A stretch of DNA of 64,000 bases from an uncultured Planctomycetia bacterium (GCA_964634945.1 CAZWMG010000006.1:736-64735); one strand, 5' to 3'; positions 1 to 64,000 are shown, numbered from the stretch's first letter. Notes: generated by a model not told the origin, from the letters alone. Made by a program: numbers and translations.

Positions 1-1
1 A

Positions 2-469
2 ACCTCTGCCGAAGAACAAGAAAAAGAATTAAAAATAGGAAATTCATTTTATGTAAAGCTACATGGTTCGTTTAATTGGCGCAGTTCTGACCAACAGCAA
101 TTAATTATTACAGGCGAGAATAAAATTGAAAAAATAAAAACAGTTGGCCTGTTAAGTTGGTATTGGGATATTTTGCGTGATGTTTTAACTCAGGGTGATG
201 CAAAAGTACTTATTCTTGGATATGGCTTTAAGGATAAACATTTAAATCAGGTTTTAGAAAAAGCCATTTTTGAAAAAAATCTTAAGATATATATTCTTTC
301 ACCCGAGCCCTTTTCTTCTATGCGGGCAGCTGCAAAACAATATCAGTTTCATAAAGCATTGGAAGAAGGGTTAAGTGGCTATTTTCAGTCTGACCTACTT
401 GGACTTTTCCCTAGTGATCAGTCTGAAACACAACTTTTGCAAGATATCGAGGATTGTTTCTTTAAATAA
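2..469 (+). CDS. SIR2-like (SIR2_2-type) domain protein, C-terminal part; 5' end lies outside the window
   Basis: Reading frame is open from the window edge (frame starting at nt 2) to the stop at 469. Contains '...KLHGSFNW...' and C-terminal 'LILGYGFKDKHLNQVL', resembling the KLHGS and GYS-x-D motifs of bacterial SIR2_2-family proteins. Confidence 0.55.
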   Translation, partial: TSAEEQEKELKIGNSFYVKLHGSFNWRSSDQQQLIITGENKIEKIKTVGLLSWYWDILRDVLTQGDAKVLILGYGFKDKHLNQVLEKAIFEKNLKIYILSPEPFSSMRAAAKQYQFHKALEEGLSGYFQSDLLGLFPSDQSETQLLQDIEDCFFK

Positions 470-498
470 TTTGTTACTTTATGCTTTATAAATATATA

Positions 499-526
499 AA
501 TAAAAGGGGTCAGGCTCCTTTTATAA
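499..526 (+). terminator. weak hairpin plus T-run downstream of the SIR2-like gene
   Basis: 'aaaagggg tcaggc tcctttt' forms a short stem followed by a T-rich tract. Confidence 0.25.
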
Positions 527-638
527 AAGATGTAAAATTCACTAAAATTCGTGCTCAGGGGTGTCCCCTTTGGGACCGTCCCAGTTTTACATAATATATA
601 ATTCACTGCTATCTAAGCTTTACAATAAGGGGTAAAAA

Positions 639-1445
639 ATGAACTTAAATTTATCTATAAATCATTTTTTCAGATACGAATATGTGGGGCTTTTAACTCT
701 ATTTTACACTGAGCTCTACTTTCGCAATATTGGCTCTAAATTTTTAATATCAGAATTTAACCCGGCATTTATTGTTTTACTCGCTTTAATTATTGGTGCT
801 CCTATTTATTTTTTTTACAAAATATTGATTAGTGAAATAGTTATAGCTCAAATGCTCATACACCCACGCAAATCGGTACCTGCAGAATTAAGCATGAATG
901 TATTCCATTATATACAAAAAAAATACAAAATAAAACCACTTTATTCTGAAGATGCTCTTAGATTAGTGAGAACCACTTTTAAGCATAAAATGCAATCTGG
1001 GTTTCATCTACAACATTCGGAAATACATATGTGCTATCTAACTGCTGTTATTTCAATATTTTTCGGTTCTTTATTATTAAATCAGCATTATGAGTTCATA
1101 ATAGTAATGACCGGAGTTGTTTTCTTCTTGATAGGATGGCTAGCAGATATTCATCTTTGCAGGATTGAATGTGATTATCTTATACAACAGGACGAAAGTG
1201 AAATAAGATCTATTTTAGGCCAATTTCGCAAGGCTAATCTAAATAAAGAAGTAAATATGTCTTGCAATCCTAAAGAGAGTAAGTGCGGTTGTGGCTGTAT
1301 TGCATATATGCTTGGCATTATTGGAGCAGCAGTATACTATATATCAGCTGCAACTGGTTTTTGGACTGGAGCAGTAGGCCTTCTAAAATCACTGGTATGG
1401 CCAGCATTCTTAGTCTCTGGACTGCTTAAGTCTTTAGGGGCTTAG
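639..1445 (+). CDS. polytopic membrane protein of unknown function with a Gly-zipper-like C-terminus and a CGCGC motif
   Basis: 268-aa ORF with several hydrophobic helices. C-terminal segment reads 'CGCGCIAYMLGIIGAAVYYISAATGFWTGAVGLL'. A purine-rich RBS ('aagggg') precedes the ATG. Confidence 0.5.
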   Translation: MNLNLSINHFFRYEYVGLLTLFYTELYFRNIGSKFLISEFNPAFIVLLALIIGAPIYFFYKILISEIVIAQMLIHPRKSVPAELSMNVFHYIQKKYKIKPLYSEDALRLVRTTFKHKMQSGFHLQHSEIHMCYLTAVISIFFGSLLLNQHYEFIIVMTGVVFFLIGWLADIHLCRIECDYLIQQDESEIRSILGQFRKANLNKEVNMSCNPKESKCGCGCIAYMLGIIGAAVYYISAATGFWTGAVGLLKSLVWPAFLVSGLLKSLGA

Positions 1446-1649
1446 TAGAAAGGCACAAAGGAACTGTCCTTGGCTGTACACATGCTTAAATATTGATAAT
1501 ATACCAGTAATTAAAGATTATGATTATTGCGCCTATAGAGAGTCAGTAGAGGGGGTTTTGTAGTGGTTTAGAACTGTCCTTGGGTTTTGGTTTTTTATTA
1601 TTTTACCGCAAGGGGAATGGGAATAAGGGGCAAAAAAAAGGAGAGAAAA

Positions 1650-2324
1650 ATGGAAAATAATGCATCTTCAATCATTTGCAGTGCAGTGCGTGCTGTTGGA
1701 GTTATTAAACCAAAATTTGACCCAGCACAAGGAAACTTTTCGCCACCTAAGCTACGGATTGACGGAACTGGTTTTTGGCTTAAAAAGCATGAGGCTTTTA
1801 TTACATGCTCCCACGTTGTTCAAAATATTTTAGGGGCATCAATAGAGGTAGCTGGAATGCTTGTTGTTGGCGGAAATAATTTCGAATATCGCAAGGCAAC
1901 TATATCTATTATTGATGCTGTTCACGACCTAGCAGTGTTGCATGTTGAGGCAGACAAAGAATATCTTGATTCTCAAATAGCCACAGGTTTAGAAATAGCT
2001 GATCGCAACATCAACATCGCGGAGCAAGTAGCGTATGCGGGTTTCCCTTTTGGAAATGAATTGCTTAATAGTAGGCACTCTCCTACATATTCGGAGGGTG
2101 TAGTTGGTTCAGAAATACTTGAAGACACGATTCCTAAGACAATACAAATTTCTGGGTCAGTAGCCGGTGGTTACTCTGGTGCGCCTATAGCACTGAAAAG
2201 CGAGCCAAATAAGGTCATTTCTGTTTTAGCAAACTCGCCATCGAAAGAGGCAGGAGATGCAAGTATTTTTAGGGGAATCCACTGGAAGCATCTCAATAAA
2301 CTATTCGAGCTAATCAATTCCTGA
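1650..2324 (+). CDS. trypsin-like (S1/Trypsin_2-type) serine protease
   Basis: Ordered catalytic triad contexts are present: 'ITCSHVV' (His), 'HDLAVLHV' (Asp) and 'GYSGAPI' (Ser, GDSGGP-like). The internal ATG at 1650 is preceded by 'aaaaggagagaaaa'. Confidence 0.65.
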   Translation: MENNASSIICSAVRAVGVIKPKFDPAQGNFSPPKLRIDGTGFWLKKHEAFITCSHVVQNILGASIEVAGMLVVGGNNFEYRKATISIIDAVHDLAVLHVEADKEYLDSQIATGLEIADRNINIAEQVAYAGFPFGNELLNSRHSPTYSEGVVGSEILEDTIPKTIQISGSVAGGYSGAPIALKSEPNKVISVLANSPSKEAGDASIFRGIHWKHLNKLFELINS

Positions 2325-2424
2325 ACACTGACAATTCAGGAGACGGAATACTGTAAAGCGGTACACCCAAATCAACTAAAATAGGGAAATAGCATGACAA
2401 CAAAAAACGGAAAAAGAAAAGCAT

Positions 2425-2877
2425 ATGATATCACTAGGAATTGATTTACAAAAAGGTTTTGTAAGATACTCCATTCTGGCTGGGACTAAAAATAACCCAA
2501 AACTAACTAAAAAAGATCGCATTGCAATTCCTAGCATTCCTAATACCAAAAATCTGCTAAACTGGTTTGAGTCATACTTTCAATCACTCCTAAACAAGGA
2601 AAATCCAAACACGGTTTCTTACCGAGTTTCCGAAAATCCAAGCAGAAAACAATTTCCCTATTTAATATACCCATATGCTATTTTAAATTTATTGTGTTTT
2701 AGAGGTAATCTACAAATACATGAATACATAACAAGAAACATAACCCCTAAAAAACTAAGCTTCCAACCAAGTGAAGATAAGTATGTAATATGCGATAAGG
2801 TTTTTGGTAAAAACCCACCGTACTGGGATATTAGCCAAAAAAACTCAATACTTGTTGCCTGGCTATCTTTAACTTAA
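2425..2877 (+). CDS. hypothetical protein
   Basis: 150-aa ORF on the same strand and in tight array between the protease and kinase genes. No recognisable motif. Confidence 0.4.
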   Translation: MISLGIDLQKGFVRYSILAGTKNNPKLTKKDRIAIPSIPNTKNLLNWFESYFQSLLNKENPNTVSYRVSENPSRKQFPYLIYPYAILNLLCFRGNLQIHEYITRNITPKKLSFQPSEDKYVICDKVFGKNPPYWDISQKNSILVAWLSLT

Positions 2878-2889
2878 ATACACATTTTT

Positions 2890-3903
2890 ATGGAAAAAAT
2901 GATTGCTGAAAAATACAAACTTATCACTCCGCTAGGCAAAGGTAGATATGCTACAGTCTGGCTTGCAATTGACACTGCCCTACAAAGAGAGAAAGCAATT
3001 AAAATTCTAAATGCTTCTAATTCTGATGAATACATTCATGATTGCTTGGAAGAAGCAAGGACTTTGAACAAGTGTGAGCATAAGCATATTGTAAAAATTA
3101 ACGAAGCTCACAAGCATGTAGAGGGTGATAGCAAAACAGTAATTATTGACATGGAATACATAAAAAAAGGCTCTCTTGAGCAATTCATGAAGAAAGAATT
3201 TTTAACTTGTTGTTCTGCTATACAGCACACATGTGACATTTTGTTTGGACTAGAACATGCACATAATCTTGGGATAGTGCATAAAGATATTAAACCAGGA
3301 AACATAATGCTGGGCATTAATCATGCTAAGTTGTCTGATTTTGGTTTAGCTGCACGTAAAGACAAAAACCATAGCACCTACTTTAGCCATTTAGCTCCAG
3401 AATATTTTACTCAAAAAGTGCAAAATGTACAAACAGATATTTTTGCTGTCGGTATAACTTTATACAGATTACTAGCTAATGTTACTGACTGGAAGAAGTC
3501 AAAATCAACGGTTCGCAATCTTGATGCTAAAGTTAAGTCTGGCAAATTACTAAAATATTTAGAGTGGCCTCCCTATGTGCCATTAAAAATCAAAAGGCTT
3601 GTTTTGAAAGCTTCTAATCCAAACTTAACCTTACGATATGCTAATGCTTCTGCAATGCGCAGAGGATTAGAGTCTCTAAAATTTAGTATTGATTGGAAAA
3701 AAATAGGTAAAATGAGCTGGGTAGGCCGCGACATCACAAAGGATGATGAATGGAGTATTGATTGTGAAGCAAAACAGTTTATTCGAGTTATAGTAAAAAA
3801 GAACAGAAGGAGAGTAGCTAGCCATTGCGCTACTTTCCCAAATATAAAAAAAGCGGATGAATACATAAGTAACCATGTTGCGCAAACAATACTCGTCACC
3901 TAG
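2890..3903 (+). CDS. eukaryotic-like Ser/Thr protein kinase
   Basis: Kinase motifs are present: Gly loop 'GKGRYATVWLA', 'AIKIL' (VAIK), catalytic loop 'HKDIKPGNIML' (HRD-like), 'LSDFGLA' (DFG) and 'LAPEYF' (APE). Confidence 0.8.
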   Translation: MEKMIAEKYKLITPLGKGRYATVWLAIDTALQREKAIKILNASNSDEYIHDCLEEARTLNKCEHKHIVKINEAHKHVEGDSKTVIIDMEYIKKGSLEQFMKKEFLTCCSAIQHTCDILFGLEHAHNLGIVHKDIKPGNIMLGINHAKLSDFGLAARKDKNHSTYFSHLAPEYFTQKVQNVQTDIFAVGITLYRLLANVTDWKKSKSTVRNLDAKVKSGKLLKYLEWPPYVPLKIKRLVLKASNPNLTLRYANASAMRRGLESLKFSIDWKKIGKMSWVGRDITKDDEWSIDCEAKQFIRVIVKKNRRRVASHCATFPNIKKADEYISNHVAQTILVT

Positions 3904-3912
3904 AACAACAAT

Positions 3913-3946
3913 AAAAGAGGCTTGACATTGAGCCTCTTTTATTGTA
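3913..3946 (+). terminator. rho-independent terminator after the kinase gene
   Basis: 'aaaagaggc ttgacattg agcctctttt attg' is a perfect 9-10 bp stem followed by a T-run. Confidence 0.6.
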
Positions 3947-3990
3947 TATTAGTTATGAGCATATGCTTATAAGTAATAGGGGGTATAGGA

Positions 3991-4296
3991 GTGCCTAGGA
4001 AACCGATAGGAAGACCTGTAAAGACAAGGTATATCAAGGCAGAGCCGGAGATAATACAGTTCAGCCCCAGGGGCCGGCCTGGAAGGCCTGATGAGGTTGA
4101 GCTTTCTATGGATCAATATGAAGCATTAAGATTAGCGGACCATAAAATAATGCCGCATAACGCGGCTGGTAAGATCATGGGAATTTCGCGTCAGACCTTT
4201 GAGAGAATACTTAGGAAAGCTAGAAATAAAATCGCGGATGGTATTGTAAATGGCAAGATTATCAGGATTGAAGGCGGCACGGTTAAGGTTGGATAA
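3991..4296 (+). CDS. DUF134 (UPF0251) family predicted DNA-binding protein
   Basis: 'RPVKTRYIKAEPEIIQFSPRGRPG...ELSMDQYEALRLADHKIMPHNAAGKIMGISRQTFERILRKARNKIADGIV' matches the DUF134 / sigma-region-4-like HTH pattern. GTG start is preceded by 'ggggg'. Confidence 0.65.
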   Translation: MPRKPIGRPVKTRYIKAEPEIIQFSPRGRPGRPDEVELSMDQYEALRLADHKIMPHNAAGKIMGISRQTFERILRKARNKIADGIVNGKIIRIEGGTVKVG

Positions 4297-4514
4297 AAGG
4301 TAAAAGGAAAAAGGTTAAAGGTTAAAATAGAAAACTGGCAGAAAAATCGGCTTTTAGAGCTGTTAAAAAGGCTTGTGAGAGGGCTTAGAATGGACGTTCT
4401 TTTGACAGGCAGGGCAAAGATAAGCTAGATTCTTTCCGCCGTAGGCGGACTGACGCGCTTCGCACTCAGAATGGGCATAATACTAAAAATATGGTGATAT
4501 TTCAAGGAGAAAAA

Positions 4515-4838
4515 ATGGCTGAAAAAAACTTAAAAGAGTGGCAGATATTGCGCAAAAAATTGCTTGAAAATTACTTCTTTTACAGGGGTGGTTGTGAGAT
4601 AGATGGCATAGCAGTATGGCCAAAAAATATGGGGGAACATGTTGGCGTTTCCGAACGAATAGCAGAATACTGGCTAAAGGGCAAGTATATACCAACCAAG
4701 AGGCACATCACTAAAATAAGAACCTATTGTGAACGCCTAAAACCACTTCCGGAATTTTCTGCAGAAATAAAAGAATACCAGCAAGAACTTTTAAAATCAG
4801 CTGAAGGCATACTGCAAACACTCAAACTAGAAGACTAA
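4515..4838 (+). CDS. hypothetical protein
   Basis: ORF 4491..4838. The preferred start is ATG 4515 (MAEKNLKEW), preceded by 'caaggagaaaaa'. Confidence 0.4.
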   Translation: MAEKNLKEWQILRKKLLENYFFYRGGCEIDGIAVWPKNMGEHVGVSERIAEYWLKGKYIPTKRHITKIRTYCERLKPLPEFSAEIKEYQQELLKSAEGILQTLKLED

Positions 4839-5151
4839 ATCCCAGCTTAATCTCAGAATAGAAAACAAAAAAAGCACCTCTCTTTGCTTCAATATGCATA
4901 CTTCTGAATTGGACTATAATATATCTTATGTTAACTATACAGTATAGCAGCCCTTAGCGTAAGCCTTTATATCACTGCACTTATGGAGTTGTCCAGAACA
5001 CTTGTGGATATCCCTCTAAAACCCGTATCAAAGAACCTTAAAATATCTCAAGTACTATCAAGCTCTACAATCTTGTCAAGAATTTTTTTGTCAAATCGTC
5101 AAAAAATTTTCCACAAAGACAGATTAATAAAAACGTCTTGCATAAATAATT

Positions 5152-5180
5152 TTGTTGACACTTATACCTAATTCTGCTAC
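5152..5180 (+). promoter_or_regulatory. sigma70-like promoter candidate for dus
   Basis: 'TTGACA' (5152-5157), a 17-nt spacer, then 'TACTTT', about 50 nt upstream of the dus ATG. Confidence 0.35.
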
Positions 5181-5230
5181 TTTACATACACAAAACCTTA
5201 CAAAACTTTAATTTTCTGTGGATAAATATT

Positions 5231-6232
5231 ATGTTAAACATCGGATCGTATAGGCTCAAATCAAGGCTCGTTTTGGCCCCCCTTTCAGGCTGCTCTGATC
5301 TGCCATTTCGGGCAATGTGCAAGGCTCATGGCTGCAAGTTTGCGTTTTATGAGATGCTGGATGCCCATGGCTTGACCTATGGACATAAGCGCACCTTATC
5401 AATGCTGGGCTCTGACAAAGTTGACTCTCCGATTGGGGCTCAGATTTTAGGCCATGATCCTGAAAGAGTTTTAGAAGCTGCAAATATTATCATAGCCAAT
5501 TCAAAACCAAAAATAATAGATCTGAATTGCGGGTGCCCTGCCTTAAAAGTACTTAAGAAAAAGTGCGGCGCCTATCTTCTTAAAGAGCCAAGGCAGGCTG
5601 GCAAGATCATCAAGAAACTGGCATCCTCTCTCTCTATTCCTATTACAGTGAAGGTAAGAGCCGGCTGGGGTAAGGAGCATAAAAATGAGGGCTTGTTACT
5701 GGCAAAAATAGCGCAGGATAATGGCGCAAAAGGGGTATTTTTCCATGGCAGAAGCTGTTCTCAGGGGTACTCAGGAAAGACTACTTATGAGCCTATAAAA
5801 CAGGCTAAAAATGAGCTAAACATACCGGTTATTGGCAGTGGTGATATACTATCTCCTGAACTTGCTAAAGATATGCTTGATAAGACAGATTGTGATGGTA
5901 TATTAGTGGCCAGGGGCGCTTTTGGAACCCCTTGGATATTTGAACAGATAGAAAAGTACCTAAAAGACGGCCTACCTCCTTCCCCTGCGTCTTATGAAAA
6001 AATTGTAAATACAGCTAAAGAGCATTTAACTATATATAAGAATTGGAGAAAAACTACCTCAGAAAAGTACTATGTAGGACACCTAAGAAAAGTGGCGATA
6101 TGGTATTCTAAGGGCCTGCCCTACTCAAAAAGAGCGCGTGAAGACATAAGTTGCTCAAAAGGTTTTGATGAAATCATAGGTGTCTTAGATAAGCTGAAAA
6201 GTGATTATGATATCAAGTGGTTAAAAAGATAA
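5231..6232 (+). CDS. dus: tRNA-dihydrouridine synthase
   Basis: 'LAPLSGCSDLPFR' and 'IDLNCGCP' match the Dus family LAPM-AG-TD and IDxNxGCP motifs. The 333-aa length is typical. Confidence 0.85.
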   Translation: MLNIGSYRLKSRLVLAPLSGCSDLPFRAMCKAHGCKFAFYEMLDAHGLTYGHKRTLSMLGSDKVDSPIGAQILGHDPERVLEAANIIIANSKPKIIDLNCGCPALKVLKKKCGAYLLKEPRQAGKIIKKLASSLSIPITVKVRAGWGKEHKNEGLLLAKIAQDNGAKGVFFHGRSCSQGYSGKTTYEPIKQAKNELNIPVIGSGDILSPELAKDMLDKTDCDGILVARGAFGTPWIFEQIEKYLKDGLPPSPASYEKIVNTAKEHLTIYKNWRKTTSEKYYVGHLRKVAIWYSKGLPYSKRAREDISCSKGFDEIIGVLDKLKSDYDIKWLKR

Positions 6233-6260
6233 AGGATTAGGCAGAAGGATCAAGAGATAA

Positions 6261-6512
6261 TTAAGCCTGAGCTACCTTATGCAGTAATTCTGATATAAAG
6301 GTTTGGTATTTGATACCGAACTTCTTTGCCTTTTGCCTTATGCTAGCAAGATCTCCACTATTAACACGGATGTTTAATACAGCATCTTTCTTACGAGCAG
6401 CCACAGATCTTGCAATTATATCAAACTCTTTTTTTGACACATTCACATACTCTTTTTTAAGCAAAGCGTCTTCAATCGCTTTTTCATTCTTAGCTAGCTT
6501 TATTTGTCTCAT
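6261..6512 (-). CDS. brnA: BrnA-like antitoxin (RHH/CopG-like) of a type II TA pair
   Basis: 83-aa protein that overlaps the upstream toxin gene by 4 nt (ATGA). 'KYQTFISELLHKVA' is a C-terminal RHH-like segment typical of BrnA/DUF4415. Confidence 0.55.
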   Translation of the reverse strand: MRQIKLAKNEKAIEDALLKKEYVNVSKKEFDIIARSVAARKKDAVLNIRVNSGDLASIRQKAKKFGIKYQTFISELLHKVAQA

Positions 6513-6769
6513 TTTAACTTGCCCTCCTTGTAAAGCTTGGTAAATTTTCTACTCGGGTATAAAGTTTTCAAAAATATACTATCTCTATCCTCAATGTATG
6601 GCACAATCCATATATATCTTTTATAATAAAAAAGTAGTATCCTCTGATTGGACCTCTTTGGATGTTTCTTAACCGCTATAAGCTTTGCACCAATCAATTC
6701 ATCAAAAGACACAGCACGTGCCTTTTTAAGTCGTTCACTTTTTAAAATACTCCACCTAATAGTCTTCAT
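6509..6769 (-). CDS. brnT: BrnT-like toxin (DUF497 ribonuclease) of a type II TA pair
   Basis: 86 aa. 'IRWSILKSERLKKARAVSFDELIGA' resembles the BrnT N-terminus (FEWDxxKNxxNxxKHGVSFEEA). Confidence 0.6.
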   Translation of the reverse strand: MKTIRWSILKSERLKKARAVSFDELIGAKLIAVKKHPKRSNQRILLFYYKRYIWIVPYIEDRDSIFLKTLYPSRKFTKLYKEGKLK

Positions 6770-6794
6770 AAAATAGTTTCAGTATGTATACATT

Positions 6795-6808
6795 ATTGTA
6801 TATACAAT
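6795..6808 (-). promoter_or_regulatory. palindromic operator candidate upstream of brnT
   Basis: 14-nt perfect palindrome 'attgtatatacaat' about 26 nt upstream of the brnT start. Typical position for a TA autoregulation site. Confidence 0.35.
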
Positions 6809-6844
6809 ATATCAAGATTTCACATATATGTCAAGGGAAAAATC

Positions 6845-6979
6845 TGAAAGTACTCGAAGGGCCTGCCCTACTCAAAAAGAGCGCGTGAAGACATAAGCCG
6901 CTCAAAAGGTTTTGATGAAATCATAGGTGTCTTAGATAAGCTGAAAAGCGATTATGCTATTAAGTGGCTAAAAAGGTAA
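6845..6979 (+). repeat. near-identical duplicate of the dus 3' end (with an internal deletion)
   Basis: 6859..6979 matches 6112..6232 (the last ~120 nt of dus including the stop) with a few mismatches, for example 'gggcctgccctactcaaaaagagcgcgtgaagacataag...'. Confidence 0.85.
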
Positions 6980-6982
6980 AAA

Positions 6983-7255
6983 TTACAAGATTTTCCTTGA
7001 AGCCTTCTTATAGATATCTCTTCTATGCCCAACGGTTAGAACGATGATCAAGATTTGCTGATGTAAGATCTTGTATATTATACGGTAATCTCCAGAGCGG
7101 TAAGAATGCAAACCAGAAAGCCTCTTTGTTAAGCATTTTCCTATCAAAGGGTCATGGGCAATGCGCTGTATCGCGTCTTTTACTTGGCGCTTCTTCTTAG
7201 CAGATAAGGTAGTTATATTGCCTGTAGCTTCTTTTGTGAATTTAACATTATACAT
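6983..7255 (-). CDS. RelE/ParE-family toxin
   Basis: 'YRIIYKI...IIVLTVGHRRDIYKK' is the typical RelE/ParE C-terminal region. The likely start (MYNVKF, 7255) overlaps the phd stop by 8 nt. Confidence 0.6.
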   Translation of the reverse strand: MYNVKFTKEATGNITTLSAKKKRQVKDAIQRIAHDPLIGKCLTKRLSGLHSYRSGDYRIIYKILHQQILIIVLTVGHRRDIYKKASRKIL

Positions 7256-7499
7256 CACCAAAAACTTCCTCAAATGTAAAAAGCCTGCCTTCTTTTATAT
7301 CTTTTTTAGCTTTTTGGATAGAGGCTAGCATATTCTTATCAGCCATAATTTCAAGCGTCTCCAGCTCTTCCGGAGAAAGCATAACAGCCTCTGCCCTGCC
7401 ATTTCTGGTGATAATCAAGTGTTTGCCAAAATGAGCTATTTTTTTAATCAACTCAGGCAATTTGCCTCTTGCTTCTGATATAGGAACTATATAATCCAT
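7248..7499 (-). CDS. Phd/YefM-family antitoxin
   Basis: 'MDYIVPISEARGKLPELIKKI...IITRNGRAEAVMLSPEELETLEI' is Phd/YefM-like. The ATG at 7499 is preceded by 'GGAGGTGAGGCAA'. Confidence 0.65.
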   Translation of the reverse strand: MDYIVPISEARGKLPELIKKIAHFGKHLIITRNGRAEAVMLSPEELETLEIMADKNMLASIQKAKKDIKEGRLFTFEEVFGDV

Positions 7500-7520
7500 T
7501 TGCCTCACCTCCAAAGTAAT

Positions 7521-7543
7521 TGTACAATATTTTGTACAATATG
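7521..7543 (-). promoter_or_regulatory. direct-repeat operator candidate upstream of phd
   Basis: 'tgtacaatat' occurs twice (7521-7530 and 7534-7543) immediately upstream of the phd RBS. Confidence 0.35.
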
Positions 7544-7574
7544 TCAATAGCTAGTATGAAATTCCTAAAATTTA

Positions 7575-8006
7575 TTATTGAAGTTTTGATGAGTGAGAAG
7601 TAGCGCGCGTTTTCTTAAAAAATAACCAGGTATTATCTTTACCATCTTTAGGGGTAAATTTTAATAGGCAATATTGGCCTGTTAATCTCTTGCCATGCAA
7701 GTCAAATACAATCTCTTTTTTATCTGCTTTTATTAGGCCATATGTGCCTTTGTCCCATATCTCTACTGTGCCCGCGCCATAATGGCCCTGCGGTATCTCC
7801 CCTTCAAAATCAGCATAATCCAATGCATGGTCCTCAACCTTAATAGCTAGTCGCCTTACACCTGGCACTACAGGCGGTTCTTTTGGTATAGCCCAGCTTT
7901 TTAAGGCCCTTTCTCTCTCAAGCCTAAAGTCGTAATGCAGATGTGAGGCATTATGCTTTTGTACAACAAATATAAGCTGTTTGCGCTGTTTTTGATTATT
8001 TTTCAT
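7575..8006 (-). CDS. stand-alone DNA ligase D 3'-phosphoesterase (PE) domain protein
   Basis: 'FVVQKHNASHLHYDFRLE...' matches the LigD PE domain signature (QxHxA..LHYDFRLE). Confidence 0.7.
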   Translation of the reverse strand: MKNNQKQRKQLIFVVQKHNASHLHYDFRLERERALKSWAIPKEPPVVPGVRRLAIKVEDHALDYADFEGEIPQGHYGAGTVEIWDKGTYGLIKADKKEIVFDLHGKRLTGQYCLLKFTPKDGKDNTWLFFKKTRATSHSSKLQ

Positions 8007-8024
8007 ATTTGCCTAATCGTTATG

Positions 8025-8186
8025 TTAAAATTTATGGCTCACCTTAGCTCTTGGACCTTTCAATTCAAAATCTGTCTGAGTACCTAAATCCGCTGGATTG
8101 GACTTATTCTTCTTTGTCGCATGCAACTTAATTGAAGCGCAGCCACTAACAAGGGCCAATATAATAAACATAAAAAATACTCTCAT
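8025..8186 (-). CDS. small lipoprotein (about 54 aa)
   Basis: Manual translation gives MRVFFMFIILALVSGCASIKLHATKKNK...; the lipobox is 'LVSGC'. Absent from the ORF track because it is under 60 aa. Confidence 0.3.
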   Translation of the reverse strand: MRVFFMFIILALVSGCASIKLHATKKNKSNPADLGTQTDFELKGPRAKVSHKF

Positions 8187-8309
8187 ATTATAATATTATA
8201 GTTTTGTTATATAGAAATAGCAAGAATGAATTACGAATAGACATAGGAAGATTTTGTATTAGATGCTGGTTTTTAATGATATGCGATTATAATGGGAATT
8301 TTAAAAATA

Positions 8310-9224
8310 TCAGAACGAGTATGCTAATGAGGATATAACACGGAGATCATTATCTTTTGTATCTGCCGGCGGCGCCGCGTTGTAATCATCTATAAGACTT
8401 ATGCGCAGGCTTAACTTATGATTCATGGCGATATCGAGCATTGTTTCTGAGTGGATCCTGTAATCACTGAAATCCTCAAAAACAGGGTAATACAATATGT
8501 TCTGCGTGATTTTTGTGTTACTAAATAATTTTTTCTCAAAAAATGCCCTGGGAACAAGTACCCAATCCCCTTTATCCTTTATATTAGACCTGTATGAGGT
8601 ATGCTCATAACCCGCGCCTGCTTCAACCATCAGCTTTAATCTAGGCAGATCATAGAGCCAGTAACCGAGACCTGCAGCGGGTACAAACCTGTAATCTATA
8701 TCAGCAAACCTGTCGTGATCTGCCTCTATCCTATAAAAATTATACCACCTCTTCATGCTTCCAAAGCTATAAGCATATCTTCCCATACTATACCACTTAT
8801 GCGCATCCATCTTGTTGTTTGCCGAGGAATAATACATGTTACCTTTAGCTGTCCATTCGTCAATATGCTTATTCTCTCTATTAAGCAGGAAACTGCCTGA
8901 GAACTGGCTTTCACGCGTATTGCCTGTAGCGTAATTATAGCCCAATGCAACCTCTCTCTTCCATATTATATCTGTCGGATCATTGATATCTTTTCGCAAG
9001 CCATCTTCTGCTCTAACAATATGGCCTATCAAGTCTCTCTTTACCACGATTGAACCCATAGCCTCTGTCTCTACAGAAAGGCTATCCTGTTCTTCCTGCG
9101 TTATCTGCCCGCTTATCTTATCACCATTCTTAAGATATATCTCATCAGCGTAAACAGTGGCAAGAAATCCAGTAAAAAATACAATCGTTATTAAAAGACG
9201 TGTAAATATCTGATTCATATTCAA
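8310..9224 (-). CDS. outer-membrane beta-barrel protein, DUF481-like
   Basis: Signal peptide, Tyr/Gly-rich alternating pattern and C-terminal '...SLAYSF' ending in Phe. Confidence 0.5.
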   Translation of the reverse strand: MNMNQIFTRLLITIVFFTGFLATVYADEIYLKNGDKISGQITQEEQDSLSVETEAMGSIVVKRDLIGHIVRAEDGLRKDINDPTDIIWKREVALGYNYATGNTRESQFSGSFLLNRENKHIDEWTAKGNMYYSSANNKMDAHKWYSMGRYAYSFGSMKRWYNFYRIEADHDRFADIDYRFVPAAGLGYWLYDLPRLKLMVEAGAGYEHTSYRSNIKDKGDWVLVPRAFFEKKLFSNTKITQNILYYPVFEDFSDYRIHSETMLDIAMNHKLSLRISLIDDYNAAPPADTKDNDLRVISSLAYSF

Positions 9225-9346
9225 ATTTTCCTTAACAGCAATATTATTGTATATTACTCCTTATAAGTTTTACATGCAAGTGATTTTGTTAAGATACGAA
9301 TTGGTATGGCAAGGCCTTTTTTGATAGGATACAACAGGTAATAGTT

Positions 9347-12300
9347 TTAGCTGCTTATAGCGAAACCTAAGTTTACCTTATTACGATTAGCGCGCCTTGT
9401 TACGGGACTTGTGTTGGGATATCCTAGCTTGCGCGCTACATTCATATTTTTAATAGGGATGTTTTCTACTGCTAATCTTTCAACGGCGCCTTTAAGCTCA
9501 TGAATAAATACGCTTCTCCTCGAAAGCACTCCCAATAAACTGAAATCTATCTTATGATATTTAGAGCGCCTTGTTAGCTCCTTTGATTCCTTATAGCCGA
9601 GTTTGTACGCTACATTGCATATGGTTGGCAGCTTATCTTCTTCGATTAATTCTTTAACAGCGCCTGCAACCTTATGTATAAATTTATCTCTGCTGAAAAC
9701 CACTAATCCTAATAAACTTAAATCTATACTATAATAATTCGCGAGCTTTGTTATAGGACCTGCTGTATCATAGCCTAGTTTGCGTGCTACGTTTCGCGTA
9801 ATAGGCAGTTCACCTTTGTCTGTTAATTCCTTAACAGCGCCTTCAACCTTATAAATAAAAACATCTCTACTTGTAAACAATCCTAGCAAGTTTAAGTCTA
9901 TACCATGATACTTGGCTAGTCTTGTCAAGGACCCTGTTTTCTCATAGCCTAGTTTGCGTGCTATATTTCGCGTAATAGGCAACTCTCCTTCTTCTATCAA
10001 TTCTTTAACAACACCTTTAATCTTTTGTATAGTCTTATCTCTACTGCCGCTGGAAGAAGCCTTAACAGCCCCATTAAGGGCCTTTAAAACTTCAGGATGC
10101 GCGCTTAAATACTCTTTTACTCTTGCGTCATAATCAGCCTCTTTTGCTTTTTGCATAGTAAGTTCTTCCTGCCATTTAGGTTCAATGGTTTTACCAGGAA
10201 AAGCCTTCTCAAGCCATTGAATCTGGTGCTTTGCACACCATCCATGTGAAATGTTACTTGGTATCTTTATTTCTGTTACCTCGTACGCCTTGCCGCATGT
10301 AGCGCACATTGAAACCTTAATATTTTTCCCTTTGATATACTTCTCAACTATGGGCTCAACGATGTCTCTGCTGCCTATAAAACCATGCGTTAATAAGAGT
10401 ATTTGGAATAGATGGTCATTGTTCAGGATATCCTCATCCTCTTTTATATCTAAATTAAGGGTATCGATATCACCTGCCTCATCACCATGGTAAAATGCTA
10501 ACAATGCATCCGCTATCTTAAAGTAACGTTGAAGCTTAGTATCTGCCGCAATAATAGGGCTAATAGTAGGCACTTTGCCTAAATAGATATTGCCTGTATT
10601 GCCATCTATTGTTATGGTATCGCCATTTTCGATCCTACAGGGTTTGCCAGTATTATCTGTATACACAATACCGCTGTCATCACGTGCAAAATTAGCGCCA
10701 GCACGAAGAGTTACAGCCGGTTTTATAATATCTGCTGTTCCCATTTTTTCTCTGGCTAATTCCGCGATATGGTTAATCAATGAATCTTCCTTTGTAATAA
10801 AGCCCACGGGCCAGTACATGTCAATCTGGCTGTGAAAAAATGATGAGCCCATAGCCGCAATAGGGTTATCATACTTATCAAATAAAAATCTATCGGGGTT
10901 CTCACGCACAATTAACCTTCCTGTTACAACACCCGGAGAAAGCGGAAATCCCCTTAAAACAGGCTCTATGTCACAATTAGGGCTTACTACAGGCGATTTG
11001 AGTAAGGAGATAAAATGATCTATCCGTTCCGACTCCTTTAAAACGCTTCCGCTCTCTTCGTAATCAATACTAAGAATATCTCTTGTAGCTATATCTGAAT
11101 AGCTTATCTTATCAGCAACTTCACGATACGTCAGAGTACCATTGATTCCCATATCGATCGCGTAATGGACCAGGGCCACAGGATGTACAAGAGCAGATCT
11201 TTGTTGAAGAATATACAATTTACCGCCTTCAATAGTAAATTCAATATTTCTAATATCATTGTAAACTGTCTCTAATTTCCTAGCATTCTTTTTAATAGCG
11301 GCTAATTGTGCCGGGAACATCTTTTCAAAAGTCTCTTTATAAAATATTACCTGTCCGCTTGAAGGCGTTACAACCGCAGGCCCTTGTGACTTATGAGCCA
11401 TTTCAATGTATACGCTGTTCTCGCCTGTTATCGGGTGCCTTGAAGCGGCAATACCGGTGCATGAGTTGTTATTGAGATTACCAAAAACCATCGCCTGCAC
11501 AGTAAAAGCTATATATGTGCTATCTCCTAGCATTTTTTTACTGTGCAAAAGCCGAGCTTGTTTTGAAAGATCTCCCATATCACCTTCTTGATATTTTTTG
11601 AAAGCTTCTACCGCAAGCGCTAACTGCTGCCATGGGTCCTCAGGGAATTCTATATTGTGCTTGTCTAATAGATATTTTTTTAGCTTACTAATAGTTTCCT
11701 TGTATACCAACTTCTTAGGCACCCCGTCTTTACTTATCAGTTCAAAGCCTACAAAATGGTGCGCATTATCATATTTTCTAATAAAGTTATTTTTATATAT
11801 CTCTAATATGTCATAATCCAAAGTATTGATAATGTCAACACCCAACACAGCCTCACTATAAAAGCATAAATACATTAAATACATATTGTACAATTCAACC
11901 TTATCTTCGAACCGCTTCTCCAAGGCCTTGACTGTCTCGTCATTTAAACCTATATTGAGCAATGTGGACAATTTCCCGGGCTCAACAAATGGATATCCTG
12001 CCCTGATTGAAAGAAATAGCGGTTTTTTAGCATCCCCGAAATAGCGCTCTTTTCCTGATAAAGCTTTCATCCGCTTTTCTATCTCACCTACCGCACGGCG
12101 CAATGATGCACGATCATTTGATAGAGTTCTAATCTCATCTGATGTAATTTCAGAATCGATAACAAATCCCGGAGGAACAGGCATATTCTCCAAGGCTAGT
12201 CGCATTAGGCCTGAGCCCTTATCACTCAATAGGATTTTATTCTCAGGATTGCCGTCCGCATAGCCGGGCCAAAAAAAGTGCAGGTGAGCAATGTCAGGCG

Positions 12301-12487
12301 ATAGTCGCACATCAGCTTGTAAGTGAGTATCTCTATCCGCCTCAGCCATGGCCCCTAAAATACCAGACGATGCCTGTGGTCTCAGCGCATCTATTTTTGA
12401 CTTTTTTATCTCTGCAAAGAGACAGCCTTGCCCCACACCATTGAAGGCAAATGCAACTACTATTATAAATATAATTATACTTTTCAT
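9347..12487 (-). CDS. signal-anchored PPDK/PEP-synthase-like ATP-grasp protein with a PEP-utilizer swivel domain, a Cys/His-rich module and four C-terminal tandem ~60-aa repeats
   Basis: The N-terminal hydrophobic segment is followed by 'PVPPGFVI...PLFLSIRAGYP...LLNIGLNDETV' and 'TGIAASRHPITGENSVYIE...IEFTIEGGKLYILQQRSA', matching the PPDK_N / PEP-synthase nucleotide-binding domain. 'GFPLSPGVVTGRLIV...DSLINHIAELAREKMG...IENGDTITIDGNTGNIY' resembles the phospho-His mobile domain. Next comes 'KNIKVSMCATCGKAYEV...SHGWCAKH', then four repeats of 'ELPITRNIARKLGY...T..AKYH.IDL.LLG'. Confidence 0.6.
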   Translation of the reverse strand: MKSIIIFIIVVAFAFNGVGQGCLFAEIKKSKIDALRPQASSGILGAMAEADRDTHLQADVRLSPDIAHLHFFWPGYADGNPENKILLSDKGSGLMRLALENMPVPPGFVIDSEITSDEIRTLSNDRASLRRAVGEIEKRMKALSGKERYFGDAKKPLFLSIRAGYPFVEPGKLSTLLNIGLNDETVKALEKRFEDKVELYNMYLMYLCFYSEAVLGVDIINTLDYDILEIYKNNFIRKYDNAHHFVGFELISKDGVPKKLVYKETISKLKKYLLDKHNIEFPEDPWQQLALAVEAFKKYQEGDMGDLSKQARLLHSKKMLGDSTYIAFTVQAMVFGNLNNNSCTGIAASRHPITGENSVYIEMAHKSQGPAVVTPSSGQVIFYKETFEKMFPAQLAAIKKNARKLETVYNDIRNIEFTIEGGKLYILQQRSALVHPVALVHYAIDMGINGTLTYREVADKISYSDIATRDILSIDYEESGSVLKESERIDHFISLLKSPVVSPNCDIEPVLRGFPLSPGVVTGRLIVRENPDRFLFDKYDNPIAAMGSSFFHSQIDMYWPVGFITKEDSLINHIAELAREKMGTADIIKPAVTLRAGANFARDDSGIVYTDNTGKPCRIENGDTITIDGNTGNIYLGKVPTISPIIAADTKLQRYFKIADALLAFYHGDEAGDIDTLNLDIKEDEDILNNDHLFQILLLTHGFIGSRDIVEPIVEKYIKGKNIKVSMCATCGKAYEVTEIKIPSNISHGWCAKHQIQWLEKAFPGKTIEPKWQEELTMQKAKEADYDARVKEYLSAHPEVLKALNGAVKASSSGSRDKTIQKIKGVVKELIEEGELPITRNIARKLGYEKTGSLTRLAKYHGIDLNLLGLFTSRDVFIYKVEGAVKELTDKGELPITRNVARKLGYDTAGPITKLANYYSIDLSLLGLVVFSRDKFIHKVAGAVKELIEEDKLPTICNVAYKLGYKESKELTRRSKYHKIDFSLLGVLSRRSVFIHELKGAVERLAVENIPIKNMNVARKLGYPNTSPVTRRANRNKVNLGFAISS

Positions 12488-12509
12488 TTTTAGAAAGGTT
12501 TCTTTAGCA

Positions 12510-15500
12510 TTAAGCGGCGCTTTGAATTGCTTTTCTTATATATGATACAGAGAGGTTTCTAGAATGCGTAATTAAACGCTCTGAGATCACAGGATGCATT
12601 TTTAGGTACTCTGCCACTCTCTCACCAACTTTAGCTTCTCTGGCTTCCTGCGCCCTAATACGTTTCAAGCGGGCAGGCCCATCTTGCTTGCTATAATCAT
12701 AGCGTTCAATGATGTTGCCTGCATCTTTAATACATTTTCCATGCGAAATACCACTTGGACCTTCGTATTTTCGCACTGCGTATATCCTGCCACATGTAGC
12801 GCACATTGATACCGTTATGTTTTTATCCTTGATATACCTTTTTACTATTTTTTCAACCAGAGCTTTATTATTTATAAGATAATACGTTAATAAGCGCATC
12901 TGAAATAGGTGGTCTTCCGTACTAATATTTACATCATTGAATATTCTCTCTAATTCTCTAGTACTGTTTTCAGGGGTCTTGTTACCCGAAGAAGAGGTTT
13001 TCTCCGTAACCGGTAAAACAGCAGTTGCAGTACCCGGGCGTATTGGAGCAAGATAACCGTTTATCCTGTTATCCTGATCCAGTCTGCGTTTCATGATAAC
13101 CTGCAATGAGCGCGCCAGAGAACTCACACCGCCAGTCTCTTTAAGTTCCGCATCGAGTAATTTTATGAATTCATCCGTGTGCATTCTTAACAAAACGCTC
13201 TTTTGCGATGCCACAACTGTCTTGCTTCTTGGAAGCTGTTTCGAATCATTGAATAATGACATAAACCTATCACGCATATCTTTATCCATATCCAAGCTCT
13301 TTATCTCTGAAATATCCATTACATTCCATATATAATAACCAGCACCTGCTATAAACTGCTGGCTTATCATGTCCTTCCTAAAAAGAGCCTTTAAATCATC
13401 TTCTGTATATAAGCTTAACGCTCTTCTAAGAATAGCCATCTCACCCAATACATGCCCCTTTCCTAATGTCTTTATACCATTCGGCATATCCGCGATACCT
13501 TCAATATTTACTTTTCCGCTTAATATTATATATACATATGGATTATCGATAGTAAGGTCTCCTTCTCTGTAGATTATATGCCCCCCTCTCATCTCCTCTA
13601 TACTACCTATAGTTGCAAACTGCTTTCTGATTAGATCCCCAAAAATAATATTTTCAGCAGTGGTCTCTATAACTGTTGACTCTTTCAGCAGGTTATCAGC
13701 CCTCACTATACTCTTACGCCTGTCAGCTCTCTTTATAACCCTCAATGATTCAAAGACCTGTGCCCTTTGGAGCCCAGGTTCATTCTGCTGGCCTGCCGAG
13801 TGGACAGTATGCACAGCACCAATATTAGCAAGCTCCTTAAACGCATCGATTAATTCCTCAGGCTCTATATGTACACCTGGCACACCATTTTCAGATATGA
13901 GAAGGTCAACACCATTTTCATAAAACTCAATAAACTTCTGCCTTAATGGGCTCTCTTTTGAAGGCATCAGAGAATCTGGTAAATAAGCGAAAATGCCTTT
14001 TTCAGTTGATATCCTAAACCCATACGTTGGCAGAGGGTGACCGAATGTTCTATTAAGAAGCATCTCCATCCCAGCAAAGAGTGACAGCGTATCATTAAAG
14101 AGAACAACTTCTCTATCCGCATCCTTTTCTGTCTTAACCAAAGGAAAGATCTTTTCAAAATCATATCTACTTATACCTGTTAAGGTGTTTAGATATTCAA
14201 ACGCTGTCTCGTAAACCGGGATAGCCGCTATCAGAGGCATTGAGCCTAATTGTCCACCATTAGCCTTTTTCAATAGTTGTTGGTAAGCAAAATCTGCCAT
14301 CCCGCCAAAGTGGTCCCAATGAACATGCGAAAGATAGAAGGCGTCAACATTATCTAAGAGTTCATTAGCCCTTATATTGCGCAAGGTCTGCGCTGAGGGG
14401 TCAACTAGAATGCCCTTGCCATTAATCGCCATTAATAAATTTGTATAATCCTGCTTACCACTAAAAGGCGTGGGATCCGCGTTACCAAAAGGCATTATTA
14501 CTAATTCATCCCTATCCTTTTCAGAGAGCTTAAACGCTTCCTCAACCATGTTGACTTGTCTTGGCGTCCATGATGAATAAAATTGATTTTCCCCGCGTGA
14601 GGCAAGGCACGCTCTGTCAATATAGTAGGCATGCGCACCCTCTCCCTCAGTGACGATAAGGCTATCTTCTGTTTTTTCTATTCTTAACGTATTAGCAGGC
14701 GTTTCCGATGAAGGCAAGCCCTTACTTAATGCAATACTGTCGCCAAGCGCCAAGACCCGAATATCGATTATTTCGTTAATTAATTTTTCTACGGCCTCGT
14801 CGTCTTTAAAAGATATATTGCCCTCTCTATTAAATAGCCCTCCGGGAAAATGAAACGACCTGTTACGGGCAAACTCCTTTGAAAGCATCTTAGCTATATC
14901 AACACTGTAACCGCTATCTATTAATTTTGCTTCATAAAATCCTGCATCATGACCAATAAAAAAAGACTTGAGCAATCTAAGAGTTTTTTTCTTCTTTATT
15001 TCTGAATCCACTACAACAGTAATTCTACCGCTTATTAACCCCTTAACAAGTACGTCTACATCATAGCCTGCATCCATAACCTCATATTTAAAAGTATCTA
15101 TCTCATCTACTTTACGCTGGTAACTCGAATAATCCTTTTCTAATGCCTTTAAATCATTGAGGAGTGCTGCATATCTTGCTGAATACCCCTTAATGATGGG
15201 ATCAAAAAACATTCTTTGAAAAAATAATCCTTCCAACACACTGCTGTTAACAAGGGGATCAAACGCCAAAAAAACAACATCGGGTTGCTCCTTAGCCTTG
15301 AGGAAGGTGTGAGAATTTTGCCTGTCATAAGCTGAAAATGATAGCGTAAATGAGCGATTGCCGTTTACATCGCCTTTTGTAGTAAGGGTAAAGTTATCCA
15401 ACAAATCAGTGCCTGAATTATCAGGATTCAACTTGTCTTGACCCGGATAAGATGCGCGCGGATTCTTAAAAACCCTTGTTTCTAAGACATCGTAAGCTTT

Positions 15501-16451
15501 TCTTAAATCCGCTCTATTATCTGTGGCCTCTTTAAACTCTTGATTCAACAGCACAAAAGCGGAATAAGCATCAGTGAAATATTTAGTCGGCGTAACTCCT
15601 AGTATCTTAATATTGCTATCTAATGAAGGGGCCTTGTCAATATATAAGTTAAGAACGCCAAAAAATATTCCTGTTTTTTTAGCGAATTTCTTTAAGTGGC
15701 CTCCTTTAAAAATTAAGTCCGCGGACCACTTAATCATCATCGCGTATGAGAGATAAGCTATGAGCTGTGGAAGTGTTGCAAATGAGGCAAACAAAGGTAA
15801 GATCGTATATGCCACAATAACAGCTGCTGCAGATAATATAATGCCCGCGCCTAAAAATGGGAGAAGTTCCCATCTACTGTTATATATTGCATTCTTTGTC
15901 TCTCTGCTTACAGAATGCGCCACTCTCTTGCCTATCGCATGTATAAAAGCGACTGGCAGATCAATTAAGCTGATCTTATTGTATATGGTAATTGTATCAG
16001 TAAACTTAAGGTATGATACCGGCAGATTCCTTGTAACTAAATTATCCGCAAATACAATCCTTATGCCCTGAATATGCTCTTTGGGTAATTTTTTTAATAA
16101 ATATATTAGAAGCGAAAGTCGGACAATAGAAAGACTGTTCGGATTATACATTATGATATTATTGTTCTCTAAGAAATCTTTGATAGTATCCGTATCTAAT
16201 AGGCTAAATTCAAGCCTTGTAGATAAGAGATCTTTAGCAATAAATTGACGCATGCCTTTTTCAAGCATCGCCTGTATTGTATAATTTTGAGGTATCGCCT
16301 TCTTAACAGGCTTGTAGCCCTGAGCATGAGTATTATCTGAAACTGAGAGCTTGTGAGAAGCTGGGCGCAGAGCAAATAAGTCAGGTGGTATACTGGCCAT
16401 AATGAGTGAAATAACCAGAAAAATTGATAAAACCCTGTAGAACTCTTTCAT
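12510..16451 (-). CDS. giant (1313-aa) membrane-anchored multidomain protein with an MBL-fold domain, a cNMP-binding-like domain and a C-terminal Cys/His-rich module
   Basis: N-terminal signal/anchor plus an internal TM pair ('LPFLGAGIILSAAAVIVAYTILPLF...'). 'AFYLSHVHWDHFGG' is the metallo-beta-lactamase HxHxDH motif. 'YVYIILSGKVNIE...GKGHVLGEMAIL' is CAP_ED (cNMP-binding)-like. The C-terminal 'KNITVSMCATCGRIYAV...SHGKCIKD' is paralogous to the module in the neighbouring gene. Confidence 0.55.
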   Translation of the reverse strand: MKEFYRVLSIFLVISLIMASIPPDLFALRPASHKLSVSDNTHAQGYKPVKKAIPQNYTIQAMLEKGMRQFIAKDLLSTRLEFSLLDTDTIKDFLENNNIIMYNPNSLSIVRLSLLIYLLKKLPKEHIQGIRIVFADNLVTRNLPVSYLKFTDTITIYNKISLIDLPVAFIHAIGKRVAHSVSRETKNAIYNSRWELLPFLGAGIILSAAAVIVAYTILPLFASFATLPQLIAYLSYAMMIKWSADLIFKGGHLKKFAKKTGIFFGVLNLYIDKAPSLDSNIKILGVTPTKYFTDAYSAFVLLNQEFKEATDNRADLRKAYDVLETRVFKNPRASYPGQDKLNPDNSGTDLLDNFTLTTKGDVNGNRSFTLSFSAYDRQNSHTFLKAKEQPDVVFLAFDPLVNSSVLEGLFFQRMFFDPIIKGYSARYAALLNDLKALEKDYSSYQRKVDEIDTFKYEVMDAGYDVDVLVKGLISGRITVVVDSEIKKKKTLRLLKSFFIGHDAGFYEAKLIDSGYSVDIAKMLSKEFARNRSFHFPGGLFNREGNISFKDDEAVEKLINEIIDIRVLALGDSIALSKGLPSSETPANTLRIEKTEDSLIVTEGEGAHAYYIDRACLASRGENQFYSSWTPRQVNMVEEAFKLSEKDRDELVIMPFGNADPTPFSGKQDYTNLLMAINGKGILVDPSAQTLRNIRANELLDNVDAFYLSHVHWDHFGGMADFAYQQLLKKANGGQLGSMPLIAAIPVYETAFEYLNTLTGISRYDFEKIFPLVKTEKDADREVVLFNDTLSLFAGMEMLLNRTFGHPLPTYGFRISTEKGIFAYLPDSLMPSKESPLRQKFIEFYENGVDLLISENGVPGVHIEPEELIDAFKELANIGAVHTVHSAGQQNEPGLQRAQVFESLRVIKRADRRKSIVRADNLLKESTVIETTAENIIFGDLIRKQFATIGSIEEMRGGHIIYREGDLTIDNPYVYIILSGKVNIEGIADMPNGIKTLGKGHVLGEMAILRRALSLYTEDDLKALFRKDMISQQFIAGAGYYIWNVMDISEIKSLDMDKDMRDRFMSLFNDSKQLPRSKTVVASQKSVLLRMHTDEFIKLLDAELKETGGVSSLARSLQVIMKRRLDQDNRINGYLAPIRPGTATAVLPVTEKTSSSGNKTPENSTRELERIFNDVNISTEDHLFQMRLLTYYLINNKALVEKIVKRYIKDKNITVSMCATCGRIYAVRKYEGPSGISHGKCIKDAGNIIERYDYSKQDGPARLKRIRAQEAREAKVGERVAEYLKMHPVISERLITHSRNLSVSYIRKAIQSAA

Positions 16452-16780
16452 GATATATCCGTTCTTCAGTAATTACAGTTTAATTATGTATTAATGATCA
16501 ATACATAATAATATTAATAAAGTTCTTTAAAAGAGTAACATAAGTTTACCAAAATGTCAATCTTAAAACCTTTTTAAAGACCATTTCTATTGTCTGCTCG
16601 TATTTAGCAGGGCTTCTATTATACTTATATTATACTATATACTATGCTTACCCCTACTTTATTATATCCTGCGCAACTAAATTATATTTAATCCCTTTGA
16701 CAAATTATTATTGAACTGGTATAATTTACATTGATTTTAATAACAATCTCAATCAATAGCATAAAAAGGGAGTCAATGTT

Positions 16781-18238
16781 ATGGAAAAGGCAGCTGTTGT
16801 GGATACAAGTACTACAGGCGGCATAGATATTGAAGATATAATGCAGAAGGCCTCTTTTGCCTCTGCTATATTTAGTCAGTTGAGCCAGGAGCATACAGAC
16901 CGCATTGTCAAGGCTGTATATGAGGCCGGATTTAAGAATAGAATTAAACTTGCAAAGATGGCTCATGAGGAGACAAAATTGGGCGTCTGGGAAGATAAGG
17001 TAATAAAAAACGTTGTCGCGACACAGTTTGTGTATGAAGACATAAAGAACCTTAAGACAGTAGGTGTTATCTCTGATGATGAAGAGAAAGGCATTATAGA
17101 GATCGCACAGCCGATAGGGCCCATCTTCGCGTTAATCCCTACGACCAATCCTACTTCAACTGTAATGTTTAAGATACTTATAGCACTAAAAACAAGAAAC
17201 CCTATCATTATAAGCCCCCACCACAGGGCAATGAAGTGCTCCAATGAAACAGCGCGCTTATGTTACGAGGCAGCGTTAAAGGAAGACGCGCCACAGGATT
17301 GCATACAATGGCTCGAAGCAAAGTCATCGGAAGGTACCCGCGCGTTAATGAAACACAAAAAACTTGCTCTTGTTCTTGCCACAGGAGGATCAAGCCTTGT
17401 CGGAGCGGCCTACAGCTCAGGTACGCCTGCTATAGGTGTTGGGCCTGGTAATGTGCCTGCCTACATCGGAGAAACAGCTGATGTAGGTTTCGCAATAGAG
17501 CAGATATTCGCATCAAAGACATTTGACAACGGCACTGTATGCGCCAGCGAACAATCTATTGTAGTAGATAAATCTCATGCTGAAAAGGCTAAAAAAGAGA
17601 TCGAAAAACGAAAGGGTTATTTCCTCTCTGATGATGAGATAAAACGCGTTGAGGCAGTAGCGTTTGATCAAGAACGCGGTTTAATGAATGCCGCTATAGT
17701 AGGCCAGTCCGCGGCCTATATCGCTAAACTAGCGAATATCGACGCACCCTCTGATGTGCGCCTGCTCATAGCGCCCCTTAAAGGCATAGGCAAAGACTAC
17801 CCCCTCTCTTCTGAGGTTCTCGCGCCAATACTGGCTTACTACATTGCTAATGATTTTGAACATGCTGTAAATCTATGCATAGACTTGAATTTTCACGGCG
17901 GCATAGGACATACTGTAAGCATCTATTCCAATGATGATAAAAAGATCAGAGAATTTGCCTTTGTTATGAACGCGGGGCGCATTGTAGTTAATACCCCTTC
18001 TTCTCAAGGCGCTGTGGGAGGTTTATACAACACCCTTCACCCATCATTTACATTGGGCTGCGGAAGCGGCGGTAAAAATATTACTACAGACAATATAACG
18101 GCAAGGCATCTACTCAATATCCAGCGCATCGCGCGCAGACGCGTTAATAGGCGCCTGGAAAAGTTTGATAAGAGCCTCTATTTTAACGAATCTATCGACA
18201 CAAAAACGCTTGAAGATGAGTTTAACCGCAACTACTAA
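16781..18238 (+). CDS. CoA-acylating aldehyde dehydrogenase (EutE/PduP/AdhE-N family)
   Basis: 'ATGGSSLVGAAYSSGTPAIGVGPGNVP' and the catalytic 'GTVCASEQS' (CxSEQ) are characteristic of this family. RBS 'aaaaagggag' precedes the ATG. Confidence 0.75.
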   Translation: MEKAAVVDTSTTGGIDIEDIMQKASFASAIFSQLSQEHTDRIVKAVYEAGFKNRIKLAKMAHEETKLGVWEDKVIKNVVATQFVYEDIKNLKTVGVISDDEEKGIIEIAQPIGPIFALIPTTNPTSTVMFKILIALKTRNPIIISPHHRAMKCSNETARLCYEAALKEDAPQDCIQWLEAKSSEGTRALMKHKKLALVLATGGSSLVGAAYSSGTPAIGVGPGNVPAYIGETADVGFAIEQIFASKTFDNGTVCASEQSIVVDKSHAEKAKKEIEKRKGYFLSDDEIKRVEAVAFDQERGLMNAAIVGQSAAYIAKLANIDAPSDVRLLIAPLKGIGKDYPLSSEVLAPILAYYIANDFEHAVNLCIDLNFHGGIGHTVSIYSNDDKKIREFAFVMNAGRIVVNTPSSQGAVGGLYNTLHPSFTLGCGSGGKNITTDNITARHLLNIQRIARRRVNRRLEKFDKSLYFNESIDTKTLEDEFNRNY

Positions 18239-18258
18239 AAAAGATTAGGAGTAAAGAT

Positions 18259-18552
18259 ATGTTGGAATTTCAATTAGAGGGTGAAAAATTAATCTGCTTA
18301 TTCTTAAGCAACATGGAGACAGAAAACTGCGTTAATTGCGAGCAAGAACTTTTTAAGAAGATACGTGAGGCAAAGCTACCTGTTGTCTTTGATCTAAAAG
18401 AAGTAAGTTATATAGCATCGATGTTTCTTAGCATGTGTCTGATGGCTAAAAAGGAACCTGATGTTCAGGATTTTTTATTGATTAATGTACAACCAAATGT
18501 TAAGAAAGTATTTAAGATCGCGGGAGTTGATAAACATCTTTCTATTCAATGA
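18259..18552 (+). CDS. STAS-domain protein (anti-sigma-factor antagonist-like)
   Basis: 97-aa protein. 'VVFDLKEVSYIASMFLSMCLMAKKE...LINVQPNVKKVFKIAG' fits the SpoIIAA-like STAS pattern. Confidence 0.5.
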   Translation: MLEFQLEGEKLICLFLSNMETENCVNCEQELFKKIREAKLPVVFDLKEVSYIASMFLSMCLMAKKEPDVQDFLLINVQPNVKKVFKIAGVDKHLSIQ

Positions 18553-18559
18553 GGTAGAG

Positions 18560-18758
18560 GCAAAGGATAAATCCTAAACTCTAATATCTAAATCTTAAAC
18601 AAATTCAAAATTTTAATTTTCAAATGTTCAAAACTTTTGTTTTGAACATTTGATTTTTGATAATTTGATATTGTTTAGAGATTAGAACTTAAGATTTAGA
18701 ATTTAAGGATTATGCTTGCTAAGCAATTCTTACCACTTAATTCTTACAACTAAACGCG
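18560..18758. repeat. MITE-like palindromic intergenic repeat, copy A
   Basis: 'aaatcctaaactctaatatctaaatcttaaac...caaatgttcaaaacttttgttttgaacatttg...tttagagattagaacttaagatttag' has terminal and central inverted symmetry. Related copies occur at ~49.2, 51.4, 53.6 and 57.7 kb. Confidence 0.75.
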
Positions 18759-18782
18759 GGAATCTTCCCTATTAAAAACTTC

Positions 18783-19283
18783 CTATCTGTAATTATTGAA
18801 ATGAAGTGGTATAGAAAAATCCAGATCCTTTAAATGCTGCATAACGGACTGTAAATCATCCTTTTTAGGGGCAAACACTCTTACCTTCTCCCCTTCAATC
18901 TGTGACTGTACCTTTAATCCAAGGTTCTTAATAATCTTTACAAGCTCTCTTGCTTTTTCCTTCTCAATGCCTGTGGTAATCAACGCCTCTAGCTTTAAAT
19001 GCCCGCTGAAGACCTTTTCCGGTTCTGAAAAATCAAGCGCCTTTGGCGATATTCCTCTTTTTACTATCCTTGTAAGGACTATGTCTTTTAATGAGCGGAG
19101 TTTAAAATCATCAGGCGTAACCAGGGTTATCTTTTTCTCCTCACGATTATACTCTATTGTAGATTTTGAACCCTTAAAATCATATCTATTTCCGAGCTCT
19201 TTCTTTGCCTGCTGTATAGCGTTATCAACCTCCTGCATATCTACGTCTGAAACTATATCAAATGAAAATTTTTCCTTTGCCAT
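18783..19283 (-). CDS. yajQ: YajQ-family nucleotide-binding protein (UPF0234/DUF520)
   Basis: 'MAKEKFSFDIVSDVDMQEVDNAIQQAKKELGNRYDFKGS' is the characteristic YajQ N-terminus. Length is 166 aa. Confidence 0.8.
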   Translation of the reverse strand: MAKEKFSFDIVSDVDMQEVDNAIQQAKKELGNRYDFKGSKSTIEYNREEKKITLVTPDDFKLRSLKDIVLTRIVKRGISPKALDFSEPEKVFSGHLKLEALITTGIEKEKARELVKIIKNLGLKVQSQIEGEKVRVFAPKKDDLQSVMQHLKDLDFSIPLHFNNYR

Positions 19284-19303
19284 ATTTTTACTCCTTTAGC
19301 TCT

Positions 19304-20377
19304 TTATAAATTAAACCTTATATCAAGAAGATCCCCATCCTCGACAATATAATCTTTTCCCTTTAAATATGCCTTTCCTGATTCCTTAACCTTTGCCTCG
19401 CTTCCTAATGAGATAAGGTCGTCATATTTTATAACCTCGGCGCGTATAAAACCTTTTTGCAGGTCAGTATGTATGGCACCCGCGGCTTCCGGTGCTGATG
19501 ACCCTGCAACTACGGTCCATTGACGCACCTCATCGGGGCCGACAGTAAAAAATGATATCAGGTTAAGCGCTTTTATGCATAACCTTGTCATTACATTAGC
19601 GGCAGGCTCCTTTATGCCAAGCGCCTGCAAGAACTCTTCTCTTTCCTGCTCTGTCTCAAGAGACGCTATCTCAGATTCTACCTTAGCGCAGGCAGGCATT
19701 ATATAAAGGTCGGCATCCTTATACCTCTCTTGCATATCTTTTATTATAGAATTATTTAATATATCATTCTCTGAAACATTAATAATGATAAGCATCTTTT
19801 TAAATGTTACAAACGGATAACTTGATATCAGTTTTTTCTCATCAGCATCGAGGATTAGCAACCTTAGAGGCAGATTCTTATCAAGATGCTCCTTTATCTT
19901 TAAAAGGAGCGCTTTCTCTTTTATGGATTGCGCGTCATTAAGCTTTTTGATACTCTTATCAAGGCGCTCAAGACGCTTTTCAATAAAAAGCATGTCATGC
20001 AGTATCAGCTCTGAGTTAATATTATCTATATCTCGAGAAGCATCAACAGAACCATCGATATGATAAACCGAGTCATCCGCAAAAGACCTAACGACATGAG
20101 CTATGGCATCCATCTCAGCGATATCCTTGAATATATCCCCCTTTGCTATGGTGTCCTTCTCGATCTTAGGAAGCATCTCTATCTCTACCCTTGCCCTGAC
20201 ATTCTTTTTTGGATTATACATATCAGAGAGTATATCAAATCTAGGATCTTTGATCTGGGCTATATTTTTTATCGGCTTTCCCGATACAATATCCTTCTCT
20301 GTCAACTCATGACCGGTGAGTATCTGAAAAAATGTCTTTTTGCCTGTCTGCGGTAGACCTATTATACCTATCTTCAA
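19304..20377 (-). CDS. ychF: redox-regulated ATPase YchF (Obg-like GTPase family)
   Basis: 'MKIGIIGLPQTGKKTFFQILT' is the G1 motif. The TGS-like C-terminus and 357-aa length fit YchF. Confidence 0.85.
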   Translation of the reverse strand: MKIGIIGLPQTGKKTFFQILTGHELTEKDIVSGKPIKNIAQIKDPRFDILSDMYNPKKNVRARVEIEMLPKIEKDTIAKGDIFKDIAEMDAIAHVVRSFADDSVYHIDGSVDASRDIDNINSELILHDMLFIEKRLERLDKSIKKLNDAQSIKEKALLLKIKEHLDKNLPLRLLILDADEKKLISSYPFVTFKKMLIIINVSENDILNNSIIKDMQERYKDADLYIMPACAKVESEIASLETEQEREEFLQALGIKEPAANVMTRLCIKALNLISFFTVGPDEVRQWTVVAGSSAPEAAGAIHTDLQKGFIRAEVIKYDDLISLGSEAKVKESGKAYLKGKDYIVEDGDLLDIRFNL

Positions 20378-20424
20378 GTAAGTATCCTTTTACCTTTAAT
20401 ATCGTTTTGGCGTAATTCAAAAGC

Positions 20425-22533
20425 TTATTTGGATTCCCTTGCTTCCTTTGCTTTCTTTGCCTCTTCCAGCACTTTCTCTGTCAAAGAATTAGGCGCTTTA
20501 GCGTATTTCTCAAAATGCATCGAGTACCCGGCGCGACCGCTTGTCAATGTGCGTAACGCAGAGGCGTATCCAAACATCTCTGAAAGAGGCGCTTCGGCAA
20601 CCACAATCTGCTGGGTCGCCTTTGCCTCCATAGCCATTATCTTTCCGCGTCTTGAGCATATATCACCTGTCACATTTCCCATATACTCTTCAGGGGTGGT
20701 TATCTCAACGGACATCTGCGGCTCCAGAATAACCGGGCCTGATTTTAAAAACGCGGATTTAAAGCATTCAGCACCGGCTATCTTAAACGCCATTTCCGAT
20801 GAATCTACCTCATGATATGAGCCATCGATCAATGTAACCTTTACATCTACAACCGGATATCCGGCATATATACCTCGCTGCATAGCGGCTATTATGCCCT
20901 TTTCTACCGCAGGTATGTATTCCTTTGGTATAGAGCCGCCTTTTATCTGGTTTACAAACTCAAAGCCCTTACCAGCCTCAACCGGTTCGAGAATAATCTC
21001 TACATGTCCGTACTGTCCTCTGCCGCCTGTCTGCTTTGAATGTTTGTAGCTCTCCTTGGTCTGCTTAAAGATCGTCTCTCTGTAAGCAACCTTTGGCGCG
21101 CCAACCTCTGCTTCTACATTAAACTCGTGCTTTAGCCTGTCCACGATAATCTCAAGATGAAGCTCTCCCATGCCTGAGAGTATGACCTCATCGGTCTCCT
21201 CATCTGTCTTGACAGTAAATGTAGGGTCCTCATCCGCTAATCTTATAAGGCCCTTGCTGAGTTTATCTTGGTCTGCCTGACTCTGCGGCTTTATGCTTAG
21301 AGACATAACAGGCGCCGGAAACTCAATAGCCTCCAGCAATATAGGGCTATCTTCAGCGCAGAGGGTATCACCTGTCTTTGTCCTGTCCAGGCCTATAGCA
21401 GCCGCTATATCTCCTGTGAATATATCTTCTCTTATCTCCCTGTCATTGGCGTGCATCTGCAGTATCCTGCCGACTCTCTCTTTTTTGCCTCTTGTAGCAT
21501 TCAATACATACGAACCTGCTTTTAATGATCCTGAATAGACCCTGAAATATATCAATTTGCCCATGTGAGGATCAGACTGTACCTTAAACGCGAGCGCTGA
21601 AAAAGGCGCGTCATCATCAGGTTTTCTCTCAAGAGACGCCTCCGGGTCATCAGGGCTGCTTCCCTTGATAGCACTTGTATCAAATGGTGATGGCAAATAA
21701 GTGTTTACCGCGTCAAGAAGCTGTTGTACGCCCTTATTCTTAAATGCTGAACCACAGAGTATAGGAACTATCTTATTGGATATCGTACCTATGCGTATAG
21801 CGTTTATAAGCTCTTCTGGCGTTATAGACTCTTCTGATTCAAGATATTTCTCCATAAGGTTATCACATAGCTCGACCGCCTTCTCAACCATAATATGATG
21901 ATATTCCTTTGCCTGCTCTTTATAGTCATCAGGGATATCCTCTACCTTAAAGTCCTTACCCGTTGAATCACTATCATATAAATAGGCCTTCATCTCAATA
22001 AGGTCGATAACACCCTTAAAATTGTCTTCCGCCCCTATAGGAATCTGCAAGGGTATAACATGAGCGCCTAAGTCTTTCTTTATAGCCTCTTTCACAGCAA
22101 AAAAATCAGCTCCTACGCGATCCATCTTATTTATAAACGCGAGCTTTGGTACAGCGTATTTATCAGACTGTCGCCAGACTGTCTCGGATTGCGGCTCAAC
22201 GCCTCCTACAGCGCAAAAGACCGCGACAGCCCCATCTAGGATACGTAATGACCTTTCAACCTCTACTGTAAAATCAACGTGTCCGGGGGTATCGATAATA
22301 TTGATCCTGCAATCCTGCCAGTAACAGGTTGTAGCCGCGGATGTAATAGTAATGCCCCTCTCCTGCTCCTGCTTCATCCAGTCCATCTGCGCGTTACCGT
22401 CATGGACCTCACCTATCTTATGGGATATACCCGTGTAAAATAGTATACGCTCTGTAAGCGTTGTCTTGCCGGCATCGATATGAGCCATTATTCCGATATT
22501 CCTGATATTTTTTAAATCAATAGTCCTTGGCAT
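20425..22533 (-). CDS. fusA: translation elongation factor G
   Basis: '[19 protein letters not shown]...[19 protein letters not shown]...DTPGHVDF' and the 702-aa length match EF-G. It is not linked to rpsL/rpsG here, so it may be an EF-G paralog. Confidence 0.9.
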
Positions 22534-22535
22534 TT

Positions 22536-23900
22536 TTATTGCTCCTTTGTTTGTATTGTAAGAAGGAAGACATCGTCGTCCTGTACCCCTGCCTGAAAAT
22601 CATTAAGTTTTTTCATAAGGGCCTGATTAAATGTTTCTACATCCAAAATATTATGTTCCTGTACAAAATCCTCTAATCGCTTACTGCCAAACTCCTGTTT
22701 CGAGGAATCTCTTGCCTCTATTATTCCGTCAGTAAAGAGTATGAGCCTATCACCCGGGGCAAACGCTATATCATTGTTGTGTATACTGCTGGCGTCCATA
22801 CCTATGCCCATTAAAAAAGTCTGGGGCTGCATCAACACGATAGAATTTTCCTTTGACTGCAATAGTATCTGTGGCGGGTGGCCGTAGTTTGAATATATCA
22901 GCTTGTTGTTTGAAAAATCCAAAAGGCCGCAAAAAGCTGTTAAGAAAAACCCCATCTTTCCAAAGTCTTTATTTATAAATTCATCCAGCTCTTTAAGGAT
23001 GGCACCGGGGGACAAGTCCTCTCCTCTTACAAGCCGTTCTATTTCAGCGTGAACCCTGTTTACCAAAAGCGCTGAACATACGCCATGGCCGGTAACATCC
23101 GCAACTATGAATAATAATTTATCATTATTTATAAAATGGAACTTCGCGTAATCTCCACCCATATAGAACATAGGCTTATACATAACAGCTATGTCAGCAA
23201 GCTTATGGTTGACTGAATGTGGTATTATACTCTTATGTATCTTTTTAGCGAGCTCCAGCTCTTTTGCCATTAAAGCATTCTTCTCATCTATCTCTTTTCC
23301 CGCCGCGAATATCTTTCTTCTGGATATATCCTCACTCGCCTCAGCGACAACAGCGACAAAAACAGCGACAAAGAGCAAGATAGCGTTTATGCTTAATATC
23401 TCAGTGCTTACGAATACATTAGAGGAGATATAGACCGCAAGAAAACTAACTAGCGTAAAGATGCCTATAATAACCGCCTCTATAAAGCCCCATGGTAGAA
23501 GCAATATAGTCATAAATAGCGCTATAAGCACAAGCCCAATGCCCATGAAAGACATTATCTCAGGGTGCGCCGTAACAGCTAATATCGCGATCGCGATCAG
23601 AAGAAAACTAAATATCAATGCCCTTGCCTTCTGATACCATAGTTCTTTTGTTATATTACCCGTTATAAGCGATATTATAGCAAACGCTATTCCGCCGATA
23701 ATACCGGGCATGTCTTTAGCGCTTAATAAATGCTTAAAAAAGATAGATCCAAGCAGGACCTCAATCGAAAATATGGCGATCGTTACATAACAGAATAGGT
23801 TTATCCTTAAATGAAAAAGCTTCGCAAGTTCTTGTTTATACTCTTTCTTGAACCTGTCAGGTATTATCGCTTTTATCATGATATCATCCTTTGGTTTCAA
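22536..23900 (-). CDS. membrane-anchored PP2C-type Ser phosphatase (SpoIIE/RsbU-like)
   Basis: N-terminal multi-TM region followed by '[40 protein letters not shown]...' and '[11 protein letters not shown]', the PP2C/SpoIIE motifs. Confidence 0.7.
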
Positions 23901-24648
23901 TTAATACTTTTATAGATGTCGGGCTGCTCTCCGGGCCCTTATACTTTAACCAAGCGAAATCGCCTTGTGCCAAATGCCAGGTATATGCCTTTGGCAGGAA
24001 AACCTTAAATATGCTTAAAAGCCCAAGATTAGGATCAAGGCATATCTTATAAGCGGGCAATTTCTTATTATGAATATCTATGACCTCCTCATTAATCACC
24101 TTAATATCTACCACTAGTAGACTCGGTTCAGCGGTCAATAGGTCCACCCTCTTTTCTCTGATACCATTATTTAGCAATTTCTGCAGGTAAAGAGAAAGTG
24201 CCAGCCTATTTATCGGGTCAGAGGAAAAATTAAACTCTCTCGATGTTTCACGGTCTTTAACCTTGTCCTTCTTTGTACATAATATTTTTTTATCAATATA
24301 ATCGAATTCCTGCGTCTCTATAGCAAGTAATTCCTTCGCCTTATTAAAAACTCGCTTTTCTACCCTGATCGGGCTTATAGTATCTTTAGTGCTCTTAAAC
24401 CGCAATACAGATGCCCATGATACCTCATCTTCAAAACCGCTATAATAACCCATACCGTCTTCTGTTAATATGAATATGTCGTCAGGGTCACCTTTAAGGT
24501 GTTTAATAACAGCTTTCGCGCTCCACCTTGGATTGCCCTCCAAATCTGTGCAAAAATAACTTGTGTTGAAATTCGTATCAATATCAGAAAAACACGCAGG
24601 CGCTGATAATAATACGATACAAGCAATCAGTGTAATTATTTTCAACAT
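23884..24648 (-). CDS. secreted hypothetical protein
   Basis: Signal peptide 'MLKIITLIACIVLLSAPACFSD'. No recognisable domain. Confidence 0.4.
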   Translation of the reverse strand: MLKIITLIACIVLLSAPACFSDIDTNFNTSYFCTDLEGNPRWSAKAVIKHLKGDPDDIFILTEDGMGYYSGFEDEVSWASVLRFKSTKDTISPIRVEKRVFNKAKELLAIETQEFDYIDKKILCTKKDKVKDRETSREFNFSSDPINRLALSLYLQKLLNNGIREKRVDLLTAEPSLLVVDIKVINEEVIDIHNKKLPAYKICLDPNLGLLSIFKVFLPKAYTWHLAQGDFAWLKYKGPESSPTSIKVLIETKG

Positions 24649-24856
24649 AAGGCCTCCTGTTAACTCTCATACAATGCCTGGTACTTATAAATAAAAAATC
24701 CTTCGACTGGTCAACCATACCACCAAAAGAAGGACGAGCATTCTTATTTGTGTATAAGTGTGAGTATATTATACTATTTGTACTAATATGTCAAGGCGAT
24801 ATTTGCAATTAAACGCTCTGTTCATTTCGTCGTGCGTTGTGTGCTGTGTGTTACTT

Positions 24857-24904
24857 CAAGACCGGTTCTCAAGCACAACCGGTTGTGCTTGAGAACCGGT
24901 CTTG
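24857..24904. promoter_or_regulatory. perfect 48-bp palindrome in a divergent promoter region
   Basis: 'caagaccggttctcaagcacaacc|ggttgtgcttgagaaccggtcttg' sits between the divergent gene starts at 24648 (-) and 24945 (+). Confidence 0.5.
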
Positions 24905-24944
24905 AATATAGTATAATGCATGAAGAAAAGATTGGAGGTTTGAT

Positions 24945-25502
24945 ATGAGAAAAACAGCGATTGTAGTATTAGCGGATGGATTTGAAGAGATAGAGGCTAT
25001 AACAATAATCAATGCACTACGAAGAGCGGGCATTAAGGTCACTATCTGCGGGCTTGATACCGATCTAGTTAAAGGGTCCCGCGATATAACTATTAGCGCG
25101 GATAAGTTGCTTGACGAATCTGACGTGGGATCAGAATATGACGCGTGTGTTCTTCCGGGTGGAATGCCGGGCGCTGAAAATCTGGCAAGCTCAGATATGC
25201 TAAAAGAGTTGATAACTAAAATGCACGCGCAAGGAAAGGTCATTGCCGCTATATGCTCATCTCCCGCTTTAGTCCTCTCCTATCTAAACATACTCGATAA
25301 TAAGTCCGCCACATGTTTTCCAGGTATGCGTGGAGATTTCTCAAGCCTAACAACTTACAAAGAAGATAATGTAGTAATCGATGGAAAGATCATAACCAGC
25401 AAGGGGCCGGCTACAGCTATGGAATTTTCTTTATCTATTGTTGAAACTTTATGCGGTAAGGATATCGCTTGTAGGGTAGGCAAATCTTTGCTATATAAAT
25501 AA
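24945..25502 (+). CDS. DJ-1/PfpI (ThiJ) family protein
   Basis: 'IVVLADGFEEIEAITIINALRRAG...DACVLPGGMPGAENL...KVIAAICSSPALVL' carries the DJ-1 nucleophile-elbow Cys context. Confidence 0.8.
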   Translation: MRKTAIVVLADGFEEIEAITIINALRRAGIKVTICGLDTDLVKGSRDITISADKLLDESDVGSEYDACVLPGGMPGAENLASSDMLKELITKMHAQGKVIAAICSSPALVLSYLNILDNKSATCFPGMRGDFSSLTTYKEDNVVIDGKIITSKGPATAMEFSLSIVETLCGKDIACRVGKSLLYK

Positions 25503-25511
25503 CACTTATGC

Positions 25512-25757
25512 TTAAACGGAACGCTTAATAGCGCTTTGTACTGCAATAGATCTCGCCGGCGATACCGGCCTTGGACCTAACATAGGTGGCTCTAAAGGCG
25601 GCATTAGAACTTTTAAATTAACCTTGTGTTTTTGTGGTTTTAGCCAATCTTTATCGGGTTTTGATATTGCTGTTGAGGTAGGCCTAAGTGAAAATGCTTG
25701 TTGAGGCATGGCAAGGATAAGCGTAATGAACAATATGGCTATTGTATTTACTCTCAT
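25512..25757 (-). CDS. small secreted hypothetical protein
   Basis: Signal peptide 'MRVNTIAILFITLILAMPQQAFS' followed by a Pro-rich remainder. Confidence 0.3.
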   Translation of the reverse strand: MRVNTIAILFITLILAMPQQAFSLRPTSTAISKPDKDWLKPQKHKVNLKVLMPPLEPPMLGPRPVSPARSIAVQSAIKRSV

Positions 25758-25861
25758 CCAGTAAGTCCTTTTTTAGGTTTAACTGCATGACAAGTTTTAT
25801 CATTATATAATAAAGGCACTTATTATATTACAGTAATTAGAGTCCTGTGTCAATAAGATAC

Positions 25862-27034
25862 CTATCGGTTTCTTCTTCGATATAACCCCTTCTTTTTGCG
25901 GATAACTTTTGACCCTTCTATCGGATAACCCGCTTCCTTCCATTGGCTAAACCCGCCAAGAAAGACCCTTACTAATCCTTTTTTAAAACCGCTTTTTATA
26001 AGTATGCTGGCAGCAGCTGAACTTGACTCACATTCAAAACCGTCGCAGTATAATATAAGATTTTGAGACCTTGGTATTGATTTAACGCTTCTCTCTATTT
26101 CTGAAAGAGGGACATTTACAGCGCCTTTTATATGAGACTCTCTGTACGCCTGCCTATCTCTGACATCTACCCATTGGGTCTCCTTGTTGAATAACTTATA
26201 ATAGTGCTCATACGCCTCTTCCAGGTCTATTGCTATCCCTTCTTCAGACGGTAAGAGCCTTGGCCCCATAATAATAGGGTAGCCTTTATTGGCCCAGTCA
26301 GATATGCCGCCATCCATATTGTATGCCTTGTAGCCTAATTTTCTAAGCTTAGAGGTAACATAGCTTGACCTTGTCCCACTTCCACAATAAACGACTATCA
26401 AAGTGCGCTTGCTTATATTTCTTACAAGATCCTTGAGCTCATCGGCATTGCTGAGTTTACTTCTGGCAAAACGTATTGAGTTAGGTATATATTTATGGCC
26501 ATACTCGCTCTTTTCTCTAACATCAAACATTATAACCTGATGCCCCTTTGAGATGCGTTCATTTACCTCATCAGCGTCCATATGAGGTATAGATGATACA
26601 ACACCCGCGGGCAAAGCAACGCGCTTCTTTTTCACAAAAGGTTTATTGGGGTCACGTTCTATGATTAGTGCTTTTGTAGGGATCTTTAATTGGGGATTCG
26701 CGATATCATTTGAAAGGATAGTAATATATTTCTTATCAGCGCCCTCCATCTTGCGAGAGGCATTACAGACAACATCCAAGGCCGCCTTACCACCGGGCGC
26801 AATCTGCCAGGATGATACATCTTTTACGCTATAACCGCAACAGGTATGTATCTTATCAATAACAAGATCTTCAAAACCAATATTCTTTACATAAAAGACC
26901 TTGGCCTTTGCTTCGCCTTGTCTTACCCTGCCAAAATCCCATTCTTTGGATACAACTTTTAATTCAGGGCCTGTTTGAGCAAAGGCTACTGACGCGCAAA
27001 GCAGTATTGTAAGCATTACTGCCGCATACTTCAT
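25862..27034 (-). CDS. DUF1573-like beta-sandwich domain fused to tandem rhodanese (sulfurtransferase) domains
   Basis: After the signal peptide comes 'ELKVVSKEWDFGRVRQGE...FYVKNIG...L.I' (DUF1573-like). Two rhodanese modules follow, with active-site Cys loops 'VVYCGSGTRSS' and 'ILYCDGFECESS'. Confidence 0.7.
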   Translation of the reverse strand: MKYAAVMLTILLCASVAFAQTGPELKVVSKEWDFGRVRQGEAKAKVFYVKNIGFEDLVIDKIHTCCGYSVKDVSSWQIAPGGKAALDVVCNASRKMEGADKKYITILSNDIANPQLKIPTKALIIERDPNKPFVKKKRVALPAGVVSSIPHMDADEVNERISKGHQVIMFDVREKSEYGHKYIPNSIRFARSKLSNADELKDLVRNISKRTLIVVYCGSGTRSSYVTSKLRKLGYKAYNMDGGISDWANKGYPIIMGPRLLPSEEGIAIDLEEAYEHYYKLFNKETQWVDVRDRQAYRESHIKGAVNVPLSEIERSVKSIPRSQNLILYCDGFECESSSAAASILIKSGFKKGLVRVFLGGFSQWKEAGYPIEGSKVIRKKKGLYRRRNR

Positions 27035-27049
27035 ATATTCATATAATAA

Positions 27050-29574
27050 TTATCTGACCCTAATAATAGGGACAGGTTTCGCGTTTACAGTAGCGGTGAA
27101 AGAAGATATATCACTACTGCACTCTGTACCGGAACCATCGTCTACCGTAAGAACGATTTTGTATCTCCCGGGTTTGGTATATACATGAGAGACGCTTGCG
27201 CCTTCACTGCCTGTATCGTCTCCAAAATCCCATGTATAAGTAAGTATATCTCCATCCGGATCATAGGAATTAGAGCCATCAAATCTCGATATTGTGTCTA
27301 CGCAGCAGGCAAGGCTTAGCCCTGCGTCAGCTACCGGTGGGGTATTAACCCTAATACTAACCGTATCGACGGATGTAGAACATTCATAATCACGGCCATC
27401 ATCAACTGTAAGCTTTACAGTATAGGTGCCGCCTTTCTTATAGGTATGGCGTATGCTGGAGCGGCCAAACTGCGTTGAACCATCTCCAAGATCCCAAAAG
27501 TACTGCAATGAATCACCATCAGGATCATTAGAATCAGAGCCGTCAATTGTTATCGATTTATTGATACAGACGATGCGTGGCGCATCGATATTAGCGATAG
27601 GCGCTGTATTTACATCAGCAATAACAGTCGCTATCGCCTCTGAACACCTGGTATTTCTATTATCATTTACAGTAAGTCTTGGATAATATCTTCCGCCTTT
27701 TTGGTAGGCGTGTGTTGTCTTTACCCCCTTGCCCGTTGTGCCGTCTCCAAAATCCCATATGTAGCTTAGTGACTCACCATCCTCTGTTATGGATTCTGAG
27801 CCATCAAATACGACATCATCGCCAACGCATATCTTCGAATCTCTTGTCTGTATTGATGGTGATGGTGTCTTATTCAGATCTACGCTTACAGAATCAACAG
27901 ACACACTACAAGCTGAGCCTGAACCGTCATCTACGGTTAACGTTGCTGTATAAGTACCGGGCTTTTCATATATATGCGTAACTCTCTTGCCTTCTTTGAA
28001 TGTTCCGTCACCTAGATCCCATGAATAGGTAAGCTTATCTTTATCAGCGTCATACGAACCTGAGCCGTCAAAAGTAACCTTATAAGACTCTTGGTAATCT
28101 TCCAGACAGATATCAACATCGCCTCCGGCATCAGCTATAGGCGCAGTATTTACGCGTATCTTCTGCTGAATAGTATCTGTACTGCATGTTGAATCTTCAT
28201 TATCATCAACAGTCAGGCTTATCTTATATAGGCCTCCTTTTTCATATATCTTAGTCACACGCACACCTTCAACCTTGGCCCCATCACCTAGGTCCCAGTA
28301 ATAGCTTAGATCGCTTGATGAATCATCCTGGGTTTCGCTCGCGTCAAATACTATTTTATCGCCAACACATAAACTTTCTGGATAACTAAACGCTGCCTTT
28401 GGAGGTGTGTTTACCTTGATAGTCTGAGTAGTCGTCGCTGTGTCACATTCAAGGCCTGAATTATCCGTAACTGTCAACGTAACGGTATAGGTTCCGCCAT
28501 CTTCATAGAGATGAGTAACAACGGGTTCTGTACTTGTTTCACCGTCTCCAAAAGACCAGTCGAACGATAATTTCTGATTATCTACATCATAGGAATCTGT
28601 CGCGTCAAATGTGAATTTATTACATGTAATATCCTTTACAGGCTTTAGGACCGCCTTGACAACAGCCGGCATCGGCTTACCCTTGATAACCGGTATCGGC
28701 GCGTCACCTTTTGTAAAATATATAGGAAGTATATTACCTTTATCATCATATACTTTTATACCCGCATGCGCGTACTTTTGGGTACCTTTTGTTATGACAT
28801 ACTTGAGCCTTCCACCTGTCATCGCGTTTACAGGGATCTCGGTCTTTCTCCATTCACCTGTTAGGGAGTCAGCTACATTGTACTCCTTTTTGGTCTCTCC
28901 AAAAAGTATGTCACGTCCGGCGAAGATCTCACTTGTGCCGCCTTTCGCGTCCAAATCATAATTTTCAAGCACAATATATTCAGTATCAGCTGAGACCTGG
29001 GGATAAAAATACATCTTATCTCCCTTATGGCTCAATAGCCTTATGGTTATGTCTTCACTAAAGCATTCAGCGCTCTCCGGTAAGATCCTGAATCTAAATA
29101 GATTCGCGTCATCACCCGTAAGGCCCTTTACAACTACCTTGAAACGATAAGCGTTTTCCATCTCTTCACCCTGAGACTTACTATAAGGGCCAAACATGTA
29201 AAAGGCCCTGTTATATTCACCTGATCCAAATTCTCTACTCGCGATCAGATCATCTCCATAGATAGAAAACTCTGTAACCGTATCCCAGGCATTGTTAGAG
29301 TCTGTCCTGAAATCTTTATGGCTTCCTGTATCAGGGTCATATACCTCAATAGTAAGATCCGAGGCCTCTCTCTTTGGAACATCAATAAATAATGTAAATT
29401 CATTATCTTCCGCGCCCAGAAGCGGGTCTCCTTCCGCCCCAAATACATAAAAGTATTTTGCTTTTGATCTATCTTCAGGAATATCCTTCGCTACCGAGCT
29501 ATTTACAGCAACTAAAGATAAAGAAGATATAAAAATAACAACTCCACATAAAACTTTTTTAAACATTTTCAAAA
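27050..29574 (-). CDS. secreted protein with multiple PKD repeats
   Basis: At least six repeats of the type 'F[DS].S.S.D.DG..L.Y.WDFGDG....G....H.Y...G.Y.V.LTV.D'. The preferred start MFKKVL at 29574 is preceded by 'AGGAGG'. Confidence 0.7.
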
Positions 29575-29816
29575 CCTCCTGTATAGTTACGTTTATAAAA
29601 ACCATTTGATTATTTTTAAAAGATTTGAACATCATGCAGTATATTATATCTGCGTGATTTTGTCAACCAATACTTTATAATTTTTAATATATTTACACAG
29701 AAACCATAGCTTAGCGATATTGCGGATTTATTACGCGTATAATGAGCAGATAAGGCCTGATGACTTTCTGCTAAATAGAGTATCTGCATACATTCTGTCT
29801 TTTAATAGGCGCGCTC

Positions 29817-30770
29817 TTATTTCTCTTCGTATAGATGCACGTCTCTCTGCGGAAACGGTATTACTATGCCCGCTGTTTTAAATTGCTCGTTTATCTTTTT
29901 ATTGATAGTAAAAAGCAGTGGCCAATAGTCCGCTTGCTTGCAGCGCAACCTGGCATGAATATTAATACTTGAATCAGCAAACTCTGATATACCCACTATG
30001 GGCACAGGCGACTGCGCAACACGGCTATCATTTGTTACTATATCCTGTACGATGCTTACAGCCTTATCTGTATTTGACTCATAACCTACACCTACTGTGA
30101 CATCAAGCTTCTTAAACTCTGAATAATTATGTATTATTTCACCAACTATCTGTTTATTAGGTATGACTATCAGGGTGCCTCCTATTGTCTTTAGCTCTGT
30201 TCTGGCAAGAGTAATATCCTGAACCTCACCTACGGCACCTGAGACCTCAATTATATCTCCAACCTTAAAAGGCTTTGTGAATATTAATGTTATGCCTGAG
30301 GCGTAGTTTGACAAGGGCCCTTGCAAAGCAAAAGTCGCGCCGAAACCAATAACACTTAGACCCGCTATGAATGGGGCTATCGTAATACCGAATTTGCCAA
30401 GGGCGATAAGTCCTGATAGCATTATAATTATGATTTTTACGATACTACACGCGAATTTACTGACCGTAACATCAACATTGTGTTTTTCTAAAAACCTATT
30501 CAGGAACTTGGATACAAACTTAGCGATTACAATACCTAGTATAAAAATTATTAAGCCGCCCAATGCCTGGAAGCTATACTTTACAAAAAACTCTGTAATA
30601 AGGTCCAGGAGCTTTTTCGCGGTGGTGATCTCAGAAGCGAACATCGCCTGTGGCGATAAGATAGCGGGCGCGGGCGCTTGAGATGCTTCCTTCGCAAGGG
30701 TTATGCCCTGAAACATAAAAATAGAAACAAATGAAAGCTTGCATAATAAAAATAACCTTATTCTGTTCAT
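29817..30770 (-). CDS. mechanosensitive ion channel (MscS family)
   Basis: TM region plus 'FKVGDIIEVSGAVGEVQDITLARTELKTIGGTLIVIPNKQI', the MscS beta-domain signature. Confidence 0.8.
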   Translation of the reverse strand: MNRIRLFLLCKLSFVSIFMFQGITLAKEASQAPAPAILSPQAMFASEITTAKKLLDLITEFFVKYSFQALGGLIIFILGIVIAKFVSKFLNRFLEKHNVDVTVSKFACSIVKIIIIMLSGLIALGKFGITIAPFIAGLSVIGFGATFALQGPLSNYASGITLIFTKPFKVGDIIEVSGAVGEVQDITLARTELKTIGGTLIVIPNKQIVGEIIHNYSEFKKLDVTVGVGYESNTDKAVSIVQDIVTNDSRVAQSPVPIVGISEFADSSINIHARLRCKQADYWPLLFTINKKINEQFKTAGIVIPFPQRDVHLYEEK

Positions 30771-31369
30771 TCCTGCTTCTCCTTACTTTTACCGGTTAGA
30801 AATTTAAAGGCCTTTTTAACGAACTTAAACATGACCTTTAAGAACCATATTGAAAATATTATAAAGCATATGACGCAAACAGTCGCTATAACAGGGTGCT
30901 TTATTACAAGATATAGCATAGTAAGTACAAGCCCGTCTTCTGTAAGACTGGCAACTGAATTAGTAACAGGCTCAGGAGATGTGTTTATCGCAACACGCGT
31001 TGTGGCTTTTGTAAGATGTGAATCCGCGGCAACGGTGCCGGTGAGCAATGCTACGGGGATCTGTGCTACGGGGCCCATATCCGCCATAGCCATAAAACCA
31101 AGCAAAGCGCCGCCCGCGGGCCTTATGAAGGTATGCACGCTATCCCATGCTGAATCAACAACCGGTATCTTATCAGCGAAAAATTCCACCGCAGCCATAA
31201 GAACAGCCACGGCTATTATCAAAGGGTGTGATACTACATCCATATTTCCGGGCAGGTCCACCATTTTGAGCCTGTCCGCGATCCCTAATCCCGCGACAGT
31301 CAGATAGAGATTAACGCCTGATGCCCATGAGGTCCCAAGTAAGACGCCTATATTGCTTAACGCATCCAC
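30767..31369 (-). CDS. membrane protein, possibly DUF4126 family
   Basis: Four predicted TM segments. GTG start at 31369 preceded by 'GGAGG'. Confidence 0.45.
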   Translation of the reverse strand: MDALSNIGVLLGTSWASGVNLYLTVAGLGIADRLKMVDLPGNMDVVSHPLIIAVAVLMAAVEFFADKIPVVDSAWDSVHTFIRPAGGALLGFMAMADMGPVAQIPVALLTGTVAADSHLTKATTRVAINTSPEPVTNSVASLTEDGLVLTMLYLVIKHPVIATVCVICFIIFSIWFLKVMFKFVKKAFKFLTGKSKEKQE

Positions 31370-31456
31370 TTTATTTGCCTCCGAAGAGAAGTTTTAGCTT
31401 GCCTGTTATACTGCCTGCTATCTCGATTAAGATCTTTCCGGCATTATTAACCATCA
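31370..31456 (-). CDS. possible 28-aa peptide ORF (MMVNNAGKILIEIAGSITGKLKLLFGGK), paralogous to the C-terminus of the 33986..34774 protein
   Basis: A ~70-nt stretch (31376-31445) is about 85% identical to 33990-34060. The reading frame is kept, and its stop lies 1 nt before the GTG start of the downstream gene. Confidence 0.25.
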
Positions 31457-31480
31457 TGTTATCCCTGTTTTTATTTCCAC

Positions 31481-32749
31481 TTATTTTCCGAATTTCCAAT
31501 TAAAGGAAAAACCCAAGACATTAACATGTTGATTATAATCACCTGATAGTATGCGTCCGCCAGAAACTACTTGACTATTAATCGGGGCACTTCCTAAATC
31601 TATAAACTCATAATTAAGGCATATATTGCTGTTTTCATTTAAATTATACTCAAGGCCGGCTCCATAACGCCACTGTCTATCAACCGGCATATCTGGTAAT
31701 CGATCGCTATCAGACGCTACAGGATCGCTATCATAAGAAAAACCAATTTTAAAAAGAAGTGGATCAGCAACTTTAATATGCGCTCCAAGGCCTATTCTCC
31801 ATGTATCCTTCCAGTCACGTTTTATAGTGACAGCGCTGCCTGAAGACGTAGTTATTTCGGTCTTTTCCATCTCTTCCCAATTTGCCCATCCGGTATCAAA
31901 GACTAAAGCAAGATTATCAAAAACCTGCTGATAAAAGCTGACTATAACATTTTGGGGGAGAGTGAGATCTGTTTTTCCATAAGTACTCTCTAATCCCAGT
32001 ATATTCCAAATAGCACCGGCACCTGTGATATCTATATCTCCTTCTAGCGCAAAATCAACTTTAGAACGATATGCGGCGCCTATCCTGGTGCCCTTCTGTG
32101 GTTCAAGCAAAATACCAAAATTATAGCCACCTGCCCAATCATCAAATTCCATCTCTATTTCACCATCTGGGATAACTGGATTATAAAGAGCCATATCCTG
32201 CTTCATATAAGCATAATAAAGCGAGCATCCACCTCCTAATGATAGCCAATCCGTAACCTTATACGCTAAGACAGGATTAATATTAATTACTGCTAATAAG
32301 TTCTCCTCTACAAGGTACCTGCCTTTCCAACCATCATCATAGTCAAGGCCAAGGCCAACCGGTGTATTTAGAACAAGCCCTACACGTGCTTTAGGGGAAA
32401 GCTTTTGCGCATAATATAATCCTCCGCTTGGAAAGACACTACCGGCATCTCCACCATCATTTCCTCGCCTTGTATTTTTTGCGTCAGAGCTAAACTCCAT
32501 AGATGTAATAGATGCGCCGCCTCCAAGGAGTACTTCAGATCTTTTGAGCCGTGTTAAACCAGCGGGATTAAAATATGCAGTGGACGCATCATCCGCTAAT
32601 GCTGCTTGTCCAGCACCTGCAGTACCTATGCTCGGTTGCCCTAATTCATAAGATTGTATGCCCGCGGCATAAACATTTATTGTAAAAAGTGAAATAAAAA
32701 AAATTACTACCGCAGATGCAGTCAATAGCTTCGGCTTTTTACTAATCAT
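31481..32749 (-). CDS. outer-membrane transport protein, FadL/OmpP1/TodX family
   Basis: The signal peptide is followed by 'ALADDASTAYFNPAGLTRL', matching the FadL-family 'ADDASAvfyNPAGLa' motif. Beta-barrel-like pattern throughout. Confidence 0.65.
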   Translation of the reverse strand: MISKKPKLLTASAVVIFFISLFTINVYAAGIQSYELGQPSIGTAGAGQAALADDASTAYFNPAGLTRLKRSEVLLGGGASITSMEFSSDAKNTRRGNDGGDAGSVFPSGGLYYAQKLSPKARVGLVLNTPVGLGLDYDDGWKGRYLVEENLLAVININPVLAYKVTDWLSLGGGCSLYYAYMKQDMALYNPVIPDGEIEMEFDDWAGGYNFGILLEPQKGTRIGAAYRSKVDFALEGDIDITGAGAIWNILGLESTYGKTDLTLPQNVIVSFYQQVFDNLALVFDTGWANWEEMEKTEITTSSGSAVTIKRDWKDTWRIGLGAHIKVADPLLFKIGFSYDSDPVASDSDRLPDMPVDRQWRYGAGLEYNLNENSNICLNYEFIDLGSAPINSQVVSGGRILSGDYNQHVNVLGFSFNWKFGK

Positions 32750-32798
32750 AATATATTGTCCTCCTTTTCTAACCGCTTGCCTACATTGCTTTTTTTAA

Positions 32799-33620
32799 CT
32801 ATTTTCTTTTTGCGGGGAAAAGCAGCTGTATTTGAAAACGAACAGACCAGTCCGGTCCTATCTCTGGTTTTACTACATTATAATAACTCTGCAGAGACGC
32901 ATTAATCGGCTGCTTGCCAAAACTAAACACTTTTCCAAGGCCGCCGCCCAAAGGCACAGTCCATTGATCATCATTATCATCCGCTTCCCAGTTAGCGGTA
33001 ATAATTGGAGATGTTGATACGTACCAGCCATCAGCCATATTATAATTAATAAATGGCTGCATAAGCATGGCATTAACATCTTTACGGTCATCGTCACCCG
33101 CATATGACCACTGGTTACTAACTAGAGCGCCATATACCCAGGGGCCATTAATAGAAAGCAGGACACCTGACGGCCCAGCACTCCACTTTTTTGAACCAAG
33201 CTTCTTATCCGTAGCTGATGGAAATGTAAACGTAGGGCCAAGGCCCCACAACCACTTAGAAGGTTTAGATGGGGACAGGAATATTGTTGGATTTATGTCT
33301 CCTAACCCAAACTTAGTGCCTGAACCCTCTGTTAATTCCGGAAGATAAATTATTGGGACTATTGTTCGCGTTATTACATTCCAATCTTCGTTCAATTTAA
33401 AAGGGATTACGGGCTGGACATTGAGTATATACCTCATCTCATCTTCCGCTCCATAATCAAAATCAAAATTATTTTGAAACGGTACGCTTATCATATCAGA
33501 TATTGGATTCTGAGCTGCTTCGGCTAGCTGCATAGTATCTTCTTCCTGAGCCAAAGCTATCTGCGCAGACAGCGCCAATACGCTAATAATTACTAATAAG
33601 AAACGTGTCAATCGCATCAT
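32799..33620 (-). CDS. putative outer-membrane/secreted beta-barrel protein (transporter-like family)
   Basis: Signal peptide 'MMRLTRFLLVIISVLALSAQIALAQ' and a Gly/aromatic-rich alternating pattern. Confidence 0.4.
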   Translation of the reverse strand: MMRLTRFLLVIISVLALSAQIALAQEEDTMQLAEAAQNPISDMISVPFQNNFDFDYGAEDEMRYILNVQPVIPFKLNEDWNVITRTIVPIIYLPELTEGSGTKFGLGDINPTIFLSPSKPSKWLWGLGPTFTFPSATDKKLGSKKWSAGPSGVLLSINGPWVYGALVSNQWSYAGDDDRKDVNAMLMQPFINYNMADGWYVSTSPIITANWEADDNDDQWTVPLGGGLGKVFSFGKQPINASLQSYYNVVKPEIGPDWSVRFQIQLLFPAKRK

Positions 33621-33985
33621 AGCTCCTCCTTAAGTAATTTGTTTATTACTCTGCCTGAAAACGTAAAGACCTGTAATAACTGCCGTATATCATATAAGAA
33701 TGCATGCCTTACATGACAGACAGTTATTACCGCATAAAACCTCTTCTTCTTTAACCGATTTTATTCTTTTACTTCGTAGGATTGTACTTAGAAATCTTGG
33801 TTCCCTGAAGTCCCAGCCCTGCCATCAACCCTTTTGTATTGAAAAAGAAAGTATAAATGCCTTCCTTAATTGATGTAGTACTAAGTGTTCCGGCAACCTC
33901 GGAATCAACAATAACAAGGTGTGGCGCGCTGCCTATTTCCCAGCCGCCTGAACGGTCAAGATAAGCCAAATCATCCGGCTACCAG

Positions 33986-34774
33986 CTATTTGCCTCCAAA
34001 GGGGAGTTTTAGCTTGTCTGTTATGCTGCCTGCTGTCTCGGTCAAGGTCTTTCCGGCATTGCCTACTACCTTATCAGCTGTCTGAGTGGCAATATGCTGT
34101 GCTGATGCCAAGGTGTTACCTACGGTATCCTGCAGCCCTGTGATATCAAGCTTGATAAGTTTTCCAATAGTGGTATTCATAACTACCTTCATAACAATAA
34201 GACTTACCAGGGCGTTAGGGTTTGTTATATTCTCATAGCTCTCATCAATATCCACGTTAAATTGCAAGACATATGGCTTGCCACCTTTTGAATAATCCTT
34301 ATAAACAACCCTGCCTATCTTAAGTTCCAGCCGGTCTATCTTAAAATCCCCTTTGGCAGATTTTTCTTTTTTAGCACTCGGCTTCTTCCCTGCTAAATCT
34401 TGGATAGTCTTTAATGAATCCAGGTTAAGCAGGCCATCCTTATTCTTTACTATAAAACACTCTTTCAGATGCAGCTTCACATCATATAAATGTATGTCAC
34501 CTTTAACTATGGCGGGAAGATCATAATCTACATACACCTCAGGCAGATCAACCATAACCTTGTCCTCAAAACCCTTGGGGTTATAAAGGCGAATATCTTT
34601 AATGCCTACGAGAGTCTTAATAAGGCCTATATTGAGGCTGCCTATTTTCAACTTAAGCCCTGTGACTACCTTAGCGCCCTTTTCAACACTGACCTTAACT
34701 ATCATGTTCTTCATGCCTGATAGTAATACAAATACAATAACAACTACAGCGATTACAATGCCTATTTTCTTCAT
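33986..34774 (-). CDS. membrane-anchored hypothetical protein
   Basis: N-terminal anchor 'IGIVIAVVVIVFVLL' with a Lys-rich body. C-terminus 'GNAGKTLTETAGSITDKLKLPFGGK' is repeated as a peptide ORF at 31.4 kb. Confidence 0.45.
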   Translation of the reverse strand: MKKIGIVIAVVVIVFVLLSGMKNMIVKVSVEKGAKVVTGLKLKIGSLNIGLIKTLVGIKDIRLYNPKGFEDKVMVDLPEVYVDYDLPAIVKGDIHLYDVKLHLKECFIVKNKDGLLNLDSLKTIQDLAGKKPSAKKEKSAKGDFKIDRLELKIGRVVYKDYSKGGKPYVLQFNVDIDESYENITNPNALVSLIVMKVVMNTTIGKLIKLDITGLQDTVGNTLASAQHIATQTADKVVGNAGKTLTETAGSITDKLKLPFGGK

Positions 34775-34904
34775 ATCGCCTCCTTGTTTAACTCCATGTG
34801 ATTATGCGGATATATACATATATTAATATATTACAAATATAGAGAATTTTTGTCAAGAGAAATTAGGGCAAAATATGGCCCCTCAAATAGGTCGGGATGG
34901 GAAC

Positions 34905-35591
34905 TTAAAAACGAGCATTCAAGCTAATCGCTACAGCCTCTGAATCAAAAAAACTTGCTTCTACATTAAGCCACATCTTTTCCGTAACAGGTATATCAGC
35001 GCCTGCGATAAGGCCGATACATTTTCCTGTATCAGACATGTGACGTTTTCTGGTATTATCTATCCAGTTGATATAATCTGTACGAGATAAACGCGTACCT
35101 GCATAAGGCGTGATAAATGAGAAATCATATGAACCTAAAAGAGATAACTGCCAATCATCAAGAACTGATTTATACTTTTTATTATTCTGGCGTACTGTAA
35201 AAGGATGCACGCTAATGTGCTGGAAACCTCCAACAAATTTTACCTTATCCTTTTCAAATAATTTAACGCGAAAACCATACCCTCCATCAAATTTAGCGCT
35301 ATAATAGACATTATCTTTTGGGGCGTCGTAACGCTTGATATCACCCGCGCCTACCTTGAGGTCAAGGCTTAACCAATCGAATATACCATAAGATATAAGT
35401 AAAAAACTCTGATTACTACGTATTTTACCCTGATCTGGCTCAAGCTCCCTCTCTAAGATTCCGTAGTACTCAAGTCCTGAAAAAAATTCACCCTTAACAG
35501 GCATCTTTGTGCCGTAACACGGCGCTGCGTATGATGCTATTGGCGCAAGAAGCACTACTAATAATAAGATAGAGACAAATAGTCTATTCAT
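34905..35591 (-). CDS. outer-membrane beta-barrel protein
   Basis: Signal peptide, alternating hydrophobic pattern and C-terminal '...SLNARF'. Confidence 0.5.
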   Translation of the reverse strand: MNRLFVSILLLVVLLAPIASYAAPCYGTKMPVKGEFFSGLEYYGILERELEPDQGKIRSNQSFLLISYGIFDWLSLDLKVGAGDIKRYDAPKDNVYYSAKFDGGYGFRVKLFEKDKVKFVGGFQHISVHPFTVRQNNKKYKSVLDDWQLSLLGSYDFSFITPYAGTRLSRTDYINWIDNTRKRHMSDTGKCIGLIAGADIPVTEKMWLNVEASFFDSEAVAISLNARF

Positions 35592-36092
35592 TGTTACCTA
35601 TTTTATCACTTTTTTTAATAGCCGCAAGCAAAATCCGCAATAACAACTATACACCAGTGCAAAACTAGTCACTGCCGCCAACTTTAAACTTGGGGGTAGT
35701 TTTCACAGAAACGCTCGCAAACCCCTGCGAGGTTTGCTCACTCCGTTTTGTTGCTCATTCATACAATTAAAACAACGTGGAAAAACCATGCCATTCGTAA
35801 CAAAAAGGTTCTGTTCCAAACCACCCCCAAGCCTAAAGTTTACGCAAGGTGTTTACTGCATGCTATTCTCATCATATATATCCGAAAGGTTTCGTTGCAA
35901 TCAGAGCAGGACCTTGTTGATGCGAGCGGGCAAGGTTTCCGCCGAAGGCGGAAGAGCGAACATCAACGCGGAGTACAATTTTACACGCCGGGGAAAATTG
36001 TACGCTCCTGCGGAGATTGGCTACGAAACCTTTTGGCTATCATAAACGAGTTTTTGTTGTGAGATCAAATGCCTAATGTTATACTATAAAAC

Positions 36093-36953
36093 ATGAAAAG
36101 CTCACTCCATAACCAATACAAGAAATGCACACTATGCGCCAGGAAGTGCAATGTTGACAGAACTAAGGGCGAACTTGGTTTCTGCGAAGCTAGCGCTGAG
36201 GTTGTTGTAGCATCATATATGGTGCATCGTTTTGAAGAACCGCCTATAAGCGGAAAAAATGGTTCAGGCACTATATTCTTTAGTTATTGCACTGCTCGTT
36301 GCTCTTATTGCCAAAACTACAATTACAGCCGAGGCAAGCATGGCAGGGCAACAACAATACAAAGACTCGCTGAAATAATGCTTGAGCTTGTGAAAAAAGG
36401 CTCCCATAATATAAATCTAGTCACCCCTACCCATTACATACCCACTATCCTATCGGCACTTGATATAGCTAAATCAGAAGGCTTGAGCGTGCCTATCGTA
36501 TATAATACAAATGGCTATGAATCTGATGGGGCCTTGGAGATGCTAAATGGATATGTCGATATATATATGCCTGACGCGAAATACTCTGATAATAAACTAG
36601 CGGAAGAACAATGTGGCTTCATTGATTACAGCAAATATAATATGAGTGCTCTTAAAAGAATGCGTCAACAGGTGGGAGATCTTGAGACAGACAAAGGCGG
36701 CATAGCTAAAAAAGGCTTACTTATAAGGCATCTGGTCATTCCAGGCTATATTGAGAATACAAAGAGCCTACTTGAGAAAATATCTGAGGAGATATCCAAC
36801 AAAGTCCATATAAGCCTTATGAACCAGTATTCGCCAATAGCACAGGTAAGAGAGCATCCGAATCTTAAAAGACGGCTTGATGTTGAGGAATATGAAGAAT
36901 CCAAAGCATATTTAGAGCGCCTTGGCTTTTTAAATGGCTGGATACAGAACTAG
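36093..36953 (+). CDS. radical SAM protein (PflX/AmrS-like activating-enzyme family)
   Basis: N-terminal 'CTLCARKCNVDRTKGELGFC' cluster plus the canonical 'CTARCSYCQN' (CxxxCxxC). Confidence 0.6.
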   Translation: MKSSLHNQYKKCTLCARKCNVDRTKGELGFCEASAEVVVASYMVHRFEEPPISGKNGSGTIFFSYCTARCSYCQNYNYSRGKHGRATTIQRLAEIMLELVKKGSHNINLVTPTHYIPTILSALDIAKSEGLSVPIVYNTNGYESDGALEMLNGYVDIYMPDAKYSDNKLAEEQCGFIDYSKYNMSALKRMRQQVGDLETDKGGIAKKGLLIRHLVIPGYIENTKSLLEKISEEISNKVHISLMNQYSPIAQVREHPNLKRRLDVEEYEESKAYLERLGFLNGWIQN

Positions 36954-36978
36954 CTTTCACAGCTTTACCGCACAAGGA

Positions 36979-37524
36979 TCATTGCTCAATCATTGTCATG
37001 ATCTTTCGCTTTGCCCTCATAAGATTATGCGCCACGGCATTAGGGCTCATATTAAGCTCTACAGCAGCAACATTATAGGAGAGCCCCTTAATACTGCACA
37101 ACTCTAAAACGGCCCTGTAATTGTAGGCTAACCTATCCATAGCGCTTAAGAGCATATCCATGTGCTCTTTCTGCTGGGTCACGACATCCGGAGCCTCAAA
37201 CTTTGTATCAACTATTATATCAGAGAGTTCTCTGCATCCCTGATCAGATCCTATTCTCCTATTCAAGGACTCCTTGCATGAATATTGCTTACTTCTCGTA
37301 TAATTATAGGAGAGATTACGCGAAACCGTATACGTCCATTTCAGAAAGTCTGTTCGATTGACTATCTTTTCAAGATTCGTATAAGCGCGCATAAATGTTT
37401 CTTGCGCTATATCTTCAGCGGCGTATCTCTCATTATTCAGTAGGCGCGTGACTCGCGAATGTATCTTTTTAAAATACCTCTTGTAGAAAACCTTAAAAAT
37501 TCTTTCTCTCTGATCATAGGACAT
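36979..37524 (-). CDS. ECF-type RNA polymerase sigma-70 family factor
   Basis: Region 2 'AEDIAQETFMRAYTNL' and region 4 'LSYNVAAVELNMSPNAVAHNLMRAKRKI'. Length 181 aa. Confidence 0.75.
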   Translation of the reverse strand: MSYDQRERIFKVFYKRYFKKIHSRVTRLLNNERYAAEDIAQETFMRAYTNLEKIVNRTDFLKWTYTVSRNLSYNYTRSKQYSCKESLNRRIGSDQGCRELSDIIVDTKFEAPDVVTQQKEHMDMLLSAMDRLAYNYRAVLELCSIKGLSYNVAAVELNMSPNAVAHNLMRAKRKIMTMIEQ

Positions 37525-37580
37525 TTTATTCCTCCTTTTCGGGGAGCATAAATGCTCCCCGAATAAGAAAATTGTTGTTT

Positions 37581-38027
37581 TTAATATTCTGTCGCGTTTA
37601 TTTTATCTAGCTCTATCATCTCTTCATCTACATCCTTGTTCAGGCTTCCATCTATATGTTCATCCATATATTCATTCTTCTCTTCTACCTTATCATCATC
37701 AGGCAGATAAAAAGTCGCGGCATCTACCGCACCCTTTGTAGTATTTACCACGGCCTTACCCGCGCCTTTTATGGTACCTACGGTAACGCCTTCTACCACA
37801 TTCTTCTCTTGGGTAGTATCAGCCATCTCCTTAGGTACCTCTGCCCATCCGGTCGCGGTCTCCTTAACACCTTCTGAGAGTTTCTCAACAGGTTCTTCCG
37901 CTGCTAAGGCCGGCAGAACAAGGGCCAGTAAAAGAATATACGGTGGAAAGAACTTTATAAGTCTTCTCATGCTTACCTTTCTTGATTTTACCTCATTATG
38001 TTTCTTCCCCATCTTGCGTTTCTTCAT
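37581..38027 (-). CDS. membrane-anchored TIGR04073-like (exosortase-system-associated-like) protein
   Basis: 'KLSEGVKETATGWAEVPKEM...GVTVGTIKGAGKAVVNTTKGAVDAATFYLP' parallels the KL.RG..N...GW.E.P...G...G...G.....F..P pattern seen in 41506..41859. Confidence 0.4.
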   Translation of the reverse strand: MKKRKMGKKHNEVKSRKVSMRRLIKFFPPYILLLALVLPALAAEEPVEKLSEGVKETATGWAEVPKEMADTTQEKNVVEGVTVGTIKGAGKAVVNTTKGAVDAATFYLPDDDKVEEKNEYMDEHIDGSLNKDVDEEMIELDKINATEY

Positions 38028-38205
38028 GGTTCTTACCTCCTATTTGTTTTTTACCTTATCGATTCTTATCCTGAGCATATGCGAAGGCGAAACCTCTATC
38101 TGAATAAATTCAGCTGCCTTTGTCTCCCACCTAACCATCACAGGATCACTGCCTCCTTTCTTACCTGTCCAACGAATGTTCATGCTCTTCTCCTTTTTAA
38201 GTGTC

Positions 38206-38490
38206 TCATTTACTAACCAGCTTAGCGCTGTTAAAGCTGCTGGAGTTTTTGATATACCAGCTCTTGTAGAGTGCGGTAACTACCTTTTGCATTATATCTA
38301 CTTCCATAAAAACCATGTTCTCGCTTACTTCCTCCAACCTTCTTCCGCAGGCAGATACCCTGCGCATCCAAATGTAGCTGTTCCCGCTTGTTGGCGGCAT
38401 CATCTCTTCAAGCGAAGAGGCTATTATCCCGGTAACAAATAAAAAAGGTATTATAAATAAAATCATAAGTATAATCTTATTTATGCTCAT
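38206..38490 (-). CDS. hypothetical membrane protein
   Basis: 94 aa with an N-terminal TM 'IILMILFIIPFLFVTGIIA'. Confidence 0.3.
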   Translation of the reverse strand: MSINKIILMILFIIPFLFVTGIIASSLEEMMPPTSGNSYIWMRRVSACGRRLEEVSENMVFMEVDIMQKVVTALYKSWYIKNSSSFNSAKLVSK

Positions 38491-38492
38491 CT

Positions 38493-38777
38493 TTAGCGTC
38501 TCTTCCTTTTTATTTTGTGCATAGGCTCCGGCAATGGTAGCCTCATAACAGATAGAAGCTTCTTTTCAAGTTCTAATTTGGAATGCACGCCATTGCCATT
38601 AAAATCGTTTACCTTTATAACATCTATAAGCGCTCTTATCACATCTGTTCTTGAGAGCTTGTGCCCAGTTGAAAATAAAGCGTCCTTTGAGAGCCTATCT
38701 ATAAAATCAATCTCATCTCTGGTTAAGAGCGCGACTACCCTGCCGGTATTACCCTGACTTGATAAGTTATTCTTCAT
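38493..38777 (-). CDS. hypothetical protein
   Basis: 94-aa ORF directly upstream of, and co-oriented with, 38206..38490. Confidence 0.3.
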   Translation of the reverse strand: MKNNLSSQGNTGRVVALLTRDEIDFIDRLSKDALFSTGHKLSRTDVIRALIDVIKVNDFNGNGVHSKLELEKKLLSVMRLPLPEPMHKIKRKRR

Positions 38778-39211
38778 ATTTATCTATCCTCCTTAGTTAG
38801 CAGCCTAAGATCTATAAGGCATAAAAAAAGCCCTAAAACATTTAAAAGGTATCTACCTCTTGAAAGTTTTAGGGCTTGAAAAATCAATATCTGATATTTC
38901 GGCAACCCGACTACCGTACCCTTTGACAATTCTGGGTTTAGGCTCGCGGCTTTGCGCCCCGCTCTTTCAAGCGGTTTGCCTTTATCGTTACTTTTTTAAA
39001 AGAACCTTTGTTTCTTCTCATAACAAATATGCCCTACCCTTTACCAAAAGTCAAGGGGTTAGAAGTATATTTTTACATTTCTACACTTTTACACTTTGTC
39101 CATCTCATTAAAATGATCCGTAGCAATCTTCACAGGAACGTACAATTTTACCCAACGTATAAAATTGTACTACACCTGTTCTCAATATTGTTCACACCTT
39201 CTGCCTTCACT

Positions 39212-39279
39212 GCGCAGGTATTTTTGCCATCCACTTATAACAGTAGGCAAAAAAATCCAATGCGCCGCTACAGGCAAAG
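39212..39279. repeat. conserved imperfect hairpin module (copy 1 of 2)
   Basis: 'gcgcaggtatttttgccat[variable ~16 nt]ggcaaaaaaatccaatgcgc..caggcaaag'. The same stem with a different loop recurs at 61860..61927. Confidence 0.6.
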
Positions 39280-39694
39280 GTGCCGACAATATTCTTATTT
39301 AGACATGCATATGATCCTAAAAACCATAAAAAGCAAGGAAATAACGTGCTTAGGGGGTACTGTTCTCACGATTTCACTATTAGCTTGTGTAGTGGTCTTG
39401 AGCAAAACCTTTTTTCTTAAATGTTGCAGTGTATGCTAGCAACATTTAAGGAACCTTCTGGTACAAAGCGACTACTAGCGGTTTGTTACGAATAGCATGC
39501 CTGCCGGCCGGCAGGGTTTTTCCGTATTGTTTAACTATATGGATGAGCAACAAAGCGGAATAAGCAAACATCGCTGGAGTTTGCGAACGTTTTTGTGAAG
39601 ACCACTACGCAAGCATGGGGGGCACGGATTACAACAAAATTTTCTTTGGTTATATATGATTATAAATCAGGTAAGAGGTGAAAAGATGTTGGGA

Positions 39695-40429
39695 TTAAGG
39701 ATTTGTATGTGCCGCGCGCTTCTCTATATACTCTATGACCCCCTCTTGCGTAGCGGGGGAAAGGCCTGTAAAGGCAACGCCCATTCCGGGATAGAGTTCA
39801 GGCTGAAGCATTTTATCAGCGAGCCACATTACAACGCCTTGGAATTCCTTTGGGTCCTGATCTTTTTCAAGCATGATCTCAAGGCGGACATCACTACCCG
39901 GAGGCAGGAGCTGGATGGAACGTATAAAAAGACCTGCGCCGCTTAAATTGCCCATTCTGCCTGAACAGATATGGCCTCCTTTATCAGAACGTGAATATTG
40001 AGCCAGCCTATAAACTATGGGCAAGTCTATATCAAGCCTTAAAAAACGTCGACGCCACTGCTGTTTAAGATCATCTTTCCCCAAAGAATCCACTTTGTTC
40101 GTAAAACTATCGATAGCCTTATCTATGTCAGGGTATATCTCAAAAACATCATCGAGTTTTACTACCCTGAAAATCTCTTCAACATCAAGTATTATGCCGC
40201 ATAATTTCATTATACACTTATTATTTAACGCGTTCTTATAGGTTATAGCCAGTACAGAAAGTCCGTTATAATCTACATGACTAATACCCTTCATATCTAT
40301 GATTATCTTTGAGCTGCCCTTCTCAAGCAAATCACCTACTATCTCTATAAGCTTGGATGAGTTAATATTTATCATGCCCTCTATGTTCAGGACATCGATG
40401 TCATGGAGGCGCTTTACCTTTATCTTCAT
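39695..40429 (-). CDS. STAS-PilZ fusion protein
   Basis: N-terminal STAS-like segment ('IDVLNIEGMIN...KIIIDMKGISHVDYNGLSVLAI...'). C-terminal PilZ motifs 'RRRFLRLD' (RxxxR) and 'GNLSGAGLFI' (D/NxSxGG). Confidence 0.55.
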   Translation of the reverse strand: MKIKVKRLHDIDVLNIEGMININSSKLIEIVGDLLEKGSSKIIIDMKGISHVDYNGLSVLAITYKNALNNKCIMKLCGIILDVEEIFRVVKLDDVFEIYPDIDKAIDSFTNKVDSLGKDDLKQQWRRRFLRLDIDLPIVYRLAQYSRSDKGGHICSGRMGNLSGAGLFIRSIQLLPPGSDVRLEIMLEKDQDPKEFQGVVMWLADKMLQPELYPGMGVAFTGLSPATQEGVIEYIEKRAAHTNP

Positions 40430-40529
40430 CTCCGACTATTCTCTTTTCTTCTCACCAATAAAAAAGGGGGATAGATATCCCCTTTTTTAAAAGCATTATT
40501 TTACCCAATCGAGATTATCCTTAAAAATC

Positions 40530-40904
40530 TTATTCAAACGCCTCTTGGGTTCCTTTTATCGGTGTATTAATACTACCTTCTACCGCAGTATAACCTGTAT
40601 CTACACTTCCCTTGACAGGAACAACAACTACGTCCTTTATCTTCTCAGGCTTACCGGTAACAGTCTCAACCGCGCTAACTCCTGTATTAGTAACTGTTGT
40701 AAGGCCCTGTTCTGTTGTGCGTCCCACTGTTCCTACAGCCTCCTTTGTAATGCTAAAAGGCCACTTCACAAGATCCTTTAAAAACTTTACCGCCTTGTTC
40801 TCCTGCTGCACCTGTTCCTGCTGGGCAAGCGCCCCGCTTACGCAACAGATAGATGCCGCTACAACTAAAATTACAACACAGCATATGCTACCATATCTCT
40901 TCAT
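40530..40904 (-). CDS. small secreted hypothetical protein
   Basis: Signal peptide 'ICCVVILVVAASICCVSGALAQ' and a Thr/Val-rich body. Confidence 0.35.
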   Translation of the reverse strand: MKRYGSICCVVILVVAASICCVSGALAQQEQVQQENKAVKFLKDLVKWPFSITKEAVGTVGRTTEQGLTTVTNTGVSAVETVTGKPEKIKDVVVVPVKGSVDTGYTAVEGSINTPIKGTQEAFE

Positions 40905-40980
40905 ATCGCTTCACCTCTCTTTTTATATATATTAGTCTATATAAACATTCAGCGCAAGCAAAAAATCAAGGATGTGTCAA

Positions 40981-41403
40981 TTATCCGCGCTCGCCTGATC
41001 GATAAATGGTATCACATAAAAACTTCAAAAACGTATTCTTATTATCTTCTTCTATGTCTGTAAAAGCGACACCGCAATTATACATACCTTTCTTATTAGC
41101 AGGGACGGTCCAGACTACCTTGCCATTACAATGAATAGGGTTTGGCGCCTCCGGAGCATACATATCGATCGCCGTATCAGTACCAAAGGTGAGTTTCCTA
41201 TCAACATTTACCATCATGCCGCTGGCACTTACATTTTTCACATGCGCCTTTATTTTTTCAATGCGGCCTTTTTTCTTTATGCTGAATATGGCAGGCACTA
41301 AGACATCTATGCGTATATAGTAGCGCTGTTCCTTGTCACCTGTCTGACGGCTGCTCTTTCTCTTTTCCTTTAGAGAATTTTTAGTATTTTTAATTTTTAC
41401 CAC
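40981..41403 (-). CDS. PilZ-domain protein
   Basis: 140 aa. 'QRYYIRIDV' and 'KNVSASGMMVNV' (DxSxGG-like) are PilZ motifs. Confidence 0.5.
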   Translation of the reverse strand: MVKIKNTKNSLKEKRKSSRQTGDKEQRYYIRIDVLVPAIFSIKKKGRIEKIKAHVKNVSASGMMVNVDRKLTFGTDTAIDMYAPEAPNPIHCNGKVVWTVPANKKGMYNCGVAFTDIEEDNKNTFLKFLCDTIYRSGERG

Positions 41404-41505
41404 TTCACATACCCCTTGAAAAAAAACGAAGAAATATCATTTGTATCTATCAATAAGATATTTACTTCGCTTTTCACAGTATTTAAATATTTTACTCGTT
41501 AAACC

Positions 41506-41859
41506 CTATTTTTCCTCAAATACGAACTCAGGTTGCAATATAGGGCTGTAGTCCTGTGGCATTGGAAAGAGGAATGTTACTGTATCATACGCGCCGGCGC
41601 CTGTTCTTACTACCGCCATGCCAAGGCCCTTTAATGTGCCGTATGTTATACCCATTAAAGGGTTATTGGTATCTACGCTGGTATCATATATATTCATAGG
41701 TAACTCTACCCAACCGGTTACTATATTGACAATACCTCTGCCTAGTTTCTTGCCCATCTTCTCTACAACGCTACCTTCTTCGGCAAATACCGGTAAAGCT
41801 ATCGCCGCAACGCATAACACTACCAAACATGTTATTAATGACCTTGTACCTCTTCTCAT
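41506..41859 (-). CDS. TIGR04073-like (exosortase-system-associated-like) small secreted protein
   Basis: 'KLGRGIVNIVTGWVELPMNIYDTS...GITYGTLKGLGMAVVRTGAGAYDTVTFLFPMP' follows a signal peptide. Confidence 0.5.
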   Translation of the reverse strand: MRRGTRSLITCLVVLCVAAIALPVFAEEGSVVEKMGKKLGRGIVNIVTGWVELPMNIYDTSVDTNNPLMGITYGTLKGLGMAVVRTGAGAYDTVTFLFPMPQDYSPILQPEFVFEEK

Positions 41860-41999
41860 GTCTCTTCCTTTTTTTTAAAATGACTTATATCTCTTGTATT
41901 TTAGTTTAACAACAGAGAAAGCTTTTGTCAAGGCAAAAACCTCCCCTTATAAAAATTGCAACACGACAAATAACTACAAAATCGCTGTTTATAATGATA

Positions 42000-42755
42000 T
42001 CAAATAACCTTATTTCTCAACTGCCCTATATGCTCTATATCAACTACAACGTTATCACCTCTTTGGAGTTCTCCTACGCCCTTAGGTGTGCCTGTGGTTA
42101 TAATATCACCGGGCAGAAGAGTCATTATCCGCGAAATAAAAGAGACAAGATATCCAATATTAAAGATCATATTAGATGTAGGCGAAGATTGGCGCATCTG
42201 GTCATTGACATATAACCTTACTAAAAGATCGGATGGATCTATGCCTGTAACAATGTATGGGCCTACGGGAGCGAAGGTATCAAATGACTTTGCCCTTGTC
42301 CACTGTATATCTTTTTTCTGAAGATCGCGTGCGGTAACGTCATTAAGGCACGTATATCCTAGTATATAATCAGAGATCGACTCCTGCTTAACAGCCTTTG
42401 CTTTTCTTTTTATAACAATAGCCAGTTCCGCCTCGTAATCGAGCCTGGCAATTGACTCAGGATAGATTATATCATCTTCAGGCCCTATAACCGCGGTAGA
42501 GGGCTTTAAAAATAACGTAGGATCCTTGGGCAGATCCATGTTAAGTTCCTTAGCGTGGTCCTTATAATTTAAACCGGCGCATACTATCTTTGAAGGTATG
42601 ACCGGCGCCAGGAGCTTGACCTTATCCACGGAGAGTACCGTATCAGTAAACTGAAATTCATCCGCAAAGATGGAATTCCTAAGAATTCTTATATTGTCAC
42701 CTTCCAGCGCGCCAAAACATATCTTGTTATCATGCTTTATTCTTGCTATTTTCAT
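42000..42755 (-). CDS. fumarylacetoacetate hydrolase (FAH) family protein
   Basis: 'DYEAELAIVIKRKAK' and 'GYTCLNDVTARDLQ...PGDIITTGTPKGVG' are FAH-family motifs. Confidence 0.8.
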   Translation of the reverse strand: MKIARIKHDNKICFGALEGDNIRILRNSIFADEFQFTDTVLSVDKVKLLAPVIPSKIVCAGLNYKDHAKELNMDLPKDPTLFLKPSTAVIGPEDDIIYPESIARLDYEAELAIVIKRKAKAVKQESISDYILGYTCLNDVTARDLQKKDIQWTRAKSFDTFAPVGPYIVTGIDPSDLLVRLYVNDQMRQSSPTSNMIFNIGYLVSFISRIMTLLPGDIITTGTPKGVGELQRGDNVVVDIEHIGQLRNKVI

Positions 42756-42764
42756 ATAAAATAC

Positions 42765-43541
42765 CTACACTTGGAACCTCTTCATATATTCTATATCCAT
42801 TAATAGGTCCTTGTTTGAATGTGGTTCAATTGTTATGACAGGCTTTTCCTTATAAGTATCTATCTCCGCTAAAAAAGGCTCGATATCTAAGGAACCTTCT
42901 CCCAGCACAAGATGCTGATCCTCTTTTTCGTCATTATCCGATAGATGAACCTCGCCTATAGAACCCTTTGGATACATTCTCAAGAGATCTTGCCAGTTCT
43001 CTTTTCCAAATATAGAGTAATGCGCCAGATCAAAACATGCCTTAAATAGTGGATATTCCCTCAATATCGCGATAATCGGCTCCGGGGAGTCATCCTCTGA
43101 GTTCTCTATATATACTACTATATTGTGCTTTTGAGCAACCGCGTTTACATTGGACCAGACCATCTTTGAAAAGTTGAACCATTCATCAAAACGCCTTTTA
43201 TGGTAAACCGGGTCATAATGGCTATGAAGAACAATATCATTGCATCCTAATCCAACACATAGCCTGAGCGCCTCTAAGATGCGTTCCTGCGATAATGCCC
43301 TTACCTTCTTATCTGAGCTGCCCGGGCATATATCCATAAAAGGGCCGTGGATCCTGATTAAGACGCCCATTTCCTTGAAGCCGTTCTTAACGCGTTCTAT
43401 ATCCCGCTGTTTATGGTCATCAATAAACGCGGAATTTATATATAACTCGCAATTTACTTTTAAGTCTAGATAATCATCAAGGCCATCAAGCAGCCTGTAA
43501 ATAGGCATATGAAAATAAAGCCTTTGTGGTGATATATTCAT
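42765..43541 (-). CDS. sugar phosphate isomerase/epimerase (xylose-isomerase-like TIM barrel)
   Basis: 'IVLHS', 'VYIENSEDD', 'FDLAHY' and 'EVHLSDN' match the AP-endonuclease-2 / TIM-barrel pattern. Confidence 0.6.
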   Translation of the reverse strand: MNISPQRLYFHMPIYRLLDGLDDYLDLKVNCELYINSAFIDDHKQRDIERVKNGFKEMGVLIRIHGPFMDICPGSSDKKVRALSQERILEALRLCVGLGCNDIVLHSHYDPVYHKRRFDEWFNFSKMVWSNVNAVAQKHNIVVYIENSEDDSPEPIIAILREYPLFKACFDLAHYSIFGKENWQDLLRMYPKGSIGEVHLSDNDEKEDQHLVLGEGSLDIEPFLAEIDTYKEKPVITIEPHSNKDLLMDIEYMKRFQV

Positions 43542-44080
43542 TTTTTGCTTTCTCTCTGGTGCATAAAGTTATCTCGAATCCGAGTAAATATACTTATATA
43601 TTCATCTGTCCTGTAATCCGGATAGGTGTAATCACAGGGCATAAATCGTTTCTTACGAAACGAGAGAGTAATCTCAGCGTATATACCTTGATCTATATAT
43701 ATCCTGTGGCTATAATCCTTTGTTGATGCCAGAACGAGCTTTGCCGCTGTAATATAACCGGGGTCTATATTAACCGGCCGCTTAAGCTTGCCCTTCATGG
43801 ACCGCGCTAAACGAGCCTCCATATTATTAGTTTTAATCTTTATTGAGGCAAGGCGCGCGGGATCTACAAGCTTATCAAAACTTAAAAATACCCTAAAGAG
43901 GTCTCTGCCTGTATATTTAGCGTAATAAGGCGTACAATCAAAATCGATCATACCGCTCTTGTAATCCAGCCTGCCAAATGCCTTCACCAGTTGTTTTTCC
44001 GCTTGATTGAAAAGAGATTGAGATGAAGAGATAATTCCTGTTATCAGTTTAACGGGGTGGGGTTTTTTAAGCGTACCCAT
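43538..44080 (-). CDS. DUF4416-like protein
   Basis: 'PVKLITGII...FGRLDYKS..FDCTPYYAKYTG..L.RVFLSFDKLVDP..L..IKI.TN..E...NIDPGYITAAKLVLASTKDYSHRIYIDQGIYAEITL...YTYPDY' fits the recalled DUF4416 consensus. Confidence 0.45.
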   Translation of the reverse strand: MGTLKKPHPVKLITGIISSSQSLFNQAEKQLVKAFGRLDYKSGMIDFDCTPYYAKYTGRDLFRVFLSFDKLVDPARLASIKIKTNNMEARLARSMKGKLKRPVNIDPGYITAAKLVLASTKDYSHRIYIDQGIYAEITLSFRKKRFMPCDYTYPDYRTDEYISIFTRIRDNFMHQRESKK

Positions 44081-44084
44081 GAAA

Positions 44085-44657
44085 TCAGAGTCTCTTGACT
44101 TCCCAGACTTCTCTATCTAGTATATGGGCGATATTGTCTATTTCTTTAATAGCGTGATCGATTACTTTTTTAAAATGCAGTGCGTGAATATGGGACTGTT
44201 CCATATCATAAAGTTTTCCACCCATCTCCTTAAGTATATGGTACATCTTCTTAAGCTCAAGCGCCTGCCGGTAATTGCGAAATTTGTTTTTAAGAAAATC
44301 TTTTATCTTTTTACTGTCGCCTCTTTTTATCTTTGTTATGGCGATGCCCATGCCCGGATAATATCCTACCTGCGTTTTCTTGGCAATCCAGGCAACCTGC
44401 CCCTCTAATGTGACATAACCTGAAGCGTCAGGCAGAGGCAATTTTATCTTTAACTCAGTATTAATGGGGAGAGGTTTTTGCATCTTGACAAAGAAGCCTT
44501 TCTGCGTCATATCCTTTGCCTCAAGAAAATAAGCACTCAAGGTATGATGGGTCTTCTTATCGAGCCTATAAACCTTGACCTGTGAACTGACCGCAAGTCT
44601 CTTCGCGTCTCTCCTGTCAACCTTATCAATATTATTTGAAGTGGTTTTTTTTATCAT
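44085..44657 (-). CDS. PilZ-like domain protein
   Basis: N-terminal 'RRDAKRLAVSSQVKVY' (RxxxR) and 'DMTQKGFFVKM' (DxSxxG-like) motifs. Confidence 0.45.
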   Translation of the reverse strand: MIKKTTSNNIDKVDRRDAKRLAVSSQVKVYRLDKKTHHTLSAYFLEAKDMTQKGFFVKMQKPLPINTELKIKLPLPDASGYVTLEGQVAWIAKKTQVGYYPGMGIAITKIKRGDSKKIKDFLKNKFRNYRQALELKKMYHILKEMGGKLYDMEQSHIHALHFKKVIDHAIKEIDNIAHILDREVWEVKRL

Positions 44658-44659
44658 AT

Positions 44660-45067
44660 CTATTTTTTAGTTGGCATAACCTTATCAATAACCAAGGGGT
44701 ATCTTACCTTAAGTTGATCATTTAAAAGCACCTCTACCGCGTACTCTCCCGGGTCATTAAAGCGTATATTATTAAAACGAGCCACGATACGGTGTTTTGC
44801 CTTTATACTAGTAAGGTTAAACTCCGTCTCTTTATCCTCTATCAGCTTGGTATTTCCAGGGGCGACTATCCTGGTCTTTTGCGTGAAATCTCCCACGCCG
44901 CTGCACCAACAGTTCATAACAAATAGCGCCGGATGCATAACGGGAAACGAGGCTGCCCCTATAGTCTCAAAGAGTCCTATAAGCATAAATTTACCGTTAT
45001 CCTCGCGCCTGACATCATCACAGAGGATTGAAAAAAGTAAAGTTGGTTCTATCTGTCCATCTTTCAT
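44660..45067 (-). CDS. hypothetical protein
   Basis: 135-aa ORF separated by 2 nt from the downstream PilZ-like gene. Confidence 0.35.
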   Translation of the reverse strand: MKDGQIEPTLLFSILCDDVRREDNGKFMLIGLFETIGAASFPVMHPALFVMNCWCSGVGDFTQKTRIVAPGNTKLIEDKETEFNLTSIKAKHRIVARFNNIRFNDPGEYAVEVLLNDQLKVRYPLVIDKVMPTKK

Positions 45068-45201
45068 ATTGCAATAATTATATCAATTATACGCCCTATC
45101 CGCAAGTAAAAACAAAAATTGCCCCCATCTATTTAGCCATGTATCTTTTTTAACTTTACAAAGACAACCAAAGCCATATATAATAGGTAAAAGGTAAAAT
45201 T

Positions 45202-46020
45202 ATGTATAAAGCATTCTATAATCTAAATGAAAACCCCTTTAACGTGACAAGTGACCCGCATTTTCTATATATGAGCAAACGCCACAAAGAGGCGCTTGCT
45301 TCTCTTGTATACGGTATAGAAGGGCGCAAAGGTTTTATAGAGATAACTGGCGAGATAGGAACGGGAAAAACCACCCTATGTAGGGCACTGCTTAAAAAAC
45401 TCACCTCCAGAACAAAGACAGCTTTTATACTCAACCCCCGCCTTTCAGGGATACAATTTATGAGGGCCGTCATAGATGACTTTGGTATAATCGTAAAGAG
45501 CAACACTAAAGTCGAGATGATAAAGGCGCTGAATCAATTTCTGATAGAACAGCTTCGTGAAGGCAATAACGTAGTCCTTATAGTTGATGAGTCACAAAAT
45601 CTGAGCAAGCCGCTATTGGAAGAGATAAGGCTCTTGTCAAACCTTGAGACCGAAAAAGAGAAACTCTTGCAGATTGTGCTTGTGGGCCAGCCCGAACTTA
45701 AGGTAAAACTATCTTCTCCTGAGCTGGCGCAATTAAGGCAAAGGATAGCTGTAAGATATCATATCCTTCCTATTGAAAAATCTGACATAGAAAACTATAT
45801 CAGCCGCAGGCTTGAAGTTGCCGGCGCGAAACCCAACAGCATAACCTGGAGTGACGACGCCATAGATGAACTATACAACTATTCAAAAGGAGTTCCCAGG
45901 CTTATGAATGTAGTCTGTGACAGAAGCATGCTCTTAGGCTATGTGCAAGAGATAAAAGACTTTCGTGGAAATACAATCATAAGGGCTATCTCTGAAATAG
46001 AAAATACGGTGCTCCAATGA
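45202..46020 (+). CDS. ExeA/GspA-family AAA ATPase (general-secretion / PEP-CTERM-locus type)
   Basis: 'NPFNVTSDPHFLYMSKRHKEALASLVYGIEGRKGFIEITGEIGTGKTTLCRAL' and 'LIVDESQNL...LLSN..T.....LQIVLVGQPEL' are ExeA hallmarks. Confidence 0.7.
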   Translation: MYKAFYNLNENPFNVTSDPHFLYMSKRHKEALASLVYGIEGRKGFIEITGEIGTGKTTLCRALLKKLTSRTKTAFILNPRLSGIQFMRAVIDDFGIIVKSNTKVEMIKALNQFLIEQLREGNNVVLIVDESQNLSKPLLEEIRLLSNLETEKEKLLQIVLVGQPELKVKLSSPELAQLRQRIAVRYHILPIEKSDIENYISRRLEVAGAKPNSITWSDDAIDELYNYSKGVPRLMNVVCDRSMLLGYVQEIKDFRGNTIIRAISEIENTVLQ

Positions 46021-46565
46021 GTATTATAAACGACGCGTTAAACAAGGCGATCCAGGAAAAAGATGTAAAGCCGGAGACTAAAAGCAAAACACCTCCCGCA
46101 TCCGGGCCCACAGCTCTTAACGAGACTCTGAATAAAGAATCCTCTCAAGAAAACAATGCAAATAATAAAGAGCCCTCTAAGACAAAAAGCCTCAAGTTCC
46201 ATTTGCTTGTCTATATTATCAGCCTCTTTGCAATTGCACTCATCGGATTCGCGATATTTAAATATGTCAACACCTATAATTACCGCTCTGAGATGGTATC
46301 CATATCAGAGGCTGATAAGGCATCTGGTCTATCTGTTATAACCACCGGTAAAAAGCGCGCTGAGGCCTCTCCATATACCGGAAGCGATGCATCGGGATTC
46401 TTATTAACCGGCATTATTCATGGAGAAGGCGCTTCTATGGCTATTATAAATGGTTCTGTCTATATGGCGGGTGATATAGTAGGCTCCGCGAAGATCGCGA
46501 AGATAAATGAGAATACGGTTATTGTTGAAGATGGCTCGAGAGTGCTGGAACTGAAGGTTAAGTAG
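46017..46565 (+). CDS. GspB/ExeB-like membrane protein
   Basis: Translationally coupled to the ExeA-like gene (4-nt overlap). 'MSIINDALNKA' N-terminus, a Pro/Thr-rich linker, a single TM and a periplasmic beta-rich C-terminus. Confidence 0.45.
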   Translation: MSIINDALNKAIQEKDVKPETKSKTPPASGPTALNETLNKESSQENNANNKEPSKTKSLKFHLLVYIISLFAIALIGFAIFKYVNTYNYRSEMVSISEADKASGLSVITTGKKRAEASPYTGSDASGFLLTGIIHGEGASMAIINGSVYMAGDIVGSAKIAKINENTVIVEDGSRVLELKVK

Positions 46566-46573
46566 GTCCTTTT

Positions 46574-48058
46574 CTAAAAATTCTTCCTGATTACCTTAAG
46601 AAACGCCTTTACAACAACAGGGTCAAACTGTGAACCGCTATTTGCCTTTATCTCCTTAATGGCTTTATCTTTGCGTATAGCTTTCCTGTAGGGCCTGTTT
46701 GATGTCATGGCTTCATAAGCATCCGCTACAGCTATGATCCTTGACTCAATAGGTATCTGCTGTCCTTTTAAGCCGTCTATGTAACCTTTTCCATCAAAAC
46801 GTTCATGTTCATGATAAACCACCGGTATAATATGCTTTAAGCGCGGGAGATGCTTAAGTATGGCAACCGCGTGCAGAGGATGCCTCTCTATTATCTCCCA
46901 CTCCTTATCCGTAAGTTTACCGGGCTTAAGCAGGACCCTGTCAGGTATGCCGATCTTTCCTATATCATGAAGCATGCTGGAAAGTCGGGTCTTTTCTATG
47001 GCCTCCTCTGAAAGCCTTAAGGCTTTTGCCAATGCAAGCGCGATCTTAGCTACTCTGCGGGAATGGCCATGTGTATAATGGTCGCGGGCGTCTATGGCCG
47101 CTGCTAACGATATAATGCTGCCCTCGTATAAAGCGTGGACCTCCTCAAAAAGCCGGCAATTGCTTATCGCTGTGCCTGCCTCATAAGCAAGAATTGACAA
47201 CAACTCAGCGTCCTCTTTATCAAATAATGGCTTATTGTGACGCTTAGCTAGATTTAAGACCCCTAAGACAGCGCCATCTGCCATAAGAGGTATGCTGAGA
47301 GCTGATTTTATGCCTAACCCACGCAGAAACTTCTTTGTATAGGCCGGTATCTTATAACCCTTGCTTATAACTATAGGCTTCGCGGTCTTGGCGACTTTTC
47401 CCGATATGCCGTGGCCGAGCCTTATTCGGGTATTAGTAGTTATCTTCTTAGGTATACCTAAAGAACTTTTTATGTGTAAATAACCATCTCTTTCTAAGAG
47501 CATAAGAGATGCCCTGTCAGAATTACTTTCAATAACAGCCGCCTCAAGAATAAGGTCACATAACTTATCCTGATTATTAACACTTATGAGTTTTTTGCCG
47601 TACTTCATTATAGTCTCAAGCCTCGCAAAATCTCTTCTCTTATATAAACCGGAGAAGCAGATAATAGAGCGGTCTATCTGGCTGACTATAAGATCTATGC
47701 TTGCTCTTCTCTTTTTAATCTCATCCACATACTTATTTGAGAGTAACTCGATAAGTATGCCGCGTAATATCATAAGCCCTTCTATGGCATCCGCGGCACT
47801 GGAGGCGCTTAGATAATCCTTAAATACAAGTTTCTTTATTATCAATTCACAGGATTTTGAATTCGGCTTTTCTATATCAGCGGCAAAGGCCTTTATATAC
47901 GCGTTCATTCCGCTGGCATGGACTTTTTTGGGGATTATATCTCTGTCTCTTTGATAGCCGGATATATTAAATATGGAGGAGGACCAGCGTTTTACTATAA
48001 CGCTGGTATTGCTTTTTAAGAATTGCGATATCTCTTTTCTTACCAACCTATTATGCAT
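46574..48058 (-). CDS. GAF-domain HD-GYP phosphodiesterase (c-di-GMP)
   Basis: 'HDIGKIGIPDRVLLKPGKLTDKEW' and 'HHEHERFDGKGYIDGL' are HD-GYP signatures. A GAF-like region lies upstream. Confidence 0.75.
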   Translation of the reverse strand: MHNRLVRKEISQFLKSNTSVIVKRWSSSIFNISGYQRDRDIIPKKVHASGMNAYIKAFAADIEKPNSKSCELIIKKLVFKDYLSASSAADAIEGLMILRGILIELLSNKYVDEIKKRRASIDLIVSQIDRSIICFSGLYKRRDFARLETIMKYGKKLISVNNQDKLCDLILEAAVIESNSDRASLMLLERDGYLHIKSSLGIPKKITTNTRIRLGHGISGKVAKTAKPIVISKGYKIPAYTKKFLRGLGIKSALSIPLMADGAVLGVLNLAKRHNKPLFDKEDAELLSILAYEAGTAISNCRLFEEVHALYEGSIISLAAAIDARDHYTHGHSRRVAKIALALAKALRLSEEAIEKTRLSSMLHDIGKIGIPDRVLLKPGKLTDKEWEIIERHPLHAVAILKHLPRLKHIIPVVYHEHERFDGKGYIDGLKGQQIPIESRIIAVADAYEAMTSNRPYRKAIRKDKAIKEIKANSGSQFDPVVVKAFLKVIRKNF

Positions 48059-48061
48059 ATA

Positions 48062-48724
48062 TTATTTTGGCATATTAGCAACAAAGCTATCTTTTATGCC
48101 CTCTCTCTTCTTTAATCTTTGAGCTAAATCGCTTGCTTTATTTCTATCGGCAAAACTGCCTGCGTATATTGTAAATTTATCTTTACCTGATGAATAAAAC
48201 GACTTATGAATAAAAGACTTATAGCCTTTCGCGTCCAGATCAGATCTTAGTTTTTCCGCGTCAGCAAGTTTGGCTGATACCGCGACCTGGACAGCGTAAT
48301 TGATCTTTCCTGTATTTCTGGCGCTAGCCCTAACCTTGGGCCTTGGCTGTCTTGCCTTATTATAAAAAATCTTTCTGATAACAGTCGCCGCAAGCAATAT
48401 GATAAAAAAAGCTATGACCGAAGATATAATTATAAGGCGTATCTTTTTCGCGCTTATGCCTTTTAACCTATCCAATCTTCTCTTGGCCTGCTCAAGCTCT
48501 ACTCTAAGCTCTGCTAATTCACCGCATATCTTTGATCTGTCTTGGTTAGAATCCTTATCTGAATCCAAGATCTCTTTTTGTATGCTCTTCTCCCTTTTCG
48601 ATAAGGCTCCTCCAAGAGCATCTGTGGATATCCCTACAGCGCTCCCGTATAACCTGTTCCTGATATCTTCTTCGGTTAAAGCGTTGAGTACGGGACTTTT
48701 TCTGGACTTAAAATTAAAAGCCAT
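48062..48724 (-). CDS. SPOR-domain protein
   Basis: C-terminal 'YAVQVAVSAKLADAEKLRSDLDAKGYKSFIHK...FTIYAGSFADRNKASDLAQRL' is a SPOR domain. Single TM. Confidence 0.6.
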   Translation of the reverse strand: MAFNFKSRKSPVLNALTEEDIRNRLYGSAVGISTDALGGALSKREKSIQKEILDSDKDSNQDRSKICGELAELRVELEQAKRRLDRLKGISAKKIRLIIISSVIAFFIILLAATVIRKIFYNKARQPRPKVRASARNTGKINYAVQVAVSAKLADAEKLRSDLDAKGYKSFIHKSFYSSGKDKFTIYAGSFADRNKASDLAQRLKKREGIKDSFVANMPK

Positions 48725-49117
48725 CTATGACAATACCTCTCTTAATGTTTGCGGCATGCGCTTAGGCTTGCCTGTCTTATCTGTAAAAACATGGACTGTC
48801 TCCGCTTCTGTCAATACATCCTTACCACGCGTCACCTTATAGGCAAAGGTAATACTGCTGTTTCCCAATTTAGTCACGCTGCAGGCTATATCAATAAGGT
48901 CATCATATCGCGCCGGCGATTTATAGCGGCACCTAACCTCCGAAACCATAAGGCGCAATCCTAGTTCCTCTTCTATGCCTCTATATGTATGGCCGATATC
49001 TCTTAAGAGTTCGGCCCTAGCCACTTCAAACCATACCAAATAGTTGGAATAATAGACAACCCCCATCTGGTCTGTCTCTTTGTAGCGAGCCCTCAATCTA
49101 GTTGTATATTCAATCAT
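48725..49117 (-). CDS. acyl-CoA thioesterase, YbgC/4HBT family
   Basis: 'RYKETDQMGVVYYSNYLVWFEVAR' is the hot-dog fold motif. Confidence 0.75.
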   Translation of the reverse strand: MIEYTTRLRARYKETDQMGVVYYSNYLVWFEVARAELLRDIGHTYRGIEEELGLRLMVSEVRCRYKSPARYDDLIDIACSVTKLGNSSITFAYKVTRGKDVLTEAETVHVFTDKTGKPKRMPQTLREVLS

Positions 49118-49165
49118 ACTATATTTTTATAAATTAAACGCTATCCTATTCACATATTCGGATTT

Positions 49166-49395
49166 AGTATTAAGTTGTAAGCATTAAGCAACAAGCCTAA
49201 TCCTTAAATTCTAAATCCTAAGTTCTAAACTCTAAACAATATTAAATTACCAAAATCCAAATGTTCAAAAAAAAGTTTTGAATTCTAGAAATTAGAATTT
49301 TGAATTTGTTTAGGATTTAGATATTAGAGTTTAGGATTTATTATTTACCTCTTTTCCTTTTCCTTCACCTTTACCTAGTATCTTGTATCTAGCAT
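49166..49395. repeat. MITE-like palindromic repeat, copy B
   Basis: 'gtaagcattaagcaacaagcctaatccttaaattctaaatcctaagttctaaactctaaac...tttgaatttgtttaggatttagatattagagtttaggattt...cacctttacctag'. It is the inverted counterpart of copy C. Confidence 0.8.
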
Positions 49396-49402
49396 CCAGT
49401 AT

Positions 49403-49888
49403 CTAGTGTATCTTATAATGAAGTAGAACTATCTCTATATCATTAAAAGGAAATCGCTCTTTTTCAACAAAGCCTTTCTTCTCCTGCAAAAGCTTAATAG
49501 CCGCCTCCATCCTTGATGTTGCTCTGAAAACCACTTGTTTGTATCCGTTCATCTTACAAAAATCCAGGGCAGTGTCAACTAGCATAGATCCTATCTGCCT
49601 GCCCCTGTGGCTTGAATGAACAAATAATCTCCTCAAGAGAGCCGTAGAATCACTATCCTCTTTGATGCCGATAGTGCCTATCACTTCATCATCTTCCTGT
49701 ACCACTAAAAACTTTTCTCTTAGGGCTCCATACGCGTCTGATATGCTCTTTAAGTCCCCATACTGATATGCCTTCTCCTCAACAGGGTACTCTTTATTCA
49801 TAATCGAGCTGATCAGAGACTTAACGCTTGATATATCTGTTGGGTGAAATGATCTTATCTCCATTACCTCTCTCCTTAATGAGGTCAC
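49403..49888 (-). CDS. GNAT-family N-acetyltransferase
   Basis: 'LRRLFVHSSHRGRQIGSMLVDTALDFCKMNGY' is the acetyl-CoA binding motif (R/Q-x-x-G-x-G/A). Confidence 0.75.
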   Translation of the reverse strand: MTSLRREVMEIRSFHPTDISSVKSLISSIMNKEYPVEEKAYQYGDLKSISDAYGALREKFLVVQEDDEVIGTIGIKEDSDSTALLRRLFVHSSHRGRQIGSMLVDTALDFCKMNGYKQVVFRATSRMEAAIKLLQEKKGFVEKERFPFNDIEIVLLHYKIH

Positions 49889-50171
49889 AACTTAGACCTG
49901 CCTGCCGGCAGGCAGGGAACAAGGTGAACTAAGTTGTTTGACCGAATTAACCCCGTACCCAAGCCTGGCGTCTAAATGCACACTTCGCAGGCGAGTGGTG
50001 TCGAGGTAACGACTACCCACAACTTAGAAAACAAAGTTGTATGAGCAAATTAACCTATGAATCCTATAAAAGTCTAACTTCTAATATATTATTAAATTAT
50101 CACAATGTCAATAAAATTGGCATTTTAACAATTATTTTTATTCTCTTCTACCCACAAGCGCTTAAAAATTG

Positions 50172-51263
50172 CTATTTTAAGCGCCTTAAAATTGCTGACT
50201 TTATAACCTCGCGCGGCACCTGATCGCATACTACTACATGGCCTATATCTACAGGTAAGATCCAACGCTTCTTTCCCCTTACAATCTTTTTGTCATATGA
50301 AGTGGCCATTAGAACATCTTCAGGAGATATGCCTTTAACGAAAACAGGCAGCCCTACCTGCTTTATCAAGGCTTCTACACGTCCGGCTATCGAGGCTTTT
50401 GTCATTTTCAGTGCAAGCGCAATATCAAAAGCAGCGATCATGCCTATTCCGATGGCTTCTCCATGATTAATCGATCTCTTATATGAAGATGCCGCTTCAA
50501 TAGCGTGGCCTATGGTGTGACCGAAATTCAATATCGACCTATAACCAAGCTTTTCGTGCTCATCAGCCGCTACAACCTCTGCCTTTAATTTGCCACAACG
50601 CGCAACCATGTATTCTGTAGGTGCCTTGTTAAAATTAATTATTTTAGAGGCGTTTTTCTCAAGATAATTAAAAAATTTATTATCAAGTATAACGCCATAT
50701 TTAATTATCTCTGCCAGTCCATTACGTATCTGACGCTTAGGTAGGCTCTTGATAACAGAGACATCTGCTATAACAACCTTTGGCTGGTAAAACGAACCTA
50801 CAAGGTTTTTCGCGAAATCTAAATCTATAGCGACCTTACCGCCTATAGCGGAATCTACCTGCGCTAGAAGCGTTGTCGGAATCTGGACAAAACCTACACC
50901 ACGGCGGTATGTAGAAGCGACAAACCCCGCAAGATCCCCTACTACCCCTCCGCCAAGAGCTATGACGCAGGCCCCCTTGCCCTTATCAAATCTGGCGAGG
51001 CTCTTAAGAACCCTGAACCAGCTTAGATAAGATTTGGCATTTTCTGAATCAGGGACCATGCAAAACGTAAAATCCATTCCGGATGCAGCGATAGACCTGC
51101 CTAGCCTATCCCCGTAAAGAGACATTATCTTTTTATTAGTTACTATAAAACAGGCCTTTGCGATATTTAAAGACCTTATTATCCTTCCCGCGTTAGAGAG
51201 TGCCCCTGCCTCTATGCAAATATTGTAGCTTTCCTTACCGAGATCAACTTTTACCTTGTTCAT
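50172..51263 (-). CDS. aroB: 3-dehydroquinate synthase
   Basis: 'ALGGGVVGDLAGFVASTYRRGVGFVQIPTTLLAQVDSAIGGKVAIDL' is the AroB signature. Confidence 0.85.
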   Translation of the reverse strand: MNKVKVDLGKESYNICIEAGALSNAGRIIRSLNIAKACFIVTNKKIMSLYGDRLGRSIAASGMDFTFCMVPDSENAKSYLSWFRVLKSLARFDKGKGACVIALGGGVVGDLAGFVASTYRRGVGFVQIPTTLLAQVDSAIGGKVAIDLDFAKNLVGSFYQPKVVIADVSVIKSLPKRQIRNGLAEIIKYGVILDNKFFNYLEKNASKIINFNKAPTEYMVARCGKLKAEVVAADEHEKLGYRSILNFGHTIGHAIEAASSYKRSINHGEAIGIGMIAAFDIALALKMTKASIAGRVEALIKQVGLPVFVKGISPEDVLMATSYDKKIVRGKKRWILPVDIGHVVVCDQVPREVIKSAILRRLK

Positions 51264-51324
51264 TGAGACGCTCCTTTATATATTAGTTTAAGTATAGCAA
51301 CATAAATATAAGCTGTCAAGAAAG

Positions 51325-51565
51325 GATAAAGAAAAAAAGTATAAAGTAAAAAGGATAAAGGAAAAGAGGTAAATAATAAATCCTAAACTCTAATATCTAA
51401 ATCCTAAACAAATTCAAAATTCTAATTTCTAGAATTCAAAACTTTTTTTTGAACATTTGGATTTTGGTAATTTAATATTGTTTAGAGTTTAGAACTTAGG
51501 ATTTAGAATTTAAGGATTAGGCTTGTTGCTTAATGCTTACAACTTAATACTAAATTCGAATATAT
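51325..51565. repeat. MITE-like palindromic repeat, copy C (inverted relative to B)
   Basis: 'aaaggataaag...aaatcctaaactctaatatctaaatcctaaac...caaaactttttttt gaacatttg...ttagagtttagaacttaggatttagaatttaaggattaggcttgttgcttaatgcttacaactt' is the reverse complement of copy B. Confidence 0.8.
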
Positions 51566-51587
51566 AAATAGAATAGCGGTTTTGGAT

Positions 51588-52211
51588 TTAGAAGGAGATA
51601 TTTATGCCTAGATACTTTACAACAATAAGCATGGCGCCATATATTAGTCTTCTTAGCATGCCTGTCCATAAAAGCAGGATTATAATAAGAAAACCATATG
51701 GCTGGATCTTGTTATACGCGGCGAGATACTGATATGGCAGCAGGGCGCTGACGATACGTGAACCATCAAGTGGGGGTATTGGGATCAGGTTAAATACAGC
51801 CAAGATAACATTGATAATAATGCCAAAAAATATAGCCTGTCCAAAGATTGTATGAACCAGCATAGGAAAAAGCTTTATCAGGATGCTTAAAATCGCGGCT
51901 AATAAAAAATTAGCAGCCGGCCCAGCCAAGCCCACCCAAAGCATATCACGCTTAGGATTTCTTAGGCTCATAAAATCTACAGGCACGGGCTTTGCCCAAC
52001 CTATCGGTGGAATATGCGCTATAGTAAGAAGCAAAGGCAGGATTATAGTTCCAAAAGGGTCTATATGCGCGATCGGGTTTAAGGTAAGACGCCCCATGTA
52101 TTTAGCTGTCGGATCGCCTAACCTATAGGCGACAAGGCCATGGGCATATTCATGTATAGTTATAGCAAATATTAGAATTACAAATTGCAGTATAATGTAA
52201 TGGACCATCAC
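51588..52211 (-). CDS. site-2 protease (peptidase M50) family membrane metalloprotease
   Basis: 'AITIHEYAHGLVAYRLGD' (HExxH) within a polytopic membrane protein, followed by 'NLIPIPPLDGSRI'. Confidence 0.7.
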   Translation of the reverse strand: MMVHYIILQFVILIFAITIHEYAHGLVAYRLGDPTAKYMGRLTLNPIAHIDPFGTIILPLLLTIAHIPPIGWAKPVPVDFMSLRNPKRDMLWVGLAGPAANFLLAAILSILIKLFPMLVHTIFGQAIFFGIIINVILAVFNLIPIPPLDGSRIVSALLPYQYLAAYNKIQPYGFLIIILLLWTGMLRRLIYGAMLIVVKYLGINISF

Positions 52212-52232
52212 TTATGACCCTTAAAAAAATAT

Positions 52233-52553
52233 CTACTTTATCGTAGATCCGGCAGGCAGGCCCTTATCAAGAGTTAAGATCGAAAGCATCTCACTATCAC
52301 TCGCGGCAAGCAGCATGCCGTTAGATTCCACGCCTCTTATTACGGCAGGTTCAAGATTTACAATAACCGCTACATTTTTACCTATAAGCTCTTCAGGCGT
52401 ATAGTGTTTTTTTATGCCTGCGACTACCTGCCTCTTTTCACTGCCTAAATCGATATCAACCACATAGAGTTTATCAGCGTCGGGATGGTCTTTCACACTC
52501 AGTATGGTCGCTGTCTTTATCTCTACTTTTTTAAACTCATCAAATGTTATCAT
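52233..52553 (-). CDS. tRNA-binding domain protein (CsaA/Myf-like)
   Basis: 'FKKVEIKTATILSVKDHPDADKLYVVDIDLG...VVAGI' is the EMAP/Myf tRNA-binding OB fold. Confidence 0.7.
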   Translation of the reverse strand: MITFDEFKKVEIKTATILSVKDHPDADKLYVVDIDLGSEKRQVVAGIKKHYTPEELIGKNVAVIVNLEPAVIRGVESNGMLLAASDSEMLSILTLDKGLPAGSTIK

Positions 52554-52586
52554 AAGATCACCGCAAACGGACTAAATAGCATAAGT

Positions 52587-52868
52587 TTATTTCTTACCTT
52601 TTTCTTTTGGTGCTTCCTTGGCCTTATCTTCAGCTACGGGAGCATCCGCGGGAGCAGCCGCATCAGTAGTTTCTTCGCCTTCTGCCGCCTCTTTCTTCTC
52701 CTTCTTAAACTTCAACTTCACCACCTTTACCTTAGGAAGGCCAAAGATAGAGTCCTTGTCTTCTTCCCATTTTTCTTCCTTTTGAAGAAGTAAAAGCCTG
52801 GCAAGGCGCTTTAGTACGCTCTTTTGCTGCTTGCCTTTTCCACTCTTGAAACTCGGATGAACTGACAT
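52587..52868 (-). CDS. small Lys/Glu-rich hypothetical protein
   Basis: 93-aa ORF of highly charged low complexity. No recognisable domain. Confidence 0.3.
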   Translation of the reverse strand: MSVHPSFKSGKGKQQKSVLKRLARLLLLQKEEKWEEDKDSIFGLPKVKVVKLKFKKEKKEAAEGEETTDAAAPADAPVAEDKAKEAPKEKGKK

Positions 52869-52884
52869 TTTTATTACCTCCTGA

Positions 52885-53451
52885 TTAAATTTTTCTTACC
52901 AGACAATCGGAATATTGCTTGCGCAGCCTCTTCATCTCTGAATCAGCATCCTCTTTATCCCTGAACTTGCCTATGCACATAATATAATAACTTCCCTTAT
53001 GTAACGCGAAAGCCTCGTAACCCTCAGATTTGAGCTTATCTACACGCCCTTTCGCGAAACTCTCACTCGTATAAGAAGCTACTTGAACCGTATAACCCGG
53101 AAGAGGCTTTTCCTCATACTCCGACAACAACTCGTCTTCGCTTTCTTTTTTTACAACCGCGTCCTCGGCATGCTCATCTGTTTTTGATAAAACTATCTTT
53201 TCCGTATCTTTTTTCGCGTCTTGGGCAAAAGATGCTCTTTTCAAACGAACAGATTTGCCTCTTTCAACACCTAATGAAAAGACTATGATAGAGAATACGA
53301 TTAACCCGATAGCTATAAACGCGATATGTTCATATAGGAGCGTTATCGCTCTCTTAGACTTATTTTCAAACAGATTTTTTGGATACCTTCTTTTTTCAGG
53401 ACTTCCAAACTCTTCAAAAAGCTCTTTCTGGACCTGTCTCTTCTCATCCAT
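52885..53451 (-). CDS. SPOR-domain membrane protein
   Basis: Single TM plus C-terminal 'YTVQVASYTSESFAKGRVDKLKSEGYEAFALHKGSYYIMCIGKF' SPOR domain. Confidence 0.55.
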   Translation of the reverse strand: MDEKRQVQKELFEEFGSPEKRRYPKNLFENKSKRAITLLYEHIAFIAIGLIVFSIIVFSLGVERGKSVRLKRASFAQDAKKDTEKIVLSKTDEHAEDAVVKKESEDELLSEYEEKPLPGYTVQVASYTSESFAKGRVDKLKSEGYEAFALHKGSYYIMCIGKFRDKEDADSEMKRLRKQYSDCLVRKI

Positions 53452-53539
53452 AATCTAATCTCTTATTCTTTCATGTAAAGCATTGTATTATAACACAATA
53501 AATGAGCAATACAAATAAAAAAACGCTATCTCTGCGTTT

Positions 53540-53760
53540 AGTCGTAAGTTGTAAGTATTAAGTACTAAACCCAATCTTTAAATTCTAAATCCTAAGTTCT
53601 AAACTCTAAACAATATCAAATTACCAAAATCTAAATGTCCAAAACGAAAGTTTTGAATTTTGAAAATTAGAATTTTGAATTTGTTTAGGATTTAGATATT
53701 AGAGTTTAGGATTTATTATTTACCTCTTTTTCTTCACCTTCACCTTTACCTAGTTCATAG
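53540..53760. repeat. MITE-like palindromic repeat, copy D
   Basis: 'gtaagttgtaagtattaagtactaaac...taaattctaaatcctaagttctaaactctaaac...tttgaatttgtttaggatttagatattagagtttaggattt...cacctttacctag', in the same orientation as copy B. Confidence 0.8.
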
Positions 53761-53763
53761 CAT

Positions 53764-54468
53764 CTATCGTACCGTAAGCTTAAATAAATCCGTATTTATG
53801 CTGATAGAGGGGTTGTCCGTACTCCCTGATACATACAGATCTACTTCTGAAAATTGCCCGTTTGTCTTAAAAAATACTTTTCTTACACTATCAGGTATGC
53901 CGGAAGTTAATTCATTAGATAGGATAAGCTTAAAACTATAGCCTATCTCCTTACCGCGTATCGAACCGTCTGCAAAGACCTTTAGCAACTTTCCTTCCGC
54001 GTGAAGCGCGTTTATAGTGATGTCTTCTCTGCTTATATAAAGCTTTCCTTTAACATAATCAAAACTAAGAACATCCAAAGGCTTAATAGACAACGTATCC
54101 GCTATCCCATCTATAATCTTTGAATCCGGATAAGAAAGCTTGAGGTCCTTCATATTGAATGTCAAATGTATCCTCATCGCCAGAAAAGATGATGCCTCAA
54201 TGTGCAAAATCACTTCTCCTACAGCACAATTAAGCCCCTTATTATTGGCTATGTTTAAGCCTTCTATATCTATTCTTGGCCCTAGTCCTAAATTAAAATT
54301 CTCTGTAGTTACCTTGGCATCTAGCTTGTTGGAGAGATATGCTACTAATAGCCTCTCGCTTAATAGATTACGAAAATATACAAGCGATGAAAGCAATAAA
54401 ATAATAATAACTACGATTGATATATAAGTCTTTTTCATCTTCAACCTTTGTAACTTTTGTAACCACAC
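53764..54468 (-). CDS. membrane-anchored hypothetical protein
   Basis: N-terminal anchor 'ISIVVIIILLLSSLVYF'. No clear domain. Confidence 0.4.
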   Translation of the reverse strand: MWLQKLQRLKMKKTYISIVVIIILLLSSLVYFRNLLSERLLVAYLSNKLDAKVTTENFNLGLGPRIDIEGLNIANNKGLNCAVGEVILHIEASSFLAMRIHLTFNMKDLKLSYPDSKIIDGIADTLSIKPLDVLSFDYVKGKLYISREDITINALHAEGKLLKVFADGSIRGKEIGYSFKLILSNELTSGIPDSVRKVFFKTNGQFSEVDLYVSGSTDNPSISINTDLFKLTVR

Positions 54469-54484
54469 TCTATTTGTTCTTATA

Positions 54485-56011
54485 TTACAGCGGTTTTTTA
54501 AGCTCCTCAGAGTGTTTTCTCATCAACTGCTCAAGCCTGCCATCCTTAGCAAGCAATACAAGGACCTTCACTATATCCGGATCGAACTGCTTTCCTGATT
54601 GTCGACGCACTTCTGATACAACCATGCGAAAAGGTATAGGCTCACGATATGGCCTGTAACAGACCATGGCCTCAAAGGCATCCGCTATAGCCATAATACG
54701 CGCGCCCAAAGGTATCTTTTCTCCTTTTAACCTGTCTGGGTAGCCTGTACCATCATACTTTTCATGGTGATGCAGTATTATAGGTATTACAGGCTTTAAT
54801 ACATCGAGATACTTAAGCGCCTCAATGCCCTTTACTGTATGGGTCTTTAACATCTTACGCTCTTTTCCACTTAAACCTTTTTTCTTCTGGAGCGTCTCTT
54901 CGGGGATAACCAGCTTTCCGAGATCAGGCATAAGAGCGGAATATTGAATGATCTTAAGTTCCTTTTTTGTCAGGCCCAATTCTCTGCCAAGCTCAATTAT
55001 CAGATCCTCAAAAAGGCCTGTGTGAGTATAGAGCCTTGGAAATTTTGCGTCCAGAAGATAGCCTAAAGATTTTATAGTGCCCGCTGTCAGGTCTTCCTGC
55101 TCCTTGTAGAGCTGCGCGTTTCCTATAGCGATTACAGCCTGCTCCGCGAGAGTCGTAAGTATCTCACGGTCAAATATCGTAAAATTATCAGCGCCTATCT
55201 TATCTTTGATAGTTATAACCCCGCATATCTCTTCATCCACAAGAGGCACGCTAAGGAGATTATCCTTATAAATGGATCTGCCATAACAAGCGACTTTTTT
55301 CTCAAATGGCGTTGGCTTTGTGTTAAGCTTAAATACATCACTGCTCTTTCTGTAATCAACCGAGGTAACGCAGGCGAGTTTGCTTGTCTCCTGGTCTATC
55401 ATGCATATTCGCACTCTCTCCGCTTTTAATACCTGCAGACTAAGACGCGCTATCCTGGGAAAGAGCTCCTTAAGATCCAGCGTAGAACTGATTAGGCGAT
55501 GGATAGTATGCACTGTAGATAAGGCTATCGCGCGGGGCCTTACGAGCTCATAGAGCCTGGTGAGCTCTTTTTCCCTGCTCATCTCCTTAATAATTATATC
55601 TACATAACCCGCAAGGATATCAAGAAGCGCGGGATCAGGTTTGACCTTAAGGTCATATACACCAAAGAAGCCGACACATTTTCCCTGCCTTTCAATAGGC
55701 GCGGCTATCCCATATGTATTATTTAAACTGGCTTCAAAAAAAACAGGGAACTTAGACTTCTCTGCCTGACTCATGGCCCTTAGAATGTTCTTCTTATAAT
55801 CAGCGAGAGAAAGATAGTCTTCCACGCCCCTGGCCCTCTTTAAACGTGTAATCGGCAGAATACTTCCGGGGCTTCTTTTATCCGCTACCCACCACATAGG
55901 CCTATGTAGAAATTTATCAAAGGCATCTTTTAAATCTCTGTAACCTGTGTTTTCAAGCAGAGAATGAAAGAAACTTTTATTCTTTGCTGATTTTCCTATT
56001 CGCTTCATCAT
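54485..56011 (-). CDS. GAF-domain HD-GYP phosphodiesterase (second copy)
   Basis: 'HHHEKYDGTGYPDRLKGEKIPLGARIMAIADAFEAM' plus an upstream GAF-like region. Confidence 0.75.
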   Translation of the reverse strand: MMKRIGKSAKNKSFFHSLLENTGYRDLKDAFDKFLHRPMWWVADKRSPGSILPITRLKRARGVEDYLSLADYKKNILRAMSQAEKSKFPVFFEASLNNTYGIAAPIERQGKCVGFFGVYDLKVKPDPALLDILAGYVDIIIKEMSREKELTRLYELVRPRAIALSTVHTIHRLISSTLDLKELFPRIARLSLQVLKAERVRICMIDQETSKLACVTSVDYRKSSDVFKLNTKPTPFEKKVACYGRSIYKDNLLSVPLVDEEICGVITIKDKIGADNFTIFDREILTTLAEQAVIAIGNAQLYKEQEDLTAGTIKSLGYLLDAKFPRLYTHTGLFEDLIIELGRELGLTKKELKIIQYSALMPDLGKLVIPEETLQKKKGLSGKERKMLKTHTVKGIEALKYLDVLKPVIPIILHHHEKYDGTGYPDRLKGEKIPLGARIMAIADAFEAMVCYRPYREPIPFRMVVSEVRRQSGKQFDPDIVKVLVLLAKDGRLEQLMRKHSEELKKPL

Positions 56012-57183
56012 ACCCTCTCGTAAGGCTCAAAAAGCTTCTTATACTCATCAAGCGCGTATCTATCTGTCATACCTGCTATATAATCACATATGATCGCCCT
56101 GCGCGCAGAGTCATCCTTCGCCCTTTCATAATAGCTGCTTGGCAAAAGACGTGGCTCATCAAGATAAACGTTAAAAAGTTTCACAATAAAACGCTTTGCC
56201 TTATTTGCCATACGCATCACTCTATAGTGTTTATAAAAATTCTTTAAGAGAAAATCCCGTAAAACCACCTTCTGAGAATTTAATGACGATGAGAAATCAA
56301 TTATCTTGACATCACATTTTCTGGCCTTTTCAACAGAATCTATATTGTACTTTTTTATGCGCTTCTCAGATTCACCTATAAGGTCTGTTACAAGCCTGTT
56401 TATGAGCGCCCTGATAGCCTGGTACCTTCTCTGTTCAGTGTCCATGGGTTGTCGCAGATTCTTTGTATCCAGGCTTAAGCCCTTCCATATCTCAAGTTTT
56501 TCAAGTAAGGGCTCGGATAATATCCTGCTCGTAAGCCCATCATCAAGATCGTGGCTGAAATACGCTATCTCATCCGCCACATCCACAATCTGAGCCTCTA
56601 GCGTAGGGAACTGCTTCAGATCAAATTCTTCTGTCTTAGGAGGATTATCAAAAGAGCTGCTGTGCCTGGCAATGCCTTCTCTGACCTCAAAGGTAAGATT
56701 TAAACCCGCAAACTCAGGGTAGCGCTTCTCCAGCAAATCAATGACTCGCAGACTCTGCATATTATGGTCGAACCCGCCAAAGGGCTGCATAAGCTCATTT
56801 AATATCTCTTCACCTGAATGCCCAAAAGGGGTATGGCCAAGATCGTGCGCCAGGGAGATAGCTTCAACAAGGTCCTCGTTCAATGAAAGAGCGCGCGCGA
56901 TAGTACGGGCTATCTGCGCGACCTCTAATGTATGCGTTAAACGTGTGCGGTAATAATCACCTTCATAATTTACAAAAACCTGTGTCTTGTATTCCAAGCG
57001 CCTGAAAGCGGTAGTATGCAGGACCCTCTCCCTGTCCCTTTGATACATAGAACGATACGGGTGCTCCTTCTCGTTATGGCTCCTGCCTTTACTAAGGGGA
57101 GAGCTCATCGCGTATGGAGCAAGAAGAGATTCTGAATGAATTGAACTTAGGGCCTTACTAGGCATTTTTTCGTAACCTTTCAT
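56008..57183 (-). CDS. dgt: dGTP triphosphohydrolase-like HD-domain protein
   Basis: 'RTRLTHTLEVAQIAR...ISLAHDLGHTPFGHSGE' is the dGTPase HD motif. Confidence 0.8.
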   Translation of the reverse strand: MKGYEKMPSKALSSIHSESLLAPYAMSSPLSKGRSHNEKEHPYRSMYQRDRERVLHTTAFRRLEYKTQVFVNYEGDYYRTRLTHTLEVAQIARTIARALSLNEDLVEAISLAHDLGHTPFGHSGEEILNELMQPFGGFDHNMQSLRVIDLLEKRYPEFAGLNLTFEVREGIARHSSSFDNPPKTEEFDLKQFPTLEAQIVDVADEIAYFSHDLDDGLTSRILSEPLLEKLEIWKGLSLDTKNLRQPMDTEQRRYQAIRALINRLVTDLIGESEKRIKKYNIDSVEKARKCDVKIIDFSSSLNSQKVVLRDFLLKNFYKHYRVMRMANKAKRFIVKLFNVYLDEPRLLPSSYYERAKDDSARRAIICDYIAGMTDRYALDEYKKLFEPYERV

Positions 57184-57631
57184 ATAGGCAGGACAAAGAC
57201 TCTGATATTACCTTTACGTCGCCAAGTATCGGCATGAAGTTTGTATCGCCCTCCCAGCGAGGCACAATATGCATATGAACATGCCCGGGAAATCCCGCGC
57301 CGGATACCTTTCCGACATTAACACCTATGTTATAACCTTGGGGTTTTATAACCTTGCTTAAGAGGCTGGTCGTCTTATTGAGTAAGCGCATCAGATCCGC
57401 AGTCTCAGGCGCTGAAAGCTTTTCAAGGGATGACTTGTGCTTTTTTGGCACAACCATTATATGGCCATTGTTATATGGATATATATTTAACATTGAAAAA
57501 GAATGCCTTGTCTTTTCAATGACATAACTCTTTTTCATATCGCGCGAATCTCTTGCCTGGCAGAAGATGCACCCCTGCCTCTTTCGCTGGTAAATAAATT
57601 TGCTTCTCCATGGCGCCCATATGGTTTTCAT
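57158..57631 (-). CDS. HIT-family hydrolase
   Basis: 'FPGHVHMHIVPRW' is the histidine-triad HxHxHxx motif. Confidence 0.75.
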   Translation of the reverse strand: MKTIWAPWRSKFIYQRKRQGCIFCQARDSRDMKKSYVIEKTRHSFSMLNIYPYNNGHIMVVPKKHKSSLEKLSAPETADLMRLLNKTTSLLSKVIKPQGYNIGVNVGKVSGAGFPGHVHMHIVPRWEGDTNFMPILGDVKVISESLSCLYERLRKNA

Positions 57632-57649
57632 AAGCTACTCTCCGCGTTA

Positions 57650-57775
57650 AACTCGAAATCCTAAACTCTAAACAATGTCAAATGAACAAAATCCGAATAT
57701 CTAAATTTTTTGAATTTAGAAAATTAGAATTTTGAATTTGTTTAGGATTTAGATATTAGAGATTAGGATTTAACT
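57650..57775. repeat. MITE-like palindromic repeat, copy E
   Basis: 'aaatcctaaactctaaacaatgtcaaatgaacaaaatccgaatatctaaattttttgaatttagaaaattagaattttgaatttgtttaggatttagatattagagattaggattt'. Confidence 0.75.
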
Positions 57776-58596
57776 TTATCCTTTACCTTTTCGTGACTCA
57801 GCCTCTTCCGCGCTTCTTCAAAAAACGTCTCCGCGAAACTGCTATCCCAAACCCTCTGGTTGAAATCCCTTTTCTCAACCAGATCAAGAAAGCCCTTAAA
57901 ATCTTCATAATAGCTTCCATATATATGAAAACTGTCGGTAATATCCGTATGCCTTCCAACATCAATCTTCTTGCCTGTCTTTTCTGATATACGTTGCGCA
58001 ATCTCTCTCTGTAAATCTGTAAGCGCGAATATATTCATGAATGCCGCTTTGAACGCATCTCTGGAGCGCCAGTGCGTATTCATATTAAGAAGCAATCTAT
58101 TCTCCTGAGATGATATCCTAAACCATACCCTTTGCAGGCATGGCGGGTCATCTGTCGGTATGTCAAGTTTGGGATTCCATGTTATGGCCTGCGCTCTCCT
58201 TGAGTAACTACTTTCGCTAAGCTTGTTAACAATGTAATCCATCTGGTCGATTATATCTGTTTCACTTTTGTAGGAAAAGAGCCTCTGGTGGTATGTATAT
58301 GTCCATTTTCCTTCTTCAGGGGCTATCCAATGATCGTGAACCCCATCGACAACCTCCTGCCTGTAAACCTCGAGGTCATCAAGGCCGCCTGGAAACGCCC
58401 TATGTATGCGCGGCTCTTTAAACGGGGAGTTTATAACGATTATCATTGTAGCGTCTCTGCTTGGCGGATCATCGGGCTTATCATACTCTGTCCTTACCTG
58501 CGTGCCTTCTTTCCATGTCCTGATAACCGCTTCTTCCCATGCTTCAGGTAGGGTATCTCGCTGAACCTGGATTACCGGTATCCCCTCTGTCTTCAT
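57763..58596 (-). CDS. thymidylate synthase (ThyA) family protein, divergent
   Basis: 'AQAITWNPKLDIPTDDPPCLQRVWFRIS' parallels ThyA 'IISAWNP...LPPCHAFFQFYV'. 'HWRSRDAFKAAFMNIFA' corresponds to 'YQRSCD..LGLPFNIAS'. 'DSFHIYGSY' corresponds to 'GDTHLYSNH'. Confidence 0.55.
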   Translation of the reverse strand: MKTEGIPVIQVQRDTLPEAWEEAVIRTWKEGTQVRTEYDKPDDPPSRDATMIIVINSPFKEPRIHRAFPGGLDDLEVYRQEVVDGVHDHWIAPEEGKWTYTYHQRLFSYKSETDIIDQMDYIVNKLSESSYSRRAQAITWNPKLDIPTDDPPCLQRVWFRISSQENRLLLNMNTHWRSRDAFKAAFMNIFALTDLQREIAQRISEKTGKKIDVGRHTDITDSFHIYGSYYEDFKGFLDLVEKRDFNQRVWDSSFAETFFEEARKRLSHEKVKDKVKS

Positions 58597-59084
58597 ATTT
58601 CTAACCTCACAATTGTTGGAGTTATCTTCTCACCAATCTCTAGTATACCAAATGAATTGTATGGCGCAAAGACTTTTTCAGTAGGACTGCCCGGGCAAAA
58701 ATATAGTACATCATCTATATAATCTATCTTCGGGATATGTGTGTGGCCATATATTATGCAATCTAGCTTCTCATCCTTAAACATCTCCTTAACGTAATCT
58801 ATAAGCTTATCAGGCCCGCCGTAACCGTGGGCTATGCCAACCTTAAAAGAACCTAGTTCTAAGATCTTTTTTACGGGAAACCGCCTACTGATGATAGCGG
58901 TATCCATGTTACCGACAACTCCTTCTACCGGGGCTATCTTCTCAAGCTCTTCGATTACAGAGAGTTCCGTACAATCCCCCGCATGAATTATAAGGTCCAC
59001 GCCTTTTATCCCTTCAAGGAGCGTATTCGGGAGAGCGTTACATGTCGCGGGAATGTGTGTATCTGATATAACAGCTACTTTCAT
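58593..59084 (-). CDS. metallophosphoesterase (YfcE/MJ0936 family)
   Basis: 'MKVAVISDTH', 'IIHAGD' and 'IIYGHTH' match the calcineurin-like phosphoesterase motifs. Confidence 0.75.
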   Translation of the reverse strand: MKVAVISDTHIPATCNALPNTLLEGIKGVDLIIHAGDCTELSVIEELEKIAPVEGVVGNMDTAIISRRFPVKKILELGSFKVGIAHGYGGPDKLIDYVKEMFKDEKLDCIIYGHTHIPKIDYIDDVLYFCPGSPTEKVFAPYNSFGILEIGEKITPTIVRLEI

Positions 59085-59171
59085 AATATTGATCCTTTTT
59101 CTGTTGCCTCTTATGTCTTGTGCCTTGCACCTTGGGGCTCTTGCGCCTTACGCCTTGTGCCTTCGTATGCC

Positions 59172-60806
59172 TTAAGCTATAAGAGCGTTATACCCTTTAA
59201 AAAATTCAAAGAGCCTGGACATGTCTTTATCGGTCCAGACCCAAAAATGCTTCTGTTTCGCCAAAAGCCTTGCCGAGGAGCTTATATCTCTCGGCGCTAT
59301 TAATATGACCTTAGGCTTATCGTACTTGAGCGAGCGTATCTTTTCTGATAGGCCATAGACATCTTCTTCCGCGACCTCTTTGCTCGATATTATAAAAAGG
59401 CACTTCTTTTTCGCCCTCCCTGTTATCAAGAGGCTGTTTCCATCAAGCTGTTTAAACCGCATAGAGCTGACACGAGGAAGCACGCGGACCCTTTCATCAA
59501 TAAAAAATTGATCGTCATTAAAAGAGCTAATCAGCTCAATTATGCGCTTATCCAGGCTCTTCTTTCTTTCCGCGCAGGAGATAGCGATCCTCTCTTGTAT
59601 CTCATCAGCGTAATCCGCTCTATCCTGCTGCGGTATAAAATCAAAGCAGAGATTGCGCGGTTTTGATTTTACCTCTATCCATAACCTGAATACCGGATCC
59701 GTAATACTATAAAGGGCCCCGCTCTTTGAAACCATCCCGAGCTCTAATAGACTGTTAATTATCTTATTTAGCTCTGTCGCGGACATGGTGTTCTTGTTCA
59801 TTATATCCTTAATGCGCGCAGGAGAGGAAAAAGACGCCAATATATCCAGAACGTTTGTTTGTGGCGTTGCTGTGTTAATTGATGTAAGCATATTAGTAAA
59901 GAACTGGCCTATCGAGCCGCCGGGGTAAAAAAGAAGCTCCGCGATAATATTACTTAAGTTTTTAATCGCTATTCTCTCCGCGCCATAACCTCTGGCTGAT
60001 TTTATCTTATTTGCGATTGAACTTAAGTAGAAAGGGTGGCCACCGGTAAAAGTCAGTATAAAATCCCTGATATCATCTGAGAAGGCTATGGACTTACATA
60101 TTGAATGTAAAAAATCTCTCGCCTCTAACGGGCTAAACGCGCCTATATTAATTATCTTAAACCCGCCAAAAAGCAATGAAAGTTTTTCTGAAAGTATCTT
60201 CTTGGCGCAAAGAGTGTTTGAGCTTGAAAAAATAAAAAGCGTCTTCTGCTGCACCATTATCTTTTGACCTAGAATCCGGAAAGGCCGCTTAACGGGTAAG
60301 CCTGATATGAGGCTGAATTCATCAAGCACGATTATTGGAAAATATCCTGATTCCGCGTTTAAAATAACATTCAAGTCCCAAACCTCTGAAAACGCGTCAT
60401 CATAACTCTTCTCATCGATGAGCAGATTAACTCTTTTTATCAGATCGCAGCTCTTAGGAAATATATCCTTCGCGCTCCTGAGAAGGTATTGTAATTCATA
60501 TGATTTCTTAAGCCTCTTGCGCTTCTTAAGGCTGTGGTATAAAAGCCTAGTCATAACATTGTAAAGTAAATCTTTGATACCGGCGTTTTTCAGGTTTAAG
60601 TAAACAGGAAGGAGCTTTTTTGAGTTGTCTATCTTGCTCAAAAACTGCAGCAACAAAGAACTCTTGCCTATTAACCCGTTACCTATCAACGCTATGTTAT
60701 GACGATATCCATCCTGGAAAGCTGAGACATTTTCATGCAAGGACTTTAGGATGTCCTCTCTGGCAAAAAATTCTTTTCCAACTACAGGTTCTTCAATATG
60801 CATCAT
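59172..60806 (-). CDS. P-loop ATPase, archaeal-ATPase/AAA-like
   Basis: Walker A-like 'IALIGNGLIGKSSLL' and Walker B-like 'PIIVLDEF'. Long alpha-rich C-terminal region of 544 aa. Confidence 0.45.
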   Translation of the reverse strand: MMHIEEPVVGKEFFAREDILKSLHENVSAFQDGYRHNIALIGNGLIGKSSLLLQFLSKIDNSKKLLPVYLNLKNAGIKDLLYNVMTRLLYHSLKKRKRLKKSYELQYLLRSAKDIFPKSCDLIKRVNLLIDEKSYDDAFSEVWDLNVILNAESGYFPIIVLDEFSLISGLPVKRPFRILGQKIMVQQKTLFIFSSSNTLCAKKILSEKLSLLFGGFKIINIGAFSPLEARDFLHSICKSIAFSDDIRDFILTFTGGHPFYLSSIANKIKSARGYGAERIAIKNLSNIIAELLFYPGGSIGQFFTNMLTSINTATPQTNVLDILASFSSPARIKDIMNKNTMSATELNKIINSLLELGMVSKSGALYSITDPVFRLWIEVKSKPRNLCFDFIPQQDRADYADEIQERIAISCAERKKSLDKRIIELISSFNDDQFFIDERVRVLPRVSSMRFKQLDGNSLLITGRAKKKCLFIISSKEVAEEDVYGLSEKIRSLKYDKPKVILIAPRDISSSARLLAKQKHFWVWTDKDMSRLFEFFKGYNALIA

Positions 60807-61480
60807 GGTAGATAATAATATGGGTTTTTTGGTTCGTGACCTTTTCTTATCTCAAAATGGAGTGACGGCGTGGTGGCCCTGCCGGTATCTCCCCCTTTGG
60901 CGATTATCTGATTCTGCTCTACATGATCACCACAATCTACAAGGTTCGCCGCGTTATGCGCGTAGAGAGTAGAATAACCATTTTTATGTTCTACTATAAT
61001 AACCTTGCCCATGCCCTTGACTTTATCATCACAAAAGACAACCTTGCCTGACCTGGAAGCGACTATAGGCTGATTCTTCCTTACCTTTATATCTATTCCC
61101 TTGTTTTTTACTCCATCTATCTTTGAACCATAATATGATATGATCTTCCCTTTTAATGGCCAGATATAGCCCTTTTTACTTCTAACCGCCGCAGGGGCAT
61201 ATTGGTTGACCCTGACAGTCTTTTTAGCTCCGGGGATAAGGAGTTTTTGCCCAACAGCAATGTCTGAGGCATCAGGCATTCTATTGGCATCTATAATCTT
61301 CTTGATGTCAGTATGATATGCCTTAGCTATTCTCCATAGCGTCTCCCCTTTAAGTACCGTGTGATAGGCACCTTGAAAACGCTGGGCGGGTAAAGCCTTG
61401 GTAGTAATAGTCGGCGTAGATGTAGTAGCACACCCTGATAAAAGAGCTGTTAAAAATATTATGATCAATAAGTTTTTCAT
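60803..61480 (-). CDS. LysM-domain M23 peptidase lipoprotein (NlpD-like)
   Basis: Lipobox 'LLSGCAT'. LysM segment 'YHTVLKGETLWRIAKAYHTDIKKIIDAN...GQKLLIPG'. M23 segment 'GIDIKV...GKVIIVEHKNGYSTLYAHN...GDTGRATTPSLHFEIR'. Confidence 0.8.
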   Translation of the reverse strand: MKNLLIIIFLTALLSGCATTSTPTITTKALPAQRFQGAYHTVLKGETLWRIAKAYHTDIKKIIDANRMPDASDIAVGQKLLIPGAKKTVRVNQYAPAAVRSKKGYIWPLKGKIISYYGSKIDGVKNKGIDIKVRKNQPIVASRSGKVVFCDDKVKGMGKVIIVEHKNGYSTLYAHNAANLVDCGDHVEQNQIIAKGGDTGRATTPSLHFEIRKGHEPKNPYYYLP

Positions 61481-61491
61481 CTAGCTTTTGT

Positions 61492-61568
61492 AACCTTTTT
61501 AACCTTTGCAACCTTTGCAACCTTTGCAACCTTTTTAACCTTTTTAACCTTTGTAACCTTTGTAACCT
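61492..61568. repeat. tandem array of about 8.5 copies of a 9-bp unit AACCTTT[GT][CGT]
   Basis: 'aaccttttt aacctttgc aacctttgc aacctttgc aaccttttt aaccttttt aacctttgt aacctttgt aacc', immediately upstream of the nlpD-like start codon. Confidence 0.85.
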
Positions 61569-61678
61569 AATATGGAGCGGGCAGGCTTCGCTTTTAAAAC
61601 ACGTTTTATCGTGTCCAAGCTACGCCAGCCTATCCGGCGAATACACACCGGATTAGACTTATCAACAGCGAAGCAGGA

Positions 61679-61753
61679 TGGAGCGGGAGACGGGGTTCGA
61701 ACCCGCGACGTCAAGCTTGGGAAGCTTGCATTCTACCACTGAATTACCCCCGC
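61679..61753 (-). tRNA. tRNA-Gly (anticodon CCC), CCA-encoded
   Basis: Reverse complement is GCGGGGGTAATTCAGTGGTAGAATGCAAGCTTCCCAAGCTTGACGTCGCGGGTTCGAACCCCGTCTCCCGCTCCA. It folds as a cloverleaf with a 7-bp acceptor stem, a GGTTCGAA T-loop, and an anticodon loop 'TTCCCAA' carrying the CCC anticodon. Confidence 0.8.
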
Positions 61754-61859
61754 ACAAATCTCATCACGCGCAACGCCTTGGCATTTTTCACAAATAATTA
61801 TCTATTTCTTTGCAATCAAAGCAGGCAACTTGCATCTGCTCATATCTCTTGCCTCCACA

Positions 61860-61927
61860 GCGCAGGTATTTTTGCCATATATTTAAAATCCATGGCAAAA
61901 AAATCCAATGCGCTGTTAAAGGCAAAG
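61860..61927. repeat. conserved imperfect hairpin module (copy 2 of 2)
   Basis: 'gcgcaggtatttttgccat atatttaaaatccat ggcaaaaaaatccaatgcgc tgttaaaggcaaag'. The stems are identical to 39212..39279 and the loop differs. Confidence 0.6.
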
Positions 61928-62146
61928 ATATAAGCAGATAATAAAATAGTTTAGTTGCAATTGAGTCAAAATCTAAATAGTTGCTTGCGGCTTTGCCGGA
62001 GTAGTGCTTTGGCTTTTTTGCCGTAATTTAAAACTAACGGCAAAATACCAGCAATACGAAGGTAAGAGCCGCGAGCAACTATCCCTATATGCATAATCAA
62101 GATTTGTATTTGTTTTAATTGCAAGGAACCATATTATTGCGAAAGA

Positions 62147-63043
62147 TCAAAAACTACAAAGCTTCTTAAATAGCTTAAACCGCTTTTCAATGCTCTTATT
62201 GTTCTGCTTTGAAAGACTGCTTATATCATAACTCTCTACTGTAAAAGACGCCATTACGGTGCCGTAAGCGAGCGCCTTTTTAATGGCCGCGTCATTCATC
62301 TTTGGGGCCCTTGAAAGATAGCCTAAAAACCCTCCGGCAAAGGTATCCCCGGCGCCTGTCGGGTCATAGACATCCTCCATAAGATAGGCCGGAGAAGCAA
62401 AAAAAGTATCCTTTGAAACAAAGAGTACACCATCTTCTCCTTTTTTGATAACTATCTTCTTCGTGCCCCAGGAGATTATCTTTTTCGCTGCCTTTAGAAG
62501 GTTTCCTTCTTTGGTAAGCTGCCTTGCCTCATATTCATTAAGGATGACAATATCTATCTTCTTTAATACCCGCAAGAGAACACTCCTTTTATGCTCAATC
62601 CAGAGATTCATCGTATCTGCCGCTACGATCTTTGCCTTGGACTGTTTGAGTACATCTAGCTGCAGCTCAGGATCAATGTTCGCCAGAAATAGGATATCAT
62701 CCTTTATGTATTCTTTTGGCAGGACAGGTTTAAAATCCTTGAAAAGGTTTAAATCCGTAGCGAGTGTCTTGGCATTATCAAGGTCCCAATCATAGCTGCC
62801 CTTCCACCTGAAGGTCTTTCCCTTCTTTATCTCGAGGCCTTTAATATCCACATTCTTTTTCTTAAGAAGCGTAATATATTTTTTAGGAAAATCCTCTCCG
62901 ACAACAGCGACTAATTTTACTTTTGTGAAATTTGACGCACTTAATGAAAAGTACGTGGCTGAACCACCCGGGGCATTATGGTTTTTGCCAAAAGGCGTAG
63001 TAACATCATCAATAGCAACCGAACCTACTACAACTATTCCCAT
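62147..63043 (-). CDS. PfkB-family carbohydrate kinase (ribokinase-like)
   Basis: 'GIVVVGSVAIDDVTTPFG...GGSATY' N-terminus and 'DPTGAGDTFAGGFLGYL' (PfkB signature 2). The preferred ATG at 63043 overlaps the thiC stop by 1 nt (TAATG). Confidence 0.7.
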   Translation of the reverse strand: MGIVVVGSVAIDDVTTPFGKNHNAPGGSATYFSLSASNFTKVKLVAVVGEDFPKKYITLLKKKNVDIKGLEIKKGKTFRWKGSYDWDLDNAKTLATDLNLFKDFKPVLPKEYIKDDILFLANIDPELQLDVLKQSKAKIVAADTMNLWIEHKRSVLLRVLKKIDIVILNEYEARQLTKEGNLLKAAKKIISWGTKKIVIKKGEDGVLFVSKDTFFASPAYLMEDVYDPTGAGDTFAGGFLGYLSRAPKMNDAAIKKALAYGTVMASFTVESYDISSLSKQNNKSIEKRFKLFKKLCSF

Positions 63044-64000
63044 TATATTTTCTCCGATATTTTTAAGGGGCAGTATTCGCCGCACATTGTACAGAGGTCT
63101 TCAGACTCTGTCTTTAATCGTCTATGAATACCCTCCGCTCTTTCAGGATCCAAGGATGAACCGATATGGCCTTTCCAATCGCGTTTCCTACGAAAGATAG
63201 AGACCTTCCTGTCCCAGTCTATGGCCCCTTTAATACCTTTGGCTATATCCGCGCTATGAGCGGCTATCCTGTAAGCTATCAAACCATCCTTGACATCTTC
63301 AAGCGTAGGTATACTAAGATGCTCAGCCGGGGTCACATAGCAAAGATAATCAGCGCCGTGTAATCCCGCGAGTGTAGCGCCAATAACAGATGTGATATGG
63401 TCATAACCCGGCGCTACATCTGTGACCAGAGGCCCTAACACATAAAATGGGGCGTTATCACAATATTTTTGCTGCAATTTCATATTCTTCTCAATCTGAT
63501 TAATCGGTACATGGCCCGGCCCTTCTATCATAACCTGAACACCACAAGCGCGCGCCTTTCTGGCGAGCATGCCCAATATCTTAAGCTCTTCTATCTGTGG
63601 CTTATCTGTAGCGTCACAGACTGAACCGGGCCTTAACCCATCTCCTAGGCTCAAGGATATGTCATACTCCTTGGCGATAGATATGACCCTGTCGAAATCC
63701 TTAAAAAGAGGGTTCTCTTTTTTATTCTTCCTCATCCATTCCGCTATTAACGCGCCGCCTCTGCTAACAATTCCCGCGACACGGCCATATCTTTTTAAAA
63801 GGCTTATTACCTTTCTGGTAACACCGGCATGAATTGTAAAAAAATCCACGCCTTCCCTTGCCTGGGCTTCAATAACATCAAAAATTTCATCTGAAGAGGC
63901 GTTAAAAAATGATTTAGATGCTTCTCGTCTATTGACAGCTATCTCGTATAAAGGCACCGTACCTACGGGCAGAGGTGATTTTTTCAGGATAGCCTTTCTT
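63043..64000 (-). CDS. thiC: phosphomethylpyrimidine synthase ThiC, C-terminal part (N-terminus beyond window end)
   Basis: 'QVMIEGPGHVPINQIEKNMKLQ', 'DHITSVIGATLAGLHGADYLCYVTPAEHL' and the C-terminal 'CTMCGEYCPLK' metal-cluster motif are ThiC hallmarks. The frame stays open to the window edge. Confidence 0.85.
   Translation of the reverse strand, partial: RKAILKKSPLPVGTVPLYEIAVNRREASKSFFNASSDEIFDVIEAQAREGVDFFTIHAGVTRKVISLLKRYGRVAGIVSRGGALIAEWMRKNKKENPLFKDFDRVISIAKEYDISLSLGDGLRPGSVCDATDKPQIEELKILGMLARKARACGVQVMIEGPGHVPINQIEKNMKLQQKYCDNAPFYVLGPLVTDVAPGYDHITSVIGATLAGLHGADYLCYVTPAEHLSIPTLEDVKDGLIAYRIAAHSADIAKGIKGAIDWDRKVSIFRRKRDWKGHIGSSLDPERAEGIHRRLKTESEDLCTMCGEYCPLKISEKI

Follow-up and report, generated by a model that had tools for sequence, protein, structure and literature searches.

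Most descriptions of dispersed palindromic repeats (REP, REPIN, ERIC, BIME and Correia elements) concern Proteobacteria and a small number of other cultured groups. The RNA hairpins of ERIC/IRU and Correia (NEMIS) elements affect mRNA stability or serve as substrates of RNase III/E, and binding of gyrase, IHF and Pol I to BIMEs is documented. Recombination of integron attC sites takes place on the folded single strand. REPINs are palindromic, with conserved arms, a less conserved spacer and frequent compensatory changes, and they form a hairpin in ssDNA or mRNA (Bertels & Rainey 2011, PMC3116915). In the REP/REPIN–RAYT system, each arm is a short REP palindrome that ends on one side in a conserved tetranucleotide, GTAG or CGTC (PMC3733652). 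A literature search for such repeats in Planctomycetes and Omnitrophota returned nothing specific.

Here we analyze an element, E, in a 64-kb stretch of DNA (the window) and in related genomes and metagenomes. We consider it likely that E represents a new family of non-coding intergenic repeats, dispersed in the genome and able to form hairpins, comparable to REPINs, ERICs and BIMEs, in an uncultured PVC-group clade; the lineage that bears it is probably Candidatus Omnitrophota.

A repeat search of the window paired positions 39189–39279 with 61837–61927 (91 nt, 79% identity). Within this pair, the blocks GCGCAGGTATTTTTGCCAT and GGCAAAAAAATCCAATGCGC are 100% identical, and the 15 nt between them agree at only 6 of 15 positions. 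The 17-mer GCGCAGGTATTTTTGCC has exactly two exact occurrences in the window; allowing up to three mismatches yields four matches, the other two of which are unrelated, with 0.25 expected by chance from shuffles. The resemblance ends at the element edges, and hence the two copies are not part of a larger duplication. A sequence-only reading had pointed to two look-alike hairpins at these sites, with conserved and mutually complementary halves in a pattern unlike that of a coding repeat, and our analysis bears this out and extends it. Several details change. The string quoted there actually begins ∼10 nt earlier, the palindrome is longer than was thought (∼105 nt), and the module, said to occur twice, has a third, diverged copy in the opposite orientation (Table 1). 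The second site had been placed downstream of tRNA-Gly; as that gene lies on the minus strand, the E copies there are 5′ of it. Rather than two copies confined to a larger duplicated segment, there are ∼40 distinct copies in related genomes and metagenomes.

Table 1. Positions of E copies and associated features in the window
Feature	Position	Strand	Evidence or remark
E copy 1	39185..39290	+ (strand of the asymmetric core)	nhmmer 83 bits, E = 5e-25; hairpin folding; repeat search
EndA-like flank of E copy 1	39291..39310	-	Reading by eye and alignment score; automatic classification ambiguous for this copy
E copy 2 (E1)	61833..61938	+	nhmmer 96 bits, E = 6e-29; folding; orthologue alignment
E copy 3 (E2)	61980..62081	-	nhmmer 68 bits, E = 2e-20; diverged, opposite orientation
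Left inverted repeat of E1–E2 block, TTTCTTTGCAATCAAAGCAGG	61805..61825	+	Holds palindromic hexamer TTGCAA at 61810–61815
Right inverted repeat of E1–E2 block, TTGTTTTAATTGCAAGGAA	62110..62128	+	TTGCAA at 62119–62124
E1–E2 block, 330 bp	61806..62136	.	Both orientations among relatives
tRNA-Gly(CCC), context only	61679..61753	-	Follows the E1–E2 block directly, read in the direction of transcription; outside the repeat
c-di-GMP-I riboswitch, context only	38898..38990	-	Rfam search, 80.8 bits; downstream of E copy 1, outside the repeat

The 917-nt gap that holds E copy 1 has a STAS-PilZ gene (40429 to 39695) on one side and the c-di-GMP-I riboswitch on the other, and the copy lies ∼130 nt 5′ of a site resembling a promoter for the riboswitch transcript. 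The minus strand of its EndA-like flank reads ...TCTAAATAAGAAT and directly precedes the palindrome, on the upstream side relative to gene direction, as in most copies. At the other locus, E1 is 96–100% identical, loop included, to orthologous copies in five related contigs, and E2 lies 66 nt past the pfkB stop codon. Copies 1 and 2 fold as long hairpins on either strand, with z-scores of –3.7 to –8.2 for RNA and –4.7 to –9.7 for DNA. These two copies are ordinary members of the family, and nothing found here ties them in particular to the riboswitch or the tRNA.

The family was recovered by pattern scans of public genomes and metagenomes. The genome scan gave six true E loci in three species-level MAGs, and 55 matches at 43 loci came from the metagenomes, two of the loci being chance matches. 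From these data we extracted 42 distinct E copies and grouped 60 matches into 20 locus clusters; because some clusters are lumped through shared modules, we estimate 20–25 independent loci. Many of the metagenome copies come from the same or close strains, and hence copy counts should not be read as counts of independent events. The densest contig carries up to five E copies in 28 kb. No E was found in the viral contigs that were scanned.

E has spread to dozens of sites just past stop codons in co-directional gene arrays. Among 53 classifiable copies, 48 lie between co-directional genes, and the distance from the stop codon to E is mostly 24–115 nt, with a middle value (read off the list) of ∼64 nt. 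The neighbours are housekeeping genes, including hisD/hisB, proS/rimP, tsaD, leuCD, mdh, lpdA and trxB. Likewise, all genes between paired E copies are housekeeping genes, with no mobile-element gene among them.

The E unit is an imperfect palindrome that, together with two unequal flanks termed EndA (∼(TTGCAATT)TCCGCAGATAAGAAT) and EndB (∼CATAAAATGATATTTT(AATTGCAA)), spans ∼150 nt. When E DNA is single-stranded or transcribed, a stem of ∼40 bp is predicted. Covariation computed on the family alignment indicates that base pairing is held by compensatory changes. Across 28 stem pairs, 94.4% of cells form pairs, and this share falls to 37–44% when the pairing register is slid by 1–3 columns. Compensatory changes are seen in 15 of the 28 pairs, in the outer stems, and double-change cells number 83, compared to 22.7 in shuffles, none of which (0 of 500) reaches the observed value. 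The inner 7+2 pairs and the internal loops are unchanging across copies (GGTATTTTTGCC / GGCAAAAAAATCCAA). The two halves are consistently asymmetric (T5 versus A7, and differing internal loops), and this asymmetry is itself conserved. E contains two nested TTGCC/GGCAA inverted pairs, and a subset of copies has a further pair, TTGCAAT(T)/(A)ATTGCAA, ∼23 nt outside the palindrome. The apical loop varies, with lengths of 15 to 19 nt. Its description as non-conserved in the sequence-only reading holds for copies 1 and 2 of the window, which differ here, but a loose consensus (ATCTATTTAGATCAT) runs through the loops of the family, and relatives compared at the tRNA-Gly locus have a loop that is 100% conserved.

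Could E be recognized as double-stranded DNA, namely as a palindromic operator for a dimeric transcription factor or a nucleoid protein with the TTGCC...GGCAA half-sites as determinants? The nested inverted pairs, the invariance of the inner blocks in all copies and genomes, and conservation at orthologous sites beyond that of genes would all suit such a site. However, the range of loop lengths shifts the phasing of the half-sites, and is easier to reconcile with a folded single strand than with a rigid double-stranded operator. Moreover, the outer stems vary in sequence yet stay complementary, which a reader of double-stranded DNA does not need, and the conserved asymmetry of the halves also speaks against an operator. 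We regard this explanation as improbable.

That E is recognized as a hairpin agrees with the earlier suggestion of a structured RNA or a protein-bound palindrome, although E is better explained otherwise than as an RNA gene or a cis-regulatory RNA. A strand-specific structured RNA would be either the product of a small RNA gene or a cis-regulatory element, such as the leader of the riboswitch operon or of the tRNA-Gly precursor. The stable hairpin with its strong covariation, together with the placement of copies in transcribed intergenic space, is compatible with this; at the tsaD locus, where the start codon follows E by 26 nt, E must be read through. Orientation argues otherwise. The asymmetric core is sense to the flanking genes in 14 cases and antisense in 20, that is, about equally often, and single copies have flipped in place between relatives (L098:6344 versus L069:5693; L085:1092 versus L077:2953). 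On the transcribed strand, G·U and A·C mismatches number 25 and 18, respectively; this comparison shows no bias and is uninformative for an RNA reading. The near-equal orientation of the core and the lack of a G·U strand bias make a strand-specific RNA gene unlikely. In addition, a search of Rfam at both gathering and E-value thresholds gave no family match, only spurious miRNA-precursor models scoring 15–31 bits against thresholds of 62–200, neither a promoter nor a terminator frames E, and the element adjoins many unrelated genes. We therefore think it very unlikely that E is a strand-specific RNA; the evidence points to a dispersed repeat family, not to a structured RNA peculiar to the riboswitch gap or the tRNA-Gly locus. 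The flanks behave differently from the core: EndA is upstream of the core in about 15 of 16–17 independent classifiable loci, while the core itself lies either way.

Position shortly past stop codons in gene arrays, and a long stable hairpin that could in principle work in both directions, might also be expected of intrinsic (bidirectional) terminators that resemble one another by chance at different loci. Yet the T and A runs of E fall within its stem, with no U-tract beyond it on either strand, and at tsaD the ribosome-binding site and start codon fall within 26 nt of E, leaving no room for a promoter. Blocks of 20 nt that are 100% identical from locus to locus and species to species are, moreover, not a property of ordinary terminators. 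In the terminator prediction, no call covers an E hairpin, the nearest being a short sub-hairpin at the left edge of E2. We give this possibility very little weight. As for promoters, a sigma-70 scan gave nothing above shuffles, and sigma-54 (–24/–12) and Bacteroidetes-type (–33/–7) promoters in the conserved halves were rejected by eye, as the spacings do not fit.

A dispersed family of hairpin-forming repeats, the reading we favour, invites comparison with several described systems. Like a REPIN, E is a symmetrical extragenic element of ∼100 nt, with two conserved arms, a weaker middle, a predicted hairpin in ssDNA or mRNA, and compensatory changes. It is also multi-copy, forms clusters and nested copies, leaves singlet or truncated remnants, and is retained at orthologous sites. 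The differences concern both sequence and architecture. The invariant blocks of E are central, flanking the apical loop, whereas conservation in REPINs (and MITEs) is terminal, and neither arm of E is in itself a short REP palindrome. A consensus built from 38 copies contains no conserved GTAG/CGTC tag, and the outer ends vary (GCTGC, ATTGC, GTAC, TCTC). In contrast to REPINs, E has unequal flanks whose direction is fixed relative to genes while the core flips.

Elements in other groups share further traits. ERIC/IRU elements of enterobacteria and Correia/NEMIS elements of Neisseria are likewise imperfect palindromes of 100–150 nt, found in transcribed intergenic regions in either orientation and forming long RNA hairpins, although they have no sequence relation to E and belong to another phylum. 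Features of Correia elements that are not shown for E are their defined terminal inverted repeats, their TA target duplication and their IHF sites. BIMEs of E. coli are mosaics of palindromic units and recurring extra motifs, in E corresponding to EndA, EndB, a TTGCAAT...AGCAGG motif, and A and B blocks. Units of BIMEs alternate in orientation, as do E1 and E2, but they are REPs of ∼35 nt. Integron attC sites resemble E in length and in being imperfect palindromes; in both, sequence counts for less than structure, extrahelical bases and the variable terminal loop. Unlike these, E lacks GTTRRRY/RYYYAAC core sites, a cassette array and intI, and lies between housekeeping genes. An attC identity was rejected on the grounds that the consensus is without R″/R′ core sites and copies occur in both orientations.

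E has been gained and lost between relatives. Two related contigs carry E where the corresponding sites of the window, at 24.8 kb (L096) and 35.6 kb (L050), have none. Conversely, the E1–E2 block is missing from more distant relatives with shared synteny: three outgroup contigs (L124, L126 and L127) with the order thiC–pfkB–tRNA-Gly–LysM/M23 carry no E, their 9–105 nt corresponding to 393 nt in the window. Where E is present, orthologous copies are more conserved than neighbouring genes. The E1–E2 block is 93% identical, compared to 76–90% for the flanking genes, and orthologous copies at tsaD show 97% identity in the stems and 47% in the loop. A host function accounts for such strong conservation of orthologous copies no less well than a selfish element does.

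Traces of mobility were sought in several ways. Neither an empty target site (EndA joined to EndB without E) nor an autonomous parent element was found. Comparisons of filled and empty sites gave no clean junctions, the outgroup sequences being too diverged to give precise ones. No target-site duplications were seen; the flanks carry family-wide motifs instead of locus-specific duplications. When E was considered as a MITE sharing terminal inverted repeats with an autonomous IS, no transposase-bearing relative was seen among the E-bearing loci. In the window and 49 E-bearing loci (∼0.5 Mb), we found no phmmer match to a Y1/HUH transposase and no HUH...Y motif in 1372 ORF segments. A RAYT, expected by analogy with REPINs, was not found in the same set; one caveat here is that the IS608 TnpA query was validated by Pfam (Y1_Tnp) and the RAYT-like query was not, and hence the search is weak for RAYTs.

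In a dispersed repeat family of this kind, the invariant, asymmetric inner part of E would presumably be recognized by a protein acting on the folded strand, either a host factor or, by analogy with REP/REPIN, an enzyme resembling a transposase. Flipping may result from recombination or template switching between the two arms. Within polycistronic transcripts, the hairpin would act like REP and ERIC elements, as an RNA 3′-end barrier or processing site in either orientation. E offers a clean and well-populated example of a palindromic repeat from an uncultured PVC-group lineage, probably Omnitrophota. For comparative studies of how such repeats persist, its value lies in the combination of covariation with an invariant asymmetric core, conservation above that of neighbouring genes, and flips in place. 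For annotation, we suggest masking E as a repeat family and not calling a candidate small RNA at each copy.

The flips would make E more interesting still if they, or inversion of the E1–E2 block, were programmed. The block, upstream of tRNA-Gly, is bounded by inverted repeats of ∼19 bp containing TTGCAA, and is conserved above its flanks. Comparison of six related contigs shows it inverted in three (L013, L080 and L088) and direct in the window, L051 and L100, a pattern out of step with relatedness. Moreover, one same-strain contig terminates exactly at the right boundary. These observations are what one would expect of a programmed invertible DNA switch (inverton), with the flips of single copies arising by the same site-specific recombination. 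On the other hand, no recombinase gene lies nearby or in the window, no promoter-like site stands out within the block, the right inverted repeat is lost in L051 and L100, and inversions between genomes can be rare evolutionary events. Same-strain contigs covering both window loci are all 100% identical and in one orientation; for the E1–E2 block, they come from at least four samples. On balance, we find an inverton unlikely.

A related and equally speculative idea is that E is a domesticated cassette, a protein-recognized hairpin and not a selfish element, in which recombination between its own arms switches orientation in place, with the E1–E2 block as a small invertible switch. We doubt this, though if true it would mean that an uncultured phylum punctuates, and perhaps phase-varies, its housekeeping operons by means of a flip-flop palindrome and without a RAYT-type enzyme. 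A third TTGCAA is present in the middle of the E1–E2 block, at 61955–61960.

The two look-alike stretches reported by the sequence-only reading are both present as described, and they belong to E, an imperfect palindrome of ~105 nt that is longer than the span first recognized. A repeat search of the window paired 39189-39279 with 61837-61927 (91 nt, 79% identity); the GCGCAGGTATTTTTGCCAT and GGCAAAAAAATCCAATGCGC blocks show no difference between these copies, and the 15 nt that separate the two blocks match at 6 of 15 positions. A 17-mer seed of E has exactly two exact matches in the window, and four when up to three mismatches are allowed (two of these unrelated to E), compared to 0.25 expected by chance. 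When 300 nt around each copy were aligned, likeness stopped where E stops, and hence the two are not part of a larger duplicated segment, an origin that the earlier reading had left open. Exactly three copies were found in the window with a profile built from the family, which assigns orientation unambiguously (96 bits on one strand versus 31 on the other).

As proposed, both copies form a long hairpin from either strand, as RNA (z = -3.7 to -8.2) and as DNA (z = -4.7 to -9.7). The family consensus, GCTTATGCCTCTTGCCTTCRCAGCGCWGGTATTTTTGCC-loop-GGCAAAAAAATCCAAWGCGCTGCTAAAGGCAAAGGCATAAGC, contains 28 pairs with 94.4% of cells paired, and sliding the register by 1-3 columns lowers this value to 37-44%. 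Compensatory double changes occur in 15 of the 28 pairs, with 83 double-change cells observed versus 22.7 in column shuffles, none of which (0/500) reached 83. No variation occurs in the inner helix, the GG/CC pairs or the internal loops; the halves are consistently unequal (T5 versus A7), and the loop ranges from 15 to 19 nt. The invariant inner part, asymmetric halves, retained pairing and variable loop length speak for a folded single strand as the form that is recognized and against a rigid double-stranded operator.

Is E then an RNA-level or a DNA-level element? The core (the asymmetric inner palindrome) is sense to the flanking genes in 14 copies, against 20 with the antisense orientation, and the count per locus is similar, and mismatches on the transcribed strand show no bias (25 G·U, 18 A·C). 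Rfam searches of E returned only sub-threshold matches to miRNA hairpins, and no promoter or terminator was found framing it. At the tsaD locus, a ribosome-binding site and start codon lie 26 nt past E, indicating that E is read through and arguing against a strong terminator. Taken together, these data make a strand-specific RNA gene unlikely; E may instead act as a hairpin in DNA, or in RNA irrespective of orientation. Of the structured RNA or protein-bound palindrome originally envisaged, the hairpin itself stands, kept by compensatory changes, and a strand-specific gene or a rigid operator is unlikely.

Far from being confined to two copies, E is dispersed. A single scan of species-representative genomes for the left half returned 67 loci, including six true copies in three MAGs; a single scan for the right half gave 55 matches at 43 loci in metagenome contigs, true copies except at two loci, with up to five on one contig of 28 kb. 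A looser pattern recovered 42 distinct copies. The 60 profile hits fall into 20 locus clusters, some of them lumped through shared modules, and we therefore estimate 20-25 independent loci. No copy was found in viral contigs. Homologues of the window's PfkB come from sources named Candidatus Omnitrophota/Omnitrophica, and two of the MAGs are labelled Planctomycetia, so the host lineage is a PVC-group clade, probably Omnitrophota.

E lies between co-directional genes in 48 of 53 classifiable copies; this arrangement is also the usual one for genes in these genomes. Distances from stop codon to E are mostly 24-115 nt, with a middle value of ~64 nt read off the list. Unequal flanks, EndA and EndB, adjoin the palindrome, with TTGCAAT(T) before or after them in a subset of copies. 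Classified partly by eye, ~15 of 16-17 independent classifiable loci have EndA upstream of the palindrome in gene direction. A search for EndA+EndB sites lacking E found none. Several sites close to E copies and at the inversion boundaries share the motif GTTTCGTTGCAAT-N-RAGCAGG (window 35888-35908 and 61808-61825; L050, L105, L095); its spacing, checked by eye against the consensus, is wrong for a sigma-54 site.

Window genes are nearly all on the minus strand, and those adjoining E are housekeeping genes. Copy 1 has a STAS-PilZ gene on one side and a c-di-GMP-I riboswitch on the other; after the riboswitch come two ORFs of 94 aa, one of 148 aa and an ECF sigma factor. Combined with the PilZ-domain genes just upstream (STAS-PilZ, 39695-40429; PilZ, 40981-41403), they make up a small neighbourhood of c-di-GMP signalling genes. 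Copies 2 and 3 (E1, E2) separate a PfkB kinase gene from tRNA-Gly(CCC), upstream of the tRNA rather than downstream as initially placed.

Coordinates of E and associated features (window positions unless a contig, L, is named)
Feature	Location	Strand	Remarks
E copy 1	39187-39286	+	family profile match
E copy 2 (E1)	61836-61937	+	family profile match
E copy 3 (E2)	61980-62079	-	family profile match; diverged; missed by the sequence-only reading
EndA flank	outside palindrome		~TCCGCAGATAAGAAT
EndB flank	outside palindrome		~CATAAAATGATATTTT
Flip 1	L098:6344 vs L069:5693		flanks 88% identical
Flip 2	L085:1092 vs L077:2953		flanks 82% identical
Perfect palindrome	24855-24906		52 nt = 26+26, no spacer; divergent promoter region
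c-di-GMP-I riboswitch	38898-38990	-	80.8 bits
A block	35696-35771 / 39530-39605		arm module of ~3.9-kb segment
B block palindrome GTACAATTTTAC...GTAAAATTGTAC	35973-36003 / 39140-39170		arm module of ~3.9-kb segment
AT-rich palindromic family	18552-18744, 49136-49401, 51357-51581, 53537-53776, 57648-57788		

Related contigs reveal gain, loss and inversion. L096, 90% identical to window 19.2-25.6 kb, carries E, an A block and a 44-nt duplicated E arm at the site of the window's perfect palindrome; L050 has E, and the corresponding window site at 35.6 kb is without it. In outgroups sharing thiC-pfkB-tRNA-Gly-LysM/M23 synteny (PfkB 66-77% identical), 9-105 nt and no E separate pfkB from the tRNA. 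The E1-E2 block is 93% identical where the contigs' flanking genes are 76-90% identical, and E1 is 96-100% identical across related contigs, loop included; at tsaD, stems are 97% and loops 47% identical. In L096, the 44-nt direct duplicates (1297-1340 and 1541-1584), each one E arm plus flank, bracket a ~200-nt A-block insert, as if the A block had inserted into E.

Comparison of contigs shows the entire core reversed between conserved flanks at two orthologous loci. In flip 1, the outermost stem bases remain with the flank, as would be expected if the two arms had exchanged. Next to tRNA-Gly, an entire block of 330 bp (61806-62136) has the direct orientation in the window, L051 and L100 and is inverted in L013, L080 and L088, a pattern not in line with relatedness; the breakpoints lie at inverted repeats of ~19 bp that contain TTGCAA. 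Contigs of the same strain, drawn from several samples, do not differ and are in a single orientation, and one stops at the block's right boundary.

No recombinase or transposase gene was found in the window, and genes between paired E copies are housekeeping genes. A phmmer search with IS608 TnpA (query validated as Y1_Tnp, 145 bits) gave no match in the 1372 ORF segments of the window plus 49 loci; neither an unvalidated RAYT-like query nor an HUH...Y motif was matched in this set. In organization E is nearest to REPINs (PMC3116915). E fails the REP tag test, and no RAYT was matched among these segments, so it should not be filed as a REPIN. We class it as a new family in an already known group, the dispersed palindromic repeats of intergenic DNA that form hairpins, and it may act like ERIC, Correia and BIME elements. 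Our literature search found no paper describing such repeats in Planctomycetes or Omnitrophota.

The genome appears rich in hairpin repeats. Inverted-repeat arms of two modules, the A and B blocks, bound a ~3.9-kb segment (35696-36019 to 39124-39605); both recur in L050, L075, L079, L093 and L096 and gave no Rfam hit. A second palindromic intergenic family, unrelated to E, is long and AT-rich with TAAAC/CTAAA-like units; it has arms of up to 225 nt that are 98% complementary (49136-49360 vs 51357-51581), and it brackets aroB and other housekeeping genes. The gap from tRNA-Gly to the LysM-M23 peptidase gene holds about eleven tandem 9-nt units (61478-61577; TTTGTAACC / TTTGCAACC / TTTTTAACC), purine-rich AGGTT(G/A)CAAA repeats on the gene strand, and E copies in L098 and L101 have AAGG-rich tracts resembling them in their flanks. 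Three tandem ~170-nt repeats (9528-10045, 70-75% identity) within a 1046-aa ORF (9347-12487) are probably coding domain repeats.
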